Origin: an uncultured Bacilli bacterium
GTDB taxonomy: Bacteria > Bacillota_I > Bacilli_A > RF39 > UBA660
DNA length: 52,839 nt
Reading direction: 5' to 3'
NCBI GenBank assembly: GCA_948497845.1
Contig: CAOOMX010000003.1
Coordinates: 1-52,839 of the forward strand
Translations under genes and position numbers: made by a program
The notes under the pieces: model-generated
What the model was told of the DNA's origin: nothing
Databases searched by the model: none
The model's input: only the letters and a program-made list of their open reading frames with translations
Shown: piece after piece, positions 1 to 52,839 of the stretch
Layout of the letters: every line of letters starts with the position of its first letter
Position numbering within the stretch: position 1 is the stretch's first letter

Positions 1-700
1 GATAATGGAGCAACATGGACAGCAGGACAAGCATCAAATGTATATACCTATACAGGATTAAGTGAAAATACAGCTTATAATATAAAAGTCAAAGTAGAAG
101 ATACAAATGGAAGAATGTCAAATCCATATAGTTTAAGTGTGACTACAAATACATACAGAGTACCAAGTGTGACAGCTACATCAACCAAAACAAGTTCAAG
201 CATTACGATAAATGCTACAGGAACTAAGGGTGATGGAAACATAGCAAAATACATGTATAGTAAAGATGGAGGAAGTAACTGGATAACCCAAACAAGTACA
301 TCAACAACGAACTCATATACATTTAGTGGATTAACAAGTAATACAGCATATAGCATCAGAGTCAAGGTAGTAGATAACAACAATAGAGAATCAAGTGTAT
401 ACAGAGTATCAGTAACAACAAGTTATGTTAATCCAATAGCCAGTATAACATCAACAAGTCAAACATCAAACTCAATCACAGTCAATGCCAAAGGAACAGC
501 AGGAAGTAAAGCAATAGCCAAGTATATGTTTAGCAAAGATGCAGGAAGTACATGGACAACAAAGACAACAACTGCAACGACATCAAGCCATACATTTACA
601 GGATTAAGTAGTAGTACAACATATAATATTAGGGTAAAAGTAGTAGATAGTAGTAGTAAAGAGTCTGCTGTTGTAAGCAAAAGTGTAACAACAAATGCAT
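1..700 (+). repeat. Tandem coding repeats of ~273 bp (FN3-like modules)
   Basis: The ggatta-ag/ac...tataa/gcat...gt(c/a)aa(a/g)gtag block recurs near 54, 327 and 601. Confidence 0.7.
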
Positions 701-1545
701 CAGTGACTTTAACATCAAAAGTAAAATCATTATATACAAGTCAAGGAGCAAATGGAATATATTATCATACAAGTAGCCTAACAAATGGCGCAGGAGATAA
801 CTCATATAGATATGCGGGGGCTGACCCAAATAACTATGTGTGTTTTGGATCTACTGCGAGCACATGTCCTAGTAAAAACTTATATAGAATCATAGGTGTA
901 TTTGGTGATCAAGTAAAATTAGTACATGCAACATATGCAACAACAGCAGAAATCGGAACTGCATCGCACGAATATGATAACAAGTTTTATTGGAGTGGAT
1001 CATCTACTAACCAATCAAGTGTATGGAGTAGTAGTACCTTAAATAAAAATTCTTTAAATGGAACATTCTTAACTAACCTAGGAACAACATGGACAAATAA
1101 AATTGCAACTACAACCTGGTATGTTGGCGGATTGACCTATAATAATGCCTTGCAATCGAATGCAAAAACGGCATTTAACTACGAGGTAGGAGCAAATAAA
1201 AGTAGTACAACTTATAGTGCCAAAATAGGTTTACCATATATAAGCGAATTTTATTATGCTGCTAAATCAACTTATTGGACATATCCAGGAGTTGATATAA
1301 ATAAAACTGATTATAGAAAATCATTAGGAAATAATTGGATGAACGATGGCAATTCATATTGGACGATAAGTCGATTATCAGATGAAACAAACATTGTTGC
1401 AGGTGTTAAGGCAATGGGATTTATGGGCAATGGCTATGGACATGATAGTAACTTCTTTGTTCGGCCAACTTTTAATTTAGCTTCGAGTGTCAAAACTTCT
1501 GGGGGAACTGGAACACAAGCTGACCCGTATAGAATAGAAATATAG
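1..1545 (+). CDS. Surface protein, 5'-truncated by the window edge: tandem fibronectin-III-like modules plus a conserved C-terminal domain
   Basis: Frame 1 is open from base 1 (DNGATWTAGQ...) into tracked ORF 115..1545. There are three ~91-aa modules, each ending G-L-[ST]-x-[NS]-T-x-Y-x-I-[KR]-V-K-V-[EV]-D. The C-terminal domain ends FVRPTFNL...GTGTQADPYRI. Stop TAG is followed by a terminator hairpin. Confidence 0.75.
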   Translation, partial: DNGATWTAGQASNVYTYTGLSENTAYNIKVKVEDTNGRMSNPYSLSVTTNTYRVPSVTATSTKTSSSITINATGTKGDGNIAKYMYSKDGGSNWITQTSTSTTNSYTFSGLTSNTAYSIRVKVVDNNNRESSVYRVSVTTSYVNPIASITSTSQTSNSITVNAKGTAGSKAIAKYMFSKDAGSTWTTKTTTATTSSHTFTGLSSSTTYNIRVKVVDSSSKESAVVSKSVTTNASVTLTSKVKSLYTSQGANGIYYHTSSLTNGAGDNSYRYAGADPNNYVCFGSTASTCPSKNLYRIIGVFGDQVKLVHATYATTAEIGTASHEYDNKFYWSGSSTNQSSVWSSSTLNKNSLNGTFLTNLGTTWTNKIATTTWYVGGLTYNNALQSNAKTAFNYEVGANKSSTTYSAKIGLPYISEFYYAAKSTYWTYPGVDINKTDYRKSLGNNWMNDGNSYWTISRLSDETNIVAGVKAMGFMGNGYGHDSNFFVRPTFNLASSVKTSGGTGTQADPYRIEI

Positions 1546-1563
1546 TAAAAAAGAAATTTTCGT

Positions 1564-1595
1564 ATCCTCAATAATTTATTACTGAGGATTTTTTA
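1564..1595 (+). terminator. Rho-independent terminator
   Basis: ATCCTCA (1564..1570) pairs with TGAGGAT (1583..1589), followed by a T-run. Confidence 0.75.
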
Positions 1596-1687
1596 TGCTT
1601 TTGCAAATAATAGATATTAAATAAAGAGAAGTTTTATGTTTGGATAGAGCAGGAGAAATCTTTTTCTTTACCATTTTAGTTGTTCTA

Positions 1688-1696
1688 TGCTATAAT
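1688..1696 (+). promoter_or_regulatory. Extended -10 promoter element (TGCTATAAT)
   Basis: TGnTATAAT lies ~30 nt upstream of the 1727 start. The same promoter style recurs across the window. Confidence 0.45.
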
Positions 1697-1726
1697 TAAG
1701 TCAAAATAGATGAGGATGTGAAGATA

Positions 1727-3838
1727 ATGGAAGAAGAAATCTTAGAGGAAATTGAAAAAGAACATCAAGAAGAAACTATTAATGAAATTGTGGAGATAGA
1801 TGAAAATGCCAATACCACTATGTATGATATGAAAGAAGTACATGATGAGGCTAAAAAGAAAAAAACAAAGAAAGTTAAGAAACCAAGCAAATGGAGTATG
1901 TTAGAAAAGAAACATAAAATAATAATTATTGTATCAGTTGTGGTTGTTTTACTTATTTTAATTGGAGTATTGTTGTATTTCTTTGTGTTTAAAAAAAATG
2001 ATCCATCAGAACCTAAAAAGCCAGATGAACCAGTTGTAATTGTAGAAAAAGATAATTATAGATATGAAGATGGTAAGTTAATATTTGTAGATAAGACTAA
2101 AAATGATATAGGATCTTATGAATGTAAGAATAAAGATGAAAATAATTGTTTTGTAGCATATTATTCTGATGAAGATACTTTTGATGAAGAATTACATGTT
2201 TATGAAAATGGAGATAAGATAGAAGATAGAAGTGATCTTTTTAATAATCGTTATGCTTTTGTTTATGATAATGAAAAAAGTGAAGATGGTAGTATTCTTT
2301 TATATGATTTTAAAAACGAAAAAGAAGTAGGTACTTATTTGTTAGTAAAAGAAGTCATTGATAATAAAGTGATTGTTAAAAATGAAAAAGATAAGTATGG
2401 AATTATAGATTTAAGTGATGAAGATATAGAAAATGTTATAGATTTTAAATATGATTATTTAGGTTGTATGTCTAAAAAAGAAAGTATTGTAGCAAAAAGT
2501 AATTTAAATTATTATTTGCTTGATCAAAGTGGTAAAGAACTTACAAAAAGTATTCCAGGGGAAATTAAAAGCTATAATGAAAAATATTTGAGTGTTTTAG
2601 TAGATAGAGAGTATTTTATTTATGATTATAAAGGGGTAAAAGCAAGTGAACAAAAATATGATTTTGTTACCTATGTAGATGATTATGTTTTAGCTGTTGA
2701 TAATAAGAAAATATTTGCTTTTGATGATGAAATGCATCCTTTAAATAAAGACGGAATTAAGGTAAATAATACAGAATATAATGTAAAGGTTACCTTTGAT
2801 AAAGATAAAAAACAAATTAGTAAGGAAAGTGCTTTTGCAGTTAGTGTAACTAGAGATAAATTAATATTTACAATAGATGAAGAAGAGAAAAGTATTAATG
2901 TTCATGAAGGTAAATTAAGTAGTAAAGAAGAATATATTAGTTATTTTGATGGTGTTTTATATATTTATCAAGATAAAGATAAGGCTAATCTTTTGGGAAG
3001 TTATAAGTGTAAAAATGCTAATGTGGTAGATGCTTCAAGTACAGAATTTACAAATTGTTTTATTGCTAAAGAAACTGTGTTGTTAAATAGGAAAGATGCT
3101 GATACTTCTAAAGTGGGATATTTACCAATTTATAATAAACGTTATGTATTTATTCAAGATAATGATACAGCTAAAACAAAGGATAATATTTATTTGTGGG
3201 ATTTAAAGCAAAATAAACAACAAGCTAATTATAGTGCTGTAGATACAGGTTTTTATAATAATGAAACAGTGGTTAATTTTGTAGATACTGCATCAACTAT
3301 GGTTTTGGCGAAAAATACTAGTGATAGTTTAGGTGTAATACGTATTGAAAATAGTGCTTTAACAAGTGTTATATCGTTTAAAGATAATAATAAAGAAATT
3401 CGCTATTTAAAAGATAAGTTTTTAGTAAAAAGAGAAGATGGAACTTACCACTTATATAATGAAAAAGGAACAGATTTAGTTACTACACAGATACGTAATG
3501 AAATTGTGGATTTTAATGATTCGTATGTAGTAGTAAGAACGACAGAACAATATAATATTTATAGTTTTGCAGGTAAGATTGTAAGTACTGAAGAAACTTT
3601 AATATATGCTAAATTATATGATCAGTTCTTTGTTGGGGTTAGTCATGAGAAAGATGTAAATATTTATACTTATACAGGTAGTACTTTGACAAAAGATGAA
3701 GATACAAGTTTACTTGTTTCTGATAATATGGATAACGCTTTTAAAGTTACGGTTGAAGGAAGTAGTGTAACTTTGGAAATATTAGATGAAAATAAAAATG
3801 TTGTTAAGAAAGTTAATGCAACTATTGGGGATGAATAA
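1727..3838 (+). CDS. Membrane-anchored repeat protein, unknown function (WG-repeat-like ectodomain)
   Basis: Tracked ORF 1718..3838 starts at GTG. ATG 1727 lies 10 nt after GAGGA (1712..1716) and is the likelier start. It has a Lys-rich N-terminus, one TM helix (IIIIVSVVVVLLILIGVLLYFFVF), and a long repetitive beta-rich region with KYGIIDL / Y-x-I-Y motifs. Confidence 0.6.
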   Translation: MEEEILEEIEKEHQEETINEIVEIDENANTTMYDMKEVHDEAKKKKTKKVKKPSKWSMLEKKHKIIIIVSVVVVLLILIGVLLYFFVFKKNDPSEPKKPDEPVVIVEKDNYRYEDGKLIFVDKTKNDIGSYECKNKDENNCFVAYYSDEDTFDEELHVYENGDKIEDRSDLFNNRYAFVYDNEKSEDGSILLYDFKNEKEVGTYLLVKEVIDNKVIVKNEKDKYGIIDLSDEDIENVIDFKYDYLGCMSKKESIVAKSNLNYYLLDQSGKELTKSIPGEIKSYNEKYLSVLVDREYFIYDYKGVKASEQKYDFVTYVDDYVLAVDNKKIFAFDDEMHPLNKDGIKVNNTEYNVKVTFDKDKKQISKESAFAVSVTRDKLIFTIDEEEKSINVHEGKLSSKEEYISYFDGVLYIYQDKDKANLLGSYKCKNANVVDASSTEFTNCFIAKETVLLNRKDADTSKVGYLPIYNKRYVFIQDNDTAKTKDNIYLWDLKQNKQQANYSAVDTGFYNNETVVNFVDTASTMVLAKNTSDSLGVIRIENSALTSVISFKDNNKEIRYLKDKFLVKREDGTYHLYNEKGTDLVTTQIRNEIVDFNDSYVVVRTTEQYNIYSFAGKIVSTEETLIYAKLYDQFFVGVSHEKDVNIYTYTGSTLTKDEDTSLLVSDNMDNAFKVTVEGSSVTLEILDENKNVVKKVNATIGDE

Positions 3839-3843
3839 AATAT

Positions 3844-4764
3844 ATGAAGGATAAAAAGACGTTGGTTTCAATTATTGTGTTACTTGTTCTTTTCTTACCA
3901 ATGGGGATTTATGGAACTGTTTATCATTTTCAAAATAAAAGTGTATTGATAGATGATAATCCAAATCAAGAATTTATTTATAAGAATAAAGTATATTATT
4001 ACCAAGGTGGAAATCTTGTAAGTACCTATAAGTGTGAAAGTGAGTGTAGTCCAGTTGCTTCAGAAATTAAAGATAATACTTATGGGATACATTATTATAA
4101 AAGAGGGACAAATGAACCATTGCAAATTTTAAATGATGGGTATGCTGTTTTTACAGATGGTACACAAGGGGTATTATATAATTTTGTTTTAGAATCAGTT
4201 ATTTTGAATTTTGAAGCAGTTAAGACATACAATGTAGAACATACTAGTCCAATAATGATTATATCTGCAGCAGGGAAGATGGGGGTTGTTTCTTTGGAAA
4301 CGATGACTCCGGTGGTGCCAATAGATTATGATTTTATAGGAATTCCCAATAGAGCTGCTAATGGGGTATTAGATACTTCTAGATTTATTGCTAAAAATGG
4401 AATGTATTGGTATGTTTTAGAAAGTGATGGTACATATAATCATGAACCTTTTAGAGAAACGATTGTAGATTTTAATAATAATTATGTTATTGTTGAAAAT
4501 ATGGGACTTTATAAAATTTATGATTATACTATTGAGCGAAATGAGTATTTGAAAGATGCGGGATTAAAAGGGGCTTATTGTGTAGGGGATTATGTTATTG
4601 TTATTTTACCTAATAATACTTTAAGTGTATATAAGAATTTTGATGAAGCACCAATAGAAACTAAAGTATTAGAAGAATATACTGATATAGATTTTGAATT
4701 TTTGGGGAACAAGATTGATATATATTTAGATAATAATTTAAAAGAAAGTGTTGTACTAGATTAA
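3844..4764 (+). CDS. Membrane-anchored repeat protein, probable paralogue of the upstream gene
   Basis: It has an N-terminal TM helix (LVSIIVLLVLFLPMGIYGTVY) and similar ectodomain motifs (KMGVVSL, YKIYDY). Only 5 nt separate it from the upstream stop. Confidence 0.6.
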   Translation: MKDKKTLVSIIVLLVLFLPMGIYGTVYHFQNKSVLIDDNPNQEFIYKNKVYYYQGGNLVSTYKCESECSPVASEIKDNTYGIHYYKRGTNEPLQILNDGYAVFTDGTQGVLYNFVLESVILNFEAVKTYNVEHTSPIMIISAAGKMGVVSLETMTPVVPIDYDFIGIPNRAANGVLDTSRFIAKNGMYWYVLESDGTYNHEPFRETIVDFNNNYVIVENMGLYKIYDYTIERNEYLKDAGLKGAYCVGDYVIVILPNNTLSVYKNFDEAPIETKVLEEYTDIDFEFLGNKIDIYLDNNLKESVVLD

Positions 4765-4799
4765 TATTTTTGGTAAAATGAATTTGTTAAAGAAATTTG

Positions 4800-4978
4800 T
4801 TGAAGTTTGAGGAGTAAAATATGATTCTTTTTTAGAGAAGTCGTGGTTGGTGAGAACGATGAAAGAAAATATTTGAAGGTTGCAAATGAAGAGTTTATGC
4901 AGAGATTGCGTTAAAATCTAATAAAGTTAAAGAAAGGATGGTACCGTCTTAATTGACTCCTTGGTAGCATTCTTTTTT
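4800..4978 (+). promoter_or_regulatory. T-box riboswitch leader of valS
   Basis: Elements present: AGUA (4813..4816), AG-bay AGAGA (4834..4838), distal loop UGGUGAGAA (4848..4856), F-box-like GCGUUA (4908..4913), and T-box core GGAUGGUACCGUC (4936..4948). The terminator helix AUGGUACC/GGUAGCAU plus a U-run ends at 4978. Confidence 0.7.
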
Positions 4979-5001
4979 ATTTTGTATAGGAGATGGTGGA
5001 T

Positions 5002-7422
5002 ATGTTAGATAAGAAGTATAATGCAAGTGAAAAGGAAAGTAAATGGTTAAATTATTGGCAAGATGAAAAGATATATGCTTTTAAGCCTGATCAAAGAGAA
5101 GTATTTTCAATAGATACTCCTCCTCCAACTGTTAATGGGAAGATTCATATAGGTCATATTTTTTCTTACTCCCAAACAGAGATGATTGCTAGATATAAAA
5201 GATTAAGAGGGTATAATATATTTTATCCTTTTGGGTTTGATGATAATGGATTGCCTAGTGAAAGATTAGTTGAAAAAGAACAAGGAACAAAAGCACATAT
5301 TATTGGAAGAGAGAAATTTTCTAAACTTTGTTATGAGACAACAGATAAATACGAAGCCGAGTTTCAAGAACTTTTTAGTAAATTAGGAGTAAGTACTGAT
5401 TGGGATATTCATTATAAAACAGTTAGTCCTTCTACTATTAAAATCAGTCAAGCATCTTTTTTGGATTTGGTTAGTAAAAATCATTGTTATCATAAAGAAA
5501 GTCCTGCTTTATGGTGTAATGAATGTTTGACTTCTATTGCCCAAGCGGAACTTGAAACGAAAACAATAGCTACTACTTTTAATTATGTAACGTTTAAAAC
5601 GGTTGAAGATAATGAAGAGTTTGTGATTGCTACAACTAGACCTGAACTTTTGCCTGCTATTGTTTGTGTCTTTGTAAATCCAGAAGATGAAGATAAAAAA
5701 CATTTAATTGGTAAAACTGCACATATACCAGTAGTGAATGTAGATGTGCCTATTTTAGCAGATGATAAGGTTGCTATTGATAAAGGTACTGGTGTCGTTA
5801 TGTGTTGTACTTTTGGAGATCAAACAGATATTGAATGGTGGAAAAAATATAATTTGCCATTAAAACATATTTTTACAAACGATGGAAGAATAAAAGAAGA
5901 TATACCTAATTATGGTGGATTAAAGATAAAAGAAGCTCGTAAAAAGATTGTGGAAGATTTACAAGATGGTGGCTTTATTGTAAAAATTGAGGAATTAGAA
6001 CATGAAGTGCAAACCCATGAAAGATGTGGAAAAGAAGTAGAGTACGCTGTATTAATGCAATGGTTTATTGATATTATGAATCATAAAAGCGATTTTTTAA
6101 AAATAGGAGAACAGATAAAGTGGTATCCTGGCCATATGAGAAATCGCTATAATGAATGGGTTGAAAATGTTTTATGGGATTGGTGTATATCTAGACAACG
6201 TTATTTTGGGGTTCCATTTCCTGTTTGGTATTGTAAAAATTGTGGGGAAGTTATTTTAGCTAAAAATGAAGATTTGCCAGTTAATCCATTAACTGATAAA
6301 CCTAAAGTGGATGCTTGTCCTAAGTGTGGGAAAAATGAATTTGTTGGAGAAAGCGATGTAATGGATACATGGGCAACTAGTTCAGTTACTCCTTTAATTA
6401 ATATGCATTATGGAGAAGAAGAAAATTTTGAAAATTTCTTAAAGCCAATGAGTCTTAGAACAAACGCTTCTGAAATTATTAGAACATGGGATTTTTATAC
6501 TATTGTTAAAAGCTTTTATCATTTTGGTATGAAGCCTTGGAAAAATGTCATGATTTCAGGCTTTGTTATGGCTGGTAAAGGCGAAAAAATTAGTAAAAGC
6601 AAAGGAAATAGTAAGGCTGATCCAATTGATTTAATTGAAGAGTATTCTGCTGATGTTATTCGTTATTGGGCTGGATCTGGTAGATTAGGTACGGATATTG
6701 TCTTTAGCGAAGAAACATTAATGCGTGGGCGCAAATTAGTTAATAAATTGTGGAATGTAGCTAAATTTATTGAAATGCATTTAAGTGATTTTGAAGATAA
6801 AGAAATAGAAAGTTATGAATATGTAGATCGCTATATTTTAGGGGCTTATAAAGAAATGGAAGTAAATTTCATTAAATATTTAGATGAATATGAAGTAGGT
6901 CTAGCTTTAAATACTTTAGAAAAGTTCTTTTGGAATTTCTGCGATGATTATATTGAAATTGTGAAACATCGTTTATATCGTCCAGAAGAATTTGGAGATG
7001 TAGCAAGATATTCTGGGCAAAAAACAGTTTATTTATTGCTTTATAAATTATTGCAAGCTTTTAGTATTTATTTTCCTTTTATTACTGAAGAGATATATCA
7101 AGAAATTTATCATCAAGAAAAATCAATTCATTTAACAAAGATAGAACCATTAGATGTAGATTATGAAAAAGAAGTGGCTTTGGGACATGATTTGATGGAT
7201 ATCATTAGTTTAGTAAGGGGAGAAAAAACAAAGAATAATGTTTCTTTGAAAACTCCTGTTAAATGTTTAAAAATAAAAGCAAATAAAGAGTTAAAAACAG
7301 CTATTTTGGAAAGTATAAAAGATTTTAAAGCAACACTTTTTATTGAAAATTTAGAAATTATAGATTGCGATAAAGGTATGGAAATAGAGGCAGTAGAACT
7401 GGATTTAGAAAGTGAAGAGTAA
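5002..7422 (+). CDS. valS: Valine--tRNA ligase (class Ia, archaeal/actinobacterial type)
   Basis: It has a HIGH-type motif PPPTVNGKIHIGH, a KMSKS-type motif KISKSKGN, and blocks FGFDDNGLPSE and WCNECLTSIAQAELE. ATG 5002 lies 9 nt after AGGAG (4988..4992); tracked ATG 4993 abuts the SD. A Val/Ile/Leu family call by eye cannot fully exclude a paralogue. Confidence 0.8.
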   Translation: MLDKKYNASEKESKWLNYWQDEKIYAFKPDQREVFSIDTPPPTVNGKIHIGHIFSYSQTEMIARYKRLRGYNIFYPFGFDDNGLPSERLVEKEQGTKAHIIGREKFSKLCYETTDKYEAEFQELFSKLGVSTDWDIHYKTVSPSTIKISQASFLDLVSKNHCYHKESPALWCNECLTSIAQAELETKTIATTFNYVTFKTVEDNEEFVIATTRPELLPAIVCVFVNPEDEDKKHLIGKTAHIPVVNVDVPILADDKVAIDKGTGVVMCCTFGDQTDIEWWKKYNLPLKHIFTNDGRIKEDIPNYGGLKIKEARKKIVEDLQDGGFIVKIEELEHEVQTHERCGKEVEYAVLMQWFIDIMNHKSDFLKIGEQIKWYPGHMRNRYNEWVENVLWDWCISRQRYFGVPFPVWYCKNCGEVILAKNEDLPVNPLTDKPKVDACPKCGKNEFVGESDVMDTWATSSVTPLINMHYGEEENFENFLKPMSLRTNASEIIRTWDFYTIVKSFYHFGMKPWKNVMISGFVMAGKGEKISKSKGNSKADPIDLIEEYSADVIRYWAGSGRLGTDIVFSEETLMRGRKLVNKLWNVAKFIEMHLSDFEDKEIESYEYVDRYILGAYKEMEVNFIKYLDEYEVGLALNTLEKFFWNFCDDYIEIVKHRLYRPEEFGDVARYSGQKTVYLLLYKLLQAFSIYFPFITEEIYQEIYHQEKSIHLTKIEPLDVDYEKEVALGHDLMDIISLVRGEKTKNNVSLKTPVKCLKIKANKELKTAILESIKDFKATLFIENLEIIDCDKGMEIEAVELDLESEE

Positions 7423-7438
7423 TAAGCTCTTCTTTTTG
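7414..7438 (+). terminator. Rho-independent terminator of valS
   Basis: GAAGAG (7414..7419) pairs with CTCTTC (7427..7432), followed by TTTTT. Confidence 0.6.
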
Positions 7439-7553
7439 CTTGAAAAAAATAAAGAGGTTTATCTTGACATATTTTTGCTGTTATGTTAGATTAAAGCCAT
7501 CAAATTGCAGAAAATTTGAAATTAGTAAAGAAAAACCTTATAAAATAAAAACT

Positions 7554-7590
7554 TTGTCAAATTGACAAGTGTTTTAAAATTTGTTATGAT
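7554..7590 (+). promoter_or_regulatory. Sigma-A-type promoter overlapped by a 15-bp perfect palindrome (candidate operator)
   Basis: -35 TTGACA (7562..7567), a 17-bp spacer, then TGT+TATGAT (-10 at 7585..7590). The palindrome TTGTCAAATTGACAA spans 7554..7568. Confidence 0.5.
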
Positions 7591-7614
7591 TATAGGGATT
7601 GAGAGGGATTAGTT

Positions 7615-10509
7615 ATGAACGAAAGACTGGGAATAGAAACAGCTATTAAATTATTTGAAAGTGCAAATAGAGAACAAATTGCTTCTTTAAAAACAGCTTA
7701 TAATAATTATGGTATTGGAAAACGTTATGAAAATGAATTATTAAATGATGCTAAAAAAGAATTGGATGATATTAATCAAGTGTTTTTGAATGCGGGATTA
7801 GATGCTCCATTTATTTTAAGTTATGCTCAGTTAAATACGAGTCTTGATAGAAAAAAGGAAAGTATTGCAGAATTAGAAAAACAAAGAGCTGAAGCAAGAG
7901 CAGCTTATATGGAATTAGATGAAGAAAAACTTATGGCTCAAAATCCATATATTACTTTAAATGAAATTAAAACGAGAAAGGCAACTGCAAGTAAAAAATG
8001 GGATGAGTTAAATTCTGCTATAGATGCTGCATGGAGAAAATACCGTTTATTAGAAGAGCAAAAGAAAAGAATAACTGATCCTGGTTTATTTGATGCTGAA
8101 TGTAATACGATTGAATATTTACGTTCATTAACTGATTCTAATGTAGATGAAGTATTAAAAACATATGTTCCTTATACTCAAATAGGTTTAGATGGGAAGC
8201 CTCTTGTTTCTAGTGAAAGATTAAATATTTTATTGCAATCAAAGTTATATGCTGTTGATTTATCCTTAGAAAGTGCTTTAGAAAAAAGAAAATTAATTGA
8301 ACAAAATATTGCTGTATTCGAAAGTGTTGGAAAAGAAATAGGTGTAGAGCTTATTTATGATGAAAAAGTAGCAGCTTTTAATGCTGCAAAAGTAGCACAG
8401 CAAATGTCAAGTAGTTATACTAGTTCACAAACTTTCACAATGGGCACAGGATTTGGAACTGGTACTGGATTCGGTACTAGTGGAACTGAGGCTAGTGGAA
8501 CTAGCACAGGTAACAATTTTGGCGGAGCTGGCACTAGTGGAACTGATGCAGGTAATAATTCTGGTGGAGCTGATGCTAATAGCGATGATTTTGATAAAGC
8601 TTGTGAAGATGCAAATGCATTAATTGCAGACGTTGAAAACATGATTCCAGAGTGGAATGTATGCGGTGTTGATCTTTTAGCTGGAGAAAAAGTGCGCTTA
8701 AATGACATTGTTGAAAATTTGAAAGTTGCTATGAATAATAAAAATTTAGAAGAAATAGAGCAACTAAATGAAGAATTGAGTAAAGATTTTGGTGAATTGT
8801 TAGAATTATTGAACACTAATGCTGGTGAAGTGCTTGCTAAAGCAGATAATATGCTTTCTAATTGGGATGATCTTTTTGCTGATGGTAGAGCTGATGCTAA
8901 ACTGGCTATAAATGCTATTTTAGGTGAAATAGAAGCTGCTATGAATTGGAGTGATTTCAAAGAAGTAGAAAGAGAAATTGGAACCCTAGATAATTATTTA
9001 AATCAATTATTAAATGTAACATTCATTAACGAAGCTAAAGAAAAAATAGCGAAAGCAGAAGGATTATTATCTGATTGGCTTAGATTTTTTAATACTGCAT
9101 GGACAAGTGATAAAGCTGTTTTGGATAATGATATTACAGAACTAGAAATTGCTATACATGATCAGGATTTAGAAAAAATAAAAAGATTATCTGGAGAACT
9201 AGATAGTCACTTAGATAGTATAGGAAAAGAAGTCGGAAAGAAAATATTCAATCAAATTGATTCAGCTTATGCAGATAATTTAGTAGATTTAAGTCCTTTG
9301 GAAAGGTCTATTATAAGACCAGCTGCAGAAGAATTGGAAAAAGCACTTTCAGCAGTACATGTAAATGTGGATGAAATAAATGAAAAGGCTGGAAAGTTAT
9401 ATGAAATAGCAGAACCTATTTTTAGTGCTATTGAAGCTATAGATAAGGCTGATGCTCTAATAAGTGAGAGCAATAAAGTAGTTTCTAGAAAAGAAAAGAA
9501 ATCACTTAAAGAGATGAAAAAAGAATTAATGTCTGCAAGACTTGAAGGAGATACAGATCGTATTAAAGCAGCCAGAGATGATTTAAATGAAGCAATAGAA
9601 GATGTTGAAACTAATGTTCAAAAGAAAAAGAATGATACATTAGATGAAAAACTTCCATTAGGTACAAGATATGAAGTTGTAAAACAAAAAACAGCAAAAA
9701 TTGCAAAGTCAACAGCATCTATCTTAAAAGCTGCTGCAATAGCGGGTGTAGCTATGACAGGATTAATTGGAGTAACTACAGGAGTTTGGTTATCTCCAGG
9801 AGTTCTTTCTCCGCTAGCAACTGTATTAACAGCCAGTGCTTTTTCTGGAGCTTTACAAATGTTGTATCAACATGTTATTATTCCTAAATTTGGACTCGAT
9901 GCTTTGCTGGAAGAATTGAGGATAAAGAAAGGCAAGAAGAAAAAATTACTTTATCCATTCTGGCTTACAAGTGGAGTTTCAATAATAAAAGAAAAAGCTT
10001 TTGGAGCTGTAAAAGACTTTGTGGCAGATAAGAGAGTTGAACATGCAGAAAAGAAAGAAGCTAAATTACAAGAGAAAAGAAGGGCTTTAAAAGAAGCAGC
10101 TGAAAAGGCTGAGGCAGAAAAAACTCTCGAAAATTCAGGCGAAACTTTAGCTTCTTCTGAAATTGTACCTGGAGAAAATATTTCTGTAGCAGACCCTTTT
10201 GTAGACGGCGAAGATCCATTTGCAGAAGATGAAGAAGAAACATTGGCAGCACCTGCTTCTGATACGACTTTAAAAGGAGAAGGAACTGGGGAGCCATTGT
10301 ATGATGAGGATTTCTTCAAGAATCTTGGATCAGAAGACCTGTTTGGGAAGATACAATTTTCGGATTTAGCACAAAAATTGGGAACTAGTCCACAGGACCT
10401 AGTAAGCAAATTAAATGGTATAGCTGATGAAGACTTAGATTTAGGTGACGCTTCAGGTTTAGTAGATGGTGACTTTGGTCCAGGTTTAGCAGAAGGAAGA
10501 GGGAGATAG
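7615..10509 (+). CDS. Large coiled-coil membrane protein, unknown function
   Basis: 964 aa with long charged helical regions and a G/T/S/N low-complexity linker (GTGFGTGTGFGTSGTEASGTSTGNNFGGAGTSG). Hydrophobic helices lie near the C-terminal third (AAIAGVAMTGLIGVTTGVWL, LATVLTASAFSGALQML), followed by an acidic tail. Confidence 0.6.
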   Translation: MNERLGIETAIKLFESANREQIASLKTAYNNYGIGKRYENELLNDAKKELDDINQVFLNAGLDAPFILSYAQLNTSLDRKKESIAELEKQRAEARAAYMELDEEKLMAQNPYITLNEIKTRKATASKKWDELNSAIDAAWRKYRLLEEQKKRITDPGLFDAECNTIEYLRSLTDSNVDEVLKTYVPYTQIGLDGKPLVSSERLNILLQSKLYAVDLSLESALEKRKLIEQNIAVFESVGKEIGVELIYDEKVAAFNAAKVAQQMSSSYTSSQTFTMGTGFGTGTGFGTSGTEASGTSTGNNFGGAGTSGTDAGNNSGGADANSDDFDKACEDANALIADVENMIPEWNVCGVDLLAGEKVRLNDIVENLKVAMNNKNLEEIEQLNEELSKDFGELLELLNTNAGEVLAKADNMLSNWDDLFADGRADAKLAINAILGEIEAAMNWSDFKEVEREIGTLDNYLNQLLNVTFINEAKEKIAKAEGLLSDWLRFFNTAWTSDKAVLDNDITELEIAIHDQDLEKIKRLSGELDSHLDSIGKEVGKKIFNQIDSAYADNLVDLSPLERSIIRPAAEELEKALSAVHVNVDEINEKAGKLYEIAEPIFSAIEAIDKADALISESNKVVSRKEKKSLKEMKKELMSARLEGDTDRIKAARDDLNEAIEDVETNVQKKKNDTLDEKLPLGTRYEVVKQKTAKIAKSTASILKAAAIAGVAMTGLIGVTTGVWLSPGVLSPLATVLTASAFSGALQMLYQHVIIPKFGLDALLEELRIKKGKKKKLLYPFWLTSGVSIIKEKAFGAVKDFVADKRVEHAEKKEAKLQEKRRALKEAAEKAEAEKTLENSGETLASSEIVPGENISVADPFVDGEDPFAEDEEETLAAPASDTTLKGEGTGEPLYDEDFFKNLGSEDLFGKIQFSDLAQKLGTSPQDLVSKLNGIADEDLDLGDASGLVDGDFGPGLAEGRGR

Positions 10510-10511
10510 TA

Positions 10512-10793
10512 GTGAAAGTTGATAGTGTGATTACTTTAGAAAATAATTTAAATTGTTTGCTTTTAGATAAAGCCGTTTATAAAAATAATAATTACTTTTT
10601 GGCCATTTTATTGGATGAAGATAATGAACCAACTGATGATAGTGTTGTTTTAAAAGAAATTATTGAAGATGGAAAAATTTACATTGAAAGAGAAGGAAAC
10701 GAAGAAGTATTAGCAGAATTGTTAAAGCTGTTTGTAAAATCGTTTGCTGAAGATGTAGAAAGTTTACCTCCAATTGATGAAGAAGAAGTGTAA
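10512..10793 (+). CDS. Small acidic protein (DUF1292-like, tentative)
   Basis: GTG start 3 nt after the upstream stop. The pattern ITLEN...YFLAILLDEDNEP...VVLKEI..DG resembles DUF1292. Confidence 0.4.
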   Translation: MKVDSVITLENNLNCLLLDKAVYKNNNYFLAILLDEDNEPTDDSVVLKEIIEDGKIYIEREGNEEVLAELLKLFVKSFAEDVESLPPIDEEEV

Positions 10794-10796
10794 AAT

Positions 10797-10822
10797 ATCA
10801 ACCCTTATGGGTTGATTTTTTT
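10797..10822 (+). terminator. Rho-independent terminator
   Basis: ATCAACCC-TTAT-GGGTTGAT followed by TTTTTT. Confidence 0.8.
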
Positions 10823-10874
10823 GCGCATAAATGGTAAACTTACTATTAGAAGAAAGATAATAATGGGGATAATT

Positions 10875-11498
10875 ATGAGTAAAAAAACAAGAAATATTTT
10901 AATCGTTTTATATGTTTTAGCTTTTTTTATTACTTGTATAGGGGCAACTCTTGCATATTTTACTGTTATTAAAGTATCAACCGTTTCTCCAGAAACAGAT
11001 ATTAATTCTGCTACAATGACGTCAATTATTTTTGACGCTGGTAGACCAATTGCGTTATATGCCAATGAATTGAATTTTGCGGAGGGAATGAATAATCTTA
11101 GTGGTGAAACTTTTGCTTCTTCTACATTAAAAATTGGTTCTGTAGAAGAAAGTGCTACTTTTTATTATAATTTAAGTATTGAGTTTTTTGAAAATACTTT
11201 GCTATATTCTTCTTATAAACAAACGCCAGAAGTATTGTTAACTTTACATGATCCTTCAGGCAATGAAATTAAATCGTTGGAAGGGCTTAATTATGTTACA
11301 GTAGATGATGTTTCAGGATTTGACGTTACGGGGAAAACTGGAAAATATTTAGTGGCTAGTAATTATGAAATTACTACTACTAGTGAGATTACACAGAAAT
11401 GGAATGTAAAATTAACGTTTGTTAATTTAGAAACATCTCAAGATATTAATAAGGGTAAAGGTTTGAATGGTGTTATGAAGATAGATCCTATCTATTAA
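10875..11498 (+). CDS. Secreted protein with a SipW-type (TasA/camelysin-like) signal peptide
   Basis: The N-terminus MSKKTRNILIVLYVLAFFITCIGATLAYFT carries the G-A-T-L-A-Y-F-T motif typical of SipW-dependent signal peptides. Tracked start 10812 lies inside the upstream terminator, so ATG 10863 or 10875 is preferred. Confidence 0.5.
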   Translation: MSKKTRNILIVLYVLAFFITCIGATLAYFTVIKVSTVSPETDINSATMTSIIFDAGRPIALYANELNFAEGMNNLSGETFASSTLKIGSVEESATFYYNLSIEFFENTLLYSSYKQTPEVLLTLHDPSGNEIKSLEGLNYVTVDDVSGFDVTGKTGKYLVASNYEITTTSEITQKWNVKLTFVNLETSQDINKGKGLNGVMKIDPIY

Positions 11499-11508
11499 GA
11501 AAGAGGTT

Positions 11509-11889
11509 TTGGTTATGAGAATGAGTGAGTATGAAAAGCAAATTATTGCTAGTTCTATGGAAATGGCAAGACAGAATGAATGGGATGATGTGATGTTACT
11601 CACTGGTTCTGAAATAATGGAAATGTATCCCTTGACTGATTTTGAGAAAGCGGAGTGTGTCCCAGATTTAACTTTAAGAGGATTAGAAATAGCGGAGTTA
11701 GAAGCATTAATTGATAGCTTACAGCAAGAAGTTGATCATTGTGAAGAACAAATAGCAAATATGGATCGTTCTAGTCACATTACAGAAGCAAGGAGTGAAT
11801 TAAGCTATTATCGTAGGGAGCTTGTTATGGCACAGGAAAGATATGATGGTTTGATAAATGATGAAAGAAGAGATTCAAGGCTTTATTGA
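11509..11889 (+). CDS. Hypothetical acidic coiled-coil protein
   Basis: Tracked ORF with a TGA stop, overlapping the start of the recombinase gene. No family recognised. Confidence 0.45.
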   Translation: MVMRMSEYEKQIIASSMEMARQNEWDDVMLLTGSEIMEMYPLTDFEKAECVPDLTLRGLEIAELEALIDSLQQEVDHCEEQIANMDRSSHITEARSELSYYRRELVMAQERYDGLINDERRDSRLY

Positions 11890-12757
11890 TTATTTGATAA
11901 AAGAGCTTAATTTTGCAAATAATACAGTTATTTCCTATCAAAGAGATTTGGCAATGTATATGGAATATCTTGCAAAAGAACAATTAAGTTTTTTAGATAT
12001 TTCAAGAGAAGATGTTCGTGTTTATTTAAAATATCTTTCCAAAAAAGCTTTAAAGAATAGTAGTATTTCTAGGCATATTAGTTGTTTAAGAAGTTTTTAC
12101 AATTATTTGTTGTTAAATGGTAAAATAGAAGTAAATGTTTTTAAAATGATTAGTAATCCTAAGCTGGAAAGAAAATTACCTAATTTTTTAAGTTATGAAG
12201 AGATGCGTATTATTTTTGATTCTATTGATATAAATACTTCCATTGGACTTAGAGATCGATTAATGATTGAGCTTTTTTATGCTAGTGGTTGTCGTGTAAG
12301 TGAACTTATTGCTATTAAAATACAAGATATTGATGTTAATAAAAAAACGATTCGTATAATGGGGAAAGGAAGTAAGGAACGATTTGTTTATTATGGGGAA
12401 TATGCAGCTTATTATTTAGATTTATACCTAAAAGACAGTAGAGAGAAAATAAAAGGATCTGTAAATACTGATTATCTTCTTTTGTCAAAAAAAGGGAAGG
12501 CTCTAACTTTAATGGAGATGGAAGTTATTATTAGAAACTTAGTTAAAGATTTACCTTTAAAAAGTCATGTTACTCCGCATACATTTCGACATACTTTTGC
12601 CACACATCTGTTGAATAATGGTGCGGATATCAAAACGGTACAAGAATTGTTAGGTCATACAAATTTAAATACAACGGGGATATATACCCATGTAACAAAT
12701 GAACGATTAAGAGAAGTATATTTGAAGACGTTCCCTAGAATAGGGAATAAATTATAG
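11858..12757 (+). CDS. Site-specific tyrosine recombinase, XerC/XerD type
   Basis: 299 aa with an N-terminal SAM-like domain (FIDYL...NTVISYQRDL). Catalytic blocks are ASGCRVSEL, HTFRHTFATHLL and LLGHTNLNTTGIYTHV. Confidence 0.85.
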   Translation: MMKEEIQGFIDYLIKELNFANNTVISYQRDLAMYMEYLAKEQLSFLDISREDVRVYLKYLSKKALKNSSISRHISCLRSFYNYLLLNGKIEVNVFKMISNPKLERKLPNFLSYEEMRIIFDSIDINTSIGLRDRLMIELFYASGCRVSELIAIKIQDIDVNKKTIRIMGKGSKERFVYYGEYAAYYLDLYLKDSREKIKGSVNTDYLLLSKKGKALTLMEMEVIIRNLVKDLPLKSHVTPHTFRHTFATHLLNNGADIKTVQELLGHTNLNTTGIYTHVTNERLREVYLKTFPRIGNKL

Positions 12758-12768
12758 GAAAGGATATT

Positions 12769-13659
12769 ATGGAAACAATATTAGAATGTAAAAAAATATG
12801 TAAAAGGTTTGGGAAAAAGCAAATATTACAAGATGTTTCTTTTAAAATTTTAGAAGGGGACATTTTAGCTTTTATTGGACCAAATGGTAGTGGTAAGACT
12901 ACAACTATTAAGCTGATACTTGGATTGCAAAGTATTGATGCAGGAGAAGTTGTTATTAATGGGTTTAATGTAGAAAAAGATTTTGTGAAAGCTATAAAAA
13001 GAGTAGGAGCTATTGTTGAAAATCCTGATATTTATATGTACTTATCAGGTTATCAGAATTTAAAATTAGTAAGTGATTATTATAAGGAAGTAATGGATGA
13101 AGATATTAAAAGAGTGGTTTCTTTGGTTGGATTAGAAGATCGTATTCATGATAAAGTTAGTAAATATTCTTTAGGTATGAGGCAACGACTAGGAATTGCT
13201 AGGGCTCTTCTTCATAACCCTAATTTGCTTATTTTAGATGAACCAACAAATGGTTTAGATCCAGAAGGAATAAAAGACCTTAGAGTTTTATTAAAAAAGT
13301 TAGCTAAAGATGGAATTGGAATTTTAATTTCCAGTCATAATTTAGCAGAATTAGAAAGTTTTTGTAATAAAGTATGTGTTATACAAGAAGGAAAAATAAT
13401 AGAAAGCACAGATGTTAAAGCGTTTAAAAAAGAACAAGATCAATATTTATTTGTTGTTTCTAGTACTGAAAAAATAGATTTTAAAAATATTAGTAATGTG
13501 AAAGAGGATTCTTTTTATTTTCATGGAACAAAAGAGGATGTGGCAAAACTTGTTGCTAAGTTAGTAAAGATGGGTATTAGCATTTATGAAGTTAAACAAA
13601 TAGAACTTACATTAGAAGAAGCTTTTTTAAGAAAAATGGGAGATAAGAAACATGATTAG
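12769..13659 (+). CDS. ABC transporter ATP-binding protein
   Basis: Walker A GPNGSGKTT, signature LSLGMRQRLGIA, Walker B LLILDEPTNGLD. Confidence 0.9.
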   Translation: METILECKKICKRFGKKQILQDVSFKILEGDILAFIGPNGSGKTTTIKLILGLQSIDAGEVVINGFNVEKDFVKAIKRVGAIVENPDIYMYLSGYQNLKLVSDYYKEVMDEDIKRVVSLVGLEDRIHDKVSKYSLGMRQRLGIARALLHNPNLLILDEPTNGLDPEGIKDLRVLLKKLAKDGIGILISSHNLAELESFCNKVCVIQEGKIIESTDVKAFKKEQDQYLFVVSSTEKIDFKNISNVKEDSFYFHGTKEDVAKLVAKLVKMGISIYEVKQIELTLEEAFLRKMGDKKHD

Positions 13660-15058
13660 ATTAATAAAAAATGAAATGTATAAATTGTTTCATAAAAAGA
13701 GTACTTTGATAACCCTTTTTGTTTTATTTGGTTTTGTAGTATTGGTTAACTTTTTTTATAGTAGTAATAATGCACAAAATTTTATTTATACAGATTCAAA
13801 TTACTTAGAGGAATTAAAACAAAAAGTAGATGGTTTTGATTTAGATAATGGAAATATGAATGAATATGCTAGTTTATGTTCTTCTTTAGAAATTCAGAAA
13901 TATGTAGAAGGAAAATATAATGATTGGAGAGTGGAATTTTACTATTCTAAAGTATCTTCAATAGTTGAAGAGTACTATCAGGCTTTATATGTTATGAAAG
14001 ATCAATCACAAGCAGATATGCTAAGAGAAAAAATTGATCAATATGTAAAAAGATTAGAGCATGAGGATTGGAGATTTTTTACTGAAAAAGAAATACTTTA
14101 TTTGAAAGATTCTTTAAATACTAGAGAAATTGTTACTTTAGGGGATTTTGATACAGATGTATTAAAGTTTAAAATTGAGTTATTGGAATATCGCTTGGAT
14201 AATAATGTTTCTTATGAAAAAAGTTATCTTGATACTGCTATAAGAACTTTAGAATCTACTATAAACGGAAAGAAAAGATATGAAGAAGCAAAAACTGAAA
14301 AAGAAAAAGAAAGTTTTGCCTCTGATTATGCTCGCTTTATGGAGAATGAGTATATTTTAAAAGAAAAAGTGGATATTAATAATGAGCAATCATTATATGG
14401 CATTTTACGTAATTTTTTAGGCGAATATTTATTTTTGATTTTAGTATTTGTTATTTTAATAGCGGGAAGTATGGTTAGTGATGAGTTTAGTAAGGGAACG
14501 ATTAAATCATTACTTATTCTACCTTATAAAAGAAATCAAATCTTATTGGCGAAATTGATAACTGTCTTACTTATGATTCCTTTTGTTACATTATTTTTAG
14601 TCGTTTGTGAATTTATAGTAGGAGGATTGTTCTTTGGATATTCGTCTTTGAGCGCTCCTGTTGTTGCTTATAATTTTAAATTAAATGGTATAGAAGTTAT
14701 GTCTTTATTTAAGTATTTTCTTTTATGCTTTTTGGGGCTTAGTCCTATGCTGATATTATTGGCAACTTTGGCTTTTGGTTTATCTACTATTATTTGTAGT
14801 ACAGCTTTTGCAATAACAATAACTTTTTGTGGATTTATTGCATCAAGTATCATTAATCAGTTTGCGTTATTTTATAAGGTTAAATTTTTGAATTATTTTG
14901 TAACTACGAATTGGGACTTAAGATATTTTATTTTTGGAGGCAGTTCTCCTTATGAAATTTCAATGAAACAATCTATTATTGTATGTTTTATATATTTTGC
15001 TATAATGGTAGTAGTTATGTTTGTAGTTTTTAAAAGAAAAAATATAAAGAATATTTAA
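13652..15058 (+). CDS. ABC-2-type transporter permease
   Basis: It overlaps the ATPase gene by 8 nt. An N-terminal TM helix is followed by a long extracytoplasmic loop and a C-terminal cluster of ~5 TM helices. Confidence 0.6.
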   Translation: MIRLIKNEMYKLFHKKSTLITLFVLFGFVVLVNFFYSSNNAQNFIYTDSNYLEELKQKVDGFDLDNGNMNEYASLCSSLEIQKYVEGKYNDWRVEFYYSKVSSIVEEYYQALYVMKDQSQADMLREKIDQYVKRLEHEDWRFFTEKEILYLKDSLNTREIVTLGDFDTDVLKFKIELLEYRLDNNVSYEKSYLDTAIRTLESTINGKKRYEEAKTEKEKESFASDYARFMENEYILKEKVDINNEQSLYGILRNFLGEYLFLILVFVILIAGSMVSDEFSKGTIKSLLILPYKRNQILLAKLITVLLMIPFVTLFLVVCEFIVGGLFFGYSSLSAPVVAYNFKLNGIEVMSLFKYFLLCFLGLSPMLILLATLAFGLSTIICSTAFAITITFCGFIASSIINQFALFYKVKFLNYFVTTNWDLRYFIFGGSSPYEISMKQSIIVCFIYFAIMVVVMFVVFKRKNIKNI

Positions 15059-15078
15059 GTAGAAGTGAGGTAGTAAAT

Positions 15079-16299
15079 ATGAAGTATCGATTAAGAAAAA
15101 TTTCTTTGCAAGTATGGGGTGTTTTTATTATATCGATACTTTCTTTTGGATCACTTTATTTAGGTTTGAAATCATATAAAAGTTTTTATAAGAATAGGGA
15201 AGAGGGCTTAGTTGAAAAGAAAGCTAGTGAAAAAACAGTGAAGAGAAGTGAAAAAATTGATGCTTTTTTACTAGATACTTCTTCTGATTATCTTTTCTTA
15301 GAGAAGGACTTTGGTCAAGTTTTTACTAATATTGTTATAAAAGATGATAATGGATATCAATCCTTTTTATTCGATTATGTTACTGGAGATAAATTAAATT
15401 TAGAAGATATTATAAAAGAAGGGAAAAGAGAAGAGTTTTATGAAAAGATTAAAGAACTTTTATATTTGAAATATCCTTCTTTTATTGCAGATGTTTTGAG
15501 TGAAAATGATAAAAGAAATGCATATATTTTTAAAGATAATGCTATGGTGATTTATTATTATGATTATGATATATCTCCTAAACCTGTTGAAGAATTATAT
15601 TTAACAATAAATTATAATGAAATTTATACATATTTGAAGTTTAATGTTGCATTAGATGATACTTACCAAAATGAAGATGGCTTTGCTATAAATAACGAGA
15701 AAAAATTGGTAAGTATTACATTTGATGATGGACCAGGGGCATATACCAATGAATTAGTAGATATATTAGCTGCCAATAAGGCTCATGCGACTTTCTTTAT
15801 GGTAGGAAATAGAATTGCTAAATTAAAGGATGTTGTTTTAAACGTTTATAAAAATGAAAATGAAGTGGCATATCATTCTTATGCACATAAGAGTTTTAAG
15901 CGTCAGCCTTTAGAAGAAATACAAGCAGATTTTTTGCTAAGTAATGAGACATTAAAAAGTATTATTGGTGTTCCATTTAAACTAACAAGACCTCCTTATG
16001 GAGCTATAAATGACGAAGTAAAGATGAGCTTAGATACTAGTTTTATTTTATGGAATGTTGATACTTTGGATTGGCAACATAAAGATGTAGATTATTTGTT
16101 TACTTATACACTTTCGCATATAAATGAAGGGGATATTGTTTTGTTTCATGATATTCATAGAACTTCTGTAGATGCTATTAAAGCTATTTTACCTGAATTA
16201 TATGTTAGAGGATATCAAGTAGTTACAGTGAGTGCACTTGCTAACTCATATGGTATTTCTTTGGAAAATCATAATGTATATAGACATTTTTCTAAATAA
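15079..16299 (+). CDS. Polysaccharide deacetylase (NodB homology domain), membrane anchored
   Basis: N-terminal TM helix; NodB motifs ITFDDGPG, HSYAH and RPPYGA. Confidence 0.85.
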   Translation: MKYRLRKISLQVWGVFIISILSFGSLYLGLKSYKSFYKNREEGLVEKKASEKTVKRSEKIDAFLLDTSSDYLFLEKDFGQVFTNIVIKDDNGYQSFLFDYVTGDKLNLEDIIKEGKREEFYEKIKELLYLKYPSFIADVLSENDKRNAYIFKDNAMVIYYYDYDISPKPVEELYLTINYNEIYTYLKFNVALDDTYQNEDGFAINNEKKLVSITFDDGPGAYTNELVDILAANKAHATFFMVGNRIAKLKDVVLNVYKNENEVAYHSYAHKSFKRQPLEEIQADFLLSNETLKSIIGVPFKLTRPPYGAINDEVKMSLDTSFILWNVDTLDWQHKDVDYLFTYTLSHINEGDIVLFHDIHRTSVDAIKAILPELYVRGYQVVTVSALANSYGISLENHNVYRHFSK

Positions 16300-16663
16300 A
16301 GCCAATTTCGTCAGGTTCTGTTTGTGTAATTTCGCTTATTACTTGAATGGCTCCGCCGATTAAAAATAAAATGGCACCAACTAATTTAGCTAAGGTAATT
16401 AAGTAATCTTTATTTTGTAAATTTTTTTCCATATTGTTTAAATCTTCAGTTATAATTAAAACAAAATATAAGTATATAAAAAAAGCAATTGTTAAAACGG
16501 TTATGTTAATTGCTTTTTGTTTGTAAAAAGCTTGTTTATCCTTTTTAGTATAGTAGTCTTCTTCTAGATGATTAGAGTAGAGTGCTGCTATAACGATAAA
16601 TGCATAAACAAACCAAATAAAGTTTTCTGTTTTTAGGCGTGATAGTTTAATACCAATATTCAT
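16292..16663 (-). CDS. Small polytopic membrane protein, unknown function
   Basis: 123 aa with 3-4 hydrophobic helices, convergent with the deacetylase gene. Confidence 0.5.
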   Translation of the reverse strand: MNIGIKLSRLKTENFIWFVYAFIVIAALYSNHLEEDYYTKKDKQAFYKQKAINITVLTIAFFIYLYFVLIITEDLNNMEKNLQNKDYLITLAKLVGAILFLIGGAIQVISEITQTEPDEIGFI

Positions 16664-16694
16664 ATTAGAAGTTTATTTAAAAAAAAAGAAATAA

Positions 16695-16991
16695 TTACTT
16701 CTTTTCTATCAGAAATTTATTTACTTTATCAATAATTAGTTTGTGTCTTCCTATTAAAAAGACAAAGGCAAAAATATAGAGAATGATACCTGATGTTATA
16801 CCAAATATTCTGGCATCTTTCATGATAGCATCGATGATTAAATAACTTCCATAAATAAGTAGTAATAGACTTGTTATTAAAAGACGAGTAAATCTTACTT
16901 TTAATATTTGGCCTGTCTTTGTTTGATAAAAAGCTTCACGCGTTTTTTTTTGTTCTTCTTTGGTTAATCTTTGATATTTGTTTTTTAGCAT
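16695..16991 (-). CDS. Small membrane protein, unknown function
   Basis: 98 aa with a basic N-terminus and two TM helices. Confidence 0.5.
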   Translation of the reverse strand: MLKNKYQRLTKEEQKKTREAFYQTKTGQILKVRFTRLLITSLLLLIYGSYLIIDAIMKDARIFGITSGIILYIFAFVFLIGRHKLIIDKVNKFLIEKK

Positions 16992-17041
16992 TGTTACACC
17001 TCAAAATCATTATATCATAATTTTTCGTTTTGTGGTAAAAT

Positions 17042-17644
17042 ATGAGATATGGTGATTTTATGAAACATTTTTTACTTAAAGTTTATGTAAGTGGTGCTGC
17101 TGGTGTGTTAGCTCCAAATTATTCTATTGCATCTTTAACAGAAGCGATATCTAAGAGTCTTTTATGGTATGAAATATATTGTGAAGGGCAAGTTGTTGCT
17201 TCTTTCTTACCAAAGGATATGGAAGGATTGTACTTTTATCCATTTGGTCTTATTATGTCTCATGAGGTACCTAAAGATGATGTTTTAGCAAGTATCAAAC
17301 AAGGTGATATTGAACAATTAATAGATTTATCTAATATAGGAGACAATAGAATTATTTTTAATAATGGGGTATTTGTTCTTTTAGAGTGTCTTACTGATTA
17401 TACTTTATTGCTATCTAGAATAGATGAAATGCCTTTTATTTTTGATGCTGAGATGGAATCTGATTTAAGAAGGATTTTATTTGATTATTTGGCAGAAAAG
17501 TTTGTTTTTCCTAACCCAGATTATGCTTTTAGATATGAGTTAGATTTTATAGTGGAGATGCCATATGTTTTTATAAAAATTAGACCTATTGCAAGACGCA
17601 TTGTCCCATTTGAGGCTTTATTAGAAAGGAAAAAAGAGGCATAA
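17042..17644 (+). CDS. Hypothetical protein
   Basis: Tracked 200-aa ORF. No motif recognised. Confidence 0.45.
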   Translation: MRYGDFMKHFLLKVYVSGAAGVLAPNYSIASLTEAISKSLLWYEIYCEGQVVASFLPKDMEGLYFYPFGLIMSHEVPKDDVLASIKQGDIEQLIDLSNIGDNRIIFNNGVFVLLECLTDYTLLLSRIDEMPFIFDAEMESDLRRILFDYLAEKFVFPNPDYAFRYELDFIVEMPYVFIKIRPIARRIVPFEALLERKKEA

Positions 17645-17707
17645 TTATATTTTGTTTTATAATGAATATATGTTATAATGTATTTAGTAAAGGTAGTGTA
17701 TTTGTAG

Positions 17708-18334
17708 ATGAAAAAAGTGAAATTAATAATTATTCTTCTTTTTATAGGAGCTTTTGTAGGGGCTGGTGTTTTTGTTTTTATTAAGATAAAAGAAGATCAA
17801 GCAGCTTGGAAAATAGAAGTTACTGAAGAATCGGTTAATGTTCGGGAAGAACATGGATTGTATGAATATAAAGTTGGTACTGCTGTAAAAGGTGATGTCT
17901 TTAAAGTTTTAGATTTTTATGAAGATGATGCTAGATATGTTTGGTATAAAATAAAGTTGAAGAATGGAGCTATTGGCTGGATATCTAGTGGTAGAAATAA
18001 TCCCTACGTTAAAGAAATTAATAATCCTAAGGGAATCGATAGTTATGAAATAGATTATGCAAAACCTAAAATAAGATATTTTGAAGATGATTATTCAGTT
18101 TATGATATTAATAGTATTACATATAATCATTTAGAAATAGAGGAAGATTCAGAATATACGATTGAACATAAAGTTTATTATGAAGAACATCCTAAAGATA
18201 GAGAGGAACCTCAGTATTGGATTAAATATATTGTTGTAGATAAATTTGGTAATAAGGCAAGTAAGATGCAAAGAATTATTTTTACTGTAGAACCAAACAG
18301 AGATGAAGTATTAGACTTTAGTGAAGCAAGATAA
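17708..18334 (+). CDS. Membrane-anchored protein with a bacterial SH3-like domain
   Basis: N-terminal TM helix. The stretch VNVREEHG...VGTAVKGDVFKVL...WYKIKLKNGAIGWISS fits the SH3b pattern. Confidence 0.45.
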   Translation: MKKVKLIIILLFIGAFVGAGVFVFIKIKEDQAAWKIEVTEESVNVREEHGLYEYKVGTAVKGDVFKVLDFYEDDARYVWYKIKLKNGAIGWISSGRNNPYVKEINNPKGIDSYEIDYAKPKIRYFEDDYSVYDINSITYNHLEIEEDSEYTIEHKVYYEEHPKDREEPQYWIKYIVVDKFGNKASKMQRIIFTVEPNRDEVLDFSEAR

Positions 18335-18353
18335 CGATAAGTTATCTTTTTTT
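18330..18353 (+). terminator. Rho-independent terminator
   Basis: GATAAC-GATAA-GTTATC followed by TTTTTTT. Confidence 0.65.
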
Positions 18354-18370
18354 ATAGAAATTATTGCAAA

Positions 18371-18394
18371 GAAAAAAACTACATATAGTAGTTT
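18371..18394 (-). terminator. Terminator downstream of the tRNA-Lys 3' half
   Basis: On the minus strand, AAACTAC-TATAT-GTAGTTT then TTTTC, 15 nt after the CCA end. Confidence 0.55.
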
Positions 18395-18408
18395 TATCGT
18401 TATATAAA

Positions 18409-18455
18409 TGGTGTCCCCTCAGAGATTCGAACTCTGGACCCACTGATTAAGAGTC
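18409..18455 (-). tRNA. 3' half of split host tRNA-Lys(CUU): anticodon loop to CCA
   Basis: The minus strand reads GACTCTTAATCAGTGGGTCCAGAGTTCGAATCTCTGAGGGGACACCA. T arm is CAGAG/TTCGAAT/CTCTG. The acceptor 3' strand AGGGGAC pairs with GTCTCCT at 52760..52766. Confidence 0.85.
18445..18455. repeat. attL core (direct repeat GATTAAGAGTC)
   Basis: Identical to 52727..52737. The flanking bases differ on both sides. Confidence 0.85.
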
Positions 18456-18594
18456 TTTTTTTATATACTTTAATAGTGTCTAAAAAGAACTAATTATTGT
18501 ATATAAATTCCCATAAAACATAGGGATACCACCAAATTTATACTTATTTAGAAATATATGTTACATAAATAAATATAATAGTATATTGACCTTT

Positions 18595-18643
18595 TTGCAC
18601 CGATTTGCACCGATAGGTCATCCACTGAACTTTTTGCACCGAT
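18595..18643 (+). repeat. Three direct TTGCACCGAT repeats (candidate integrase/Xis arm-type sites)
   Basis: Copies lie at 18595..18604, 18605..18614 and 18634..18643. Two more copies lie at the other element end (52622..52642) in the same orientation. Confidence 0.6.
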
Positions 18644-18679
18644 TAGGGTAAAAAAATTCAGAATCAGTTTTCAAATAAA

Positions 18680-19014
18680 TGGTGGGCTGTTAGGGATTCG
18701 AACCCTAGACCCACTGATTACAACAATGTTATCATATTAGCTTTTTATCTAATATTTCTACATATTACTAATTCTATGTAGTTCAGCATACATTATCAGC
18801 CAAATACTTGGTTGTCGAACACTCGTGGAAGTATTATATTTATTCAACTTCTATGCGTTACACTACTTAATAGCCTTTCGCAATCTATTAAGTTAGCACG
18901 GTATTGGCATTTCAGCGTTTACCGTTTTTGCTCGATTTTCATTGTTATATTACTATAACAAGCTCCCAGTGTTTTACCAAGAGTCAGTTGCTCTACCAAC
19001 TGAGCTAACAGCCC
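18680..19014 (-). tRNA. Element-borne tRNA-Lys(CUU) interrupted by a 259-nt intron in the anticodon
   Basis: Exon 1 is 19014..18980, GGGCTGTTAGCTCAGTTGGTAGAGCAACTGACTCT. Exon 2 is 18720..18680, TAATCAGTGGGTCTAGGGTTCGAATCCCTAACAGCCCACCA. Joined, they give a 76-nt cloverleaf with acceptor GGGCTGT/ACAGCCC, T stem TAGGG/CCCTA and encoded CCA. Confidence 0.75.
18721..18979 (-). ncRNA. Group I-like intron (hand-folded)
   Basis: P1 is CUCU|UGG/CUGGGAG with U.G at the 5' splice site. P2 is UUGUUAUA-GUAA-UAUAACAA. Further helices: P3 UCGAGC/GUUCGA, P4 ACGGUA/UACCGU, P6 ACUUAAUAG/CUAUUAAGU, P7 GCAUA/UAUGC, P7.1 GAAGU/ACUUC. Then P8 CAACCAA-GUAU-UUGGCUG, P9 CUACAUA/UAUGUAG and P9.1 AUAUUAG/CUAAUAU. The last intron nucleotide is G. 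No covariance-model search was run. Confidence 0.6.
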
Positions 19015-19035
19015 ATAAATTTGAATTACTCATTG

Positions 19036-19044
19036 AGTATAGCA
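19036..19044 (-). promoter_or_regulatory. Extended -10 promoter (TGCTATACT) for the element tRNA
   Basis: The minus strand reads AGTATGCTATACT about 20 nt upstream of tRNA position 1. It closely resembles the ICE cassette promoters (AGTATGCTATAAT). Confidence 0.45.
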
Positions 19045-19096
19045 TACTTTTATAAAAAAATAAATACCATTTTTTCATTTTCTGCTTAATTTATGC

Positions 19097-19136
19097 AAAA
19101 AAAATAAATGCTAGAACAATTTTCATTATTCTAGCA
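19097..19136 (-). terminator. Terminator after the integrase gene
   Basis: On the minus strand, TGCTAGAA-12 nt-TTCTAGCA followed by TTTATTTTTTTT. Confidence 0.6.
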
Positions 19137-20678
19137 TTTTATATATTCATTGTTTTGTATCACTTCTAACAAGAATTTATTTCCATATACAGCCCTTATT
19201 CTTTTCTCAAAATCATCCTTTGAATATTGTTTCTGCAAAGATACCATATTTTCTAATGATGGATAATTCGCCATTAAATAATTTTTTGTAGAGTTTATAT
19301 TTTCTGATAAATTGCTATAAGTTATTTCGGCTTTTGGATTTATAGACTTTAGTAAATATATTATTTTACTAATCTCAACATATTCATTACCTGTAACTAT
19401 AGATGCTATATACATAATTGGGGCATAAAGAGTATTATCTTCGTTAATATCTATTCGATTATTAAAAACATTATCAAATACTGTAGTTGCTTTTTTCAGC
19501 TTTTCTTCTGACTTGTGAACGTATTTATAGGTAGTTTGAATATTTGCGTGTCCTGCAAGAGCTTGTACTTCTGATGGTGTTAAATCATCATTATAATTCA
19601 TTTGATAAGTTATATATGTATGTCTTAATCCATGAAAGGTAGCATCAATATCATGTTTCTTTGCGAATTTAGACCATAATTTACCAACGTATCTAGGGCG
19701 AAAATAATCGCTATCTTTATTTAAAAACAAATTGGGAAGATTCTTATAGTCTATACCAAATTGGGCTTTGTAAAGATTTACTAAAACCGTTCGATATTTT
19801 AAATACTGTTTTAGACTAATCATAAGTATTTCAGGTAATGGTATCCCACGTTCGCTATATTCGGATTTTAACTCATATTCTTCATATTGTCTTGTTTTGT
19901 AGTTTTGTTTTACAGCCTTTTTTAAAAATACTTTATTATGCGTAAAGTCGATGTCCGATTCGGGATCATCTTCGCTTTGACAATGAAGTCCACAAACTTC
20001 CTCTTCACGAAGTCCTGCACATAAGCCAAAGTAAAAGATTGTTTTATCTCTGCTTGATGCATATTTTTCTATTAAATCGTTTACATTTTCAAATTCTTCG
20101 TAAGGAATAAACCCAACTTCATTTTCAATAGTAATTTTTGGTTCTTCGACACCGTCCATAGGGTTTTCTGTAATGATTTTCCATTTTTTTTGTGCTTTAT
20201 TAAATAAGATTCGCAACATTACAAATTCATGATGTAAAGTATTTGAAGATATTTTTTCTCCAGTTTTTTTATTAGGATGGTTTGGATCAATTTTATCTCT
20301 TTTACTTTCTAAAGATAAAAATAATTCAATATCTGCTGTAGTTATTTGATATAAGAGTTGTTTGCCAAAATATTTTTTTAAAGTTTTAATTCGTCCTGCG
20401 TAATCTGTGAGAGTATTGGGGCTTGGTTTTTTAGGTTTATTTTGATACCACTCAAAATATATATCACAAAACTTCTCAAAAGTTATATTTTTATCTACAT
20501 AAATATCAATTCCTAATTTCTGTTTTGCTAAAAACTTATCCCTTTCGTCAATAGCTTGTTCTAATGTGTCATATCTTTCGTCAAAATTTCCTTTGATTTT
20601 CTTGCTTTTTCTTATTTGAACTCGAAACTTTCCCTCATCTGTAATATGGATATATCTTTCGGATTTTACTTTTTTCAT
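19131..20678 (-). CDS. int: Tyrosine-type integrase with a ~127-aa C-terminal extension
   Basis: Catalytic blocks are GLREEEVCGL (Arg I region), HGLRHTYITYQ and LAGHANIQTTYKYVH. It lies next to the att site. Confidence 0.85.
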   Translation of the reverse strand: MKKVKSERYIHITDEGKFRVQIRKSKKIKGNFDERYDTLEQAIDERDKFLAKQKLGIDIYVDKNITFEKFCDIYFEWYQNKPKKPSPNTLTDYAGRIKTLKKYFGKQLLYQITTADIELFLSLESKRDKIDPNHPNKKTGEKISSNTLHHEFVMLRILFNKAQKKWKIITENPMDGVEEPKITIENEVGFIPYEEFENVNDLIEKYASSRDKTIFYFGLCAGLREEEVCGLHCQSEDDPESDIDFTHNKVFLKKAVKQNYKTRQYEEYELKSEYSERGIPLPEILMISLKQYLKYRTVLVNLYKAQFGIDYKNLPNLFLNKDSDYFRPRYVGKLWSKFAKKHDIDATFHGLRHTYITYQMNYNDDLTPSEVQALAGHANIQTTYKYVHKSEEKLKKATTVFDNVFNNRIDINEDNTLYAPIMYIASIVTGNEYVEISKIIYLLKSINPKAEITYSNLSENINSTKNYLMANYPSLENMVSLQKQYSKDDFEKRIRAVYGNKFLLEVIQNNEYIKC

Positions 20679-20689
20679 AAATTATTTAA

Positions 20690-20962
20690 TTAAGAATTCC
20701 TGTTTTTTATCCAAGTTTCTATTTCAGATTTTACAAAATATCTTTCACGACCACTTTTAAAATAAGGCAAATTCTCGTTTTTAATAGCTTGGTCTAATTT
20801 ATATTTAGAAAAAAGTTTCGGGTATATAGTTTGTAATTGCTTGGCTGTATAGACAACAGAATCAGGGCTTTTATTAGTATTTATACCCATGCAATTAGCG
20901 ATAAAATCATAAGCTGTTATTCCTTTAAGAGTTTCAATAACTTGGTTATTTTCTTGATTCAT
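20690..20962 (-). CDS. xis: Excisionase-like helix-turn-helix DNA-binding protein
   Basis: 90 aa. The C-terminal block YTAKQLQTIYP...NLPYFKSGRERYFVKSEIETWI fits the excisionase-family HTH pattern. It lies immediately upstream of int. Confidence 0.55.
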   Translation of the reverse strand: MNQENNQVIETLKGITAYDFIANCMGINTNKSPDSVVYTAKQLQTIYPKLFSKYKLDQAIKNENLPYFKSGRERYFVKSEIETWIKNRNS

Positions 20963-20975
20963 AATTCCTCCTTTT

Positions 20976-23174
20976 CTATAATTGGTTTGTTATATTTTTG
21001 GCATCAAAAAAAGTAATAACAGTAGTATTACTTTCATTGATAGTTTGGATTTCTATGTTAATCATTGGCATTATTTGTTCAATGATTTTATTTTCTTCGT
21101 ACATACTAATTTTTCTATTTATAATTATTTGATTATCTACAGAATTTATATTAAATAGTTGTTCAACATTTTTTATTACAGTTTTTAATGTACTATTATC
21201 ATTTTCTATAATTGGCTCTAGCATATTATCGGATACATCGTTATTTGAAGTATTTAGATTTTCATAAGCATTTTTCATTTGTTCTACAGTATAGTAATTT
21301 TCTGTATTCTTTTTTAACATTTTGGGAGTACGTTCTATTGGAACAAACTCATAATCATTAAAAACGTCATTGTATAAATATGTATCTCGAAAGATAGCAT
21401 TTGACACAGTTGGGAATATAATTGTTTTATATTTTAAAGCAATAATTTCATTTGCTGTTAATAGTTCCCTACCGAGAAGAGAAGTAGTCTTATTAGCACC
21501 AATTTTGAAATGATCGGTACTTTGACTTATAGATTGGGTTTCTATAGTAGCCTTTCCGAGCTTACGTGAAATTATTTCGGCACAATCTACAGAGTTTGTT
21601 TTTAGGTAACACAAAGCCGAGTTATCTTGAATAATAGAAGAGGTTTCTTTTCCATAAACCTGATCGAGTTGAGCGAAACTTTGGATAAAGAACTGAAATC
21701 TCATACCTCTTGACCTAGCTACAGAAACTATCGTTTCAATATCTGCTAAAGGTGGGCAATTTGCGAACTCATCAAGTATCCACTCAATTTTACGGGGCAA
21801 GGTTCCATTATTTTGGGGCAAATTAGCGAGTTTTGTTAATTCCTTATAAAGAATACCTACAATAATAGTAATAAGCCCATAATAGCTTTTATCCTCGTCA
21901 GGAACGATAATATAAAGTATGCTTGGTTTTTCTACTAGAGAAGATATTTCAAAATCACTTGTACTAGTGATATTTTCAACGTTTAAATCATCAAAGATTT
22001 GCATTTTTTCTCCAAAGACAGCCGTAACACTTTTGTATGTATTTTCATTTGCCGATAAAATAGAAGTAAGGTAGTCTTTTGATAAAGTACCATATTCACG
22101 AGTATTAAGATTTCTTTGTAAATAAAGTTGATTTTCTTTCAATAAAGAAGAGTTTTGAAATTTTTTAATACTTGAAACATTGATTTTACTTTCAGGAATC
22201 AAGCCATTTTGATAGTCCTCTAAAAAAATACCAGTAATTCCTTTGAATAAGTTTTTAGAAGAATTAAGCCAAAATGGGTCTTTTGTTTCTTTTTCAGCAA
22301 ATATTAAATCAGCTACAGTATTCGTAAGTCGTATAGCTTCGGCTTGAGAAGATGAACTATGATTCTGATAATCTTTAATATAATTAAGCAAGTCTATGAT
22401 GCTAACAGTTTTATAGTCAAAATCTACTAGTTCATTTATAACACGGAAAAAATCTTCACTTTCTAATTTTTCATTGATAACATCAATTTTATTAAGAAAA
22501 TACTCGATAACATAATTATCAATATTGTTTTGTGTTTTAATATCATTTCGATAATTAGTATCAATTATAAATTTTTCATAATCAATATTTAATTTATGGA
22601 ATAGTAAACACATAGAAGAAAATAACTTTTCATCATATAGACAATGAACTTTCCACTCGTCAATAATAGGTTTCATAATATTTATATGTGTAGATAATGT
22701 TGGATTACGAAAATCTATAGTAATGATATTTTCATATCCATTGTCTTTGAATATTTTGGACGTCTTGCTAAAAATTTCTCCTTTGGGATCGGTAATTATT
22801 AAGGTCGGTTTTGATTTAGTTTGAGAAAAGAAAATTGTTTCATTAAGTACAAGAGTAGTCGATTTACCACTTCCTGTAGAACCTATAATAATCCAATGAG
22901 GACTAACATTGTCAAAATATATATTAGTAAATTTTCCTTTATCTTGTTCATAGTAAATAGGAAATCCTGCTTTCTCGATATGGTTAATATTTTCTTTTAA
23001 AAACGTTTTACTTATTTCTTTTAGAGTAGCGAACTTACTTGATCCATGCTCATTATGATTTTTTATTTTTGATTTACTTAATCTAGGCTCAATAAATAAA
23101 ATGAACAAGATTGTCGCAATAATTAAAACGAGAAGAAGAATTGAAAAAAAGGATAAGTTACTGTCTAATCTGAT
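20976..23174 (-). CDS. Type IV coupling protein (VirD4/TraG family)
   Basis: Walker A IIIGSTGSGKSTT and Walker B EWILDEFANCP. The tracked start is TTG 23108, but the frame is open to 23189 and encodes a TM helix (LSFFSILLLVLIIATILFILFI) that spans that TTG. ATC 23174 lies 9 nt after AAAGGA and is a possible true start, so the start is uncertain. Confidence 0.8.
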   Translation of the reverse strand: MRLDSNLSFFSILLLVLIIATILFILFIEPRLSKSKIKNHNEHGSSKFATLKEISKTFLKENINHIEKAGFPIYYEQDKGKFTNIYFDNVSPHWIIIGSTGSGKSTTLVLNETIFFSQTKSKPTLIITDPKGEIFSKTSKIFKDNGYENIITIDFRNPTLSTHINIMKPIIDEWKVHCLYDEKLFSSMCLLFHKLNIDYEKFIIDTNYRNDIKTQNNIDNYVIEYFLNKIDVINEKLESEDFFRVINELVDFDYKTVSIIDLLNYIKDYQNHSSSSQAEAIRLTNTVADLIFAEKETKDPFWLNSSKNLFKGITGIFLEDYQNGLIPESKINVSSIKKFQNSSLLKENQLYLQRNLNTREYGTLSKDYLTSILSANENTYKSVTAVFGEKMQIFDDLNVENITSTSDFEISSLVEKPSILYIIVPDEDKSYYGLITIIVGILYKELTKLANLPQNNGTLPRKIEWILDEFANCPPLADIETIVSVARSRGMRFQFFIQSFAQLDQVYGKETSSIIQDNSALCYLKTNSVDCAEIISRKLGKATIETQSISQSTDHFKIGANKTTSLLGRELLTANEIIALKYKTIIFPTVSNAIFRDTYLYNDVFNDYEFVPIERTPKMLKKNTENYYTVEQMKNAYENLNTSNNDVSDNMLEPIIENDNSTLKTVIKNVEQLFNINSVDNQIIINRKISMYEENKIIEQIMPMINIEIQTINESNTTVITFFDAKNITNQL

Positions 23175-23785
23175 AGTGTCATATCCTTTTCATTTTCTTT
23201 TGATTTATTGTTTGAGTAGAACATATTTGCAAAAGTATGCTTATGTCCGTGAATATCTTTAATGATAGGTTTATACGAATCCATTTTCTTATGAAAGCGA
23301 GAATAATTTTTTGCATTTCGTTCTACGTATTCGTAAACTGATTCATTGAAAGATTTTTCTTCTTCTCTTGCTGTCTTTAATAATTTAGTATATACAAAAG
23401 TTTTTGTATGCAAAGTCGAGGGGGAACAACGTTCTTTCCAACTAGCATAATTATTAAGCATAAATTCCAAATCACTATATATTTTATTATATGTATCATT
23501 TTTTCCATTTACAGAAAAGATAGTATATTTTTCAGCATCTACTAATCTTTTTGAAATTTTTTCGATTTCTTCTGTAGTAACTCCCTTAATCATAGCCTGA
23601 CTAACAGGATAAATATTTTGTTGAATATAAGGAGTTTTCTTATATAAATTCTTGTATAAATACCTTAATTGTTTTAAGTTTAAATTTCCTTTTTCTGTTT
23701 CTTCTTTTAAATAATCTCTTAACCCTGTAGAGTAGCCAACATTATTTTTAAATTTTAAAAGATATATGCTATTTAGTAAATTCAT
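23165..23785 (-). CDS. Hypothetical protein
   Basis: Tracked 206-aa ORF within the minus-strand operon. No motif recognised. Confidence 0.45.
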   Translation of the reverse strand: MNLLNSIYLLKFKNNVGYSTGLRDYLKEETEKGNLNLKQLRYLYKNLYKKTPYIQQNIYPVSQAMIKGVTTEEIEKISKRLVDAEKYTIFSVNGKNDTYNKIYSDLEFMLNNYASWKERCSPSTLHTKTFVYTKLLKTAREEEKSFNESVYEYVERNAKNYSRFHKKMDSYKPIIKDIHGHKHTFANMFYSNNKSKENEKDMTLSD

Positions 23786-24305
23786 TATTTAACTCCTGAT
23801 ACTGAATTTTCTTAAATTCATCGTAAGGCATTTCCTCAAATTTTTCATCAACAACACTTTGATTAACAAAAGAGTTTTCATCTGAAAGACCTAAATCTTT
23901 TGTTGTAATAATGCTACCTATATTATTGACTGTACAATGTTTTTCTACTATAAAACCCTCATCCCAAGAATCACAACCTAAATCATAACAAAAGAATCCT
24001 TTATCTTCATAATATTTTCTTTCTTCTTTGCTTAACCTGTAACCAAATTCGTGGAATAGTGGCTTTACTTCTTTAGTAAGTTCTTTTTCACGATACCACA
24101 ATTTACGTTGTTCTTTTGTATCACGATTATATGATAGCCAGTATATATTATTTTCTGTTGGGCTTCTTTTTCCCTGTAGGATAATATTGTAGTGATTATC
24201 CTTTAAAAATTTGATAACATCACTATCAAAATTTTTTCTTTTATTAGAGTTGATGGTATAAACACTTTCTCCAGTATCGTAATCATAAATTTCTATTGTT
24301 TTTAT
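23769..24305 (-). CDS. Hypothetical protein (start extended to ATA)
   Basis: The tracked start is TTG 24101, but the frame stays open for 70 more codons of protein-like sequence (KIKTIEIYDYDTGESVYTINSNKRKNF...). GGAGG (24315..24319) lies 9 nt upstream of ATA 24303..24305. Confidence 0.45.
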   Translation of the reverse strand: MKTIEIYDYDTGESVYTINSNKRKNFDSDVIKFLKDNHYNIILQGKRSPTENNIYWLSYNRDTKEQRKLWYREKELTKEVKPLFHEFGYRLSKEERKYYEDKGFFCYDLGCDSWDEGFIVEKHCTVNNIGSIITTKDLGLSDENSFVNQSVVDEKFEEMPYDEFKKIQYQELNNEFTK

Positions 24306-24414
24306 TTTTCATCGCCTCCAGTTCTTCAATACGTGAACAGTTGCTTGATACTTTACAAGCACAATATAAAAAAAGGACTAACAAAGCTGTTAATCCTATA
24401 AAAATATAAATCAT
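24277..24414 (-). CDS. Small membrane protein (45 aa), not in the ORF track
   Basis: ATG 24414 lies 6 nt after AGGAGGG. The sequence is MIYIFIGLTALLVLFLYCACKVSSNCSRIEELEAMKNKNNRNL. Confidence 0.4.
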
Positions 24415-24425
24415 TTCAAACCCTC

Positions 24426-24920
24426 CTATAAATAAAATTCGTAATTTTCCATTTTTGGAATATAATCTTTAAAATTATTATTTTTTCTTTCTTGTGATAA
24501 TTCAAAAGCAAGTTCTTCTACAGCCTTTATATTATCAGAGTATGCACAAAACATACCTGCTTCCGAATCATAATAAAACTCCCTACTCAAATGGGGGAGT
24601 TTGCCATCTATAAAAGTTCTAAATAAACTCTCATAATCGTAACCTGTCCCAAGAATATTGTCATTATGGCGACTTTTAAAAATATCTTTATCAAAGTATT
24701 CCTGATTCAATGTTAGAGAATACTTATTATCAATTTTCATTATATAAAAAGGTGTAAGATATTCTCTAAACCATTTATCAAATTTATTGTATTCTTTTTC
24801 TTTATAATATAAATCGGAAAGAAGAAGATTAGGATTCAGCTGTAGGTATAATTCCATACCTTTATTGATTCCATCTCCTAAATCTTTCCTTATTTTTTCA
24901 TATTCTTGTAATATACTCAC
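24426..24920 (-). CDS. Hypothetical protein
   Basis: Tracked 164-aa ORF. No motif recognised. Confidence 0.45.
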   Translation of the reverse strand: MSILQEYEKIRKDLGDGINKGMELYLQLNPNLLLSDLYYKEKEYNKFDKWFREYLTPFYIMKIDNKYSLTLNQEYFDKDIFKSRHNDNILGTGYDYESLFRTFIDGKLPHLSREFYYDSEAGMFCAYSDNIKAVEELAFELSQERKNNNFKDYIPKMENYEFYL

Positions 24921-24946
24921 TTAAAACCTCCATTTCTTTATAAAAT

Positions 24947-24974
24947 AAAAAAAGACTACCACGTATGGTAATCT
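24947..24974 (-). terminator. Cassette terminator (AGAUUACCA-UACG-UGGUAGUCU + U-run)
   Basis: The one non-Watson-Crick position is a G.U wobble only in the minus-strand RNA. Homologous hairpins lie at 39511..39537 and 40667..40696. Confidence 0.65.
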
Positions 24975-24986
24975 AAATTTGAAATA

Positions 24987-25526
24987 TTATTTTTCAGTAC
25001 AAGAAGCGTTTCTATTTTTATGTAAATCTAAAAAATACGTTTTATATTCACTTACTGAAAATTTATTATTTGAATCTATATATTTTTTAACACCTGATCC
25101 TAAAACTGATTCCTTATCGATTTTATTTATTTCATAATTGTAAGTTATAACATAAGTTTTATTGCCTTTTTCTTCAATAGTTGCTTTAACTCCGTCATAC
25201 TCATTAGCTCTAGTTACATATCCATCTTCTTGTTCTTTTCTTCTTTTGTATTGTTCTTCTGTAGAGTATTCTTCTTCACGAATAGTCTTAATACTTATAA
25301 GAATCATATCTTTAGTATAAGTAAATTCCTCTGTACTTTTTGTATTAGATTCATATTCATTTTCTGCTTCACTTTCGTATGTACAAGTCATTACTGTATT
25401 TTTAGTTTCAGAAACATTATTATCATTGTTCGAATTATTTTGATTTTCTTTCTTTTCATTACCACAGCCTGTAGTTAAGCCTATGATCATAACACAACAT
25501 ATTACACCAAATAAAATTTTTTTCAT
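24987..25526 (-). CDS. Lipoprotein, unknown function
   Basis: Signal peptide plus lipobox MKKILFGVICCVMIIGLTTGC. ATG 25526 is preferred over tracked GTG 25538. Confidence 0.65.
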   Translation of the reverse strand: MKKILFGVICCVMIIGLTTGCGNEKKENQNNSNNDNNVSETKNTVMTCTYESEAENEYESNTKSTEEFTYTKDMILISIKTIREEEYSTEEQYKRRKEQEDGYVTRANEYDGVKATIEEKGNKTYVITYNYEINKIDKESVLGSGVKKYIDSNNKFSVSEYKTYFLDLHKNRNASCTEK

Positions 25527-25572
25527 AATTCCACTCACTTTCGTAAACTATTATAACATATTTTACGTAAAT
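25527..25572 (-). promoter_or_regulatory. Conserved promoter/operator/5'UTR block, copy 1 of 3
   Basis: The minus strand reads TTTACGTAAA-ATATGTTATAATAG-TTTACGAAAGTGAGTGG: an extended -10 TGTTATAAT flanked by TTTACG half-sites. Near-identical blocks lie at 40595..40641 and 41278..41322. Confidence 0.6.
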
Positions 25573-25606
25573 TAAAAATATACGTTTTTAAAATTTATAC
25601 AAAATA

Positions 25607-25634
25607 AAAATAGTCCTGTACTAGCAACTATTTT
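25607..25634 (-). terminator. Terminator of the relaxase operon
   Basis: On the minus strand, AAAATAGT-12 nt-ACTATTTT followed by TATTTTG. Confidence 0.5.
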
Positions 25635-25730
25635 GGAAAGTGGTGTTGCCTGTGTGAAAGGCAAAGTTAAATGGTTCAATAGTTAAGTAACAACTTAACT
25701 ACTAGTAGTATAACATACTTCGACATAATA

Positions 25731-25970
25731 CTACAATAATACTTTTGAATCTTTTTTTAAATCATTAAAAGTACTTAATGCTGATTCTAGGCTACTGCGA
25801 TATTCTGCTCGTGATAAATAACCGTCTGTAAAGATAGCATCACATACAATAAAATGTTCTACATTATTTTCACTATAGACTAAATAACCGTTATCGCATT
25901 TATCTAAAATATGACACGTTCCTAAACCTGCATTTTCGATAACTTCATATTTTTTATAATCTTTTATCAT
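25731..25970 (-). CDS. Hypothetical small protein
   Basis: 79 aa, overlapping the relaxase stop by 4 nt (translational coupling). Confidence 0.45.
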   Translation of the reverse strand: MIKDYKKYEVIENAGLGTCHILDKCDNGYLVYSENNVEHFIVCDAIFTDGYLSRAEYRSSLESALSTFNDLKKDSKVLL

Positions 25971-27415
25971 TTATAAACTCCTTTCTCATTTTCTGAAAGC
26001 ATTTGATAAAATTGCTCGGCAACTTTATCTTGCTGATATTTTAATCTCCCTAAAGCACTTGTTACAGCTTTTTGATAGGAATAATTTTTTTGAAAACTAT
26101 TTTTTAATAAATTTGTTTTTTTATTTTTCTTTTGATTAAGATAAACTAAAAGCACAGCCTCGTTCATAATATCATTTATGGAAATCGCTGATTTGGAAGT
26201 AAAGCGATTATTATAAACGTATAATGAATTATTGACGATAGCATTTAAAACATAATTGTCATATTTTTCTAATTTATCTTGAACTAGCTTACTGTCTTTT
26301 GCATCTTCAAATCCTACATTACTAATATGATTTTCAATATCTATATTCTTAAAGATAGTATTGATTTCTTCGATGCTTTTATCTATTTCTTTTTTTGATA
26401 AATTGATTTCTTTAGAAGAAAGAATATTTTTCTTTATGTCCTGTGTAAGCAATCTAATTTCTTTACCTATATGATTTTTTGGAAGAGAATTATATTTGAT
26501 ATGTTTAGAATTTTGTCTTACCTGATTTAATAAATAACCTAATCTTAATATTTTGTATTCTAAATCTATATTTTTAATATTCTTTAAAGTAAAACTTCTT
26601 TCTTTTGGATTGAAAAACTTTTTATATTCTTCCAAACTTTGATTTAATTTTATAAGAGATGGAGTAAATACCTTTGCCCTCTCAATAGAGAGGATAGATT
26701 GACGTTTCATAAAATTTAATTCTTCCTCATTAAGATTTAATCGTTGTTTGAAGTGAAGTTTATTATCTGTAGTACGATACGATTCTTTTTTTTCAATAAA
26801 ACCGATATGGAAATGATAATTATTTCTATCTACAGCCGAGTGAAGAGCTACTACCCAATCCATTGTTTGATTTGGATTTTCATAGCCACACCTTTTTAAA
26901 AACATAGGCATTATTTTTGTAGCAAGTTCTTTTTGTAATTCATCAATACCAATATTCTGATCGACATAATCTTTATTAAAAGATAAAACGGATAAATGAA
27001 TATTACTTTTATCAAAAAGTTTAGACCAGTAAAAATTTTTTTTACAGGCTTCGGAATCACTAACGTATTTACCTGACTTATCCATCATCATCTTTTCACG
27101 TTTCATTGAATTTAATTCCATGATAGATGATTCTTTTTTACCACCCATCATATAATCAAAAAGGTTAGAATTATTTTCTAAATCTTTCAAAGATATATTG
27201 GCTTTTTCTTCATTACGAGAATAAGTCATATATCCACTTTTTCCAAAAAGATAATCTTTTGCTTGACGAGAATAATCTTCTTTGTTCTTACATTGTTTGA
27301 AAATTCTTTTATCTGTTTTTCTATCCTTACCCTTATAAAGTTTATAATCGTTGTCTTTATTATTGACAGCAAAGAAAGGGTTATCAATAAAAACTACTTT
27401 AGGACTACTCATCAT
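25967..27415 (-). CDS. Putative conjugative relaxase (MobL-like)
   Basis: The N-terminus MMSSPKVVFIDNPF...SGYMTYSRNEEKA provides a candidate catalytic Tyr region. A histidine cluster HSAVDRNNYHFH (H-x8-H-x-H) is present. It lies next to the candidate oriT. The family call is from memory of MobL N-termini. Confidence 0.55.
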   Translation of the reverse strand: MMSSPKVVFIDNPFFAVNNKDNDYKLYKGKDRKTDKRIFKQCKNKEDYSRQAKDYLFGKSGYMTYSRNEEKANISLKDLENNSNLFDYMMGGKKESSIMELNSMKREKMMMDKSGKYVSDSEACKKNFYWSKLFDKSNIHLSVLSFNKDYVDQNIGIDELQKELATKIMPMFLKRCGYENPNQTMDWVVALHSAVDRNNYHFHIGFIEKKESYRTTDNKLHFKQRLNLNEEELNFMKRQSILSIERAKVFTPSLIKLNQSLEEYKKFFNPKERSFTLKNIKNIDLEYKILRLGYLLNQVRQNSKHIKYNSLPKNHIGKEIRLLTQDIKKNILSSKEINLSKKEIDKSIEEINTIFKNIDIENHISNVGFEDAKDSKLVQDKLEKYDNYVLNAIVNNSLYVYNNRFTSKSAISINDIMNEAVLLVYLNQKKNKKTNLLKNSFQKNYSYQKAVTSALGRLKYQQDKVAEQFYQMLSENEKGVYK

Positions 27416-27638
27416 TATTCGCCATTTCTAGAACTGATTTTATTTCCTCTAGCAGGGAGATAATCTCTTCCTCTTTAAAGGCTTTGAATTTTAATTCTTC
27501 GTATTTTAAAATACCAAGTTCAAGTAAATATTCTAATGTTTTATATGAATATGGCTGATTGATTTCTGTACCTATTATGTCAATTTTATCATTGATAGAT
27601 TTTTTTAGACGGATACATTTTTTTATAATTCTCTCCAT
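27405..27638 (-). CDS. Hypothetical small protein
   Basis: 77 aa, overlapping the relaxase start. Confidence 0.4.
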   Translation of the reverse strand: MERIIKKCIRLKKSINDKIDIIGTEINQPYSYKTLEYLLELGILKYEELKFKAFKEEEIISLLEEIKSVLEMANNDE

Positions 27639-27641
27639 AAA

Positions 27642-27965
27642 CTAATCCCACATTTTAAATTTATTTTTCTTGATATTATCATAAAATGAATTAAGATATT
27701 TGTCATCTTTAGGATCAATATTTTCACGGAAACCCAAATTAGAAAATGTCTGTTCCTCCAAACTTTTGATTAAAAAAACTGTAGATAATATTTTTTCTAA
27801 TTTATTATCAATATTGCTAATGTTGTAAAAAATTTTCTCATATTCAAAAAACGTTTTTATGATTTCATTGATAGCTTTATTCTTTGTAGTTATCTTATTT
27901 AACTTCATATAACTTTTGATTTTATCTTCTAAATAATCATCGATATTAACTGAACCTCTTGCCAT
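27642..27965 (-). CDS. Possible ribbon-helix-helix relaxosome accessory protein
   Basis: The N-terminus MARGSVNIDDYLEDKIKSYM fits a beta-strand plus helix RHH start. It is the first gene downstream of the candidate oriT. Confidence 0.3.
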   Translation of the reverse strand: MARGSVNIDDYLEDKIKSYMKLNKITTKNKAINEIIKTFFEYEKIFYNISNIDNKLEKILSTVFLIKSLEEQTFSNLGFRENIDPKDDKYLNSFYDNIKKNKFKMWD

Positions 27966-28011
27966 ATTATACCTCTATTTAGGGTGTAGATATGAGAACG
28001 GGATATGATAA

Positions 28012-28088
28012 TTGCCACCTTATAACGTCAAAACCCTTATTTCATAAGGCTTGACGAGGTGGCAAAACAATTTTCGCACTTGCGAAAA
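28012..28088. other. Candidate oriT: 54-nt composite hairpin plus an 18-bp palindrome
   Basis: The hairpin is TTGCCACCT/AGGTGGCAA + CGTCAA/TTGACG + CCTTAT/ATAAGG (28012..28065). The palindrome is TTTTCGCA-CT-TGCGAAAA (28071..28088). Both lie in the 212-bp gap upstream of the relaxase operon. Confidence 0.45.
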
Positions 28089-28177
28089 TGACACCAATTC
28101 CCATAAAAAAGTACACCAAGTATTATATACACCTAGATTTTATAAGGAAAGGGAGAGGTGCAAAAATGGTGCAATTT

Positions 28178-28651
28178 CTAATTATTGCTATTGATAGGCT
28201 TTTTTAAGTCTTTTTCTAATTCAAGACTATTTGAAGATAATTCTTGTGTATTTGTTTCTAATTCTAGCATTTTAGTTTTATAAATTTCATTAGCTTGTTT
28301 GATTTCATTTATTACTAATTCTAATTTATATTGCTTATTAAAATAATTTTTTTTAGTTAAATAAGATTCGTCTTTCATTGATGAATTATTATTGACTTTA
28401 TAAATAAAAGCACCATAATAATTATGCTCGTTATAATAGATTAAACTTACATCTCTTGCTTTGTTTTTATATTTTAAATTATAAAACTTGATCTTGTCGA
28501 TATTATTATTATCTAGCAATTCAATGTCAAAATCAATTCCATATTTTTGTTTTATATTTTCTAATTTTCTTTTAAATTCTAATTTCAAATCATCTTGTTT
28601 TTTGATTTTTTCTTTTAACTTCTTATCACTTGTTATACTCAAAAGCATCAC
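28178..28651 (-). CDS. Hypothetical coiled-coil protein
   Basis: Tracked 157-aa Lys/Glu-rich ORF. Confidence 0.4.
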   Translation of the reverse strand: MMLLSITSDKKLKEKIKKQDDLKLEFKRKLENIKQKYGIDFDIELLDNNNIDKIKFYNLKYKNKARDVSLIYYNEHNYYGAFIYKVNNNSSMKDESYLTKKNYFNKQYKLELVINEIKQANEIYKTKMLELETNTQELSSNSLELEKDLKKPINSNN

Positions 28652-29612
28652 TCCTTTTTAACATAGTTTGATAGCAAATATATTGATATTGTTCATAAAA
28701 ATAATGAAGAGTTTTGACAAACCTTTCTTTATCTTCTGAACAAAAAACTTTATTTATATCTTTATATTTTCCGTCATCGATTGTACTTATTAAGTCATTA
28801 CAAAAAGATGGAATATTCAATTTATCAAGTTCGTCTTTTAATTCTTGCTGTGCTTTTCTTCCTGCACTATCATTGTCTAAAGCTAATATAAAACATCCTT
28901 TATAATCATAATCTTTACATAAGGAGAGTAGCCTACTTGTATTTGTTGTTCCATTAAGACTTACTGTTTGAATTTCGGGTATTACTGATTCTAAACTCAA
29001 ACTATCAATGATACTCTCTGTAACATATATTATAGAATTATTATCACTATATTTGATAAGATTTTCATTGAAAAGATAACTTGTTCCTTTTGATTTATAT
29101 TTTCCATTGGAAGTAGTAGAACGTGCAAAGTAGCTATGATCGTTCAATGGAAAGACTACAAGCTGTCTTTTATCATCGTAGCCAATTCGATATTTAACGA
29201 GGAGATTATCTTTAATTCCACGTCCTGCAAGATAATGACATTGTGTAGTTTTTTTTAAGCAATTATTAAAATATTTTGTAAAATCTTTTTCGATATAATC
29301 AACTTCTTTAACTGTAGTTATTGGAACAATTTTATCAAGCTCGTTAAAAATTTCTGCCAATTTGTTATGCTTTTCACGAAAGTTAGTAATACCGAATTGT
29401 ATTTCTATCAAGTCGTAAATATCATACCAAACATTACACGAAAAACATTTGCACTTGTTATGACGGGGAGAATAAGACATACTAGGATTATTATCGGGAT
29501 GGTTAGGATTAAGACAATGGAAATTATTTTTTAAATTGTTTATACCACAATAAGCTGTAAGATATTGAGGTAAGTAACTTTTGAATTTTTGTATTTCTGA
29601 TTCTTCAATCAT
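28626..29612 (-). CDS. DNA primase (CHC2 zinc finger + Toprim)
   Basis: Zinc finger FHCLNPNHPDNNPSMSY...KCKCFSCNVWYDIYDLI. Toprim acidic motifs YVTESIIDSLSLE and ALDNDSAGRKA. Confidence 0.75.
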   Translation of the reverse strand: MIEESEIQKFKSYLPQYLTAYCGINNLKNNFHCLNPNHPDNNPSMSYSPRHNKCKCFSCNVWYDIYDLIEIQFGITNFREKHNKLAEIFNELDKIVPITTVKEVDYIEKDFTKYFNNCLKKTTQCHYLAGRGIKDNLLVKYRIGYDDKRQLVVFPLNDHSYFARSTTSNGKYKSKGTSYLFNENLIKYSDNNSIIYVTESIIDSLSLESVIPEIQTVSLNGTTNTSRLLSLCKDYDYKGCFILALDNDSAGRKAQQELKDELDKLNIPSFCNDLISTIDDGKYKDINKVFCSEDKERFVKTLHYFYEQYQYICYQTMLKRSDAFEYNK

Positions 29613-29614
29613 TT

Positions 29615-30202
29615 TTATTCCAATTCATAACTGCTACTCAAGTCTTTACCTAATGTGTCAAATTCTAAAATATTACAGCCAGTTTGTTCACTTAACTTTA
29701 AATCATGTTCTTTATATACGTTGTAGTTATCATAAACATATTTTTTTGCTTCCTGTAATGTTCCAAAACTTTTAAAGAACGTGTTATCTCTATGCACAGA
29801 AATGTAATTGCTATTATCGAACCAAAACAATTTAAAATTAAATTCTAAATTAGCTTTATCTTTCAATGAATAAATACAGTTTGTTTTTTGAAAATCTTTT
29901 AGATTACCATCATAAGTAATACAAAAGTCATCAGTTATACAATTTAGAATTAAATCTTTTTGATTTTTTAAATCATTACTTATTAAAGTATAACCACCTT
30001 CGCCAAAATCAAAACTAGTAACATTATTATCAGTATATATCAATTTCATTGTATGATTTTTGCCTTTTGAAAGATAAATAAAATCTAGTGTTGGATCTAA
30101 TCCCAATGAGATTAACTCAACTTTTTTATTTTCTTTTACTTTTAGTAGAATAGACGAATTATTATTTTCTTGTATCTCAACTATATCGCATAATTTTATC
30201 AT
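29615..30202 (-). CDS. Hypothetical protein
   Basis: Tracked 195-aa ORF. Confidence 0.4.
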   Translation of the reverse strand: MIKLCDIVEIQENNNSSILLKVKENKKVELISLGLDPTLDFIYLSKGKNHTMKLIYTDNNVTSFDFGEGGYTLISNDLKNQKDLILNCITDDFCITYDGNLKDFQKTNCIYSLKDKANLEFNFKLFWFDNSNYISVHRDNTFFKSFGTLQEAKKYVYDNYNVYKEHDLKLSEQTGCNILEFDTLGKDLSSSYELE

Positions 30203-30465
30203 ACTTTATTTTCCTTTTTTTGATTATTTTGATTAAAAGAAAATATGGAGTTAATTTCATCAATAAAAAATTGATTTGATATAATTTTAGCTTTAAGTAA
30301 AGCCTTTAAAAGTGAATCTGTTGTTTTCTTGATTTTTTCTTGCAATTTATGATTTTCTTTTTCTAATTCTTTGATTTTAGTTAAAAGACTATTTCTTTCT
30401 TTTTCATAATCGTTTAATTTTGTACTAATCATTTGAAATTCTGAAATAAATTTATTCGTATTCAA
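30199..30465 (-). CDS. Hypothetical coiled-coil protein
   Basis: Tracked 88-aa ORF with a 4-nt overlap to the downstream gene. Confidence 0.4.
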   Translation of the reverse strand: MNTNKFISEFQMISTKLNDYEKERNSLLTKIKELEKENHKLQEKIKKTTDSLLKALLKAKIISNQFFIDEINSIFSFNQNNQKKENKV

Positions 30466-30925
30466 AACCTAATTCCTCCTTTTCATTTTCTAATTGTATT
30501 ATTTTTTCTTTTGCTAGGTTTAAGCCATTTTTTAAGGCTGGACTATTTTCTATATCTTGACTTGTGTAACCAAGTTCCTCAATAACTCTTGTTAAATCTC
30601 TGTCATAGCCAAACTCATGATTGTTAAGTTCAGTAAAGAACATATCATAAATAAAGCCTGTACCAGTTTTATCATTTTTTATTAAAGTAGCTTTTTCTTG
30701 CTGATGACTAATAAGCATATCTCCCCAAGATTTGAGATTTTCTTTTGCCATGCAAACACCATTTTTTAGTAGCACAAGTTTGTCCTGATCCTTTTCTGTA
30801 AGTCCTATTTTTTTAAGTCCATTTTTTAACTGTTCTTTCTTTAGAGCAACAAAAAAAGGAAAATTATCTAAATCTTTTTGATGACGTTTTTTCATTTCTT
30901 TATACTGATTCAATATATCCAACAC
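30452..30925 (-). CDS. Hypothetical protein
   Basis: Tracked 157-aa ORF. Confidence 0.4.
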   Translation of the reverse strand: MLDILNQYKEMKKRHQKDLDNFPFFVALKKEQLKNGLKKIGLTEKDQDKLVLLKNGVCMAKENLKSWGDMLISHQQEKATLIKNDKTGTGFIYDMFFTELNNHEFGYDRDLTRVIEELGYTSQDIENSPALKNGLNLAKEKIIQLENEKEELGFEYE

Positions 30926-30931
30926 CTTTCT

Positions 30932-31597
30932 TTATTTTTGTGATTCATATTCATTACTATTAGAAGAGTATTCCCTTAATAGATAAAGTTTATCTTCTTG
31001 TAATATTTCGCATATATCATCAGAACGAATTTTCTCTAAATCGTCCAATGAAAGAAATTCTTTAATATAAACTGCTCTTGTTAATTCTTCTGCCAAATAC
31101 ATAGGGTTTAAATAATTGGTATTATTTCTATAACAAATTTTCATAAGCCTGCCTAAATCTTCAACAGGTATGTCATTTTTCGTATTTTTAATTCCTAAAT
31201 AAAAACCAAAGTCATCATAGTTAAAATCTTCGGGAACACTTTTACTAACTTCTTGATATTTTTTTAAATTTTCAAGTATTTCTAATCTTTTATCCATTAT
31301 GTTAGTTTTTATAAGTGTTCTTCTAATTTCCTTTTCCATATACTCAAAAGGATTGAAATTTTTGGGATCAACTCCATCCCCATAATAGTGTGAGAGAGGA
31401 AACAAATCATAACTTTTATCTCGAGTAACACGATATTCGTTAGTGTTTAAATCATATAACATATATTCTTTGCCATCAGGAGCATTTAAACAACCCGATC
31501 CATCAGCATATTTCTCCCAGTACCAACCATCAGGAAGTAGTTTTGCTTTTTCACGTTTCACATTTGAAAAGCAAAAATCTTCGTTATAACTGCTCAT
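30932..31597 (-). CDS. Hypothetical protein
   Basis: Tracked 221-aa ORF. Confidence 0.4.
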   Translation of the reverse strand: MSSYNEDFCFSNVKREKAKLLPDGWYWEKYADGSGCLNAPDGKEYMLYDLNTNEYRVTRDKSYDLFPLSHYYGDGVDPKNFNPFEYMEKEIRRTLIKTNIMDKRLEILENLKKYQEVSKSVPEDFNYDDFGFYLGIKNTKNDIPVEDLGRLMKICYRNNTNYLNPMYLAEELTRAVYIKEFLSLDDLEKIRSDDICEILQEDKLYLLREYSSNSNEYESQK

Positions 31598-31599
31598 TA

Positions 31600-31878
31600 C
31601 TATTTATCTCCATATCTCAAACGGAATACTAGTTCAAAGTACCCTGCTAGGGTAAGCATACGAACTAAATCTAATTTCAAAATAGAAGAAAGTCTTACTA
31701 AATTGTTTGGATTGATATTGATTATTTCGGCTCTTTCTATTTTATGGATGGTTCTATAATTGATATTAGATAAAACAGCCAAAGAACGTAAAGACATATT
31801 ATTTTCTATACGAGCATCTTTGATATATTTGCCTAAACGAATAAGATTTTGTTCTGCGATAGAGTTAAGCGACTTCAA
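31600..31878 (-). CDS. XRE-family helix-turn-helix regulator
   Basis: LGKYIKDARIENNMSLRSLAVLSNINYRTIHKIERAE is a typical HTH_XRE pattern. Confidence 0.65.
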   Translation of the reverse strand: MKSLNSIAEQNLIRLGKYIKDARIENNMSLRSLAVLSNINYRTIHKIERAEIININPNNLVRLSSILKLDLVRMLTLAGYFELVFRLRYGDK

Positions 31879-32551
31879 GACCGTTTTCCTTTTCTACAGT
31901 TGGTATATGATGTAGTATTTCTTCGACATGGTAAAACTTATATATATCGTTGATGGAATCGCCAATAAGGAAATATTTATTATCACTATTATATATTTGT
32001 AAGGCATCATCACATTTCATATAGTTATCTAACCGATAGTATTTTTCAAAGTTATCTTTATCAGGTCGAACATAACGAAAACATTTGTCATTTTCCATTA
32101 AGAAAATAATGTATTTTGAAATATAGCCATTATCCCACAATTCTTTACCACGTTGATATAATTTTTTAAAATTTTCCTCTGATAAATCGAGAGTGATAGC
32201 CTCACACTTATTATTTTCATTTACACCCTCTAACGTTATAGCAACTAAATTCATAGAGTTAGTTGGAATAACACGATCTTTATCATTGATATATAAGTTT
32301 AATTTATCTAAAAATTTTGTTTGTCTATGTTCAGTAATATTGATAATTTCATCAGGAAACATACAGGAATTACACTTATTACATTTATCTACTTCGGGAA
32401 CATCACTATCGTAAAATTTCTCAAAGTATTTTCGTGATAATTTATTAGAATTAGAAAAATTATCAATTCTTTTATATTCATTATCACAATGTTCGCATTT
32501 TTCATTGATTTTTACAGAATAAAAATAATTATTTAAAGTGTTTTCTTTTAT
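31865..32551 (-). CDS. Hypothetical protein with an N-terminal Cys-rich (zinc-ribbon-like) extension; ATA/ATT start
   Basis: The tracked start is ATG 32362, but the frame is open for 63 more codons (…KCEHCDNEYKR…DKCNKCNSC…). AAGGAGG (32560..32566) lies 5 nt before ATT 32554 and 8 nt before ATA 32551. Confidence 0.5.
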   Translation of the reverse strand: MKENTLNNYFYSVKINEKCEHCDNEYKRIDNFSNSNKLSRKYFEKFYDSDVPEVDKCNKCNSCMFPDEIINITEHRQTKFLDKLNLYINDKDRVIPTNSMNLVAITLEGVNENNKCEAITLDLSEENFKKLYQRGKELWDNGYISKYIIFLMENDKCFRYVRPDKDNFEKYYRLDNYMKCDDALQIYNSDNKYFLIGDSINDIYKFYHVEEILHHIPTVEKENGLEVA

Positions 32552-32571
32552 AATATCTACCTCCTTAATTT

Positions 32572-33588
32572 TTAATCTTGATAAAGTGTGTTTTCACTAA
32601 AATTGATAAAATAAAAAGCATCCAAACGGATACCTGATTCTGTATTTAACCCTAAATGTAAATGATTTCCTGTACTTTGACCTGTAGTACCAACTTTCGC
32701 TATTAACTGACCTTTATTAACCGTATTTCCTACAATCATTTTAGAAGTATAACTATTAGGAAATAAGTGAGCATAAGTAACAATATCATTTGTACCATCA
32801 CACTTAATTTTTATAATATTACCTGTTTTATTTTTCGGCTCGGATTGTTGATTAAATGGTATATTCTCATTTTGAGTGAAAGTAACTGAATCAATGACAC
32901 CATCACAAATAGAATAGACATTTGTTTCAGCACTTGCACCTAAATCCCAACCACTATGGAAATTTACATTTGCTTGTTCAGAACTTGATAATCCTAAATC
33001 AACATTTCTTTTCTCATTTACCATAGAGGTAATACCTGAAACTGTTTCTTTTTTTAAAGGGGAAACATACGGAAGATTATAGTATGAATTGGTATATATT
33101 AAATTATGTTCTGTAACATAGCTTTCGCTACATAAGTCAACCATACTAGAATTATACTCTAAATTATATGATGGCTTTCCTAGACTGCTGTAAGTAGGAA
33201 ATTTTTTTATATATTGACACATCTCACTTGTAGGGATCATTTGCTTTTCTTCAAAGTTAATATTTTTGATATAGGCATCTTCCCATTTTTCAAATGGTAA
33301 ATCATTGGGATTAGTAATATTGTTAGTTTCCTGTAAATACCATACTATACGTTCCATACTGACATATCCATAGTCAAAAAGATACTTATTTAATAAACTT
33401 CTATAGGTATCGGCATACAAGTCATTATTTTCTAAATAGCTTTGTTTTCGTAATCCCTCATAATTTTTAGCATCTATCTCACTTCCTACAGAGAAACCTA
33501 AAACTGCTAAAACAGATATAACAAGAAAAAAGAAAGCAAAAAGGAAAAAGAAGATAGCAACTAATTTAATTATTAGAAACTTTTTCAT
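32572..33588 (-). CDS. M23/LytM-family peptidoglycan hydrolase, membrane anchored
   Basis: N-terminal TM helix. M23 motifs HSGWDLGA and GTTGQSTGNHLHLGL. Confidence 0.75.
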   Translation of the reverse strand: MKKFLIIKLVAIFFFLFAFFFLVISVLAVLGFSVGSEIDAKNYEGLRKQSYLENNDLYADTYRSLLNKYLFDYGYVSMERIVWYLQETNNITNPNDLPFEKWEDAYIKNINFEEKQMIPTSEMCQYIKKFPTYSSLGKPSYNLEYNSSMVDLCSESYVTEHNLIYTNSYYNLPYVSPLKKETVSGITSMVNEKRNVDLGLSSSEQANVNFHSGWDLGASAETNVYSICDGVIDSVTFTQNENIPFNQQSEPKNKTGNIIKIKCDGTNDIVTYAHLFPNSYTSKMIVGNTVNKGQLIAKVGTTGQSTGNHLHLGLNTESGIRLDAFYFINFSENTLYQD

Positions 33589-35953
33589 TGCTAGAAATTT
33601 CTTCTAATTCCTGATTTTCTTCTTCATCGCCCATATAGTACCTCTCAAGAGGGGTAGCAAATATACTTACACGAAGTCTTTTCTTATTGGTAATATTCAT
33701 CAAGAAGTCGCCTAATTGGGCTTTATTTAAAAATGCTTTCTGTGTTTCTGTTAATGGATTACTTTTATAAATTTGTTCTACAGCTTGTAAGTCATTATCT
33801 TTAAGCATACCACATAATTGATACTGACAATTATTGAATATAGCTGTAGCATTTTTCAATTTTGTATTAGAAGAGATTAAATCTTGTGGGCTTTGGGTAG
33901 AAACAGTTAAGTTTGAGTGATATTTACGTAACTTTCTACTCATTTGATCCAAATATTTTATAGTTGCTGGATTATCGTCATTGATAAAATGATGGAACTC
34001 ATCAACTACAATCATAACAGGTTGAGGTTTGCTATCTAGGTTAATATCATTTTTACCAATAATTTCATTATTTAAAAATGTTAAAAGATTTAATATTTGA
34101 GCATTAGCAATTCTTTTGTTATCACTAAATACTAAACTCTTAAAGTTAAAGCACATAAGCTGACTATCCAAAGAAATAGCTGTATGCCCATTAAAAATGG
34201 TATCTTGACCGATAATAAAACGTTTTAAAAGAATTTTAAGACTAGAAATAATATTCAATTCTTCCTTACTTTTTATTGATTTTCTATATTCGTCAAGAAA
34301 GATATATAAATCAGAGAAGATAGGAAAATCTTGATTACTATAAGTTTTTAATTCTTCTATGGTAGTATCTTTTGTAATACCACGTGTTTTATATAGTTTT
34401 TCGGTAATATCAAGTAAGACAACTTTTTCTTTTTCTTTTATTTCCTCAAATACACAAGAATAAAAGGATTCCAAAAAACCAAGATGACGATTTAAAATAG
34501 AAGTTTCTTCCTCGTCATCATCAGGCAAGAAACGTACTTGCAACGGGTTAATTAAAACCTTATTTGCAAGATTGATATACTCACTATCTTTATAACGAGA
34601 TGCAAGTTTTTTAAATTCATTTTCAACATCCCAAATAAATACCTTTGTACCACGTAGCAATTCATTAAGAATCAAACGTTTTAAAAGGAACGATTTTCCC
34701 GATCCTGTAGTACCAACTACTGCAACGTTAAAGGAAGTACGTTTTTCTTTATCTTTATAAAAAATATCCCAAAGGATTGGTAAACCATAATGAGAATCTT
34801 CTCCAATTAAAAAACCATTTGGGTCAATATGATTACACATGGTAAAAGGAAAACCACTTGCCAACGTCATAGTAGGAAGATACATTGCATAATCAGGCAT
34901 ACCAAACGGGGTAATATCATAAGACTGCCATGCCTCCAGTTGACGGAGTTTTGGAATATCAACTTTTATGGATTTAGGACTAGCATTTGTACGAATAAGT
35001 TTAAATGCTTCCTCACGTTCCTTTTTTGTACCTGTTATTGCTAAAATAATGGTAACTTCTTTTATTTTCTCATCATTATTGGATAACTGCTCTATCAGTA
35101 GGCGATAATTCTCTAAAGTGTGCTTTAAAGTATTTATGTCTGCCACGTTTTTAGACGAGTTATAATCAGCAAGTAAAGATTTATAACTAGAATTTAAGAT
35201 ATTGATTAGTTTTTCTTTATCCATTGTTTCTTTTATAGTAAATGAAACATTTACATTTGGAAGATTAACTATAGTATCTAAAAAATTCTTCTCTATAAAA
35301 GGGGGATAGCTTTTTATAGCTACTAATTGAATATTTTTATCGTCCACTTTTAAAAGAGATGCTTGTTCTTGCAAATTAGTGGGAGAAAGTAAATCTACTA
35401 AATCATAATACATTAAATGATCTAACGTTGTATCAGAAAAATATATCTTTGATAAAATCGTGTATAATTCCATTTTATTTGTAATTTGATTTACGTAGAG
35501 TTTTGGATTAGTGGAAAGACAAAGGCTCTCGAACTCATCGATTGCCTTTTTCAATTCCTCTTTTGAATTACAAAGAATAGAAAAGAAGTAACTACTAGCA
35601 TAAGTAACTTTTTCCGATTCGATATATTCGATAAAATCAAGATTACTAGATAATACTTCTTTTTGAATATCGTTTGTAGCTTCATTGATTAAATTTTGAT
35701 AATACATTTTATTAGCATTTAAGTTGATTTGTTCGTCATACTTATATGCTTTAATTACAACTTTTAATTTGTACAGTTGTGATAAAGTATAAAAAAACAA
35801 TTCTTGTTCTTCTTTGTTTGTTAAAGATAAGTCTATCGGATTCACACGAAAAAATCTTGCAAAACTGCCATCTTTTAAAATAATAATTCCGTCCTTATCT
35901 ATTGTTTCAACGTTCATAAAAACCGATGAATTAGCAATTTTATTTCTTAACAT
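33566..35953 (-). CDS. VirB4-family conjugation ATPase
   Basis: 795 aa with Walker A VVGTTGSGKSFLLK and Walker B VMIVVDEFHHF. The N-terminus (IILKDGSFARFFRVNPIDL) is typical of Gram-positive VirB4 homologues. Confidence 0.85.
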   Translation of the reverse strand: MLRNKIANSSVFMNVETIDKDGIIILKDGSFARFFRVNPIDLSLTNKEEQELFFYTLSQLYKLKVVIKAYKYDEQINLNANKMYYQNLINEATNDIQKEVLSSNLDFIEYIESEKVTYASSYFFSILCNSKEELKKAIDEFESLCLSTNPKLYVNQITNKMELYTILSKIYFSDTTLDHLMYYDLVDLLSPTNLQEQASLLKVDDKNIQLVAIKSYPPFIEKNFLDTIVNLPNVNVSFTIKETMDKEKLINILNSSYKSLLADYNSSKNVADINTLKHTLENYRLLIEQLSNNDEKIKEVTIILAITGTKKEREEAFKLIRTNASPKSIKVDIPKLRQLEAWQSYDITPFGMPDYAMYLPTMTLASGFPFTMCNHIDPNGFLIGEDSHYGLPILWDIFYKDKEKRTSFNVAVVGTTGSGKSFLLKRLILNELLRGTKVFIWDVENEFKKLASRYKDSEYINLANKVLINPLQVRFLPDDDEEETSILNRHLGFLESFYSCVFEEIKEKEKVVLLDITEKLYKTRGITKDTTIEELKTYSNQDFPIFSDLYIFLDEYRKSIKSKEELNIISSLKILLKRFIIGQDTIFNGHTAISLDSQLMCFNFKSLVFSDNKRIANAQILNLLTFLNNEIIGKNDINLDSKPQPVMIVVDEFHHFINDDNPATIKYLDQMSRKLRKYHSNLTVSTQSPQDLISSNTKLKNATAIFNNCQYQLCGMLKDNDLQAVEQIYKSNPLTETQKAFLNKAQLGDFLMNITNKKRLRVSIFATPLERYYMGDEEENQELEEISSNEKVSNN

Positions 35954-36020
35954 TTTTGCTTTTATATATTGCTTTGGCTTTTTAGAATATTGTTTCTTAA
36001 TTACTTTATTTTCTTTATTT

Positions 36021-36350
36021 TTAATTTTTTCTTCTTTTGAAAGTTTTTGTAAACGTCTTATATTGATCCCTCCTTACTTCGTTACTAGTTAAATGATAAT
36101 AATATGTTTTTTTACGAAATAAAAAACTTCCAACCAATAAAATCAATTTGTACATCCTATTTTGCTTTGAAAAGGAAACAGGAACAAGTAAAAATATTCC
36201 TGTACCAATTATAATTAAGCTAGTTTGATAAAAACCAATAGTAAATAGGATGATAAAAGCAAGTGCAAAAACACTCGCTAGAATAATATCTTTAATTTCC
36301 AAATTAAATAAACCTAAATTTCGTTTTGTTGTTTGTAAGGTAATATACAA
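36021..36350 (-). CDS. PrgI/VirB3-like small membrane protein
   Basis: TTG start 7 nt after AGGAGG. It has two TM helices and lies directly upstream of virB4. Confidence 0.45.
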   Translation of the reverse strand: MYITLQTTKRNLGLFNLEIKDIILASVFALAFIILFTIGFYQTSLIIIGTGIFLLVPVSFSKQNRMYKLILLVGSFLFRKKTYYYHLTSNEVRRDQYKTFTKTFKRRKN

Positions 36351-36362
36351 AAAACAGTCCTC

Positions 36363-38003
36363 CTATAATTTATCCCCATCATTTTTATATGATTGAATTG
36401 GGGGTTTTCTCACAGATTTTAGATTTCCAAAAGAGTTAGGATAATGACGATAGCCCATAAAACTATGTGCAATGTTTCCTAAACCAGTTTTAGCTGTATC
36501 AAATCCACCTTTGAAATAGCCACTTTGAACACGGTTATTATCATAATCCCATTTCTTATTGAGAGAATCCATTTTCTTATTACCAGAGTATTCTTGATAC
36601 ATTCCTTTTAGTTTAGTAGCAAGTCCATTGCCTGCTTGTTTATTTTCTTGACCTTTTGTAATTTTGTTTTGAGCTTTTTGCATTTTACTTGCCATAGATT
36701 TAACAGTACGATCATGCATACCACCATTTGAAAGCCCTGCTAACCCAAGACGAGTAGCATTACCCATTTGAGCAAGACCTTTGCCTGTTTGAGTAGCACC
36801 TTTTATTGCTCCAAAGGTAGCCATACCACCACCGACCATGCCACCTAATAAACCTTTCATTGCCATTAAAGAATCTCGACCTGAATTTGCCGAAACATTT
36901 TCTCCAATAAAACGATTTAAAGTAGTAGAGCCTGTAAGTAACATCATTGCACAACCTAGATACAAGACACTTTGAGCAACTGTCTTTGTAAAATATGGAA
37001 GAGAGTTTATATCACTACTATTCTGTATTGCATTAAACATTAAAGAAGTTAATCCAATTAAAAGTAAAACAGCTCCTGCCTGTAGAACAAGAGATGTGAG
37101 TTGTTGGTAAAGTGCTGACCTTTGTTCTTTCCTACCGATAGAAGTAGCAAAAATTAAAGGAGAAATAAGCATAAGAAAAGCAATCTCTAATTGGCGACGA
37201 CCTAACATGATAACACTAAAAGCAATCGCAAATAGGAATACTGCACCTATGACAATACCAAATACCCAGTTAAAATTAAAGAAGTAATCTTCGCCATCGT
37301 TCCGTATACCTGGCTTATAAATTTGACAGGTTAAGTTAAATGCACCTGAATCACTTATATTAGTAGCTGTCAAAGTCCCATTACGAATTAAAGGGGTAAA
37401 ATCTTTTACTGTAGACACAGAATCAGGGATACTCGCATAACTACCAATTTGTTCTTTTAAATTTTTGACATTTTCTGTATCAACTTTATTTTTGTCTTTA
37501 TGATAACTTGTATTTTCGTCATAATAACAACTTTCATTTACAGTAAGATAAGCTGTTTTCATGTTATCCCCTATAGTAGAGGTGCTAGTTTGAAAATTAT
37601 TATAAATGGTATTGGATAAGTTGATACTGATATTCATACTTTGCGAGAAGATGAGAGAAACAAGAAAAATCAAAAAGCCACATTTAAAAATTTCTTTTAT
37701 CAATGAGGATAAAGGTTGTTCTTGCTCGTCGGCATCAAATATACGAAAAGTAACTTTCCATACAGCAAAGAGGAATAGCAAAGCAAAAGCCAAAATAATA
37801 AAACTATTAAAAATTTTGGTAAATGGGGAATTACCTATATTTTTTAACATTTCGATCATATCTAAACTATTGATTTTATATGCAACGTTATAGAGTACGT
37901 CGATTGTATCATAAATTATATTGATAATTCCCATACCAATATTTCTTAAAAGATCTAAAACACTAAACTTAATATCATTTCCGATACTTAAAGTATATAT
38001 CAT
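36363..38003 (-). CDS. VirB6-like polytopic membrane protein (conjugation channel)
   Basis: 546 aa with at least 6 TM helices and a Gly-rich C-terminal region, positioned within the T4SS operon. Confidence 0.5.
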   Translation of the reverse strand: MIYTLSIGNDIKFSVLDLLRNIGMGIINIIYDTIDVLYNVAYKINSLDMIEMLKNIGNSPFTKIFNSFIILAFALLFLFAVWKVTFRIFDADEQEQPLSSLIKEIFKCGFLIFLVSLIFSQSMNISINLSNTIYNNFQTSTSTIGDNMKTAYLTVNESCYYDENTSYHKDKNKVDTENVKNLKEQIGSYASIPDSVSTVKDFTPLIRNGTLTATNISDSGAFNLTCQIYKPGIRNDGEDYFFNFNWVFGIVIGAVFLFAIAFSVIMLGRRQLEIAFLMLISPLIFATSIGRKEQRSALYQQLTSLVLQAGAVLLLIGLTSLMFNAIQNSSDINSLPYFTKTVAQSVLYLGCAMMLLTGSTTLNRFIGENVSANSGRDSLMAMKGLLGGMVGGGMATFGAIKGATQTGKGLAQMGNATRLGLAGLSNGGMHDRTVKSMASKMQKAQNKITKGQENKQAGNGLATKLKGMYQEYSGNKKMDSLNKKWDYDNNRVQSGYFKGGFDTAKTGLGNIAHSFMGYRHYPNSFGNLKSVRKPPIQSYKNDGDKL

Positions 38004-38010
38004 TTAACCT

Positions 38011-38466
38011 CTATGATTCTAGGGTACTGATAATTAGGTTTATAAGTGATGGAATTAAAATTAAAAGGGCTACTCCACCAAGAGTATAGAGAATAGTTTT
38101 CTTTTTACGTTGCTTGGTTTCATCATCCCCGATAATGAACTGAATTACAAATATTACCATTGCAATAAAAGACAAGATAATACCGAACACTTGAATTTGA
38201 CGTGCTAAATTCTTAATGATTGTTCCAAGCGATTCGATAGTGATAGTACCACCGTCAATTTTTTCGACAGCAAATACTGGTGTTGCTTTCATGCAAAAAG
38301 AGAAAAGAAGAGCTGTAACAAGCATCTTCTTACTTTTTATAAATGACAAAAATTTATTTTTGTGATAATATGGTAACAGCTCATTATTTTTTATAATGGG
38401 TATTTCGTGAGAAAGTGCTTCTTGTTTAGCGACTGATAGCACTTTTTCTTTTTTTCTTACAATCAA
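38011..38466 (-). CDS. Small membrane protein, possibly TrbC/VirB2-like
   Basis: It has an internal signal-like segment ending TPVFA followed by two TM helices. Confidence 0.35.
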   Translation of the reverse strand: MIVRKKEKVLSVAKQEALSHEIPIIKNNELLPYYHKNKFLSFIKSKKMLVTALLFSFCMKATPVFAVEKIDGGTITIESLGTIIKNLARQIQVFGIILSFIAMVIFVIQFIIGDDETKQRKKKTILYTLGGVALLILIPSLINLIISTLES

Positions 38467-39053
38467 TTTATCATCTCCAATCCGTTGTCATGTTGTTTAA
38501 AGATTTGAAGAATTGCTTTTATATTACTTGTAGCAATCTCGTTTCTTTCAATTTCATATTGGGGAAGTAAATTATTTTCTATATCGTAAATAAGTCCGTT
38601 ATTTCCAAAGAGGTAACGACCATTAAATAAGGTGCTGTTATTTTCTCTTTCAACAACTATGTAGTCAATACCATTGATCTGTTCTTCATTATCAATACGA
38701 AAGTCATCATTTTCAATAGTAAGATTATTTAATGTTTCAAGAGAGTATCTACCCGATGGAATTTTAGGATTAGAGGAATTATTAACAATTACATTTATAT
38801 CATAGTCCAATATATCGACCTCCTTATCAAACTTAAATTTTAAATTGTCAATTTCTTCTTTACTATAATTCAAATATCTTTTTTTATTTTTTCCATTATT
38901 ATTAGAAGTAAAGGCATAAATCTTATCAGTATCTTGTACATACAAAACAAGATGACCTTTTTGATTCTGCCCAAAATACATAAATTCAATATTTAGCATA
39001 TTATATAAGTCATTTAATTCTTTATAAGAATATAATCTGTTTTTATCTAACAT
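38463..39053 (-). CDS. Hypothetical protein
   Basis: Tracked 196-aa ORF. Confidence 0.4.
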   Translation of the reverse strand: MLDKNRLYSYKELNDLYNMLNIEFMYFGQNQKGHLVLYVQDTDKIYAFTSNNNGKNKKRYLNYSKEEIDNLKFKFDKEVDILDYDINVIVNNSSNPKIPSGRYSLETLNNLTIENDDFRIDNEEQINGIDYIVVERENNSTLFNGRYLFGNNGLIYDIENNLLPQYEIERNEIATSNIKAILQIFKQHDNGLEMIN

Positions 39054-39427
39054 TTTTCTATAACTTCTTTTTCTATTGATTTAGAGTTTTTTGTTTCCTT
39101 TTCTTTTTCAAAAGAGTAGTCTATTTCATCAACTATAAAATCAGTAGTATAAATTTTATCTCCGTTTTCATTTGTGTAAGATCCTGTTCGTGTATGAGCT
39201 TTAACTTCAATAAGTTGCCCCTCATTTAATTCATTTGCAATTTTTTCAGCATCTTTCCAAAGTTTTAATGAGATAAAGTCTGAATTAGTTTTACCATTTT
39301 CATTTTGATAATCACGTTCACAAGCAATATTTAAAAGAGCAAATTTCTTTTCGCTACCTTTTAAAATAGGTTTACGTGTTAGAGTTCCTTTAAAATGAGA
39401 AAAGTTAATATGTTTTTCTTGATCCAT
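39047..39427 (-). CDS. ssb: Single-stranded DNA-binding protein (OB fold, short form)
   Basis: The stretch GTLTRKPILKG...FALLNIACERDYQNENGKTNSDFISLKLWKDAEKIANELNEGQLIEVKAHTRTGSY fits the SSB OB-fold pattern. Confidence 0.65.
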   Translation of the reverse strand: MDQEKHINFSHFKGTLTRKPILKGSEKKFALLNIACERDYQNENGKTNSDFISLKLWKDAEKIANELNEGQLIEVKAHTRTGSYTNENGDKIYTTDFIVDEIDYSFEKEKETKNSKSIEKEVIEKC

Positions 39428-39510
39428 AATATCAGTCCTTTCTTTTTATTTACTAAATATTGAAATTAGAAATAATAATGAATTGCACCACCTCCTTTAA
39501 AATAGGGCAT

Positions 39511-39537
39511 AAAAAAAGATTACCAGTATGGCAATCT
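39511..39537 (-). terminator. Cassette terminator (AGAUUGCCA-UAC-UGGUAAUCU + U-run)
   Basis: Homologous to 24947..24974. The wobble pair exists only in the minus-strand RNA. Confidence 0.65.
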
Positions 39538-39568
39538 AATTTTTTGTTTCTTTTGACAGTTAAACTTA

Positions 39569-40594
39569 CTATAAATTTATTTCACTTTTTGGTATAACAA
39601 CAACGGGTCTAGCTGAATACATATATTTTTTGAAAGTATCAGGTTTACTACTAGAATTCATAAGTGTAAATTGTGTAAGAGCATCACTTGTAATTGCTTT
39701 TATTCCAAATTTTGCACTTGCTGATTTATCTCTTGATCCTTTTTCTTTTTCATATACACTCATTTTGTTTTCGTAAAATGAAACAGAACGTGTTGCAATA
39801 AAATAAGCTTTTCCAGATTCAAAAATAATATCGTAGGCTTTTGAATTGGTATAATTTTCTTTTATTTCTTTAGTATAAGCTCTGTAATAAGTATCTAAAT
39901 AGTCTTTAGTAGAGGTTGCATCACTTTTATAACTATTATTATAAGGCTCATAATTGTTTAAAGAATCACTTAAATTTAAATTTCCACCCATGTTACTTCC
40001 TGTTTCTTCACTATATAGAGATGGATAATATTGATAGCCTGTTGTTTCTACTCCAGTTTTATTGTAGTTTTCAAATCCTAATGTATCTTGTTTCCAACTA
40101 TCTGTTTTATCTTTATAATATGCTTCTATGTCATCCATATTTATATTTCTTGCTACATATTTTTTATTACCAATTTCAACAGAGTAATATTTGGCACAAT
40201 ATGAATTTAATGCTTGAACTCCATTATTGTAACCATCTGCTCCTTTTAATTCGATTGTATCTGTTGTTGGCTTTACTGTAGTAAGTAAATAATTGTTGTC
40301 ATCTTCTGCAAGAACAACCCAATTTATATTTCCTGTATTTACATTTGCTTCATCTAAATTATTAGTATTACCAGTAAACTGAACTCCCTCATAAGAACTA
40401 GGTTTTATATCTTCATTTAGTATGGTTTTAACGTCAACACTTTTTCCGATATTATTTGAAGTAGTATTCATTTTTGAATAATCAAAAGTTATATTACCAC
40501 TAGAACTTTCTTTAGAATCTTTACTGCCACAACCTGTAGTTAAACCTATCACCATAACCCCACAAATTAGAAACATTAGTATTTTTCGTTTCAT
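39569..40594 (-). CDS. Lipoprotein, unknown function
   Basis: The signal peptide plus lipobox MKRKILMFLICGVMVIGLTTGC is homologous to that of the 24987 lipoprotein. The C-terminus ends ...ARPVVVIPKSEI. ATG 40594 is preferred over tracked GTG 40606. Confidence 0.65.
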   Translation of the reverse strand: MKRKILMFLICGVMVIGLTTGCGSKDSKESSSGNITFDYSKMNTTSNNIGKSVDVKTILNEDIKPSSYEGVQFTGNTNNLDEANVNTGNINWVVLAEDDNNYLLTTVKPTTDTIELKGADGYNNGVQALNSYCAKYYSVEIGNKKYVARNINMDDIEAYYKDKTDSWKQDTLGFENYNKTGVETTGYQYYPSLYSEETGSNMGGNLNLSDSLNNYEPYNNSYKSDATSTKDYLDTYYRAYTKEIKENYTNSKAYDIIFESGKAYFIATRSVSFYENKMSVYEKEKGSRDKSASAKFGIKAITSDALTQFTLMNSSSKPDTFKKYMYSARPVVVIPKSEINL

Positions 40595-40641
40595 ATTCTC
40601 ACTCACTTTCGTAAACTATTATAGCATACTTTACGTAAATA
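40595..40641 (-). promoter_or_regulatory. Conserved promoter/operator/5'UTR block, copy 2 of 3
   Basis: The minus strand reads TTTACGTAAA-GTATGCTATAATAG-TTTACGAAAGTGAGTGAG. Confidence 0.6.
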
Positions 40642-40666
40642 AGAAATATGTTTCTAAATTTATGCA

Positions 40667-40696
40667 AAATAAAAAGACTATCATAATTGATAATCT
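40667..40696 (-). terminator. Cassette terminator (AGAUUAUCA-AUUA-UGAUAGUCU + U-run)
   Basis: Third member of the hairpin family. Confidence 0.6.
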
Positions 40697-41277
40697 TAAT
40701 ACTTTTCTATTTTTCCAGTTGTTTTTCCAGTATTATCTTTATATTCTGTTGTTTCAAAGCCACCTAACTCATCACTAAATGATACTGTATCAGCTGTTCC
40801 CGTAATATTTCCAAAAGCATCTTTAATATAAGCTCTTTTAAATTTTATGTGTTCTTTCTTTTTAGTTGATGTCGTAGATTTACTAGAACTTTCAGAAGAT
40901 CCACCATCTAATGCAAGAGGGAGTAATAGCAAATGAGGTATAAATAAAATAATCATAACAAATATAATTGTTCCTATACCATTATCAGTAAATAACTTAA
41001 GCATCAAAAACCATGATAAAAATATACTTATAAAACTTAACAGACAAGATACTCTCATATTTCCATCATTAAAATTCTTATCAATACGATTAAAGATTAT
41101 CATTAAAATAAATTGTAAAACCTCAAAACATATAATAAAAGCTAATAATAATCCAATAAATTTGAAAAATCCTGTCGATTCTTTATTTCCTGCAATTAAG
41201 TAAATAGTTAAAAGTTCCAAAGGTCCTGCTAGAATACCTAAAATAATCATAACAATTTTTCCAATACTTTTTTTCAT
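40696..41277 (-). CDS. Polytopic membrane protein, unknown function
   Basis: 193 aa with about 5 TM helices and a soluble Ser/Thr/Lys-rich C-terminus. Confidence 0.55.
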   Translation of the reverse strand: MKKSIGKIVMIILGILAGPLELLTIYLIAGNKESTGFFKFIGLLLAFIICFEVLQFILMIIFNRIDKNFNDGNMRVSCLLSFISIFLSWFLMLKLFTDNGIGTIIFVMIILFIPHLLLLPLALDGGSSESSSKSTTSTKKKEHIKFKRAYIKDAFGNITGTADTVSFSDELGGFETTEYKDNTGKTTGKIEKY

Positions 41278-41322
41278 ATACGTACACTCACTTTCGTAAA
41301 ATATTATAACATACTTTACACT
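41278..41322 (-). promoter_or_regulatory. Conserved promoter/operator/5'UTR block, copy 3 of 3
   Basis: The minus strand reads TTAGTGTAAA-GTATGTTATAATAT-TTTACGAAAGTGAGTGTACG. The upstream palindrome is degenerate in this copy. Confidence 0.5.
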
Positions 41323-42346
41323 AATTTACCATTGACTTATCATTAAAAATCTCTAAATTGATATTTTTATTATTTTCTTCGATTTTTTTAATGATATTTG
41401 TACTATATTTTATGATAGTGTTAAGAGAAGTATCCAATTCTTTAAAGTCCTTATTTTTAGACCAACTATACAAATACATTTCGCTAAATTCGGGTACTTG
41501 TAAATTTAGATAATTAGAAACAACATAAGAAATTGTTTCAGCTTCTACTTCATAACGTCCACGGTCATTTTTATACTCTTGATAATTGTTTTCTAAATTA
41601 GTATGTGCAAGAGAGTGAGCAAATTCATGGAGTAGAACTTTTAACTTAACAAGATCGGTTTGACTATTTAAAATTACTATTTCTTTATTTTCAAAAGAGC
41701 AATAACCGTCGGAATCGCATTTATCTACATAACGAATATTAAATCCATTTTCTTTTATTAAATCTTCTAAAATAGTAATATAATCTTTGGCATTTTCATT
41801 ATCTACGGTAGGATGCAATTTTTCTTCTATTTCTTCATAAGGCATAGTAGTATCTGTAATATCGAAAACTGTACCTAAACTATAATAAGATAATTTTTTA
41901 CTATGATAAACAATATCGTCATTGTTTTTGTCTTTGTAAATTTCTAACTCGTCATCGTTTAGTGTACTATAATATCTTAATGTATTAGAACGATTATCTT
42001 TGACGATGGTATTAAATCTAGGAATAACAATTTTTATCGAATCAGGATTACTTTTAACAGAATAGCCTAAATCTTTATAAGTTTTAAAAGGTGCTACAAA
42101 TTTTACGTCAGGATTCTGTAGATAAATTAGTAATGTATTACTATAAGAATAATTATTGAATTTACCTATGTTATCTAAAAACGTTTTTATATGGGATGGC
42201 TCTTGAAAGAGCTTTATAGCATTTTCTTTTAATTCTTCTGTAATAGCAATTATTTGATTTTCTAATTCCTGCTTATTATCAGAGGTAGGAATTTGTTTTT
42301 TTAAATCTTTTATTTCTTCAAATTTCTTTTTTGCAATAGTATTCAT
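41321..42346 (-). CDS. ardC: ArdC-like antirestriction protein (ssDNA-binding N-domain + HExxH metalloprotease domain)
   Basis: N-domain YSYSNTLLIYLQNPDVKFVAPFKTYKDLGYSVK; zinc motif LLHEFAHSLAH. Confidence 0.65.
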   Translation of the reverse strand: MNTIAKKKFEEIKDLKKQIPTSDNKQELENQIIAITEELKENAIKLFQEPSHIKTFLDNIGKFNNYSYSNTLLIYLQNPDVKFVAPFKTYKDLGYSVKSNPDSIKIVIPRFNTIVKDNRSNTLRYYSTLNDDELEIYKDKNNDDIVYHSKKLSYYSLGTVFDITDTTMPYEEIEEKLHPTVDNENAKDYITILEDLIKENGFNIRYVDKCDSDGYCSFENKEIVILNSQTDLVKLKVLLHEFAHSLAHTNLENNYQEYKNDRGRYEVEAETISYVVSNYLNLQVPEFSEMYLYSWSKNKDFKELDTSLNTIIKYSTNIIKKIEENNKNINLEIFNDKSMVN

Positions 42347-42350
42347 TTAA

Positions 42351-42578
42351 TTATTGTTCCAGTCCATTTGAATTTTCTTTTTCTTGTTCTTTTTGATTAG
42401 CAAACATAAAGTCTTGAACTCTACTATGTATCATGTGTTGCAAAATACCTATATTATTATCAAAATATGAATTGTATAACTTTTCTAATTCATTATTTGG
42501 TATTTCATAACCATAATGTTTCGCTACTTCTTTTATGTTATTTTTAAATTCTTCTTGAAATTCTTTCGACCATTTCAT
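42351..42578 (-). CDS. Hypothetical small protein
   Basis: Tracked 75-aa ORF. Confidence 0.4.
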   Translation of the reverse strand: MKWSKEFQEEFKNNIKEVAKHYGYEIPNNELEKLYNSYFDNNIGILQHMIHSRVQDFMFANQKEQEKENSNGLEQ

Positions 42579-43312
42579 TTTAAGACCTCCTTACGTTTTA
42601 TTGCTTCCTCAATTCTTTTTTGAGAAGTAGAAAAATGTTGTTCGCTTTTTTCCATACCTATAAACTTACGATTACCACCAACATTGACAACAGCCTCTCC
42701 TGTAGTACCACTACCCATAAAACAATCTAGTATAGTTTCACTTTCTCTAGAGCTATTGATAACAAAATTTTCAATAATAGATAATGGTTTTATAGTAGGA
42801 TGTCCATAAAGTTTTTTCTCTTTTTGAGTAGTAGGCAAATAAAAAACTGTCTTTCCTAGCTGATAAGATGGTGGGTTACAATATCCACGTTTACGAAAAT
42901 ATAGACAGTATTCTTTATCACTTAAATATTTATTATTAAATAAAGGCATAGCATTTGTTTTATTCCAAATAAGTATTTCATAAGAGCAATTATATTTGCC
43001 TATAAAAAAATCAAGATATTGTTTTATCTGTGCTAAATTACACCAAATATAGATATTTATTTTCTCTTGTATTCTTATAAATTCTTCTAAAATTGATAAA
43101 TCGTAGTTATCAATCAAATCATCAGCACGTAACTCTTGTTCTAAAGACAGAAGAGTTTTTGCCAATCTACTTTTACCTTTTTTGCCACCATCCATATTAA
43201 GTAAATATGGTGGATCAATAATAATTAAATCTACACTATTATCAGGTATATTTTTAATAAGTAAATTACTATCTCCTAAATATAATTTAATATTATTGTT
43301 TATATATATCAC
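42575..43312 (-). CDS. Orphan DNA methyltransferase (beta-class N6A/N4C; DPPY before FxGxG)
   Basis: Motif IV DLIIIDPPY and motif I ILDCFMGSGTTGEA. No restriction endonuclease gene is adjacent. Confidence 0.8.
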   Translation of the reverse strand: MIYINNNIKLYLGDSNLLIKNIPDNSVDLIIIDPPYLLNMDGGKKGKSRLAKTLLSLEQELRADDLIDNYDLSILEEFIRIQEKINIYIWCNLAQIKQYLDFFIGKYNCSYEILIWNKTNAMPLFNNKYLSDKEYCLYFRKRGYCNPPSYQLGKTVFYLPTTQKEKKLYGHPTIKPLSIIENFVINSSRESETILDCFMGSGTTGEAVVNVGGNRKFIGMEKSEQHFSTSQKRIEEAIKRKEVLK

Positions 43313-43328
43313 TTCCTTTTTTTATTGG

Positions 43329-43778
43329 CTAATTTGTATCTAGTTCTAAATCTCTCTCTAGTTCTATATCTAGGGGACAAAGTTGGGACATTTGTCCTTT
43401 TTCCATTTCAATACGTTTTCGATACTCTCGTTTACGATCGGCTTCAGTAGAACTTTTACCAATCATGGATTGAATATCAGACATATAAATAGTTCCGTTT
43501 TCTAAAACTTCAATCAATCCTAAACTTTCAAATATTTTAAGGGCTTTTTCAACGTCATTGGGGTTATGACGAATTACTTTTGCTATTAGGTTAGGATTAT
43601 ATGGTATTTTATTATTAAAGAGTAAACGACCATCATTTTTTAGACTTTTAAGATATAGTTTTAAGAGTATATTAGAATAGATATACCCGTTCTCCATTGA
43701 TTCTAAAATAATCAGTTCTTCACTATCGAAGAAGTTGTCTTTTAATTTTAAATAATAGTATTTACGATTATCTGCCAT
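43329..43778 (-). CDS. Phage replisome-organizer N-terminal-domain protein
   Basis: MADNRKYYYLKLKDNFFDSEELIILESMENGYIYSNILLKLYLKSLKNDGRL matches the pattern seen in Firmicutes conjugative transposons. The call is from memory. Confidence 0.6.
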   Translation of the reverse strand: MADNRKYYYLKLKDNFFDSEELIILESMENGYIYSNILLKLYLKSLKNDGRLLFNNKIPYNPNLIAKVIRHNPNDVEKALKIFESLGLIEVLENGTIYMSDIQSMIGKSSTEADRKREYRKRIEMEKGQMSQLCPLDIELERDLELDTN

Positions 43779-44023
43779 TAGTTTTTATTCCTATGCAATT
43801 TTTCTTGAACAATAAGAAGTTTCTCATTTAATTCTACAGCTTTATTTTTAGTAGATTTTAATTCTTCTGTAATTATATCTTGTTCAATTAAAAGACGGAC
43901 ATATTCAGCACCACTAACAGACAAATCATTTGACTTATTTATTAAATGACTTTTTTGCTTTGTATTCAGTACAAATTCAAAATCTTTGTCAAAATGTTTT
44001 TTTCTCATTAGTCCTCCTCTCAA
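43778..44023 (-). CDS. Hypothetical small protein
   Basis: Tracked 81-aa ORF. ATG 44008 is an alternative start. Confidence 0.35.
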   Translation of the reverse strand: MRGGLMRKKHFDKDFEFVLNTKQKSHLINKSNDLSVSGAEYVRLLIEQDIITEELKSTKNKAVELNEKLLIVQEKLHRNKN

Positions 44024-44667
44024 TAGGGCATTTTATCAATTAGTTTTGTAGTGATAATAACTTGCTTATTTTTATTTACAGGGTCGCAAGTAGTCAAAAT
44101 AAGATTTGTTTCATCTTCTTTTTTCGATATGGTAATATTACCAGTTTTATCTTGACGTTCATTGCTCGTAACCTCATAAATATATTTGATATTTTTGTAA
44201 TAGATATAAACTTGATCTGATATTTCCAATTTATTTAGATGACGAAAGTAAGATATATTTGCACTACCCGAATGGGATGCTAAAACAAGCAAGCCATTTT
44301 CGACATCAGGCATATCCGATTTTTTTAAAATAGCAACATTTTTATTGATATTATTGTTTTTGTCATCAATGGAAAGCAAACCACGTTTTAAGTTGATTTT
44401 AGGTATTTCTAAAACAGCTATGTAGTTATAACTACTCTTTGGAGTAGAGGGTATTTCTTGTTTATTTTCTGTTTCATTATTTGTATTATCAAAACTATCT
44501 TCTTGAATATTAAAAAATTCTTGAATAGAATTATTTTCTAATTGTTTAATGGAATAATTATGATAGATTTTAAAACAAATAAAACCAAAACCCAAAAAAA
44601 TAAGTAAAAAGCCGACTACAGAGAGTAATCGACTTAATATTTTATTTTTGTTTTTTCTTTTTTTCAT
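44020..44667 (-). CDS. Sortase (transpeptidase) dedicated to the adjacent adhesin
   Basis: N-terminal TM anchor, His motif LVLASHSG and Cys motif LILTTCDP. ATG 44667 is preferred over the tracked 44706 start. Confidence 0.7.
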   Translation of the reverse strand: MKKRKNKNKILSRLLSVVGFLLIFLGFGFICFKIYHNYSIKQLENNSIQEFFNIQEDSFDNTNNETENKQEIPSTPKSSYNYIAVLEIPKINLKRGLLSIDDKNNNINKNVAILKKSDMPDVENGLLVLASHSGSANISYFRHLNKLEISDQVYIYYKNIKYIYEVTSNERQDKTGNITISKKEDETNLILTTCDPVNKNKQVIITTKLIDKMPY

Positions 44668-47413
44668 AGATAACGATTCCGATTCCACCAAGAATAGCAA
44701 GACCACTTAATACATACATTAAGTCAATACCGTTAATTCCTGTGTTAGGTACAGAGTAATTTACAAGTGTAGATTCAATTACTGCACCATTTTCAGTAAC
44801 AGAGAAAAATACTTTTTCATCATTAAGGTTATAACCTAAAATTGTTTCCAATTCTTTGTAGTAGTAAGAGTTATATTCAAGTTCTAATTCAATATCGCCA
44901 AATTTATTGGTATAGTATTTTCCGATTAAATTATCCTCTAAATCAAAAATACCAATTAAAACTCCTGCTAGAGGAGTACCGTTTTCATCAACTTTATGAA
45001 TTTTAACTATAGATTTAATTTTTTCATTTATCATAGTAGATTTGATGATTTCTCCATCTTCTTTGATTTCAAATTCCATAGGTTCATCATTAAGAATATA
45101 ACCCTCTGGTGCTTCGGATTCAAAAAGTACAAATTTTGAAACAAATAGGTCTTTGATAATGATTCTTCCAAATTCGTCTGTCTTACCTTTAAAAATAAGT
45201 CTTTGTTCCTCATTTTCATTATTTGTATAGATAGTAATTGTTGTATTTGGAAGAGGATTACCTGCAACGTCTGTCTTTGTAAATTCAAAATCTCCTTTTT
45301 TTAGATAGTTTTTAAGAGTTAAAGTATATGTAACGGTTTTTGTATATTGATCTTCGTATTCTAATTCAAAGCAATGTTTAGAAGAATCTACAACGTGATT
45401 TCCAACACTTGCACGTTCAATCAAACAGTATTTTCCTAAATACATATTACTTAATTTGTAAAAACCATTTTCAGTATAGAAAGAAGTAACAAGTTCTTTA
45501 TCTTTATAGATTAAAGTACCATCTTGTGAATAAATATCGCCATCAGCATATAACTCATAATATACACCATCTAGCTCAATCTCCTCGTAATGGAAACCGT
45601 TTTCATCAAAGACAATTTGTTCGCCAATTTTATTTACGATAATTTCTCCTTTGACTTGTTCATTAGCAAATTTTACTTCTAATAAAACACCTAGTTCCTC
45701 ATCATTTGTAAATTTAGAATTTTCGCCAATCTCAAAAATTAAAGGTTCGCTATTCCAAAGATAACCGTCGATTTTTTGATTCTCAACTTCCTCTAGGGCA
45801 TAACGTCCACATGAAAGAGGATAAGGAGTTATAATTATACCGTTTTTATCCATCTCAAAAGTATCAAGAGTTTGTGCTGTAGGATAAGTAATAGTTTGCT
45901 TAATGTATTCTCCTGTAGATAAATCTTTAATTCTAAATTTTAATCCCTCACGGATAATAACTTTTTGAGAATCTTTATCAATTTTTACAACTTTTAATCT
46001 TGCTGTAATAGGAGCATTAGATAAAATTTGATAATATGGATTTTCTGTATTTTCATTTACGTTAATCTCAAAGTCGTCAACTTTTTCATAGTTTGGAGTT
46101 GTGTTTTTTTGATGAACACGATATTTTCCATAAGGTAAATTTACTTTTAAACTACCTTTTGAATTTGTCTTGCCTGTAGTATATAATTTACCACTAGAAA
46201 TTAGGTAAAATTCAAATTCGATATTTGGCTCTCCTGTAAGAATTGCTGTTGATCCATTGGCATAGACTTTAAATAATTCAACGTCAACGTCAATAACGTC
46301 CTCATATAGTTTTAATGTAGGATATAGATTATCTGCTGTTAATTCAAACCAATGGATAGATTCGTCAAGTCGATAGCCTTTTCCTGCAATTTCTTCTTTT
46401 AGATAGAAACGACCTAGTGATGGTAAATAATCACTTGTACCTTTGTTATCATTTCCAATAGTAACTTGTCCAACACGGACGTTTTGTTCATTGTACACAC
46501 CATACACAGAACCTATCATTTGGGCATCTCCTAAGGGAGTATAGCTCATAGTACGAGAATCTAGTTTTTCGCCTGTGATTTTTCCTCCTAAAACGTTTAT
46601 GTTAATGTCATTTTCGATAGGATCATAACTACCAACCTGAACAACGTTTTGTGTATCAGGCTTTACATAAACGATAGTAGGATGAGAATACTTTACATCT
46701 CTTTTAGATAATGAAATATTTGTATTACCAACTGCATTTGCTTGTAAATATAAATCATTACCATTTTTACTAGAAGTGATAAGAGAATTTGATGATACAT
46801 TGTATTCTGATAATACACCGTTTCTATCAGTTAATTTCAATGTTTGACCGATGACTGTTTCAAAATTTGTTCCTCCAAAATCGGGAGTAGTATAATGCTT
46901 ACTTAATAAGGCTTCCATTTCTGCCATTTCACTTGTGTATTTAGTAATTCGGTTACCATTTAAACTGTCGGTAAAATAAATATCGTATCCATGAGGTACA
47001 GTTTGCCATATCATAAATTGGGTAACAGAATACCATTTTAAATCAGTATGATTTACTTGTGAATCACTATAACCATATCCATAATAAGCTAATAGCTGAA
47101 TACGTCGCCATTGAGCTTGTGTCATGTTAGCAACGTAAGACTGATCGTAATCTTGTCCTGTATAAACCTGATTACTGTCTAAAGGCACACCTGGTTCGAT
47201 ACAATAAACAAATTGATTATCACTTTTTCTTGCTATTACACTTAATTGTTGGTATTTCGTGTTACTTCCTTTTTGTTTGCTTATCCAAGTTTGAGGTATC
47301 CACTTATACTTATCGTTAAATGATTCTTGATATGTTTGTGCTTTTACATTTAAAGTAGGACATACTGCTATAAGTCCAAATAAAAGCAATAAATATTTTA
47401 ATTTCTTTTTCAA
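44642..47413 (-). CDS. Cell-wall-anchored adhesin: N-terminal thioester-like domain + SpaA/CnaB-type repeats + VPNTG sorting signal
   Basis: It has a signal peptide. The Cys motif FVYCIEPGVPL and Gln motif VTQFMIWQ fit a TQXA-type thioester domain. Several prealbumin-like repeats are present (…FESEAPEGYILNDEPMEFEI…). The C-terminus is SVPNTG plus a TM helix plus KKKKQK. Confidence 0.7.
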   Translation of the reverse strand: MKKKLKYLLLLFGLIAVCPTLNVKAQTYQESFNDKYKWIPQTWISKQKGSNTKYQQLSVIARKSDNQFVYCIEPGVPLDSNQVYTGQDYDQSYVANMTQAQWRRIQLLAYYGYGYSDSQVNHTDLKWYSVTQFMIWQTVPHGYDIYFTDSLNGNRITKYTSEMAEMEALLSKHYTTPDFGGTNFETVIGQTLKLTDRNGVLSEYNVSSNSLITSSKNGNDLYLQANAVGNTNISLSKRDVKYSHPTIVYVKPDTQNVVQVGSYDPIENDININVLGGKITGEKLDSRTMSYTPLGDAQMIGSVYGVYNEQNVRVGQVTIGNDNKGTSDYLPSLGRFYLKEEIAGKGYRLDESIHWFELTADNLYPTLKLYEDVIDVDVELFKVYANGSTAILTGEPNIEFEFYLISSGKLYTTGKTNSKGSLKVNLPYGKYRVHQKNTTPNYEKVDDFEINVNENTENPYYQILSNAPITARLKVVKIDKDSQKVIIREGLKFRIKDLSTGEYIKQTITYPTAQTLDTFEMDKNGIIITPYPLSCGRYALEEVENQKIDGYLWNSEPLIFEIGENSKFTNDEELGVLLEVKFANEQVKGEIIVNKIGEQIVFDENGFHYEEIELDGVYYELYADGDIYSQDGTLIYKDKELVTSFYTENGFYKLSNMYLGKYCLIERASVGNHVVDSSKHCFELEYEDQYTKTVTYTLTLKNYLKKGDFEFTKTDVAGNPLPNTTITIYTNNENEEQRLIFKGKTDEFGRIIIKDLFVSKFVLFESEAPEGYILNDEPMEFEIKEDGEIIKSTMINEKIKSIVKIHKVDENGTPLAGVLIGIFDLEDNLIGKYYTNKFGDIELELEYNSYYYKELETILGYNLNDEKVFFSVTENGAVIESTLVNYSVPNTGINGIDLMYVLSGLAILGGIGIVIYEKKKKQK

Positions 47414-47456
47414 TAAAATTCCTCCTTTTAAATTTATAACATAAAAAAATTACCCG

Positions 47457-48101
47457 TTAGGGTAATGGTATTGTATGAAAGTCGTACTCTGTTCCTGTAT
47501 TCCTTTCATAAATCGTAAGCATATAATAAGTAGTTAAACAATCATCTTGGTAATGATCGCAAAAATAACCATAACCTGCCTTTTTGTATAGTTCTCCTTT
47601 AGCATCACATTCGGCTTTTGTATTAAAATCAGCTCGAACATAACTCATATCAAACTTTTTAGGTGTACATTTTGGAGTTTCTACAACGGGTGTAGTTTCC
47701 TTTGGTGGTGTACTTGGAGTTGTAGGTGTTGAATCAGGTTGTTTTTCTTCTACAATAGAATTTTGTTCTGTGTTACTCTCATTGCTTTTTGTAACAGTTG
47801 TTTCGTGAGAAAGTACTTCTTGTTTAGCGACTGTACTATTTTCTTCTGATTCCTTATTTGAAGTAGTAGAAGAAGTTTCTTCTTTCACGTCATTTTTGTT
47901 TTGATTGTCATCCTCTATAGTAGTGGATTCGTTATCTTCTTTTGAATTATCTTCATTGTCATTGAGAGAATCTCTATTTTCTTGATTAGAAGTGATTTTT
48001 TCTTTCAAGAAATTTCTACTAGAGTTTGGTAAAAGGCAAAGTGATACAGTGCCTATAAATAAAAACAATGTTAAACTAATAAATAAAATTTTCTTTTTCA
48101 A
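47457..48101 (-). CDS. Secreted protein with a low-complexity acidic/Ser-Thr region and a Cys-containing C-terminal domain
   Basis: TTG start 8 nt after AGAGGTG, followed by a signal/anchor helix. Confidence 0.5.
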   Translation of the reverse strand: MKKKILFISLTLFLFIGTVSLCLLPNSSRNFLKEKITSNQENRDSLNDNEDNSKEDNESTTIEDDNQNKNDVKEETSSTTSNKESEENSTVAKQEVLSHETTVTKSNESNTEQNSIVEEKQPDSTPTTPSTPPKETTPVVETPKCTPKKFDMSYVRADFNTKAECDAKGELYKKAGYGYFCDHYQDDCLTTYYMLTIYERNTGTEYDFHTIPLP

Positions 48102-48200
48102 TACAATGCACCTCTTTCTTGCCTAAACTTTAACACTAGTAATTTTTTTTGTCAAATGTGCAGAATTATCCCATAAAATACCTCCGTTTCATAGCCCATA

Positions 48201-48659
48201 TTAAAAGTTATTGATATACTTATCCAATCCTAAAATAATACAAAATTTAACAATCGTAGATTTTTTTAAGCGATCATATTGGTATTGGTGTAAAATCATA
48301 GAATCTTGAATAAAAGTTTTTTTCTCTTTATTGATAAAACAACGTACAAACAATTCTTTTTCTTCTTTGGATAGTTTGTTTAAAGCATTTGGATATTTTT
48401 CTATTAAATCCCTCAATTTATCTTTGCTGTCATACTCATAAATCATAAATGTTTCAATTTTTGATGAAACATTACGACTACTAGAGCTACCAGCAAGCTC
48501 CACTTCATAAGTAGGTGTAATTCGGATATAGTAATCTTTTTCATCCAAAATTAGAGATGCTGTTTCTACCAATTCCAAGAAAGCCTTAATTATTTCTTCT
48601 AGTTTTTTTACATCAAATTGATTTACAATAAAATCAGATAAGACACGTTCACTTTTCAT
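48201..48659 (-). CDS. ArpU/sigma-70 region-4-like transcriptional regulator (tentative)
   Basis: 152 aa. The C-terminus LSKEEKELFVRCFINKEKKTFIQDSMILHQYQYDRLKKSTIVKF resembles a sigma region 4 HTH. Confidence 0.3.
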   Translation of the reverse strand: MKSERVLSDFIVNQFDVKKLEEIIKAFLELVETASLILDEKDYYIRITPTYEVELAGSSSSRNVSSKIETFMIYEYDSKDKLRDLIEKYPNALNKLSKEEKELFVRCFINKEKKTFIQDSMILHQYQYDRLKKSTIVKFCIILGLDKYINNF

Positions 48660-49038
48660 AAAATTTCCCCCTTAACAATGAAAAAAGAGTAATAGACCTA
48701 CTAACACAAATGTCAGTTTAGACTACCACTCTTGAACAGAATAGAACACGCAAATAAGTTTTTTACTAATTGAATAAAATAATTCAAAAATAGTATTACT
48801 ATAAATAGTGAAGTATTGCATATTCTATCATCCCCAAACACATCTTTCAAAACTTGAAAAATATGTTAGCACTTAATAGCGAAAAAAACTATTCCCCATT
48901 TGTAGGGAATAGTCCGTTTTCAATAAGCATTGGGCTTTTGCTTATAGTTTTCACTATTGTAAACATTATAACACCGATTTTTGAAATACCAATACCTAAA
49001 AAAAATATAAATAAAATATAAATAAAATATAAAAAAGT

Positions 49039-49284
49039 TTAGTGATGTATTTTTACATACTTTATAATATCACTTGAATCACAATGTAGAGCTGTACAAA
49101 TACGAGCTAAATTAGTTAAATCTATACGATAGATTTTATTATTACAATAGCGATAAATAGTATCGAATTTTATGCCTGTTAATTTACTCAAACGATAAGG
49201 TGTAATTTTCTTTTCCTTTAATAATGGTTTTAAATCAATTATCATTTGTCCATAATTTGTATCTATAAACTCTGTTTCAATCAT
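49039..49284 (-). CDS. XRE-family HTH regulator
   Basis: KITPYRLSKLTGIKFDTIYRYCNNK...LTNLARICTAL. Confidence 0.55.
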   Translation of the reverse strand: MIETEFIDTNYGQMIIDLKPLLKEKKITPYRLSKLTGIKFDTIYRYCNNKIYRIDLTNLARICTALHCDSSDIIKYVKIHH

Positions 49285-49466
49285 AATATATTATTCCTCC
49301 ATTAAATAAAATATGAATTTTATTCAACGAAAAAGGTAGCATTGATATAGACCAAATACTACCATCTATATATTATTACAGCTTGTTGCTTACCAATCAT
49401 TGACAAGAATAATTATATCATGAATTTAATAAAAATTGACAAAATGCGAGCATTATTTTTAATACT

Positions 49467-49868
49467 TTACAAATTATTTAGTATATATAGTGATAAAGAA
49501 CTTATATCCATTGTTTGGATACTATTTTTTAAATGATTAAAATATTCTGTAGCATTTTCTAAAGATTCATATTCTTTTAAAAATACATTAGAATAAGTAA
49601 AATCGGTATCAAATATTATAAGACTAACAACAAAATTATTTTTTGATTTTTTGATTAAAGTAGCAAAGGTAATATTTTCTTTTCGTTCCTCATATTGATT
49701 CACAAGTTTTTCATTGAGCATTTTATCAATTTCTTTTTGATCGGATGCAACACTAAATTTCGTTATTAAAGATTGTAGTTTTTTTTCAGTTTCCGTTAAG
49801 TTTTGAATAGGAGTATTTTCTGACAAATTAGACATTAGTTTTTCTTTTAAAGCTAAATAGTTATTCAT
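49467..49868 (-). CDS. Hypothetical protein
   Basis: Tracked 133-aa ORF. A TGTTATAAT-type promoter lies upstream on the minus strand near 49895. Confidence 0.4.
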   Translation of the reverse strand: MNNYLALKEKLMSNLSENTPIQNLTETEKKLQSLITKFSVASDQKEIDKMLNEKLVNQYEERKENITFATLIKKSKNNFVVSLIIFDTDFTYSNVFLKEYESLENATEYFNHLKNSIQTMDISSLSLYILNNL

Positions 49869-49948
49869 AGATTTTTTTCCTCACTTTTATATGATAGATA
49901 TTATAACATTTAATGAGTAAATAACAATACCCCAGTTTTTGGTAATAT

Positions 49949-50383
49949 CTATTCTTTATCACATAATTTGTCTAAATCAATATCAAAGAAATCAGCAAGT
50001 AAAATTAAACGATCGATGGGAATTCTAGTTTGACCTTTAAAATAACTGTAGCAAGTAGATTTCGCACACTCTATATAAGTGGCTATTGTATCATAACTAG
50101 CTTTTCGAGAAGTTTTAAAATTATTTAAAGTTTTTAACATTTTATCATAATTCATTTTCTTTATTTTGACATCATGATTGTTACATTGTTTATCAACTCC
50201 TAATACATAAGATAAACGAACATTGTAGTATACAGATAATTGGTCGGCATATTCTAATGGAATCATTACTATACCTAGTTCCCAATTCTTATAATTATTG
50301 CGATTAAAATTTAATTCTTCTGATAATTCTTTCTGTGAAATTTCACGTTCATTTCTTAACTTTTTTAAATTATTTAAGTACAT
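49949..50383 (-). CDS. HTH regulator with two XRE-like halves
   Basis: The halves are ISQKELSEELNFNRNNYKNWELG and SYDTIATYIECAKSTCYSYFKG. ATG 50383 lies 5 nt after AGGTGG. The tracked GTG 50392 sits inside the SD. Confidence 0.5.
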   Translation of the reverse strand: MYLNNLKKLRNEREISQKELSEELNFNRNNYKNWELGIVMIPLEYADQLSVYYNVRLSYVLGVDKQCNNHDVKIKKMNYDKMLKTLNNFKTSRKASYDTIATYIECAKSTCYSYFKGQTRIPIDRLILLADFFDIDLDKLCDKE

Positions 50384-50475
50384 AAAAACCACCTATATTA
50401 TTTTCTCATTTAATGTAGGTGGCAAAACTTTTTGTCCAATCAGTCGAACAAACTTATTCAACTTTTAAAGTTTTA

Positions 50476-50484
50476 TGTTATAAT
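50476..50484 (+). promoter_or_regulatory. Plus-strand extended -10 promoter (TGTTATAAT) reading antisense through the repressor gene toward the cargo operon
   Basis: The 13-mer TATGTTATAATAG is identical to the ICE cassette promoter core. Confidence 0.45.
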
Positions 50485-50504
50485 AGAACAAGAAGTAGAG
50501 TAAA

Positions 50505-50756
50505 TTACTTCTTGTTCATATCGATTCGCCTAGGGAGTTTCGTGTCTTTAGCCTTTACAAATAACTGAAAAGGCTCTATACCTAAACTTTCACATAGCAA
50601 CTCCATTTTATCAAAGTCGAAACTGTGCATACCTCGTTCAATTTCACTTAAATAAGTTGGCGATATATCAATTTTTTCAGCAAGTTTTGCTTGGGTGTAA
50701 TTTTTAAGAAATCTGTAATATTTTACATTTTTACCAAAAGTACGTCGAATATACAC
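50505..50756 (-). CDS. XRE-family HTH repressor-like protein, divergent from the cargo operon
   Basis: GTG start 6 nt after GAGGTGA. HTH sequence YTQAKLAEKIDISPTYLSEIERG. Confidence 0.65.
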   Translation of the reverse strand: MYIRRTFGKNVKYYRFLKNYTQAKLAEKIDISPTYLSEIERGMHSFDFDKMELLCESLGIEPFQLFVKAKDTKLPRRIDMNKK

Positions 50757-50787
50757 CGTATCACCTCATCTACTAATATGATACGGT
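50755..50787. promoter_or_regulatory. Perfect 9-bp inverted repeat (ACCGTATCA-N15-TGATACGGT) over the repressor start and SD
   Basis: Read directly from the sequence. It may be a candidate operator or an RNA hairpin that sequesters the SD. Confidence 0.35.
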
Positions 50788-50976
50788 TTTTCTTTAAAAT
50801 ACTAAACAAGCTCAAAACGTAGAACTTTAATTGATGATATGAAGAAATTACACGTGAATATCAATAAAAATAAGACTATAAGGCTTATTAACTACTAATA
50901 TTCACAACGAAATATAAAAAAGAAAGGAAGTGAACAATGCTTTAAGAAAGAAGTAAAAGAATTAAGGCAAACTATT

Positions 50977-51288
50977 ATGTTGGATGAACGTAAAATAATG
51001 CAAGAACAGTTAAACATTTTCATTAAGGATTTAGAAACTATCGAAAGCTATTACAAAGATGGTTATTCTATTCTCTGGGATATACTCAAATGTAATTTAA
51101 CTGTTACGTACAATAACAATAAATATGTAGTTAGTCTTGTTATAAAAGATAATCAATGTTATTGGCATCTAGTACCATATAATCACTCTTTTTTTGAAAC
51201 AGCTATAGAAGATGGAATTTGCAACCTTAATTATGTCCTGTTTGCCATTAAAGAAAATGAAATGCTGTATAACAAGAAAGGAAACTAA
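50977..51288 (+). CDS. Hypothetical protein (cargo operon gene 1)
   Basis: Tracked 103-aa ORF. Confidence 0.45.
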   Translation: MLDERKIMQEQLNIFIKDLETIESYYKDGYSILWDILKCNLTVTYNNNKYVVSLVIKDNQCYWHLVPYNHSFFETAIEDGICNLNYVLFAIKENEMLYNKKGN

Positions 51289-51291
51289 AAA

Positions 51292-51507
51292 ATGAATAAT
51301 AACGATATTAACAAAAAAAATGTAGTACCTGATTCTGATAGCAAAGATAAGCCCAACTGCTTTGCTTGGATTTCAAAAAGCAAATGTAATGCTTTATGTA
51401 TTAAGGATTGTAAAAATTGTAGTTTTTATAGGCATTACAGCGAAGTACCTAATTATGATAAGTATATTAGCAAAGATGACTTAAAAGAAAGGAGTAAATA
51501 CAGATGA
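51292..51507 (+). CDS. Small Cys-rich protein (cargo operon gene 2)
   Basis: 71 aa with the pattern C-x9-C-x3-C-x3-C-x2-C (CFAWISKSKCNALCIKDCKNC). It overlaps gene 3 by ATGA. Confidence 0.45.
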   Translation: MNNNDINKKNVVPDSDSKDKPNCFAWISKSKCNALCIKDCKNCSFYRHYSEVPNYDKYISKDDLKERSKYR

Positions 51508-52238
51508 CTGTAGATTCTAAAAGAGAACTTTTACGTTACAAATTATTAGATCAAAGATACGATTATGATATGGAAATTTACACACTCCTTAATAGTGGTA
51601 AAATGGATGACATAATTTCTAAAATAAGTGATTCCTCTTTTTCTTTTGGAATAGAGCCTATTGATGGAGAATATACGGTTAAACATTTTTTAAATTTTAT
51701 GGAATTGTTTGTTAAAATTATGAAATCTTATTTTTTTAATGCTTACTCTATAAGTAATTTAATGAGTGAAATTATTAGAAATTGCAAAACCGAATTAGAA
51801 GATTTTTTTAGTGTTAAAACTAATGAATATGAATTGTATAAAATTTATGAGAATAAATTAGTTTTAGAAAAATTATACAAACTAATTATAAGCAACTTTA
51901 TTAAAAATGCTGAATATATTCCGTTAATTGAAAATGTATTAAATGATAATGGAATCGTACTTAAACGAGTAAATGATTATGATTATAGCGAAAGTAAAAG
52001 AATATTAAATGTATTATCTGATATTGTTTTTTGTCAAAGAGGTCATGGTAAAATTATAGAATTATTTGAGAATATAGAATTTAATTTACAGAGCCATTTA
52101 AAATCGAAGAAAAATGGCAAAACAAAACACACTATTGAATATCACAAAGAAAAGTTTTTGAAAAAACGTATTGGTAATTATGAAAAAATGTTCAAAAGTT
52201 ATGAAAATAAAAAAAAGTATTTAAAATACTTCATTTAG
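51504..52238 (+). CDS. Hypothetical helical protein (cargo operon gene 3)
   Basis: Tracked 244-aa ORF. No motif recognised. Confidence 0.45.
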   Translation: MTVDSKRELLRYKLLDQRYDYDMEIYTLLNSGKMDDIISKISDSSFSFGIEPIDGEYTVKHFLNFMELFVKIMKSYFFNAYSISNLMSEIIRNCKTELEDFFSVKTNEYELYKIYENKLVLEKLYKLIISNFIKNAEYIPLIENVLNDNGIVLKRVNDYDYSESKRILNVLSDIVFCQRGHGKIIELFENIEFNLQSHLKSKKNGKTKHTIEYHKEKFLKKRIGNYEKMFKSYENKKKYLKYFI

Positions 52239-52254
52239 AAAGGTAATATTAAAT

Positions 52255-52515
52255 ATGAATATGCTTGATCTTATTAAAAAGAAAAAATCAATAGATGATT
52301 CTACTATTATTATAAAAAATAATGAAATTCCTTACGAAGAAATAAAGGATAAGAAAAAAGTAACCTTTGTAATTGCTTCAAGTGATAAAAAAGTAATACA
52401 AACTACTTGCCAATTGATTATAAATTATGAAAAAGAAAATCCTGATAAAGAAATTACTGTTTTCTTATCAAGTAGTTATGAAACAGTAGATAGAATTGCA
52501 AAAGGTATTATTTAA
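52255..52515 (+). CDS. Hypothetical protein (cargo operon gene 4)
   Basis: Tracked 86-aa ORF. Confidence 0.45.
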   Translation: MNMLDLIKKKKSIDDSTIIIKNNEIPYEEIKDKKKVTFVIASSDKKVIQTTCQLIINYEKENPDKEITVFLSSSYETVDRIAKGII

Positions 52516-52526
52516 TAATTTGAAAT

Positions 52527-52557
52527 AACAACTGCTAGTATATGGGTTGTTTTTTTA
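52527..52557 (+). terminator. Terminator of the cargo operon
   Basis: AACAAC (52527..52532) pairs with GTTGTT (52546..52551), followed by a T-run. Confidence 0.45.
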
Positions 52558-52621
52558 TTCGTCTAAATATATATAAATAAGGAAAGATAAATCTATTAAA
52601 GTCTAAATAAATATAAAAAAA

Positions 52622-52642
52622 TTGCACCGATTTTGCACCGAA
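52622..52642 (+). repeat. Two direct TTGCACCGA(T/A) repeats (arm-type sites, right end)
   Basis: Copies at 52622..52631 and 52633..52642, in the same orientation as the three copies at 18595..18643. Confidence 0.6.
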
Positions 52643-52644
52643 AC

Positions 52645-52672
52645 ATAAAAAAAAGCATTTACGATAAATGCT
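52645..52672 (-). terminator. Element-encoded terminator facing the host tRNA promoter
   Basis: On the minus strand, AGCATTTA-TCG-TAAATGCT followed by TTTTTTTT, about 55 nt after the truncated 5' tRNA half. Confidence 0.65.
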
Positions 52673-52726
52673 TAAACCCTTATAAATAAAGGAATTTTAT
52701 ATAGAAACTCTTTGAGTAGAGCAACG

Positions 52727-52737
52727 GATTAAGAGTC
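52727..52737. repeat. attR core (direct repeat GATTAAGAGTC)
   Basis: Identical to 18445..18455. Confidence 0.85.
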
Positions 52738-52766
52738 AGTTGCTCTACCAACTGAGCTAAGGAGAC
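52727..52766 (-). tRNA. 5' half of split host tRNA-Lys(CUU): position 1 to the anticodon loop
   Basis: The minus strand reads GTCTCCT-TA-GCTC-AGTTGGTA-GAGC-A-ACTGA-CTCTTAA-TC and then continues into non-tRNA element DNA. Confidence 0.85.
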
Positions 52767-52800
52767 ATAATAAATACTTAATACTTTTCTATTATATCAT

Positions 52801-52809
52801 ACAAAAAGT
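52801..52809 (-). promoter_or_regulatory. Extended -10 promoter (TGATATAAT) of the host tRNA-Lys gene
   Basis: The minus strand reads TGATATAAT about 35 nt upstream of tRNA position 1. Confidence 0.45.
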
Positions 52810-52839
52810 TAAAAGTGGTAAAAAAATTCATTTTTTTCT

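Follow-up and report, generated by a model that had tools for sequence, protein, structure and literature searches.

Does an element that cuts a tRNA gene through its anticodon loop, and repairs neither half, deprive its host of that tRNA? The question is raised by a 52,839-nt stretch of DNA from an uncultured Bacilli bacterium (the whole stretch is referred to below as the window), in which a tRNA-Lys gene is interrupted by an ICE. The answer proposed here, to which we give a probability of roughly 0.7, is that the ICE splits tRNA-Lys(CUU) and carries an intron-bearing replacement for it, as a conjugative counterpart of the tRNA-dependent lysogeny of phages.

The two halves of the host gene and the sequences around them are as follows.

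52791 to 52799, minus strand: promoter-like extended -10 element of the host tRNA gene, tgatataat (sequence reading)
52727 to 52766, minus strand (read 52766-52727): 5' half of the host tRNA-Lys(CTT) gene, tRNA positions 1-40, GTCTCCTTAGCTCAGTTGGTAGAGCAACTGACTCTTAATC
52727 to 52737, minus strand: second core copy, at the distal junction ('attL'), forming the end of the 5' half
52716 to 52725, minus strand: decamer at the element end, GTTGCTCTAC, which repeats tRNA positions 19-28 (GTAGAGCAAC, 52748-52739) perfectly in inverted orientation
18409 to 18455, minus strand (read 18455 to 18409): 3' half of the host tRNA-Lys(CTT) gene, GACTCTTAATCAGTGGGTCCAGAGTTCGAATCTCTGAGGGGACACCA, with loop, 3' anticodon stem, variable loop, T arm, acceptor 3' strand and CCA
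18445 to 18455, minus strand: core copy at the int-proximal junction ('attR'), forming the start of the 3' half

The 11-mer GACTCTTAATC is common to both halves and occurs only twice in the window (18445-18455 and 52727-52737). Joined through this core, the halves were called by ARAGORN as a canonical 76-nt tRNA-Lys(ctt). The sequence-only reading had quoted both halves exactly, and its joining of them into one 76-nt tRNA was thereby confirmed. ARAGORN found no tRNA at either ICE/host junction as it stands, and neither default ARAGORN nor Rfam at the gathering threshold found one in the whole window. At one end the element DNA past the core reads CGTTGCTCTACTCAAAGAG, and at the other the core is preceded by A-rich DNA; a tRNA-restoring attP segment of the classical type, whether 3' or 5', is absent at both junctions as judged by sequence reading and ARAGORN. 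Because attP supplies no tRNA half, integration of the ICE leaves the host gene truly split, in agreement with the disruption claimed earlier. The element-end decamer turns the distal junction into a 10+1+11+1+10 palindrome with the anticodon loop at its centre; the generic form of this pattern was looked for elsewhere and was not found.

The same picture would arise if assembly or binning had joined unrelated contigs at a common tRNA k-mer, and Logan contigs do often break in or beside tRNA sequence. However, both junctions are matched at every base by assemblies made independently, from different samples and with different assemblers: an independent ENA contig (L001/L011) has the identical int-side junction, and six more contigs have the identical distal one. 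Past the 5' end of the tRNA, three distinct host flanks are seen (the window, L101 and L106). The CGGTGCAA repeats at both ends, together with the same int-proximal junction structure in an ICE of another host whose integrase is 68% identical, also speak against such an artefact, which is left with a negligible probability. As had been anticipated for relatives, a contiguous gene exists at this locus: two Logan contigs (L002 and L009) read through the core with the same downstream flank, giving GAGCAACT, the core and the 3' half without interruption. The split tRNA gene is real, recurrent and not an assembly artefact. The circular attP form of the ICE was not observed.

The insert is an ICE seated in the anticodon loop of tRNA-Lys(CTT), and its earlier description as a 34.3-kb ICE is upheld by the gene content. 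It spans 34.28 kb (18456-52737, one core copy counted), with a recombinase at one end and direct repeats at both; relatives have the site empty, and the finding of the same ICE end next to three host flanks speaks for mobility. Conjugation genes, among them those for a relaxase-like protein, a T4CP and VirB4, are present together with a tyrosine integrase and an Xis-like ORF.

18595 to 18641, minus strand: int-proximal arm of attP, with CGGTGCAA present as three direct copies (putative arm-type sites for the integrase)
19106 to 19139, minus strand: terminator-like hairpin and T-run at the end of int
19131 to 20678, minus strand: tyrosine integrase, 515 aa, of a rare clade of ~500-aa integrases targeting tRNA anticodon loops
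20690 to 20962, minus strand: 90-aa excisionase-like ORF with a weak HTH_17 match, position conserved in relatives
20976 to 23108, minus strand: type IV coupling protein, VirD4-like, CD1115 family
25967 to 27415, minus strand: relaxase-like protein, 32% identity (E 2e-46) to a MobL/Relaxase-type ORF of the P0009 ICE
28626 to 29612, minus strand: primase with CHC2 zinc finger and Toprim
32572 to 38003, minus strand: mating-pore module with an M23 peptidase (32572-33588), a VirB4-like ATPase (33566-35953) and a conjugation transmembrane protein of the pLS20_p028/MMCAP2_0566 type (36363-38003)
41321 to 47413, minus strand: accessory module with an ArdC-like/M78 protein, a DNA methylase, a sortase and a thioester/SpaA-domain surface adhesin
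49949 to 52238, mixed strands: distal regulatory end with an HTH_3 regulator (49949-50392, minus) and small plus-strand ORFs, including a 244-aa ORF (51504-52238)
52622 to 52640, minus strand: two more CGGTGCAA copies, putative arm-type sites of the distal arm

The T4CP scored above the NF045973 cut-off. VirB4 reached 463 bits to the Mbov_0397 type, under the 590-bit cut-off of that equivalog, and matched the Pfam TraG P-loop and AAA_10 families; the relaxase assignment comes solely from homology to the P0009 ORF, itself a weak MobL/Relaxase match in a related ICE. All five CGGTGCAA copies in the window lie at the ICE ends and on one strand (0.19 expected), and GTGCAA repeats of a similar kind were found in L013, L108 and L112.

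The sequence-only reading had described the host gene as 'not repaired by the element'. This is correct for the two junctions but not for the element as a whole, which contains a tRNA-Lys(CTT) gene of its own at 19014-18680 (minus strand), between int and the junction and about 225 nt inside the int-proximal end.

19036 to 19044, minus strand: tgctatact, a promoter-like extended -10 element preceding the ICE tRNA gene (sequence reading)
18980 to 19014, minus strand: 5' exon of the spare tRNA, GGGCTGTTAGCTCAGTTGGTAGAGCAACTGACTCT
18721 to 18979, minus strand: intron assigned to the group I type, 259 nt, with no ORF, between tRNA U35 and U36, starting UGGUAAAAC and ending UUGUUG
18680 to 18720, minus strand: 3' exon of the spare tRNA, TAATCAGTGGGTCTAGGGTTCGAATCCCTAACAGCCCACCA

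When joined, the exons form a perfect 76-nt tRNA-Lys(ctt) cloverleaf, and ARAGORN in intron mode reported the gene at 18680-19014 with an intron of 259 nt. The spare was missed by the sequence-only reading, default ARAGORN and Rfam because the intron interrupts the anticodon loop. It is identical to the host gene at 63 of 76 positions, the differences being confined to compensated acceptor and T stems, and the two genes agree throughout positions 8-47, a stretch that takes in the complete anticodon stem-loop. The tgctatact element is conserved in L108, L012, L016/L017 and L146; a promoter consensus scan left it out owing to a poor -35. The presence of a complete intron-bearing spare on the ICE points to disruption with replacement in trans rather than to uncompensated disruption.

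The 259-nt insert is classified as a group I-type intron on homology and modelled RNA structure, and self-splicing is predicted. Over about 210 nt it shows 70-80% identity to sequences separating split phage terL or helicase CDS fragments, and other homologues adjoin HNH, GIY-YIG, LAGLIDADG or 'intron-encoded endonuclease' ORFs. An alignment of 11 sequences fitted a P3-P4-P5-P6-P7-P7.1-P3'-P8-P7'-P9-P9.1 structure with 96.6% pairing, against 29-44% in slid registers; compensatory changes were found in 33 of 48 pairs, and P3 and P7 were 100% paired. These two long-range helices occur in the canonical order of a group I core, and RNAalifold independently found all helices except the P7 pseudoknot. 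In the P1 hairpin of 8-9 bp the splice-site pair is U.G, and a compensatory change is seen; GUAA caps P2, P10 comprises 3-4 bp, and the terminal intron G is present in all four distinct tRNA-Lys copies. A hairpin lies between P7 and P3', which we take to be the subgroup IA arrangement. The Rfam model RF00028 gave no match to the insert even at E<=10. This miss carries little weight, since RF00028 was also blind to the homologous phage terL introns; as it did find the introns of L021, L132 and L138, the lineage appears to lie outside its reach.

The arrangement is not unique to the window. A second ICE (L108), at a different host locus and with an integrase 68% identical, has the same order of int, promoter, intron-bearing tRNA, repeats, core and host 3' half; its tRNA exons are 100% identical to those of the window ICE and its intron 90% identical. 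Contigs of P0002 (integrase 74% identical) likewise have the promoter and 5' exon downstream of int. Relatives targeting tRNA-Thr(UGU) and tRNA-Phe(GAA) show no spare up to a distance of 10 kb from int, implying either that replacement is not family-wide or that the gene is rebuilt at an unseen distal junction.

Alternatively, the ICE may knock out tRNA-Lys(CUU) without compensation, with AAG read by tRNA-Lys(UUU) or another CUU copy and the ICE tRNA left as an inactive relic. E. coli lives with tRNA-Lys(UUU) alone, and tRNA-Lys(UUU) or a second CUU copy in the host could make the spare dispensable. The lack of a rebuilt tRNA at either junction, the failure of Rfam to recognise the insert, the Thr- and Phe-targeting relatives lacking a spare near int, and the Gordonia phage Daredevil, which neither rebuilds a tRNA nor carries one (PMC10865867), are all compatible with this view. 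A relic, however, is not expected to keep exons 100% conserved between ICEs with 68% identical integrases while intron and flanks diverged, nor acceptor- and T-stem differences that are fully compensated, a ribozyme core with all helices, the P1 U.G pair and the terminal G, nor a conserved promoter element. The relic explanation is disfavoured on these grounds and is regarded as improbable.

Slightly less probable still is that the ICE tRNA functions as cargo with no connection to the target, serving codon capacity or protection from anticodon nucleases, and matches the target isotype by coincidence. tRNA-Lys is a classic anticodon-nuclease target. For phage-borne tRNAs, evasion of tRNA-targeting defences has been proposed (PMC10264068 and PMC11555353). 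Yet the anticodon of the spare is precisely that of the gene lost through integration, and the spare shows no escape mutation, being the same as the host gene at positions 8-47; in two ICEs it forms part of the integration module, with int on one side and the arm sites on the other, and the Thr- and Phe-targeting relatives have no spare near int.

For the preferred reading, disruption with replacement in trans, the following course is proposed. A lambda-like tyrosine integrase with arm-type sites would place the ICE in the anticodon loop of chromosomal tRNA-Lys(CUU), strand exchange falling within the 11-bp core, which is made up of the 7-nt loop and, to either side of it, the adjoining 2 bp of the stem. 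Both junctions are dead ends, and the host gene stays split until the ICE is excised, which would restore it; meanwhile the spare, once self-spliced, would supply tRNA-Lys(CUU) in trans. Because positions 8-47 equal those of the host gene, an intron-less spare would be a perfect attB in direct orientation about 225 bp from the ICE's own attP core. The intron cuts the overlap region (GACTCT|TAATC), so that the spare contains no such site at the DNA level.

The same intron lineage is also found inside chromosomal tRNA-Lys(CTT) genes (L127 and L146), with 96.9% identity between the copies of L108 on the ICE and L146 on the chromosome. At the identical CTCT|T site, other tRNA-Lys(CTT) genes (L132 and L138) have Rfam-detectable introns, giving at least two unrelated lineages at this site. 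A related host MAG (L021) has a classical tRNA-Leu(UAA) intron. We tentatively suggest, as a possibility somewhat short of even odds, that the intron is an anti-integration shield in a three-way conflict, both protecting the ICE spare and immunising chromosomal alleles. Such a shield would let the ICE carry a full-length target copy next to attP without self-recombination, and exchange of the lineage between ICE and chromosome would make the tRNA-Lys(CUU) alleles of the chromosome immune to integrases of this family. If true, the persistence of tRNA introns through the destruction of integrase attachment sites would gain its first support from bacteria.

ICEBs1 and the streptococcal tRNA-Lys ICEs are classical elements that rebuild their target gene. 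With classical tRNA-targeting ICEs, islands and prophages, the present ICE shares a tyrosine integrase, a tRNA attB, flanking direct repeats and a crossover inside or close to the anticodon loop. Unlike them, its int adjoins the orphan 3' half, and only 11 bp are shared, whereas classical elements (e.g. Boilgate and Ximenita; PMC10865867) bring at least 30-45 bp of the tRNA 3' part in attP, by which the gene is reconstituted.

The intron resembles classical bacterial tRNA group I introns in its anticodon-loop site, the U before the 5' splice site, the terminal G and the lack of an ORF. Those introns, however, belong to subgroup IC3 and are detectable by RF00028, to which the ICE intron is invisible; moreover, its relatives are phage protein-gene introns and the gene it interrupts lies on a mobile element. 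The ribozyme core of the ICE intron is 70-80% identical at the nucleotide level to that of group I introns in phage terminase, helicase and polymerase genes, and they have a covarying secondary structure in common. Phage introns interrupt protein-coding genes, with or without homing endonucleases, whereas the ICE intron interrupts a tRNA and has no endonuclease ORF. Although phages have many tRNA genes, a 2014 review placed every phage intron known by then in a protein-coding gene (PMC3984707).

The Randau-Soll hypothesis, as it is cited in PMC4390854, holds that archaeal tRNA genes disrupted by an intron or by splitting are kept as a defence against integrating elements. An intron in the integrase crossover region of a tRNA gene and intron-bearing chromosomal target alleles (L127 and L146) would fit that idea, which concerns archaeal protein-spliced introns; here the intron is of a bacterial, predicted self-splicing type and the gene protected would firstly be the element's own.

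Disruptive integration into tRNA genes as such is already known in phages (PMC10865867). In the actinobacteriophage precedent it occurs through an 8-10-bp core with an element-borne tRNA of the same isotype, and tRNA-dependent lysogeny is described for Fionnbharth/K4, Cluster L, Gaia, Cain and BrutonGaster (Guerrero-Bustamante & Hatfull 2024, PMC10865867). The present element has the corresponding parts: an integrase, a tRNA attB, a core too short to rebuild the tRNA, and a same-isotype tRNA, which is tRNA-Lys(ctt) after intron removal, is conserved in L108 and, as in those phages, is preceded by a promoter. It differs from these phages of Actinobacteria in being a conjugative ICE of low-GC gut Firmicutes, whose spare lies inside the integration module and bears a group I-type intron.

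The host tRNA-Lys(CTT) gene is split by the 34.3-kb integrative and conjugative element (ICE), and the sequences of both halves quoted in the sequence-only reading were confirmed at the following coordinates:

52766-52727, minus strand: host tRNA-Lys(CTT) 5' half, tRNA positions 1-40
18455-18409, minus strand: host tRNA-Lys(CTT) 3' half, tRNA positions 30-76 including CCA

Window-wide, the shared 11-bp core GACTCTTAATC is confined to the two junctions. The ARAGORN analysis proposed in that reading showed that the halves, joined in silico, form a canonical 76-nt tRNA-Lys(ctt); neither junction alone yielded anything, in agreement with its claim that no tRNA is rebuilt there. Across the 52.8-kb window, default ARAGORN and Rfam at the gathering threshold detected no RNA gene. 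A hybrid tRNA at the distal junction, built with a degenerate 3' half, was rejected, as neither ARAGORN nor Rfam gave a match after the core.

An assembly artefact was excluded by an independent ENA contig (L001/L011) with the same integrase-side junction. The distal junction recurs in six further contigs and is joined to three host flanks beyond the tRNA 5' end (those of the window, of L101 from a mouse-gut metagenome, and of L106). The split is genuine and the element mobile. The predicted empty site was found in the Logan contigs L002 and L009, which share the downstream flank and read GAGCAACT followed by the core and the 3' half, i.e., the uninterrupted gene. An ICE integrase contig (L012) comes from one of these two samples, and the presence of intact gene and integrase in one sample points to a mixed population or to excision. 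At the same host locus, the same core is taken by another, unrelated insert in Logan SRR29305854 (L007, 3640-5153; about window position 18455), where the junction reads ...GGTGTACCCA/GACTCTTAATC/AGTGGG... with an HTH_3 gene close by and no integrase on the junction side examined, marking this tRNA-Lys(CTT) as a hot spot used by more than one element. In a human-gut contig (L140, reverse strand 12842-12917), the loop of a chromosomal tRNA-Lys(ctt) is CTCTTGA; its G at position 37 is a one-base mismatch to the 11-bp att core.

The two cores enclose 34,271 bp of DNA with 28% GC. Its designation as an ICE was upheld by the presence of integrase, coupling protein, relaxase-like protein, VirB4 and further conjugation genes. 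The ICE genes are as follows:

515-aa tyrosine integrase
90-aa ORF with a weak HTH_17 match (Xis-like)
VirD4-type coupling protein, above the CD1115-family cut-off
relaxase-like protein, homologous to the MobL/Relaxase-type ORF of a related ICE (E 2e-46)
primase and M23 peptidase
VirB4 ATPase of the mycoplasma-ICE type
membrane protein of the pLS20_p028 type
ArdC-like and methylase genes, sortase, and thioester/SpaA adhesin

The host flank is ordinary chromosomal context, with genes for a XerC/D-type recombinase (299 aa, window 11858-12757) and for an 809-aa class I aminoacyl-tRNA synthetase (window 4993-7422) that matches a Leu-type editing domain.

There are five minus-strand copies of CGGTGCAA (0.19 expected); they are confined to the two ICE ends and look like putative arm-type sites of a lambda-like integrase. 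At the distal junction (52716-52748), the core is surrounded by a perfect 10-bp inverted repeat, GTAGAGCAAC-T-core-C-GTTGCTCTAC, in which the ICE end GTTGCTCTAC repeats tRNA positions 19-28 perfectly in inverted orientation, giving a 10+1+11+1+10 palindrome with the anticodon loop at its centre. The chance of a 10-mer match at one fixed position is about 1e-6, and the repeat may be a core-type integrase site mirroring the D-stem/anticodon-stem arm of the tRNA. The palindromic junction was dropped as a family signature because it was observed in a single element; the generic pattern GTAGAGCAAC-N-GACTNNNAATC-N-GTTGCTCTAC had no match in JGI metagenomes or IMG/VR.

That the gene is "not repaired by the element" proved not to be the whole story, since the ICE has its own tRNA-Lys between the integrase gene and the arm repeats. 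The earlier interpretation was half right: the junctions leave the host gene unrebuilt, and the ICE brings an intron-bearing replacement. The parts of this spare gene are:

19044-19036, minus strand: extended -10 element tgctatact, upstream of the spare
19014-18980, minus strand: 5' exon GGGCTGTTAGCTCAGTTGGTAGAGCAACTGACTCT
18979-18721, minus strand: insert of 259 nt
18720-18680, minus strand: 3' exon TAATCAGTGGGTCTAGGGTTCGAATCCCTAACAGCCCACCA

Removal of the insert gives a perfect 76-nt tRNA-Lys(ctt) that is identical to the host gene at 63 of 76 positions, every difference being a compensated change in the acceptor stem or T stem (acceptor stem GGGCTGT/ACAGCCC in the spare versus GTCTCCT/AGGGGAC in the host). 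In intron mode, ARAGORN placed a gene at 18680-19014 and an intron of 259 nt within it. Its label tRNA-Thr(tgt) was rejected as a 3-nt register shift, because the Lys register alone has the intron ending in G and the 5' splice site preceded by U, and because the exon body also matches tRNA-Lys. A second ICE at a different host locus (L108), with an integrase 68% identical, has the same order of integrase gene, promoter, tRNA with insert, GTGCAA repeats, core and host tRNA-Lys 3' half; against the window ICE, the exons show no difference and the insert has 90% identity. Contigs with the integrase relative P0002 likewise have the promoter and 5' exon after the integrase gene.

Homology and structural modelling provide strong support for the insert as a group I-type intron. 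The Rfam model RF00028 matched neither the insert nor the homologous phage introns, whereas it does find the tRNA-Leu(UAA) intron of an uncultured Bacilli MAG (L021); its silence on the insert therefore reflects model coverage and is uninformative. By blastn, the insert is 70-80% identical over about 210 nt to sequences interrupting phage genes, including the following:

terL of Staphylococcus phages SA2 and vB-SscS-F1
terL of crAss-like cr7_1 and cr131_1
helicase gene of cr118_1

Further blastn matches adjoin ORFs annotated as 'intron-encoded endonuclease', LAGLIDADG or GIY-YIG, and group I introns have been reported in staphylococcal phage terL genes (PMC11934314). Exact-pattern scans of IMG/VR gave no match to the insert sequence. 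The phage records L113-L122 hold an intron lineage of crAss-like, staphylococcal, clostridial and cyanobacterial phage genes that RF00028 does not see, and several of them enter the split genes as separate CDS fragments with the intron unmarked.

The structure was tested on an alignment of 11 sequences (A3), with slid partners as control. Helices P3, P4, P5, P6, P7, P7.1, P9 and P9.1 were 96.6% paired, versus 29-44% for slid partners; compensatory changes were found in 33 of 48 pairs, and the long-range P3 and P7 helices were 100% paired. RNAalifold recovered all helices except the P7 pseudoknot and added P8. The resulting order, P3-P4-P5-P6-P7-(P7.1)-P3'-P8-P7'-P9, is the group I topology, and the hairpin between P7 and P3' corresponds to the subgroup IA arrangement. 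In P1, exon CUCU and intron UGGU pair with ACUG-GGAG, placing a U.G pair at the splice site; both P1 and the GUAA-capped P2 have compensatory changes among the tRNA-Lys copies. P10 is possible from the first exon bases UAAU, every intron copy has a terminal G, and the 259-nt intron contains no ORF.

We propose, with a probability of roughly 0.7, a disrupt-and-replace mechanism in which the host gene is split and the ICE tRNA-Lys(CUU) acts in trans. Integration would split the host tRNA-Lys gene, the spare would self-splice and then supply tRNA-Lys(CUU) in trans (predicted mature form GGGCUGU...ACAGCCCACCA, loop CUCUUAA), and excision would restore the host gene, with AAGTATATAAAAAAAGACTCTTAATCCGTTGCTCTAC as the predicted circular ICE junction. 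Over positions 8-47 the spare does not differ from the target gene, so that a spare without the intron would offer a perfect, directly oriented attB some 225 bp away from the attP core. The intron lies inside the 7-nt loop, in the presumed overlap region (GACTCT/TAATC), and the attB-like site is thus absent from the spare DNA. We hypothesize that the intron is present because this site is thereby removed; its maintenance as an anti-integration shield is a tentative suggestion of less than even probability.

When metagenomes were scanned for the 5' exon-intron junction, this intron lineage also turned up, identically placed, in chromosomal tRNA-Lys(CTT) genes (L127, L144 and L146) that have no integrase nearby and no intact att core. 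The exons of L127 (5855-6186) are identical to those of the window's host gene. L144 and L146 (1558-1889) share an identical intron-bearing gene adjoining SH3_3, Cthe_2159, tRNA-Ile/Glu, ZnuA and SMC genes. The L146 intron is 96.9% identical to that of the ICE in L108 and its upstream promoter region is ICE-like, which indicates, from sequence comparison, that the intron moved recently between ICE and chromosome. Apparent synteny of L146 with the window, and its apparent inversion, were dropped, as the flanking proteins are just 24-37% identical. Group I introns detectable by RF00028 occupy the same CTCT/T site in L132 (1910-2094) and L138 (400-566), with 51 and 44 bits, respectively; the mere presence of an intron in tRNA-Lys(CUU) is thus no novelty, and the site has been colonized by at least two lineages. 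Soil contigs of the L123 type and L134 also have tRNA-Lys(CTT)-like genes interrupted at CTCT/T, and Rfam recognized neither the high-GC soil inserts nor the L134 insert. Williams (2020) describes 21 tRNA/intron settings found with RF00028-type models. In L021 (MGBC161736, 15162-15488, minus strand), a chromosomal tRNA-Leu(TAA) a few kb from a family integrase contains a classical group I intron, 238 nt long by ARAGORN (RF00028 75 bits, E 3e-19).

The ICE integrase falls in a rare clade of enzymes of about 500 aa, known almost only from metagenomes, with only four members among GTDB representative genomes (uncultured Clostridia, 'Tenericutes' and Bacilli MAGs). In all relatives with a readable int-proximal end, an orphan tRNA 3' half that starts in the anticodon loop comes after the integrase gene:

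tRNA-Thr(TGT): P0009 and P0008
tRNA-Phe(GAA): L019, L020 and P0030
tRNA-Lys(CTT): P0006

Anticodon-loop targeting, with the integrase gene beside the displaced 3' half, is thus a family trait as read from int-proximal ends. Homologues of the distal 244-aa ICE protein (P0090, P0101, P0077 and P0080) are encoded by elements whose ends lack a tRNA. In the Thr-targeting L013 (11640-11900) and L112 (4640-4890), a promoter-like tgatatact after the integrase gene, with no tRNA gene beside it, faces the orphan tRNA-Thr 3' half and a downstream tRNA array; it might drive the array severed by insertion from its own promoter. A remnant in L015 (11950-12025) fusing a tRNA-Tyr 5' part to a tRNA-Thr end (…GTTCCAGTACTATTTCCGGCACCA) sits between an orphan tRNA-Thr fragment and an intact tRNA-Tyr. 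Within the Phe-targeting ICE of L098 (11640-11665), between integrase gene and junction, the anticodon-stem-loop-like GGATTAAAAATCC resembles the tRNA-Phe target loop.

The spare gene and its intron escape both Rfam and tRNA finders at default settings, which would lead to wrong tRNA complements in such MAGs and wrong 'gene disruption' calls for islands; RF00028 leaves out the intron lineage of crAss-like, staphylococcal, clostridial and cyanobacterial phages. If the mechanism is true, disrupting a tRNA gene and bringing one's own reaches beyond actinobacteriophages to conjugative elements of gut Firmicutes, and a phage-type group I intron sits in a tRNA gene on a mobile element; a 2014 review had seen no group I intron in phage tRNA genes (PMC3984707). 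It would also provide a concrete system for testing the old proposal that introns shield tRNA genes from integrases, with natural material comprising one integrase family, one target, and alleles with and without the intron. For archaea, Randau and Soll proposed that disrupted tRNA genes are kept as a defence against integrating elements (as cited in PMC4390854). Our literature search did not find disrupt-and-replace on conjugative elements, and the papers using the term tRNA-dependent lysogeny, among the matches listed, were phage-centred.

A closely matching system is the tRNA-dependent lysogeny of mycobacteriophages, which likewise combines a tyrosine integrase, a short common core (8-10 bp in the phages), no tRNA reconstruction and an element-borne tRNA of the same isotype. 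There, the phage tRNA has been proven necessary for viable integrants (PMC10865867). Unlike in that system, the carrier here is an ICE and the spare tRNA holds an intron; what would be new is the logic of tRNA-dependent lysogeny on an ICE, combined with a spare tRNA whose att core is interrupted by a group I intron of phage type.

Follow-up and report, generated by a model that had tools for sequence, protein, structure and literature searches.

On the minus strand of the window, by which is meant the whole stretch of 52,839 nucleotides analysed here, a chromosomal tRNA-Lys(CUU) gene is interrupted by 34,271 bp of foreign DNA. Read from high to low coordinates, the 5′ part of the gene comes first; beyond the foreign DNA follow a second copy of the 11-bp sequence GACTCTTAATC, the remainder of the host tRNA and a terminator. 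The 5′ part (52727..52766, minus strand; tRNA positions 1-40) ends in the attR core at 52727-52737, and the displaced 3′ part (18409..18455, minus strand; positions 30-76 with CCA), delimited by reading the sequence, includes the attL core (18445..18455, minus strand). GACTCTTAATC corresponds to tRNA positions 30-40, and this exact direct repeat has just these two copies in the window. The body of the element lies between them, at 18456..52726 with no strand assigned, as delimited by the core repeats, its conjugation genes and the empty site found in conspecifics.

Near the attL end of the element is the gene for a tyrosine integrase of 515 aa (19131..20678, minus strand), with matches to Pfam Phage_integrase and SAM-like domains and with R224, K271, H349, R352, H377 and Y386 invariant across 36 homologues. 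A terminator-like hairpin at the end of int (19106..19139, minus strand) separates it from a tRNA unit to which we return below. At the position of an excisionase gene there is a 90-aa ORF (20690..20962, minus strand) that has no Pfam match in the window; a role as excisionase is suggested by its place, and its same-position homologues in relatives have a weak HTH_17 match. Then come a VirD4-like coupling protein (20976..23108, minus strand; Pfam T4SS-DNA_transf, NCBIfam CD1115 family) and a VirB4-like conjugation ATPase of the mycoplasma-ICE type (33566..35953, minus strand; NCBIfam Mbov_0397 family, 463 bits), with further cargo comprising an M23 peptidase, ArdC, a primase, SSB, a methylase and a sortase with adhesin. 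The element qualifies as an ICE by having an integrase, repeats at its ends and, for type IV secretion, VirB4 and a coupling protein, and the description of it as such in the initial annotation is borne out by the Pfam and NCBIfam matches and the conjugation genes. No relaxase family of Pfam or NCBIfam was matched among the scanned ORFs. In relatives a weak MobL/Relaxase match adjoins the coupling protein. A search of IMG/VR with the integrase gave matches of just 21-31% identity.

The split host tRNA gene

Joined, the two host segments (52766..52727, positions 1-40, and 18444..18409, positions 41-76) give a 76-nt tRNA that ARAGORN calls tRNA-Lys(ctt), in agreement with the earlier claim that the host tRNA-Lys(CUU) gene has been split within its anticodon loop, here over an 11-bp core, and left unrestored. 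The attR core continues into CGTTGCTCTAC and the attL core is preceded by AAAAAAA (both from reading the sequence); as attP and attB have just 11 bp in common, neither junction has a working tRNA, and ARAGORN, run by default or with introns allowed, called no functional tRNA at attL or attR. Nor is this the restoring class I arrangement, where the element provides the 3′ part of the tRNA: identity of attP and attB in the window is confined to positions 30-40, stopping at position 40. It is almost certain that the ICE inserted in, and disrupted, a chromosomal tRNA-Lys(CUU) gene.

Around the anticodon loop, the ICE DNA beside the attR core completes a perfect inverted repeat of 10 bp, GTAGAGCAAC ... 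GTTGCTCTAC: on that side it repeats, in inverted orientation, the tRNA sequence to the left of the loop. The recombination site is therefore centred on the anticodon loop. Further out are three GGTGCAAA repeats (18594..18640, minus strand), likely arm-type integrase sites of the P arm by their copy number relative to expectation and their conservation in relatives, and two GGTGCAA(A/T) repeats (52621..52639, minus strand), likely arm-type sites of the P′ arm. The window has five copies of the GGTGCAAA repeat where about 1 is expected, a number reached in 0 of 100 shuffles, and four of the five flank the two cores; the repeat is kept as (G/C/T)GTGCAAA in the diverged relatives L003 and L022 and in a sister clade of the integrase (clade B, below). 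With such repeats on both sides of the core, the arrangement resembles an attP of the lambda type, arm sites included.

The state of the site in other genomes was read on contigs encoding an identical neighbouring SH3 protein. One (L061) has the ICE junction. Four conspecific contigs (L063, L067, L068, L070) have an uninterrupted, intron-less tRNA across the junction, ...CCCACTGATTAAGAGTCAGTTGCTC, which is the empty attB. Two more (L062, L069) have a different element at the same 11-bp core, with other arm-like repeats and an HTH gene. Since all three site states are found, the insertion is polymorphic within the species and the anticodon loop is a hot spot, used by at least two different elements in this one species. 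In more distant species no synteny at the attB locus was found via homologues of the SH3 protein (P0057, P0059, P0072). The addiction-like stabilisation that had been proposed, with imprecise loss of the ICE leaving the cell short of an isoacceptor, has nothing in its favour: an ICE that excises precisely rebuilds attB, and among conspecifics empty sites are common.

The tRNA-Lys(CUU) gene borne by the ICE

About 116 bp beyond the integrase gene, at 19014..18680 on the minus strand, the ICE has a tRNA-Lys(CUU) gene of its own, in two exons. The 5′ exon (18980..19014, minus strand), of 35 nt and ending CUCU, has an exact repeat of 30 nt in common with the 5′ half of the host gene; the 3′ exon (18680..18720, minus strand; from ARAGORN) is of 41 nt with CCA. 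Joined in silico (35 + 41 nt) they give a 76-nt tRNA called by ARAGORN as tRNA-Lys(ctt), the isotype of the split host gene. The resemblance to the latter is as initially noted: the repeat runs through 18979-19008 in the ICE tRNA and 52731-52760 in the host 5′ half, and downstream of the intervening sequence the ICE tRNA picks up again with TAATCAGTGGGTC, as does the host gene. In tRNA numbering, positions 8-36 (the 30-nt repeat, which includes one upstream-flank base) and 36-48 are identical, so that the D arm and anticodon arm are those of the host, whereas the acceptor and T stems differ. The ICE-specific arms flanking the spliced junction are GGGCTGT...ACTGACTCTTAATCAGTGGGTCTAGGG. In the relative L003 the acceptor stem shows a compensatory change, GGGCTGT/ACAGCCC against GGACTGT/ACAGTCC, which argues that the ICE tRNA is under selection. 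Its likely promoter is an extended -10 element, TGCTATACT (19036..19044, minus strand), which a simple -35/-10 promoter scan did not call and which is conserved in L003, L022, clade B and the chromosomal locus L052. The 3′ end of the tRNA is 225 bp from the attL core.

This gene is easily overlooked. Default ARAGORN and Rfam at the gathering score miss the gene and its intron, and carriers would therefore be annotated as being without tRNA-Lys(CUU). With introns allowed ARAGORN gave a Thr(tgt) call, which was rejected because in that register the 5′ splice site is not preceded by U and the intron does not end in G.

AAG accounts for 15% of the Lys codons of the ICE as against 25% in the host flank. 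The codon, at that 25% share of host-flank Lys codons, may also be read by tRNA-Lys(UUU).

Might the ICE bring its tRNA for a purpose other than replacement, such as withstanding anticodon nucleases and further defences that a recipient directs at tRNA, or supplying AAG decoding? Mobile elements often bring tRNAs for such reasons (PMC10264068, PMC11555353), and the possibility has been raised for tRNA-Lys (PMC10865867). Here it is improbable: the ICE tRNA is the very isoacceptor whose gene was destroyed, with its anticodon loop unchanged it would not evade an anticodon nuclease, and AAG use is lower in the ICE than in the host flank.

The sequence between the exons is a group I intron of 259 nt (18721..18979, minus strand), without an ORF and with its terminal G at 18721, as recognized from an Rfam alignment, a table of its helices, covariation and minimum free energy. 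By group I rules the exon-intron register is ...CUCU^U...UUG^UAAUC, with the break between U35 and U36. The helices are P1 to P9 and P9.1, with an extra hairpin between P7 and P3′. P1 is CUCUU/GGGAG, where U35 pairs with G in a U-G wobble at the 5′ splice site; P2 has 8 bp and a GUAA loop, P3 is UCGAGC/GUUCGA, P6 is long, and P7, GCAUA/UAUGC, crosses P3 to form the pseudoknot. P7 occurs in three covarying versions (GCAUA/UAUGC, GAGUA/UACUC and GCGUA/UACGC), and the terminal G is kept in 12 of 12 homologues while the bases before it vary. Of the 460 pair cells in an alignment of 12 sequences, 98.7% are paired, and changes on both sides are seen in 20 of the 42 pairs; when as a control the partners were slid by 1-3 columns, 30-48% were paired, with 0-3 doubly changed pairs. 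A smaller alignment of 5 sequences has compensatory changes in 28 of 62 pairs, and the z-score of the intron's minimum free energy is -5.6. The Rfam model RF00028 (Intron_gpI) aligns over the full length with a topology that agrees with the hand-derived fold, at 13.7 bits (E = 0.36), far short of its gathering score of 50 bits; the match is seen only with a 301-nt query, and an E-value search of 851 nt missed the intron. Such misses are put down to the tools and are not taken to mean that no intron is there. The model contains no bacterial seeds (Williams 2020 preprint).

Homologues of the intron are found in at least 14 phage contigs and 3 other tRNA genes. In one phage locus (L035) a related intron lies in a probable tape-measure gene and has a GIY-YIG/NUMOD endonuclease ORF in its P5 loop; BLAST found related introns in 13 further IMG/VR contigs. 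In a phage homologue P1 is CCAU/GUGG with the U-G pair, and removal of the intron restores the reading frame. The first matches to an intron pattern were mostly set aside, 4 of 5 viral and 11 of 14 metagenome matches being due to chance with no BLAST similarity. From the U-G pair, the terminal G and the covariation on 12 sequences, the earlier reading of the insert as an intron can be upheld: it is very probably a genuine one of group I. It probably splices to give a working tRNA.

It could be that the ICE tRNA is instead a dead gene, not spliced or not used, its loss tolerated by a host in which tRNA-Lys(UUU) reads AAG. The poor Rfam score of the intron and the fact that sister integrase clades manage without a tRNA at this place are in line with that. 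Set against this, the promoter is conserved, and copies whose introns diverge at about 10% of positions show compensatory substitutions by which the pairing of acceptor stem and ribozyme helices is preserved; such a reading is very improbable.

Intron position, integrase crossover and the source of the gene

The core site of a tyrosine recombinase is established to consist of two inverted binding sites around a matching overlap of 6-8 bp (PMC10865867). A relative with a tRNA-Phe target (L010) helps to place the overlap: its element side differs up to position 31 and is identical from C32, so the required identity begins at the first loop base. Any overlap of 6-8 bp within 32-40 holds the 35/36 junction, and hence the intron lies inside every possible overlap, in keeping with the earlier statement that the 259-bp insert splits the core within the overlap at CTCT^TAA. 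Minus its intron the ICE gene reads GTAGAGCAACTGA-CTCTTAA-TCAGTGGGTC, which is exactly attB. The initial annotation, in calling such a copy a perfect attB, was right on this, with the distance of about 250 bp now amended: the hypothetical intron-less copy would have the orientation of the attP core and be 225 bp away from it, and the arm sites would separate the two. Because the intron interrupts all possible 6-8-bp overlaps, the ICE copy cannot be an attB, as follows from established mechanism, and the intron-bearing gene is highly likely to be no substrate for the integrase.

The integrase family was surveyed through 49 relatives and their loci. In clade A, with integrases of 66-100% identity, the tRNA lies 3′ of int, and the order of int, intron-bearing tRNA, arm sites, core and host 3′ half recurs in separate assemblies and in diverged relatives (L001, L003, L022). 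The arrangement is conserved in ICEs whose integrases are just 63-68% identical and, recurring thus in independent assemblies as well, is not due to chance. The two further complete copies, those of L003 and L022 (integrases 63% and 68% identical), have in the same gene an intron that is 88-91% identical to that of the window, so that the intron is present in 3 of 3 complete ICE-borne copies. Short-read contigs with three more variants of clade A end within the 5′ exon; those of P0007 end at ...GACTCTT(A), the point where host and ICE diverge if the intron follows. An intron-less tRNA-Lys(CUU) at this position, which had been put forward as the observation that would speak against a shielding role, was found in none of the relatives (complete: L003, L022).

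That short-read contigs often break at the 30-nt repeat is what brings a chimeric metagenome contig, joined at that repeat, into consideration. With the same order seen in separate assemblies and in the diverged L001, L003 and L022, and with two host halves that fit together and match the empty site, an artefact of this kind is scarcely credible.

In the sister clades the picture is a different one. Clade B (integrases 57-65% identical) keeps the homologous promoter, and its junction is (G/A)ACTTGTAATC joined to the 3′ half of tRNA-Thr(UGU), after which come host genes for tRNA-Tyr, Gln and Lys(UUU). Clade C (integrases 36-40% identical) has a junction of ACTGAAAATCC and the 3′ half of tRNA-Phe(GAA). 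Neither clade has a tRNA at this position beside int, and at the int-side junctions read cognate tRNA carriage is seen in clade A only. In L005 (integrase 42% identical) an intact tRNA-Phe adjoins int in opposite orientation, probably a restoring arrangement. For the integrase family as a whole anticodon loops are the overlaps and anticodon stems the arms.

The intron-bearing gene is not confined to ICEs. Two metagenome contigs (L051/L052) have a tRNA-Lys(CUU) gene with the same intron and promoter in a chromosomal setting, with RNase III, SMC, FtsW and ZnuA as neighbours and no integrase homologue within the about 11.8 kb read; its acceptor stem is of the host type, GTCTCCT/AGGGGAC. Compared with the ICE copy of L022, it is 93.7% identical over the 364 nt that take in promoter, exon core and intron, and 96.9% identical over the intron alone; for the ZnuA genes of the two flanks the figure is 64.6%. 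With the module near-identical and the ZnuA flanks diverged, the intron-bearing module has moved recently between ICE and chromosome. The L051/L052 chromosome has a tRNA-Lys(CUU) gene without an intact core. Since the same intron-bearing gene is chromosomal, the position of the intron needs no ICE-related explanation; the notion of an intron tailored to the ICE has to be given up on this account, and also on account of bacterial tRNA group I introns being always in the anticodon loop.

What, then, is the intron doing on the ICE? In the explanation we prefer, the precursor would self-splice and supply the isoacceptor removed by insertion, as in the tRNA-dependent lysogeny of phages. As DNA, the intron would move the two inverted half-sites, the anticodon-stem arms, 259 bp apart and cut the overlap, so that a functional copy of the target could sit on the ICE itself, next to attP, and go unrecombined. 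Recombination at the ICE copy would otherwise delete the arm sites or open a docking site for further copies. As a change of the loop alters the tRNA, an intron is one of few ways to destroy the site in DNA and keep the RNA. The intron-bearing gene would not have been built on the ICE, the module of promoter, exons and intron being also in chromosomes of related gut Bacilli. That the ICE breaks tRNA-Lys(CUU) and brings a spliceable, integrase-proof replacement is, as a whole and as far as sequence can tell, given somewhat better than an even chance; that shielding is the selective reason why the ICE keeps the intron-bearing version is put a little below even.

Alternatively, the ICE may have captured or exchanged a chromosomal tRNA-Lys(CUU) gene that already had its intron, the latter being a passenger with no selected protective role and its coincidence with the core arising from two independent habits, that of tRNA introns and that of the integrase, both given to anticodon loops. 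The chromosomal gene of L051/L052, with the same promoter and intron at identities well above that of ZnuA, is what one would look for in that case, as are the confinement of catalogued bacterial tRNA group I introns, the Lys.4Ug type included, to the anticodon loop and the aim of clades B and C at other anticodon loops. Retention by itself is no proof of selection, as group I introns without an endonuclease persist in the absence of a route of loss. Yet the intron destroys the core whatever its origin, the copy without it would be a perfect attB so close to attP, the anticodon arm of the copy is otherwise that of attB, and all three complete ICE copies have the intron. Overall the passenger explanation is less likely than not.

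Returning to the protective reading, in a wider form of it the intron would act against integration both on the ICE and in chromosomes, where the L051/L052 allele would close the tRNA-Lys(CUU) hot spot; this is tentative and is thought unlikely. Within that form one may speculate, at a similarly low level of expectation, that the ICE also brings a group I intron lacking an endonuclease into the tRNA genes of its hosts, by recombining via the identical exons.

Relation to known systems

The logic of knocking out and replacing a host tRNA, proposed in the initial annotation, is not new, being what is known in phages as tRNA-dependent lysogeny. In mycobacteriophages (Fionnbharth and others) integration into a tRNA gene is non-restoring and is accompanied by an element-encoded tRNA (Guerrero-Bustamante and Hatfull 2024, PMC10865867), and a similar arrangement has been suggested for prophage Lj965 of Lactobacillus johnsonii (PMC10865867). 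The present case shares with these a tyrosine integrase, a tRNA gene (in the phage case also tRNA-Lys) within which a common core of about 10 bp lies, the lack of a working tRNA at the junctions and a promoter-driven tRNA of the same isotype on the element. It departs from them in that the element is conjugative, and in that the anticodon arm of its tRNA is that of attB with the core split by a group I intron; the replacement tRNAs of the mycobacteriophages have no intron and the question of self-targeting is not raised there (PMC10865867). In the titles and abstracts of the literature that uses the term tRNA-dependent lysogeny no ICE or intron case is evident.

Bacterial tRNA group I introns are always in the anticodon loop, in 21 settings that include Lys.3Ug and Lys.4Ug, and are of IC3 kind (Williams 2020 preprint). 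The intron considered here resembles those catalogued in its anticodon-loop location, the U at -1 in a P1 wobble, the terminal G, the lack of an ORF and a length of about 250 nt, and its insertion after the fourth loop base is the Lys.4Ug position. Unlike the catalogued IC3-like tRNA introns it belongs to a different sequence family and is ICE-borne, its nearest relatives being in phage protein genes, some with GIY-YIG. Its extra hairpin between P7 and P3′ is situated where introns of subgroup IA, which carry P7.1/P7.2, have those elements.

Integration sites of tyrosine integrases in tRNA anticodon loops (class I) were reportedly described by Williams in 2002. Mycobacteriophage sites in anticodon loops are mentioned in PMC10865867. 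As in class I sites, crossover is in the anticodon loop and the anticodon stem provides symmetric binding arms; unlike them, the block of identity ends at position 40 rather than at the 3′ end of the tRNA, and the gene is not rebuilt.

Under a hypothesis of Randau and Soll, archaeal tRNA genes are shielded against integrating elements by having introns or by being split (as cited in PMC4390854). Their idea has in common with the present one that an interruption removes the DNA target and RNA processing restores the tRNA; their case concerns protein-spliced archaeal introns in host genes, whereas the intron here is of the self-splicing type, bacterial, and on the integrating element as well as in one chromosome lineage. 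If the two-place anti-integration reading is true, the Randau-Soll idea would have its first natural case in bacteria.

Each piece of this arrangement is known singly, and the combination is new. A strategy newly described in phages, ‘break the tRNA, bring your own’, is thereby extended to conjugative elements found in uncultured gut Bacilli, with an intron that separates the need of the RNA for an intact anticodon loop from the need of the integrase for an intact core. With three site states in one species (empty, ICE, other element) and an intron-bearing allele in a related lineage, it offers a natural system in which the old but unproven idea of introns protecting tRNA genes from integrating elements can be put to the test.

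The anticodon loop of tRNA-Lys(CUU) as an insertion site

The ICE is not alone in entering the host tRNA-Lys(CUU) gene. Two contigs from the species of the window (L062, 3527-5153, and L069, 667-2219) have a second, unrelated element, carrying TTGCATAC repeats and an HTH_3 gene, that abuts the 3' half of the host tRNA, and its junction, ...GATTAAGAGTC|TGGGTACACCAC..., falls at exactly the same 11-bp core as that at window 18445-18455. The anticodon loop of this host tRNA is therefore a hot spot shared by the two elements. At the other end of the ICE, the anticodon loop in attR (window 52700-52775) lies between the arms of a perfect inverted repeat of 10 bp, GTAGAGCAAC / GTTGCTCTAC, one arm being host DNA and the other ICE DNA.

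A third variant of the locus is seen in L064, L065 and L066, contigs which diverge directly past the terminator of the neighboring SH3 gene (…TTTTTTTATCTTCTAGGAAAATGC), at about window 18355, and which stop 36-40 nt beyond the point of divergence.

Relatives of the integrase and their other tRNA targets

Sister ICEs whose integrase is 57-65% identical (L027-L030, L004, L026, L059 and L060) have integrated into tRNA-Thr(UGU), splitting the gene at (G/A)ACTTGTAATC. The outward-facing promoter is retained in them, with a short hairpin in place of the tRNA; it is directed toward the host genes downstream, for tRNA-Tyr, Gln and Lys(UUU), and may permit their continued expression. One of these loci (L029, ~4955-5027) has an additional 73-bp piece that looks chimeric, combining tRNA-Tyr (5' part) with tRNA-Thr (3' end), and that may be a recombination scar.

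In more distant relatives (L008-L014) the gene split is tRNA-Phe(GAA), at ACTGAAAATCC, some 240-400 bp past int. An intact tRNA-Phe adjoins int in the opposite orientation in locus L005 (5656-5731), and a separate tRNA-Leu(UAA) 3' half is fused to foreign DNA at ~9189 of locus L015.

The intron family and the intron-bearing tRNA in assemblies

Group I introns related to that of the ICE tRNA interrupt phage protein-coding genes in L035 (6680-7897, equivalent to L041) and in 13 further contigs (L091, L097, L101, L106, L107, L112, L120, L125, L127, L128, L131, L134 and L135). The interrupted gene in L035 is a probable tape-measure gene, and within the P5 loop of its intron lies a GIY-YIG/NUMOD homing endonuclease ORF (6789-7739). 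Throughout this intron family the extra-hairpin loop, UGAAUAAAUAUAAU, is nearly invariant.

Short-read contigs that encode this integrase (L002, L020, L021, L024, L025 and L054-L057) include just the first 15-37 nt of the ICE tRNA and break off where its sequence is common to host tRNA genes. The intron-bearing tRNA is therefore systematically missing from short-read assemblies, and from default tRNA annotation too.

Repeats, cargo and conjugation genes

A repeated module of 60-130 nt, with 74-89% identity across a shared 61 nt, is common to three ICE genes (window 25455-25581, 40520-40649 and 41274-41334); it extends from upstream of the gene into the beginning of its coding sequence, and the latter looks like a signal peptide. 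Within the first ORF, a unit of 273 bp occurs three times in tandem periodicity (window 44-649), and the ORF presumably encodes a surface protein with repeated domains. An Imm51 immunity-protein gene within the ICE (window 24426-24920), together with a weak LPD28 match near the corresponding position in relatives, hints at polymorphic-toxin cargo.

Among the scanned ORFs of the ICE no relaxase family of Pfam or NCBIfam was matched. Its conjugation genes (window 33566-38003) match families named for Mycoplasma ICEs, the VirB4 Mbov_0397 and the membrane proteins Mbov_0396 and MMCAP2_0566, and this ICE with Mycoplasma-type conjugation genes uses a tyrosine integrase.

Follow-up and report, generated by a model that had tools for sequence, protein, structure and literature searches.

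To our knowledge, the group I introns of bacterial tRNA genes form a small closed set of a compact intron type, restricted to a few tRNA types in cyanobacteria and proteobacteria, and phage introns have seemed confined to protein-coding genes. As far as known, the cyanobacterial and proteobacterial tRNA introns are of the IC3 type. The cases described are tRNA-Leu(UAA) of cyanobacteria and plastids, cyanobacterial tRNA-fMet, tRNA-Ile(CAU) of Azoarcus, tRNA-Arg(CCU) of α-proteobacteria and tRNA-Leu(UAA) of Burkholderia (PMC3984707, PMC13168695, PMC2686568, PMC2504315). In phages, the introns of terminase and tail genes were classed as IA1 or IA2 by Tourasse and Kolstø, and JCL1032 and ROSA are listed among the phage group I intron homologues in the same study (PMC2504315).

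The locus described here occupies 335 nt of the window, by which we mean the whole 52,839-nt stretch of uncultured Bacilli DNA that was analysed. Very probably it is a functional tRNA-Lys(CUU) gene in which a self-splicing group I intron without an ORF separates positions 35 and 36; the intron is of phage type, IA-like in having a P7.1. By function, its closest known systems are the small ORF-less introns in the anticodon loops of bacterial tRNAs, with which it shares its size (200-300 nt), its lack of an ORF, its place in the loop, a P1 made from anticodon-loop bases and an anticodon stem that holds the exons. It differs from the IC3-type tRNA introns by the presence of P7.1 between P7 and P3', and from the known tRNA introns in general by its sequence homology, which is to phage introns in protein-coding genes, by its tRNA and its 35/36 site, and by its occurrence in uncultured Bacilli- or Mollicutes-like genomes and on conjugative elements. 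By descent, as judged from sequence, its closest relatives are the IA-type introns in protein-coding genes of phages and prophages.

The novelty lies in finding together a phage-type intron, a tRNA-Lys gene, this lineage and a spare gene carried by elements that split the same tRNA; the classes of the ribozyme and of its host gene are known. In a literature search of incomplete coverage, we found no report of a group I intron in tRNA-Lys, in a Bacillota tRNA gene or on a conjugative element. The intron-bearing genes, at least 23 in number and located on chromosomes and on two kinds of integrative elements, would add a new phylum and a new tRNA to the bacterial tRNA group I introns, and present a phage-type intron whose guide appears retargeted to a tRNA anticodon loop.

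The intron and its phage relatives

Once joined, the two exons form a 76-nt cloverleaf with an encoded CCA end, which ARAGORN calls as tRNA-Lys(CUU), in agreement with the perfect tRNA of that length and identity read in the initial annotation. The insertion point lies in the anticodon, between U35 and U36. The parts of the locus are the following:

18980..19014, minus strand: exon 1 (35 nt), tRNA positions 1-35, ending in CUCU; U35 is the U of the 5' splice site
18721..18979, minus strand: ORF-less group I intron, 259 nt
18680..18720, minus strand: exon 2 (41 nt), tRNA positions 36-76 including the encoded CCA
18963..18983, minus strand: P1 hairpin, exon CUCU and intron UGG against the guide CUGGGAG, with U35·G at the splice site
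18782..18938, minus strand: catalytic core, P3 to P7'; a covariance model based exclusively on phage and prophage introns covers it over the full length

The elements of the intron are given in intron positions, and the window coordinate is 18980 minus the intron position:

11-17: internal guide sequence
19-26/31-38: P2, with a GUAA loop
45-50/160-165: P3
55-60/77-82: P4
63-65/72-74: P5
83-85/116-118: P6, 3 bp
87-95/107-115: P6a, 9 bp
124-128/190-194: P7
129-133/148-152: P7.1
169-172/177-180: P8
199-205/216-222: P9
226-231/240-245: P9.1
259: terminal G

A pattern derived from the conserved L7.1 loop yielded 119 loci in species-representative genomes, and the family HMM gave 157 matches, 53 of which were full length. 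These 53 homologues were aligned with MAFFT, so that the alignment is free of any structure fitting, and the helices counted on it were those of the initial annotation plus a 3-bp P6 under P6a. Standard pairs occupy 93.0% of the cells; column shuffles give 68.5%, and sliding the partners by 1-3 columns lowers the figure to 30-42%. Double-sided changes are found at 57 of the 62 predicted pairs, and the covariation score reaches 0.633, compared with 0.19 for the shuffles and about 0.1 for the slid partners. P3 (99.7% paired, 6/6 pairs covarying) and P7 (100% paired, 3/5 covarying) cross each other and thereby form the group I pseudoknot; P7.1, located between P7 and P3', is 100% paired with all five pairs covarying, and no second hairpin (P7.2) is present in that interval. 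In P1, which was counted like the exon stems on 16 aligned split genes, 99% of the cells are paired, the U·G is present in 16/16 and the extension shows compensatory G-C/A-U changes; in all 16 the intron ends in ...UG right before UAAUCAG.

The helices drawn by hand in the initial annotation (P1, P2 with its GUAA loop, P3, P4, P7, P8, P9 and P9.1) are therefore all present and supported by covariation, its order of the P3-P7 pseudoknot is correct, and the extra P7.1 that had reminded its author of subgroup IA is borne out by the alignment. Its P6 is likewise present and covarying, and is divided here into P6 and P6a; its J8/7 of 6 nt has to be corrected to about 9 nt. The remaining pairings are short: P5 has 2 bp in the window, its first pair being C·C, and 2-3 bp at most, and P10 has at best 2-3 bp. 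The minimum free energy fold recovers most helices (z=-5.9), and P1 is folded too. Furthermore, the alignment displays an A-rich J3/4, an AA/AA internal loop between P4 and P5, a conserved J8/7 and a GNRA loop on P2, all of which belong to the expected group I architecture.

A BLAST comparison with phage genomes aligned approximately positions 40-256 of the intron at 70-80% identity, with E values down to 3e-38. Phage ROSA is among these homologues, together with:

crAss-like phages cr7_1 and cr131_1: terminase large-subunit genes (terL)
cr118_1: split helicase gene
cr6_1: region of an 'intron-encoded endonuclease'
Staphylococcus phages SA2 and F1: split terminase (terL) genes
a Leptolyngbya phage: next to a LAGLIDADG gene
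B. thuringiensis phage-plasmids: next to a GIY-YIG gene
Lactobacillus phage JCL1032: terL annotated as a joined CDS; family HMM E=6.6e-33

Several of the phage homologues adjoin LAGLIDADG, GIY-YIG or HNH genes.

The boundaries aligned in this way make sense in the phage genes themselves. In the case of phage F1, whose intron has no ORF, joining GAGGU to the sequence past the aligned terminal G gives an uninterrupted terL frame, and the exon end GAGGU pairs with the aligned guide GCCUC, with a U·G at the site. In the case of cr118_1, also ORF-less, the join at the aligned boundaries restores the Walker A motif GSGKS of the helicase, and in the homologues L007 and L006 the aligned terminal G is the in-frame 3' splice site. 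An HMM made from 37 phage and prophage introns, with no tRNA member, finds 18973..18724 as its single match in the window (E=1.6e-54). A covariance model made from 26 phage and prophage cores, again with no tRNA member, matches 18938..18782 over its full length and nowhere else in the window (168.2 bits, E~5.5e-40). A plasmid search gave partial core matches only, in phage-like plasmids, and a scan of viral contigs with the junction of intron and exon 2 gave only chance matches in tRNA-Asn genes.

With the IA1/IA2 introns of Gram-positive and crAss-like phages, the tRNA-Lys intron shares a core that is 70-85% identical in nucleotides, the L6 AUUNCGAAAGG, the L7.1 loop UGAAUAAAUAUAAU, the J8/7 GAAAAUG and the 3' end GAUAACA...G, and one HMM or covariance model spans both. 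The comparison set comprised introns of terminase, helicase and tail genes, with those of JCL1032, ROSA and B. cereus-group prophages. The phage introns reside in protein-coding genes and many of them contain homing-endonuclease ORFs, whereas the tRNA-Lys intron is ORF-less and, unlike them, has an internal guide fitted to the anticodon loop of a tRNA; moreover it has P7.1 only between P7 and P3', while the definition of IA1/IA2 includes both P7.1 and P7.2. As for the IC3 type, which has a compact core lacking P7.1 and is represented by the Azoarcus and Anabaena introns, the intron departs from it by its P7.1, by relatives that, as far as found, are all phage or prophage introns or tRNA-Lys copies, and by the silence of the Rfam model RF00028.

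A search with RF00028 had been proposed in the initial annotation as the check on the intron. It gave no match at the gathering score in the whole window and only noise at E<=10 in a 701-nt slice, and none in four phage homologues either. The same model nevertheless reaches its gathering score on two members of the family (L103:5708-5975, which belongs to the 53-sequence alignment, and L062:4397-4664), so that its silence on the window seems to reflect a limit of sensitivity and is no counter-evidence; the check came out negative and is not decisive.

The conjugative element and a possible role of the intron

Integrative elements that target tRNA genes usually hold the 3' part of the tRNA in their attP, and the gene is rebuilt on integration. 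The element of the window is organized as follows:

18456..52726, minus strand: integrative conjugative element, about 34.3 kb
52727..52766, minus strand: 5' part of the host tRNA-Lys(CUU), which ends in the attL copy of the core (52737..52727) and is followed by element DNA
18445..18455, minus strand: attR copy of the 11-bp core GACTCTTAATC, with which the displaced 3' part of the host gene (18455..18409) starts
18594..18642, minus strand: three TCGGTGCAAA repeats between the tRNA and the element end; two more at 52622..52641
19131..20678, minus strand: tyrosine integrase, 515 aa (Pfam Phage_integrase 1.6e-15), directly upstream of the tRNA
19106..19139, minus strand: terminator-like hairpin 3' of the integrase gene, which sets that gene apart from the tRNA gene

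Besides the tyrosine integrase, the element encodes a coupling protein, a VirB4-like ATPase, an M23 hydrolase, ArdC-like and primase-like proteins, a methylase and an SpaA/thioester adhesin, and a 90-aa ORF at 20690..20962 is a candidate for an excisionase, should the element have one; no relaxase was identified in the window, and relatives of the element give weak relaxase/MobL matches. The integrase, the coupling protein, the VirB4-type ATPase and the flanking direct repeats at a disrupted target identify it as an integrative conjugative element. The initial annotation had already spoken of a split host gene, and this holds: its parts lie at 52766..52727 and 18455..18409, with an 11-bp repeat, and the two halves rejoin into a perfect 76-nt intron-less tRNA-Lys(CUU). 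The element is inserted in the anticodon loop of the host gene and the host tRNA is not restored, since the two have no more than the 11 bp in common and nothing on the element makes up for the missing part of that gene. In its tyrosine integrase, its anticodon-loop crossover, its short end repeats and the arm-type repeats by the integrase gene it resembles the tRNA-targeting integrative elements; unlike them, it supplies a complete second gene, the core of which is interrupted by a ribozyme. This is an unusual lifestyle for an integrative element, in which the tRNA target is split for good and a spare gene is carried.

The gene with the intron has the integrase gene on one side and the TCGGTGCAAA repeats on the other, about 225 nt inside the element end. 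The repeats, presumed to be arm-type integrase sites or excisionase sites, also occur in L014 and L018-21. Integrase homologues at 63-74% identity have the same tRNA and intron downstream; the layout is the same in L014, with an integrase 68% identical to that of the window, and in L075 (63%). Two other loci, L098 and L130, have kept the tRNA, the arm region and a degenerate displaced half, with no integrase upstream. A second, unrelated type of element is found in L149, with a 25% identical integrase and the opposite orientation; this element truncates a tRNA-Lys and carries an intron-bearing copy, its crossover falling after the anticodon stem, outside the intron site. Relatives of the integrase that target tRNA-Thr(UGU) have no replacement tRNA, which indicates that a spare tRNA is not obligatory in the integrase family. 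A search of genome contigs for the integrase with single-protein patterns found nothing, the patterns being too specific.

The intron is not restricted to such elements. Seven of the 14 loci in representative genomes have a host-type acceptor stem and no att remnant. The downstream flank of L033 is homologous to the host flank of the window, including an SH3-domain gene that also neighbours the tRNA in L024 and L069. In L143, exon 2 is identical to the displaced host half of the window and the upstream sequence resembles that of the host, yet the intron is present. From these flanks it follows that intron-plus and intron-minus alleles of one chromosomal gene coexist among close relatives, and the element of the window sits in an intron-minus allele. 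This amends the initial annotation, which placed the intron on the element: as read from these loci, the intron is no peculiarity of the latter, and related uncultured Bacilli carry it in orthologous chromosomal genes.

Within the gene copy on the element, the intron bisects the 11-bp integration core (GACTCT/TAATC), a point absent from the initial annotation. In the model we propose, the integrase would recombine at the core GACTCTTAATC in the anticodon loop of an intron-less chromosomal tRNA-Lys(CUU) and leave this gene split, and the element-borne copy would replace the broken host gene. With the intron in the middle of its core, the element copy would be unable to serve as its own attB, and intron-plus chromosomal alleles would likewise be no targets for the integrase. 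That the position of the intron serves to mask the integration site is suggested here tentatively. It is counterbalanced by the presence of the same intron in chromosomal genes with no element nearby, by the tRNA-Thr(UGU)-targeting relatives that lack a replacement tRNA and by the L149 crossover outside the intron site; the intron may simply have come to the element with a captured gene.

The main rival to complementation and masking is a neutral selfish passenger, an intron that splices, came with an intron-bearing tRNA-Lys and plays no role for the element, its position in the core being coincidental. We regard the chances of this explanation as even, and the data do not separate it from complementation and masking. 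The chromosomal tRNA-Lys(CUU) genes that contain the same intron without any element speak for it, as do the tRNA-Thr-targeting relatives, which manage without a replacement tRNA, and the anticodon loop is the usual site of bacterial tRNA introns (PMC3984707). On the other hand, six of the 23 intron-bearing genes adjoin att junctions, and they do so in two unrelated element architectures; an intron-less tRNA-Lys(CUU) copy was seen on none of these elements, and with an intact copy the attR junction and an attB core would be about 230 nt apart.

A functional link between the intron and the conjugative element, in which the host gene is destroyed, replaced by a copy with a ribozyme-hidden core and later succeeded by this copy as the resident gene, is possible, and we advance it with more doubt than conviction. 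Could a self-splicing intron act at the DNA level as a shield against site-specific recombination while the RNA stays normal? If so, recombination with the split halves, or decay of the element, would make the intron-bearing gene resident, a chromosome with such a resident gene would be immune to further integration, and the conjugative elements would be a vehicle for the spread of an intron that has no endonuclease. This would suggest a use for an intron, namely the removal of a recombination site from the DNA with the gene product unchanged.

Maintenance, probable splicing and product of the gene

In addition to the gene of the window, 22 further split tRNA-Lys(CUU) genes were found, which brings their number to at least 23. 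The further genes come from:

L014, an ENA contig, adjoining the 68%-identical integrase: 1 gene
representative genomes labelled uncultured Bacilli, Mycoplasma, Tenericutes or Bacillales: 14 genes
metagenome contigs: 7 genes

In the 16 aligned genes, the two strands of the acceptor stem, 330 nt apart across the intron, pair at 100% and 5 of the 7 pairs show double changes; variants of this stem include GGGCUGU/ACAGCCC and GUCUCCU/AGGGGAC. In the T stem pairing is also 100%, and 4 of the 5 pairs have changed on both sides; from position 8 on, exon 1 has the same sequence in 16/16 homologues. A comparison of the window with L014 shows identities of 100% in the exons and about 95% in the intron, the flanking element DNA having diverged clearly further; where P1 and P6a differ, they do so by compensatory changes. 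The identical exons, the diverged flanks, the compensatory changes and the covarying stems together point to a gene that needs splicing to work. The view expressed at the outset, that this is a maintained gene and no decayed copy, whose acceptor and T stems differ from those of the host gene only by paired changes, is thereby strengthened: the paired changes are seen on comparison, and both stems covary across the intron. The same can be said of the original proposal that a group I intron occupies the anticodon of a tRNA-Lys(CUU) gene borne by the element: the phage homology, the covariation and the match to an independently built covariance model all argue for it. We consider with high confidence that the locus contains a group I intron within a maintained tRNA-Lys(CUU) gene.

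Splicing would follow the established chemistry of group I introns, the local support being the conservation of the required parts. Transcription of the pre-tRNA would start at a promoter of its own, past the terminator of the integrase gene. C32-U35 and the first intron bases would pair with the guide GGGAG to form P1, with U35·G as the wobble, and a free guanosine held in P7 would attack after U35. The terminal G259 would then enter the same P7 pocket and U35 would attack the bond between G259 and U36, the anticodon stem keeping the exons together, and the outcome would be a normal 76-nt tRNA. That the intron splices in vivo in this manner appears likely.

The gene could instead be a pseudogene inactivated by insertion, with the 259 nt a dead intron or another insertion and the tRNA halves mere relics. 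The silence of RF00028 and of default ARAGORN would fit such an explanation, and splicing is deduced from the sequence. We nevertheless think it very improbable. The exons are 100% identical between elements with diverged flanks, and 16 genes show covariation of the acceptor stem and of the T stem across the intron; conservation, accompanied by compensatory changes, extends to the core, the U·G, the internal guide and the terminal G, and host halves that are truly displaced do decay, as in L098 and L130.

A functional gene with a different product, tRNA-Thr(UGU) or tRNA-Thr(CGU) spliced after position 32-34, is a still weaker prospect. It originates in ARAGORN, which, run with its intron option, finds the same split gene in the window but sets its junction behind position 32 and reads the tRNA as Thr(UGU), Thr(UGU)/Thr(CGU) calls being also obtained for several homologues. 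Several junctions are indeed possible from the sequence alone, but those required for a tRNA-Thr break both the P1 pairing and the rule that the intron follows a U and ends in G, which leaves only CUCU/...G/UAAUC (slashes mark the splice sites). This join gives the exact anticodon arm of the intron-less host gene, and the D and anticodon arms are identical to those of the host tRNA-Lys(CUU). The one-base ambiguity of the junction disappears with L069, the intron of which begins with C and so fixes the end of exon 1 at ...CUCU. The Thr readings were rejected on the splice-site rules and on this sequence, and the initial description of 259 nt that follow a U and end in G stands, its junction now fixed by the host anticodon arm and by L069.

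That the 259 nt are a CIME-like remnant of a site-specific integrative element, left by the same integrase family, is suggested by their insertion exactly within the integrase core sequence and was rejected as next to impossible, for the core is not duplicated at their ends, they contain no arm repeats and their homology with phage introns runs from end to end, with the covariation and the covariance-model match in addition. Inspection of the sequence also agrees with the earlier statement that neither a target-site duplication nor terminal inverted repeats are present at the ends of the 259 nt.

In the whole 52,839-nt window, no tRNA was called anywhere by ARAGORN without the intron option or by Rfam. 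Routine annotation misses the split gene for this reason, and the genomes of this group will consequently seem to have no tRNA-Lys(CUU). A promoter scan upstream of the tRNA reported no -35/-10 pair; an extended -10-like motif, TGCTATACT, is visible by eye only at approximately 19041..19033.

Repeated sequences at the ends of the element and within it

The attL junction, where the element meets the 5' part of the host tRNA-Lys(CUU), and the regions close to both ends contain several repeats, which are listed below with an intergenic sequence repeated inside the element.

Repeats and hairpins of the element
52716..52748, minus strand: attL junction
52748..52739, minus strand: host D and anticodon-stem sequence, GTAGAGCAAC
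52725..52716, minus strand: inverted copy contributed by the element end, GTTGCTCTAC
about 52670..52645, minus strand: clear terminator-like hairpin, AAGCATTTA..TAAATGCTT followed by a T run
18594..18642 (three copies) and 52622..52641 (two copies), same orientation: TCGGTGCAAA repeats, near both element ends
25521-25581, 40589-40649 and 41274-41334: 61-nt intergenic sequence in three copies, 74-89% identical

The element sequence at attL is a perfect 10-bp inverted copy of the host stretch that it faces, so that the truncated host tRNA could adopt a long hairpin fold around its anticodon loop. The inverted repeat may constitute a core-type site for the integrase or a means of neutralising the truncated transcript, and the terminator-like hairpin lies beyond it. 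The TCGGTGCAAA repeats probably serve the integrase or an excisionase as arm-type sites; GTGCAAA repeats are also found in the element with a 68%-identical integrase (L014) and in the L018-21 and L149 elements described below. Each copy of the 61-nt sequence lies directly upstream of the start codon of a minus-strand ORF; the sequence probably acts as a common promoter or leader.

Related elements and their target tRNA genes

The elements of L018-L021, whose integrase is 65% identical to that of the window, terminate (about 5890-5950) in a tRNA-Thr(UGU) 3' half that has been displaced (GACTTGTAATCAGTAGG...CCGGCACCA). Host genes for tRNA-Tyr, tRNA-Gln and tRNA-Lys(UUU) follow shortly after it, and the elements are found in four distinct downstream contexts. 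The target of this integrase branch is the anticodon loop of a different tRNA, and no replacement tRNA was seen on these elements. An integrative element of a second kind is present in L149 (4021-5715), where a host tRNA-Lys cut off after ...CAGTGGGT is followed by GTGCAA repeats, then by a tRNA-Lys that contains the intron and has a third type of acceptor stem (GCACCCU/AGGGUGC) and, on the opposite strand, by an integrase only 25% identical to that of the window.

Presumed resident genes and the intron family

L098 (about 1730-1790) and L130 (about 2480-2540) still have the tRNA with its intron, together with the arm region and an att core; the displaced host 3' half is decayed and no related integrase is found in the upstream region. 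Both loci look like remnants in which the tRNA of the element is now a resident gene. In the chromosomal allele L143 (5824-6187), the intron is present, exon 2 is identical to the displaced host half of the window and the upstream region is host-type; L143 and the host gene in the window represent an intron presence/absence polymorphism within one gene.

Environmental and viral contigs (L141, L144, L148, L152-L154), retrieved solely through a common TGTAATCAGTGGGTC, contain an ARAGORN-predicted tRNA-Asn(GUU) with a 23-nt insertion, adjoining a normal tRNA-Asn. The predicted gene may be an artefact or another type of interrupted tRNA.

Several prophage loci (L063, L097, L050, L062, L103) carry three to five copies of the intron family within a span of 1.5-4 kb, and in many of these copies about 1 kb, presumably an endonuclease gene, is inserted after P5. 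The gathering score of RF00028, the generic group I model of Rfam, is attained by only a minority of these copies, which points to a sensitivity gap of this model for the phage intron family.
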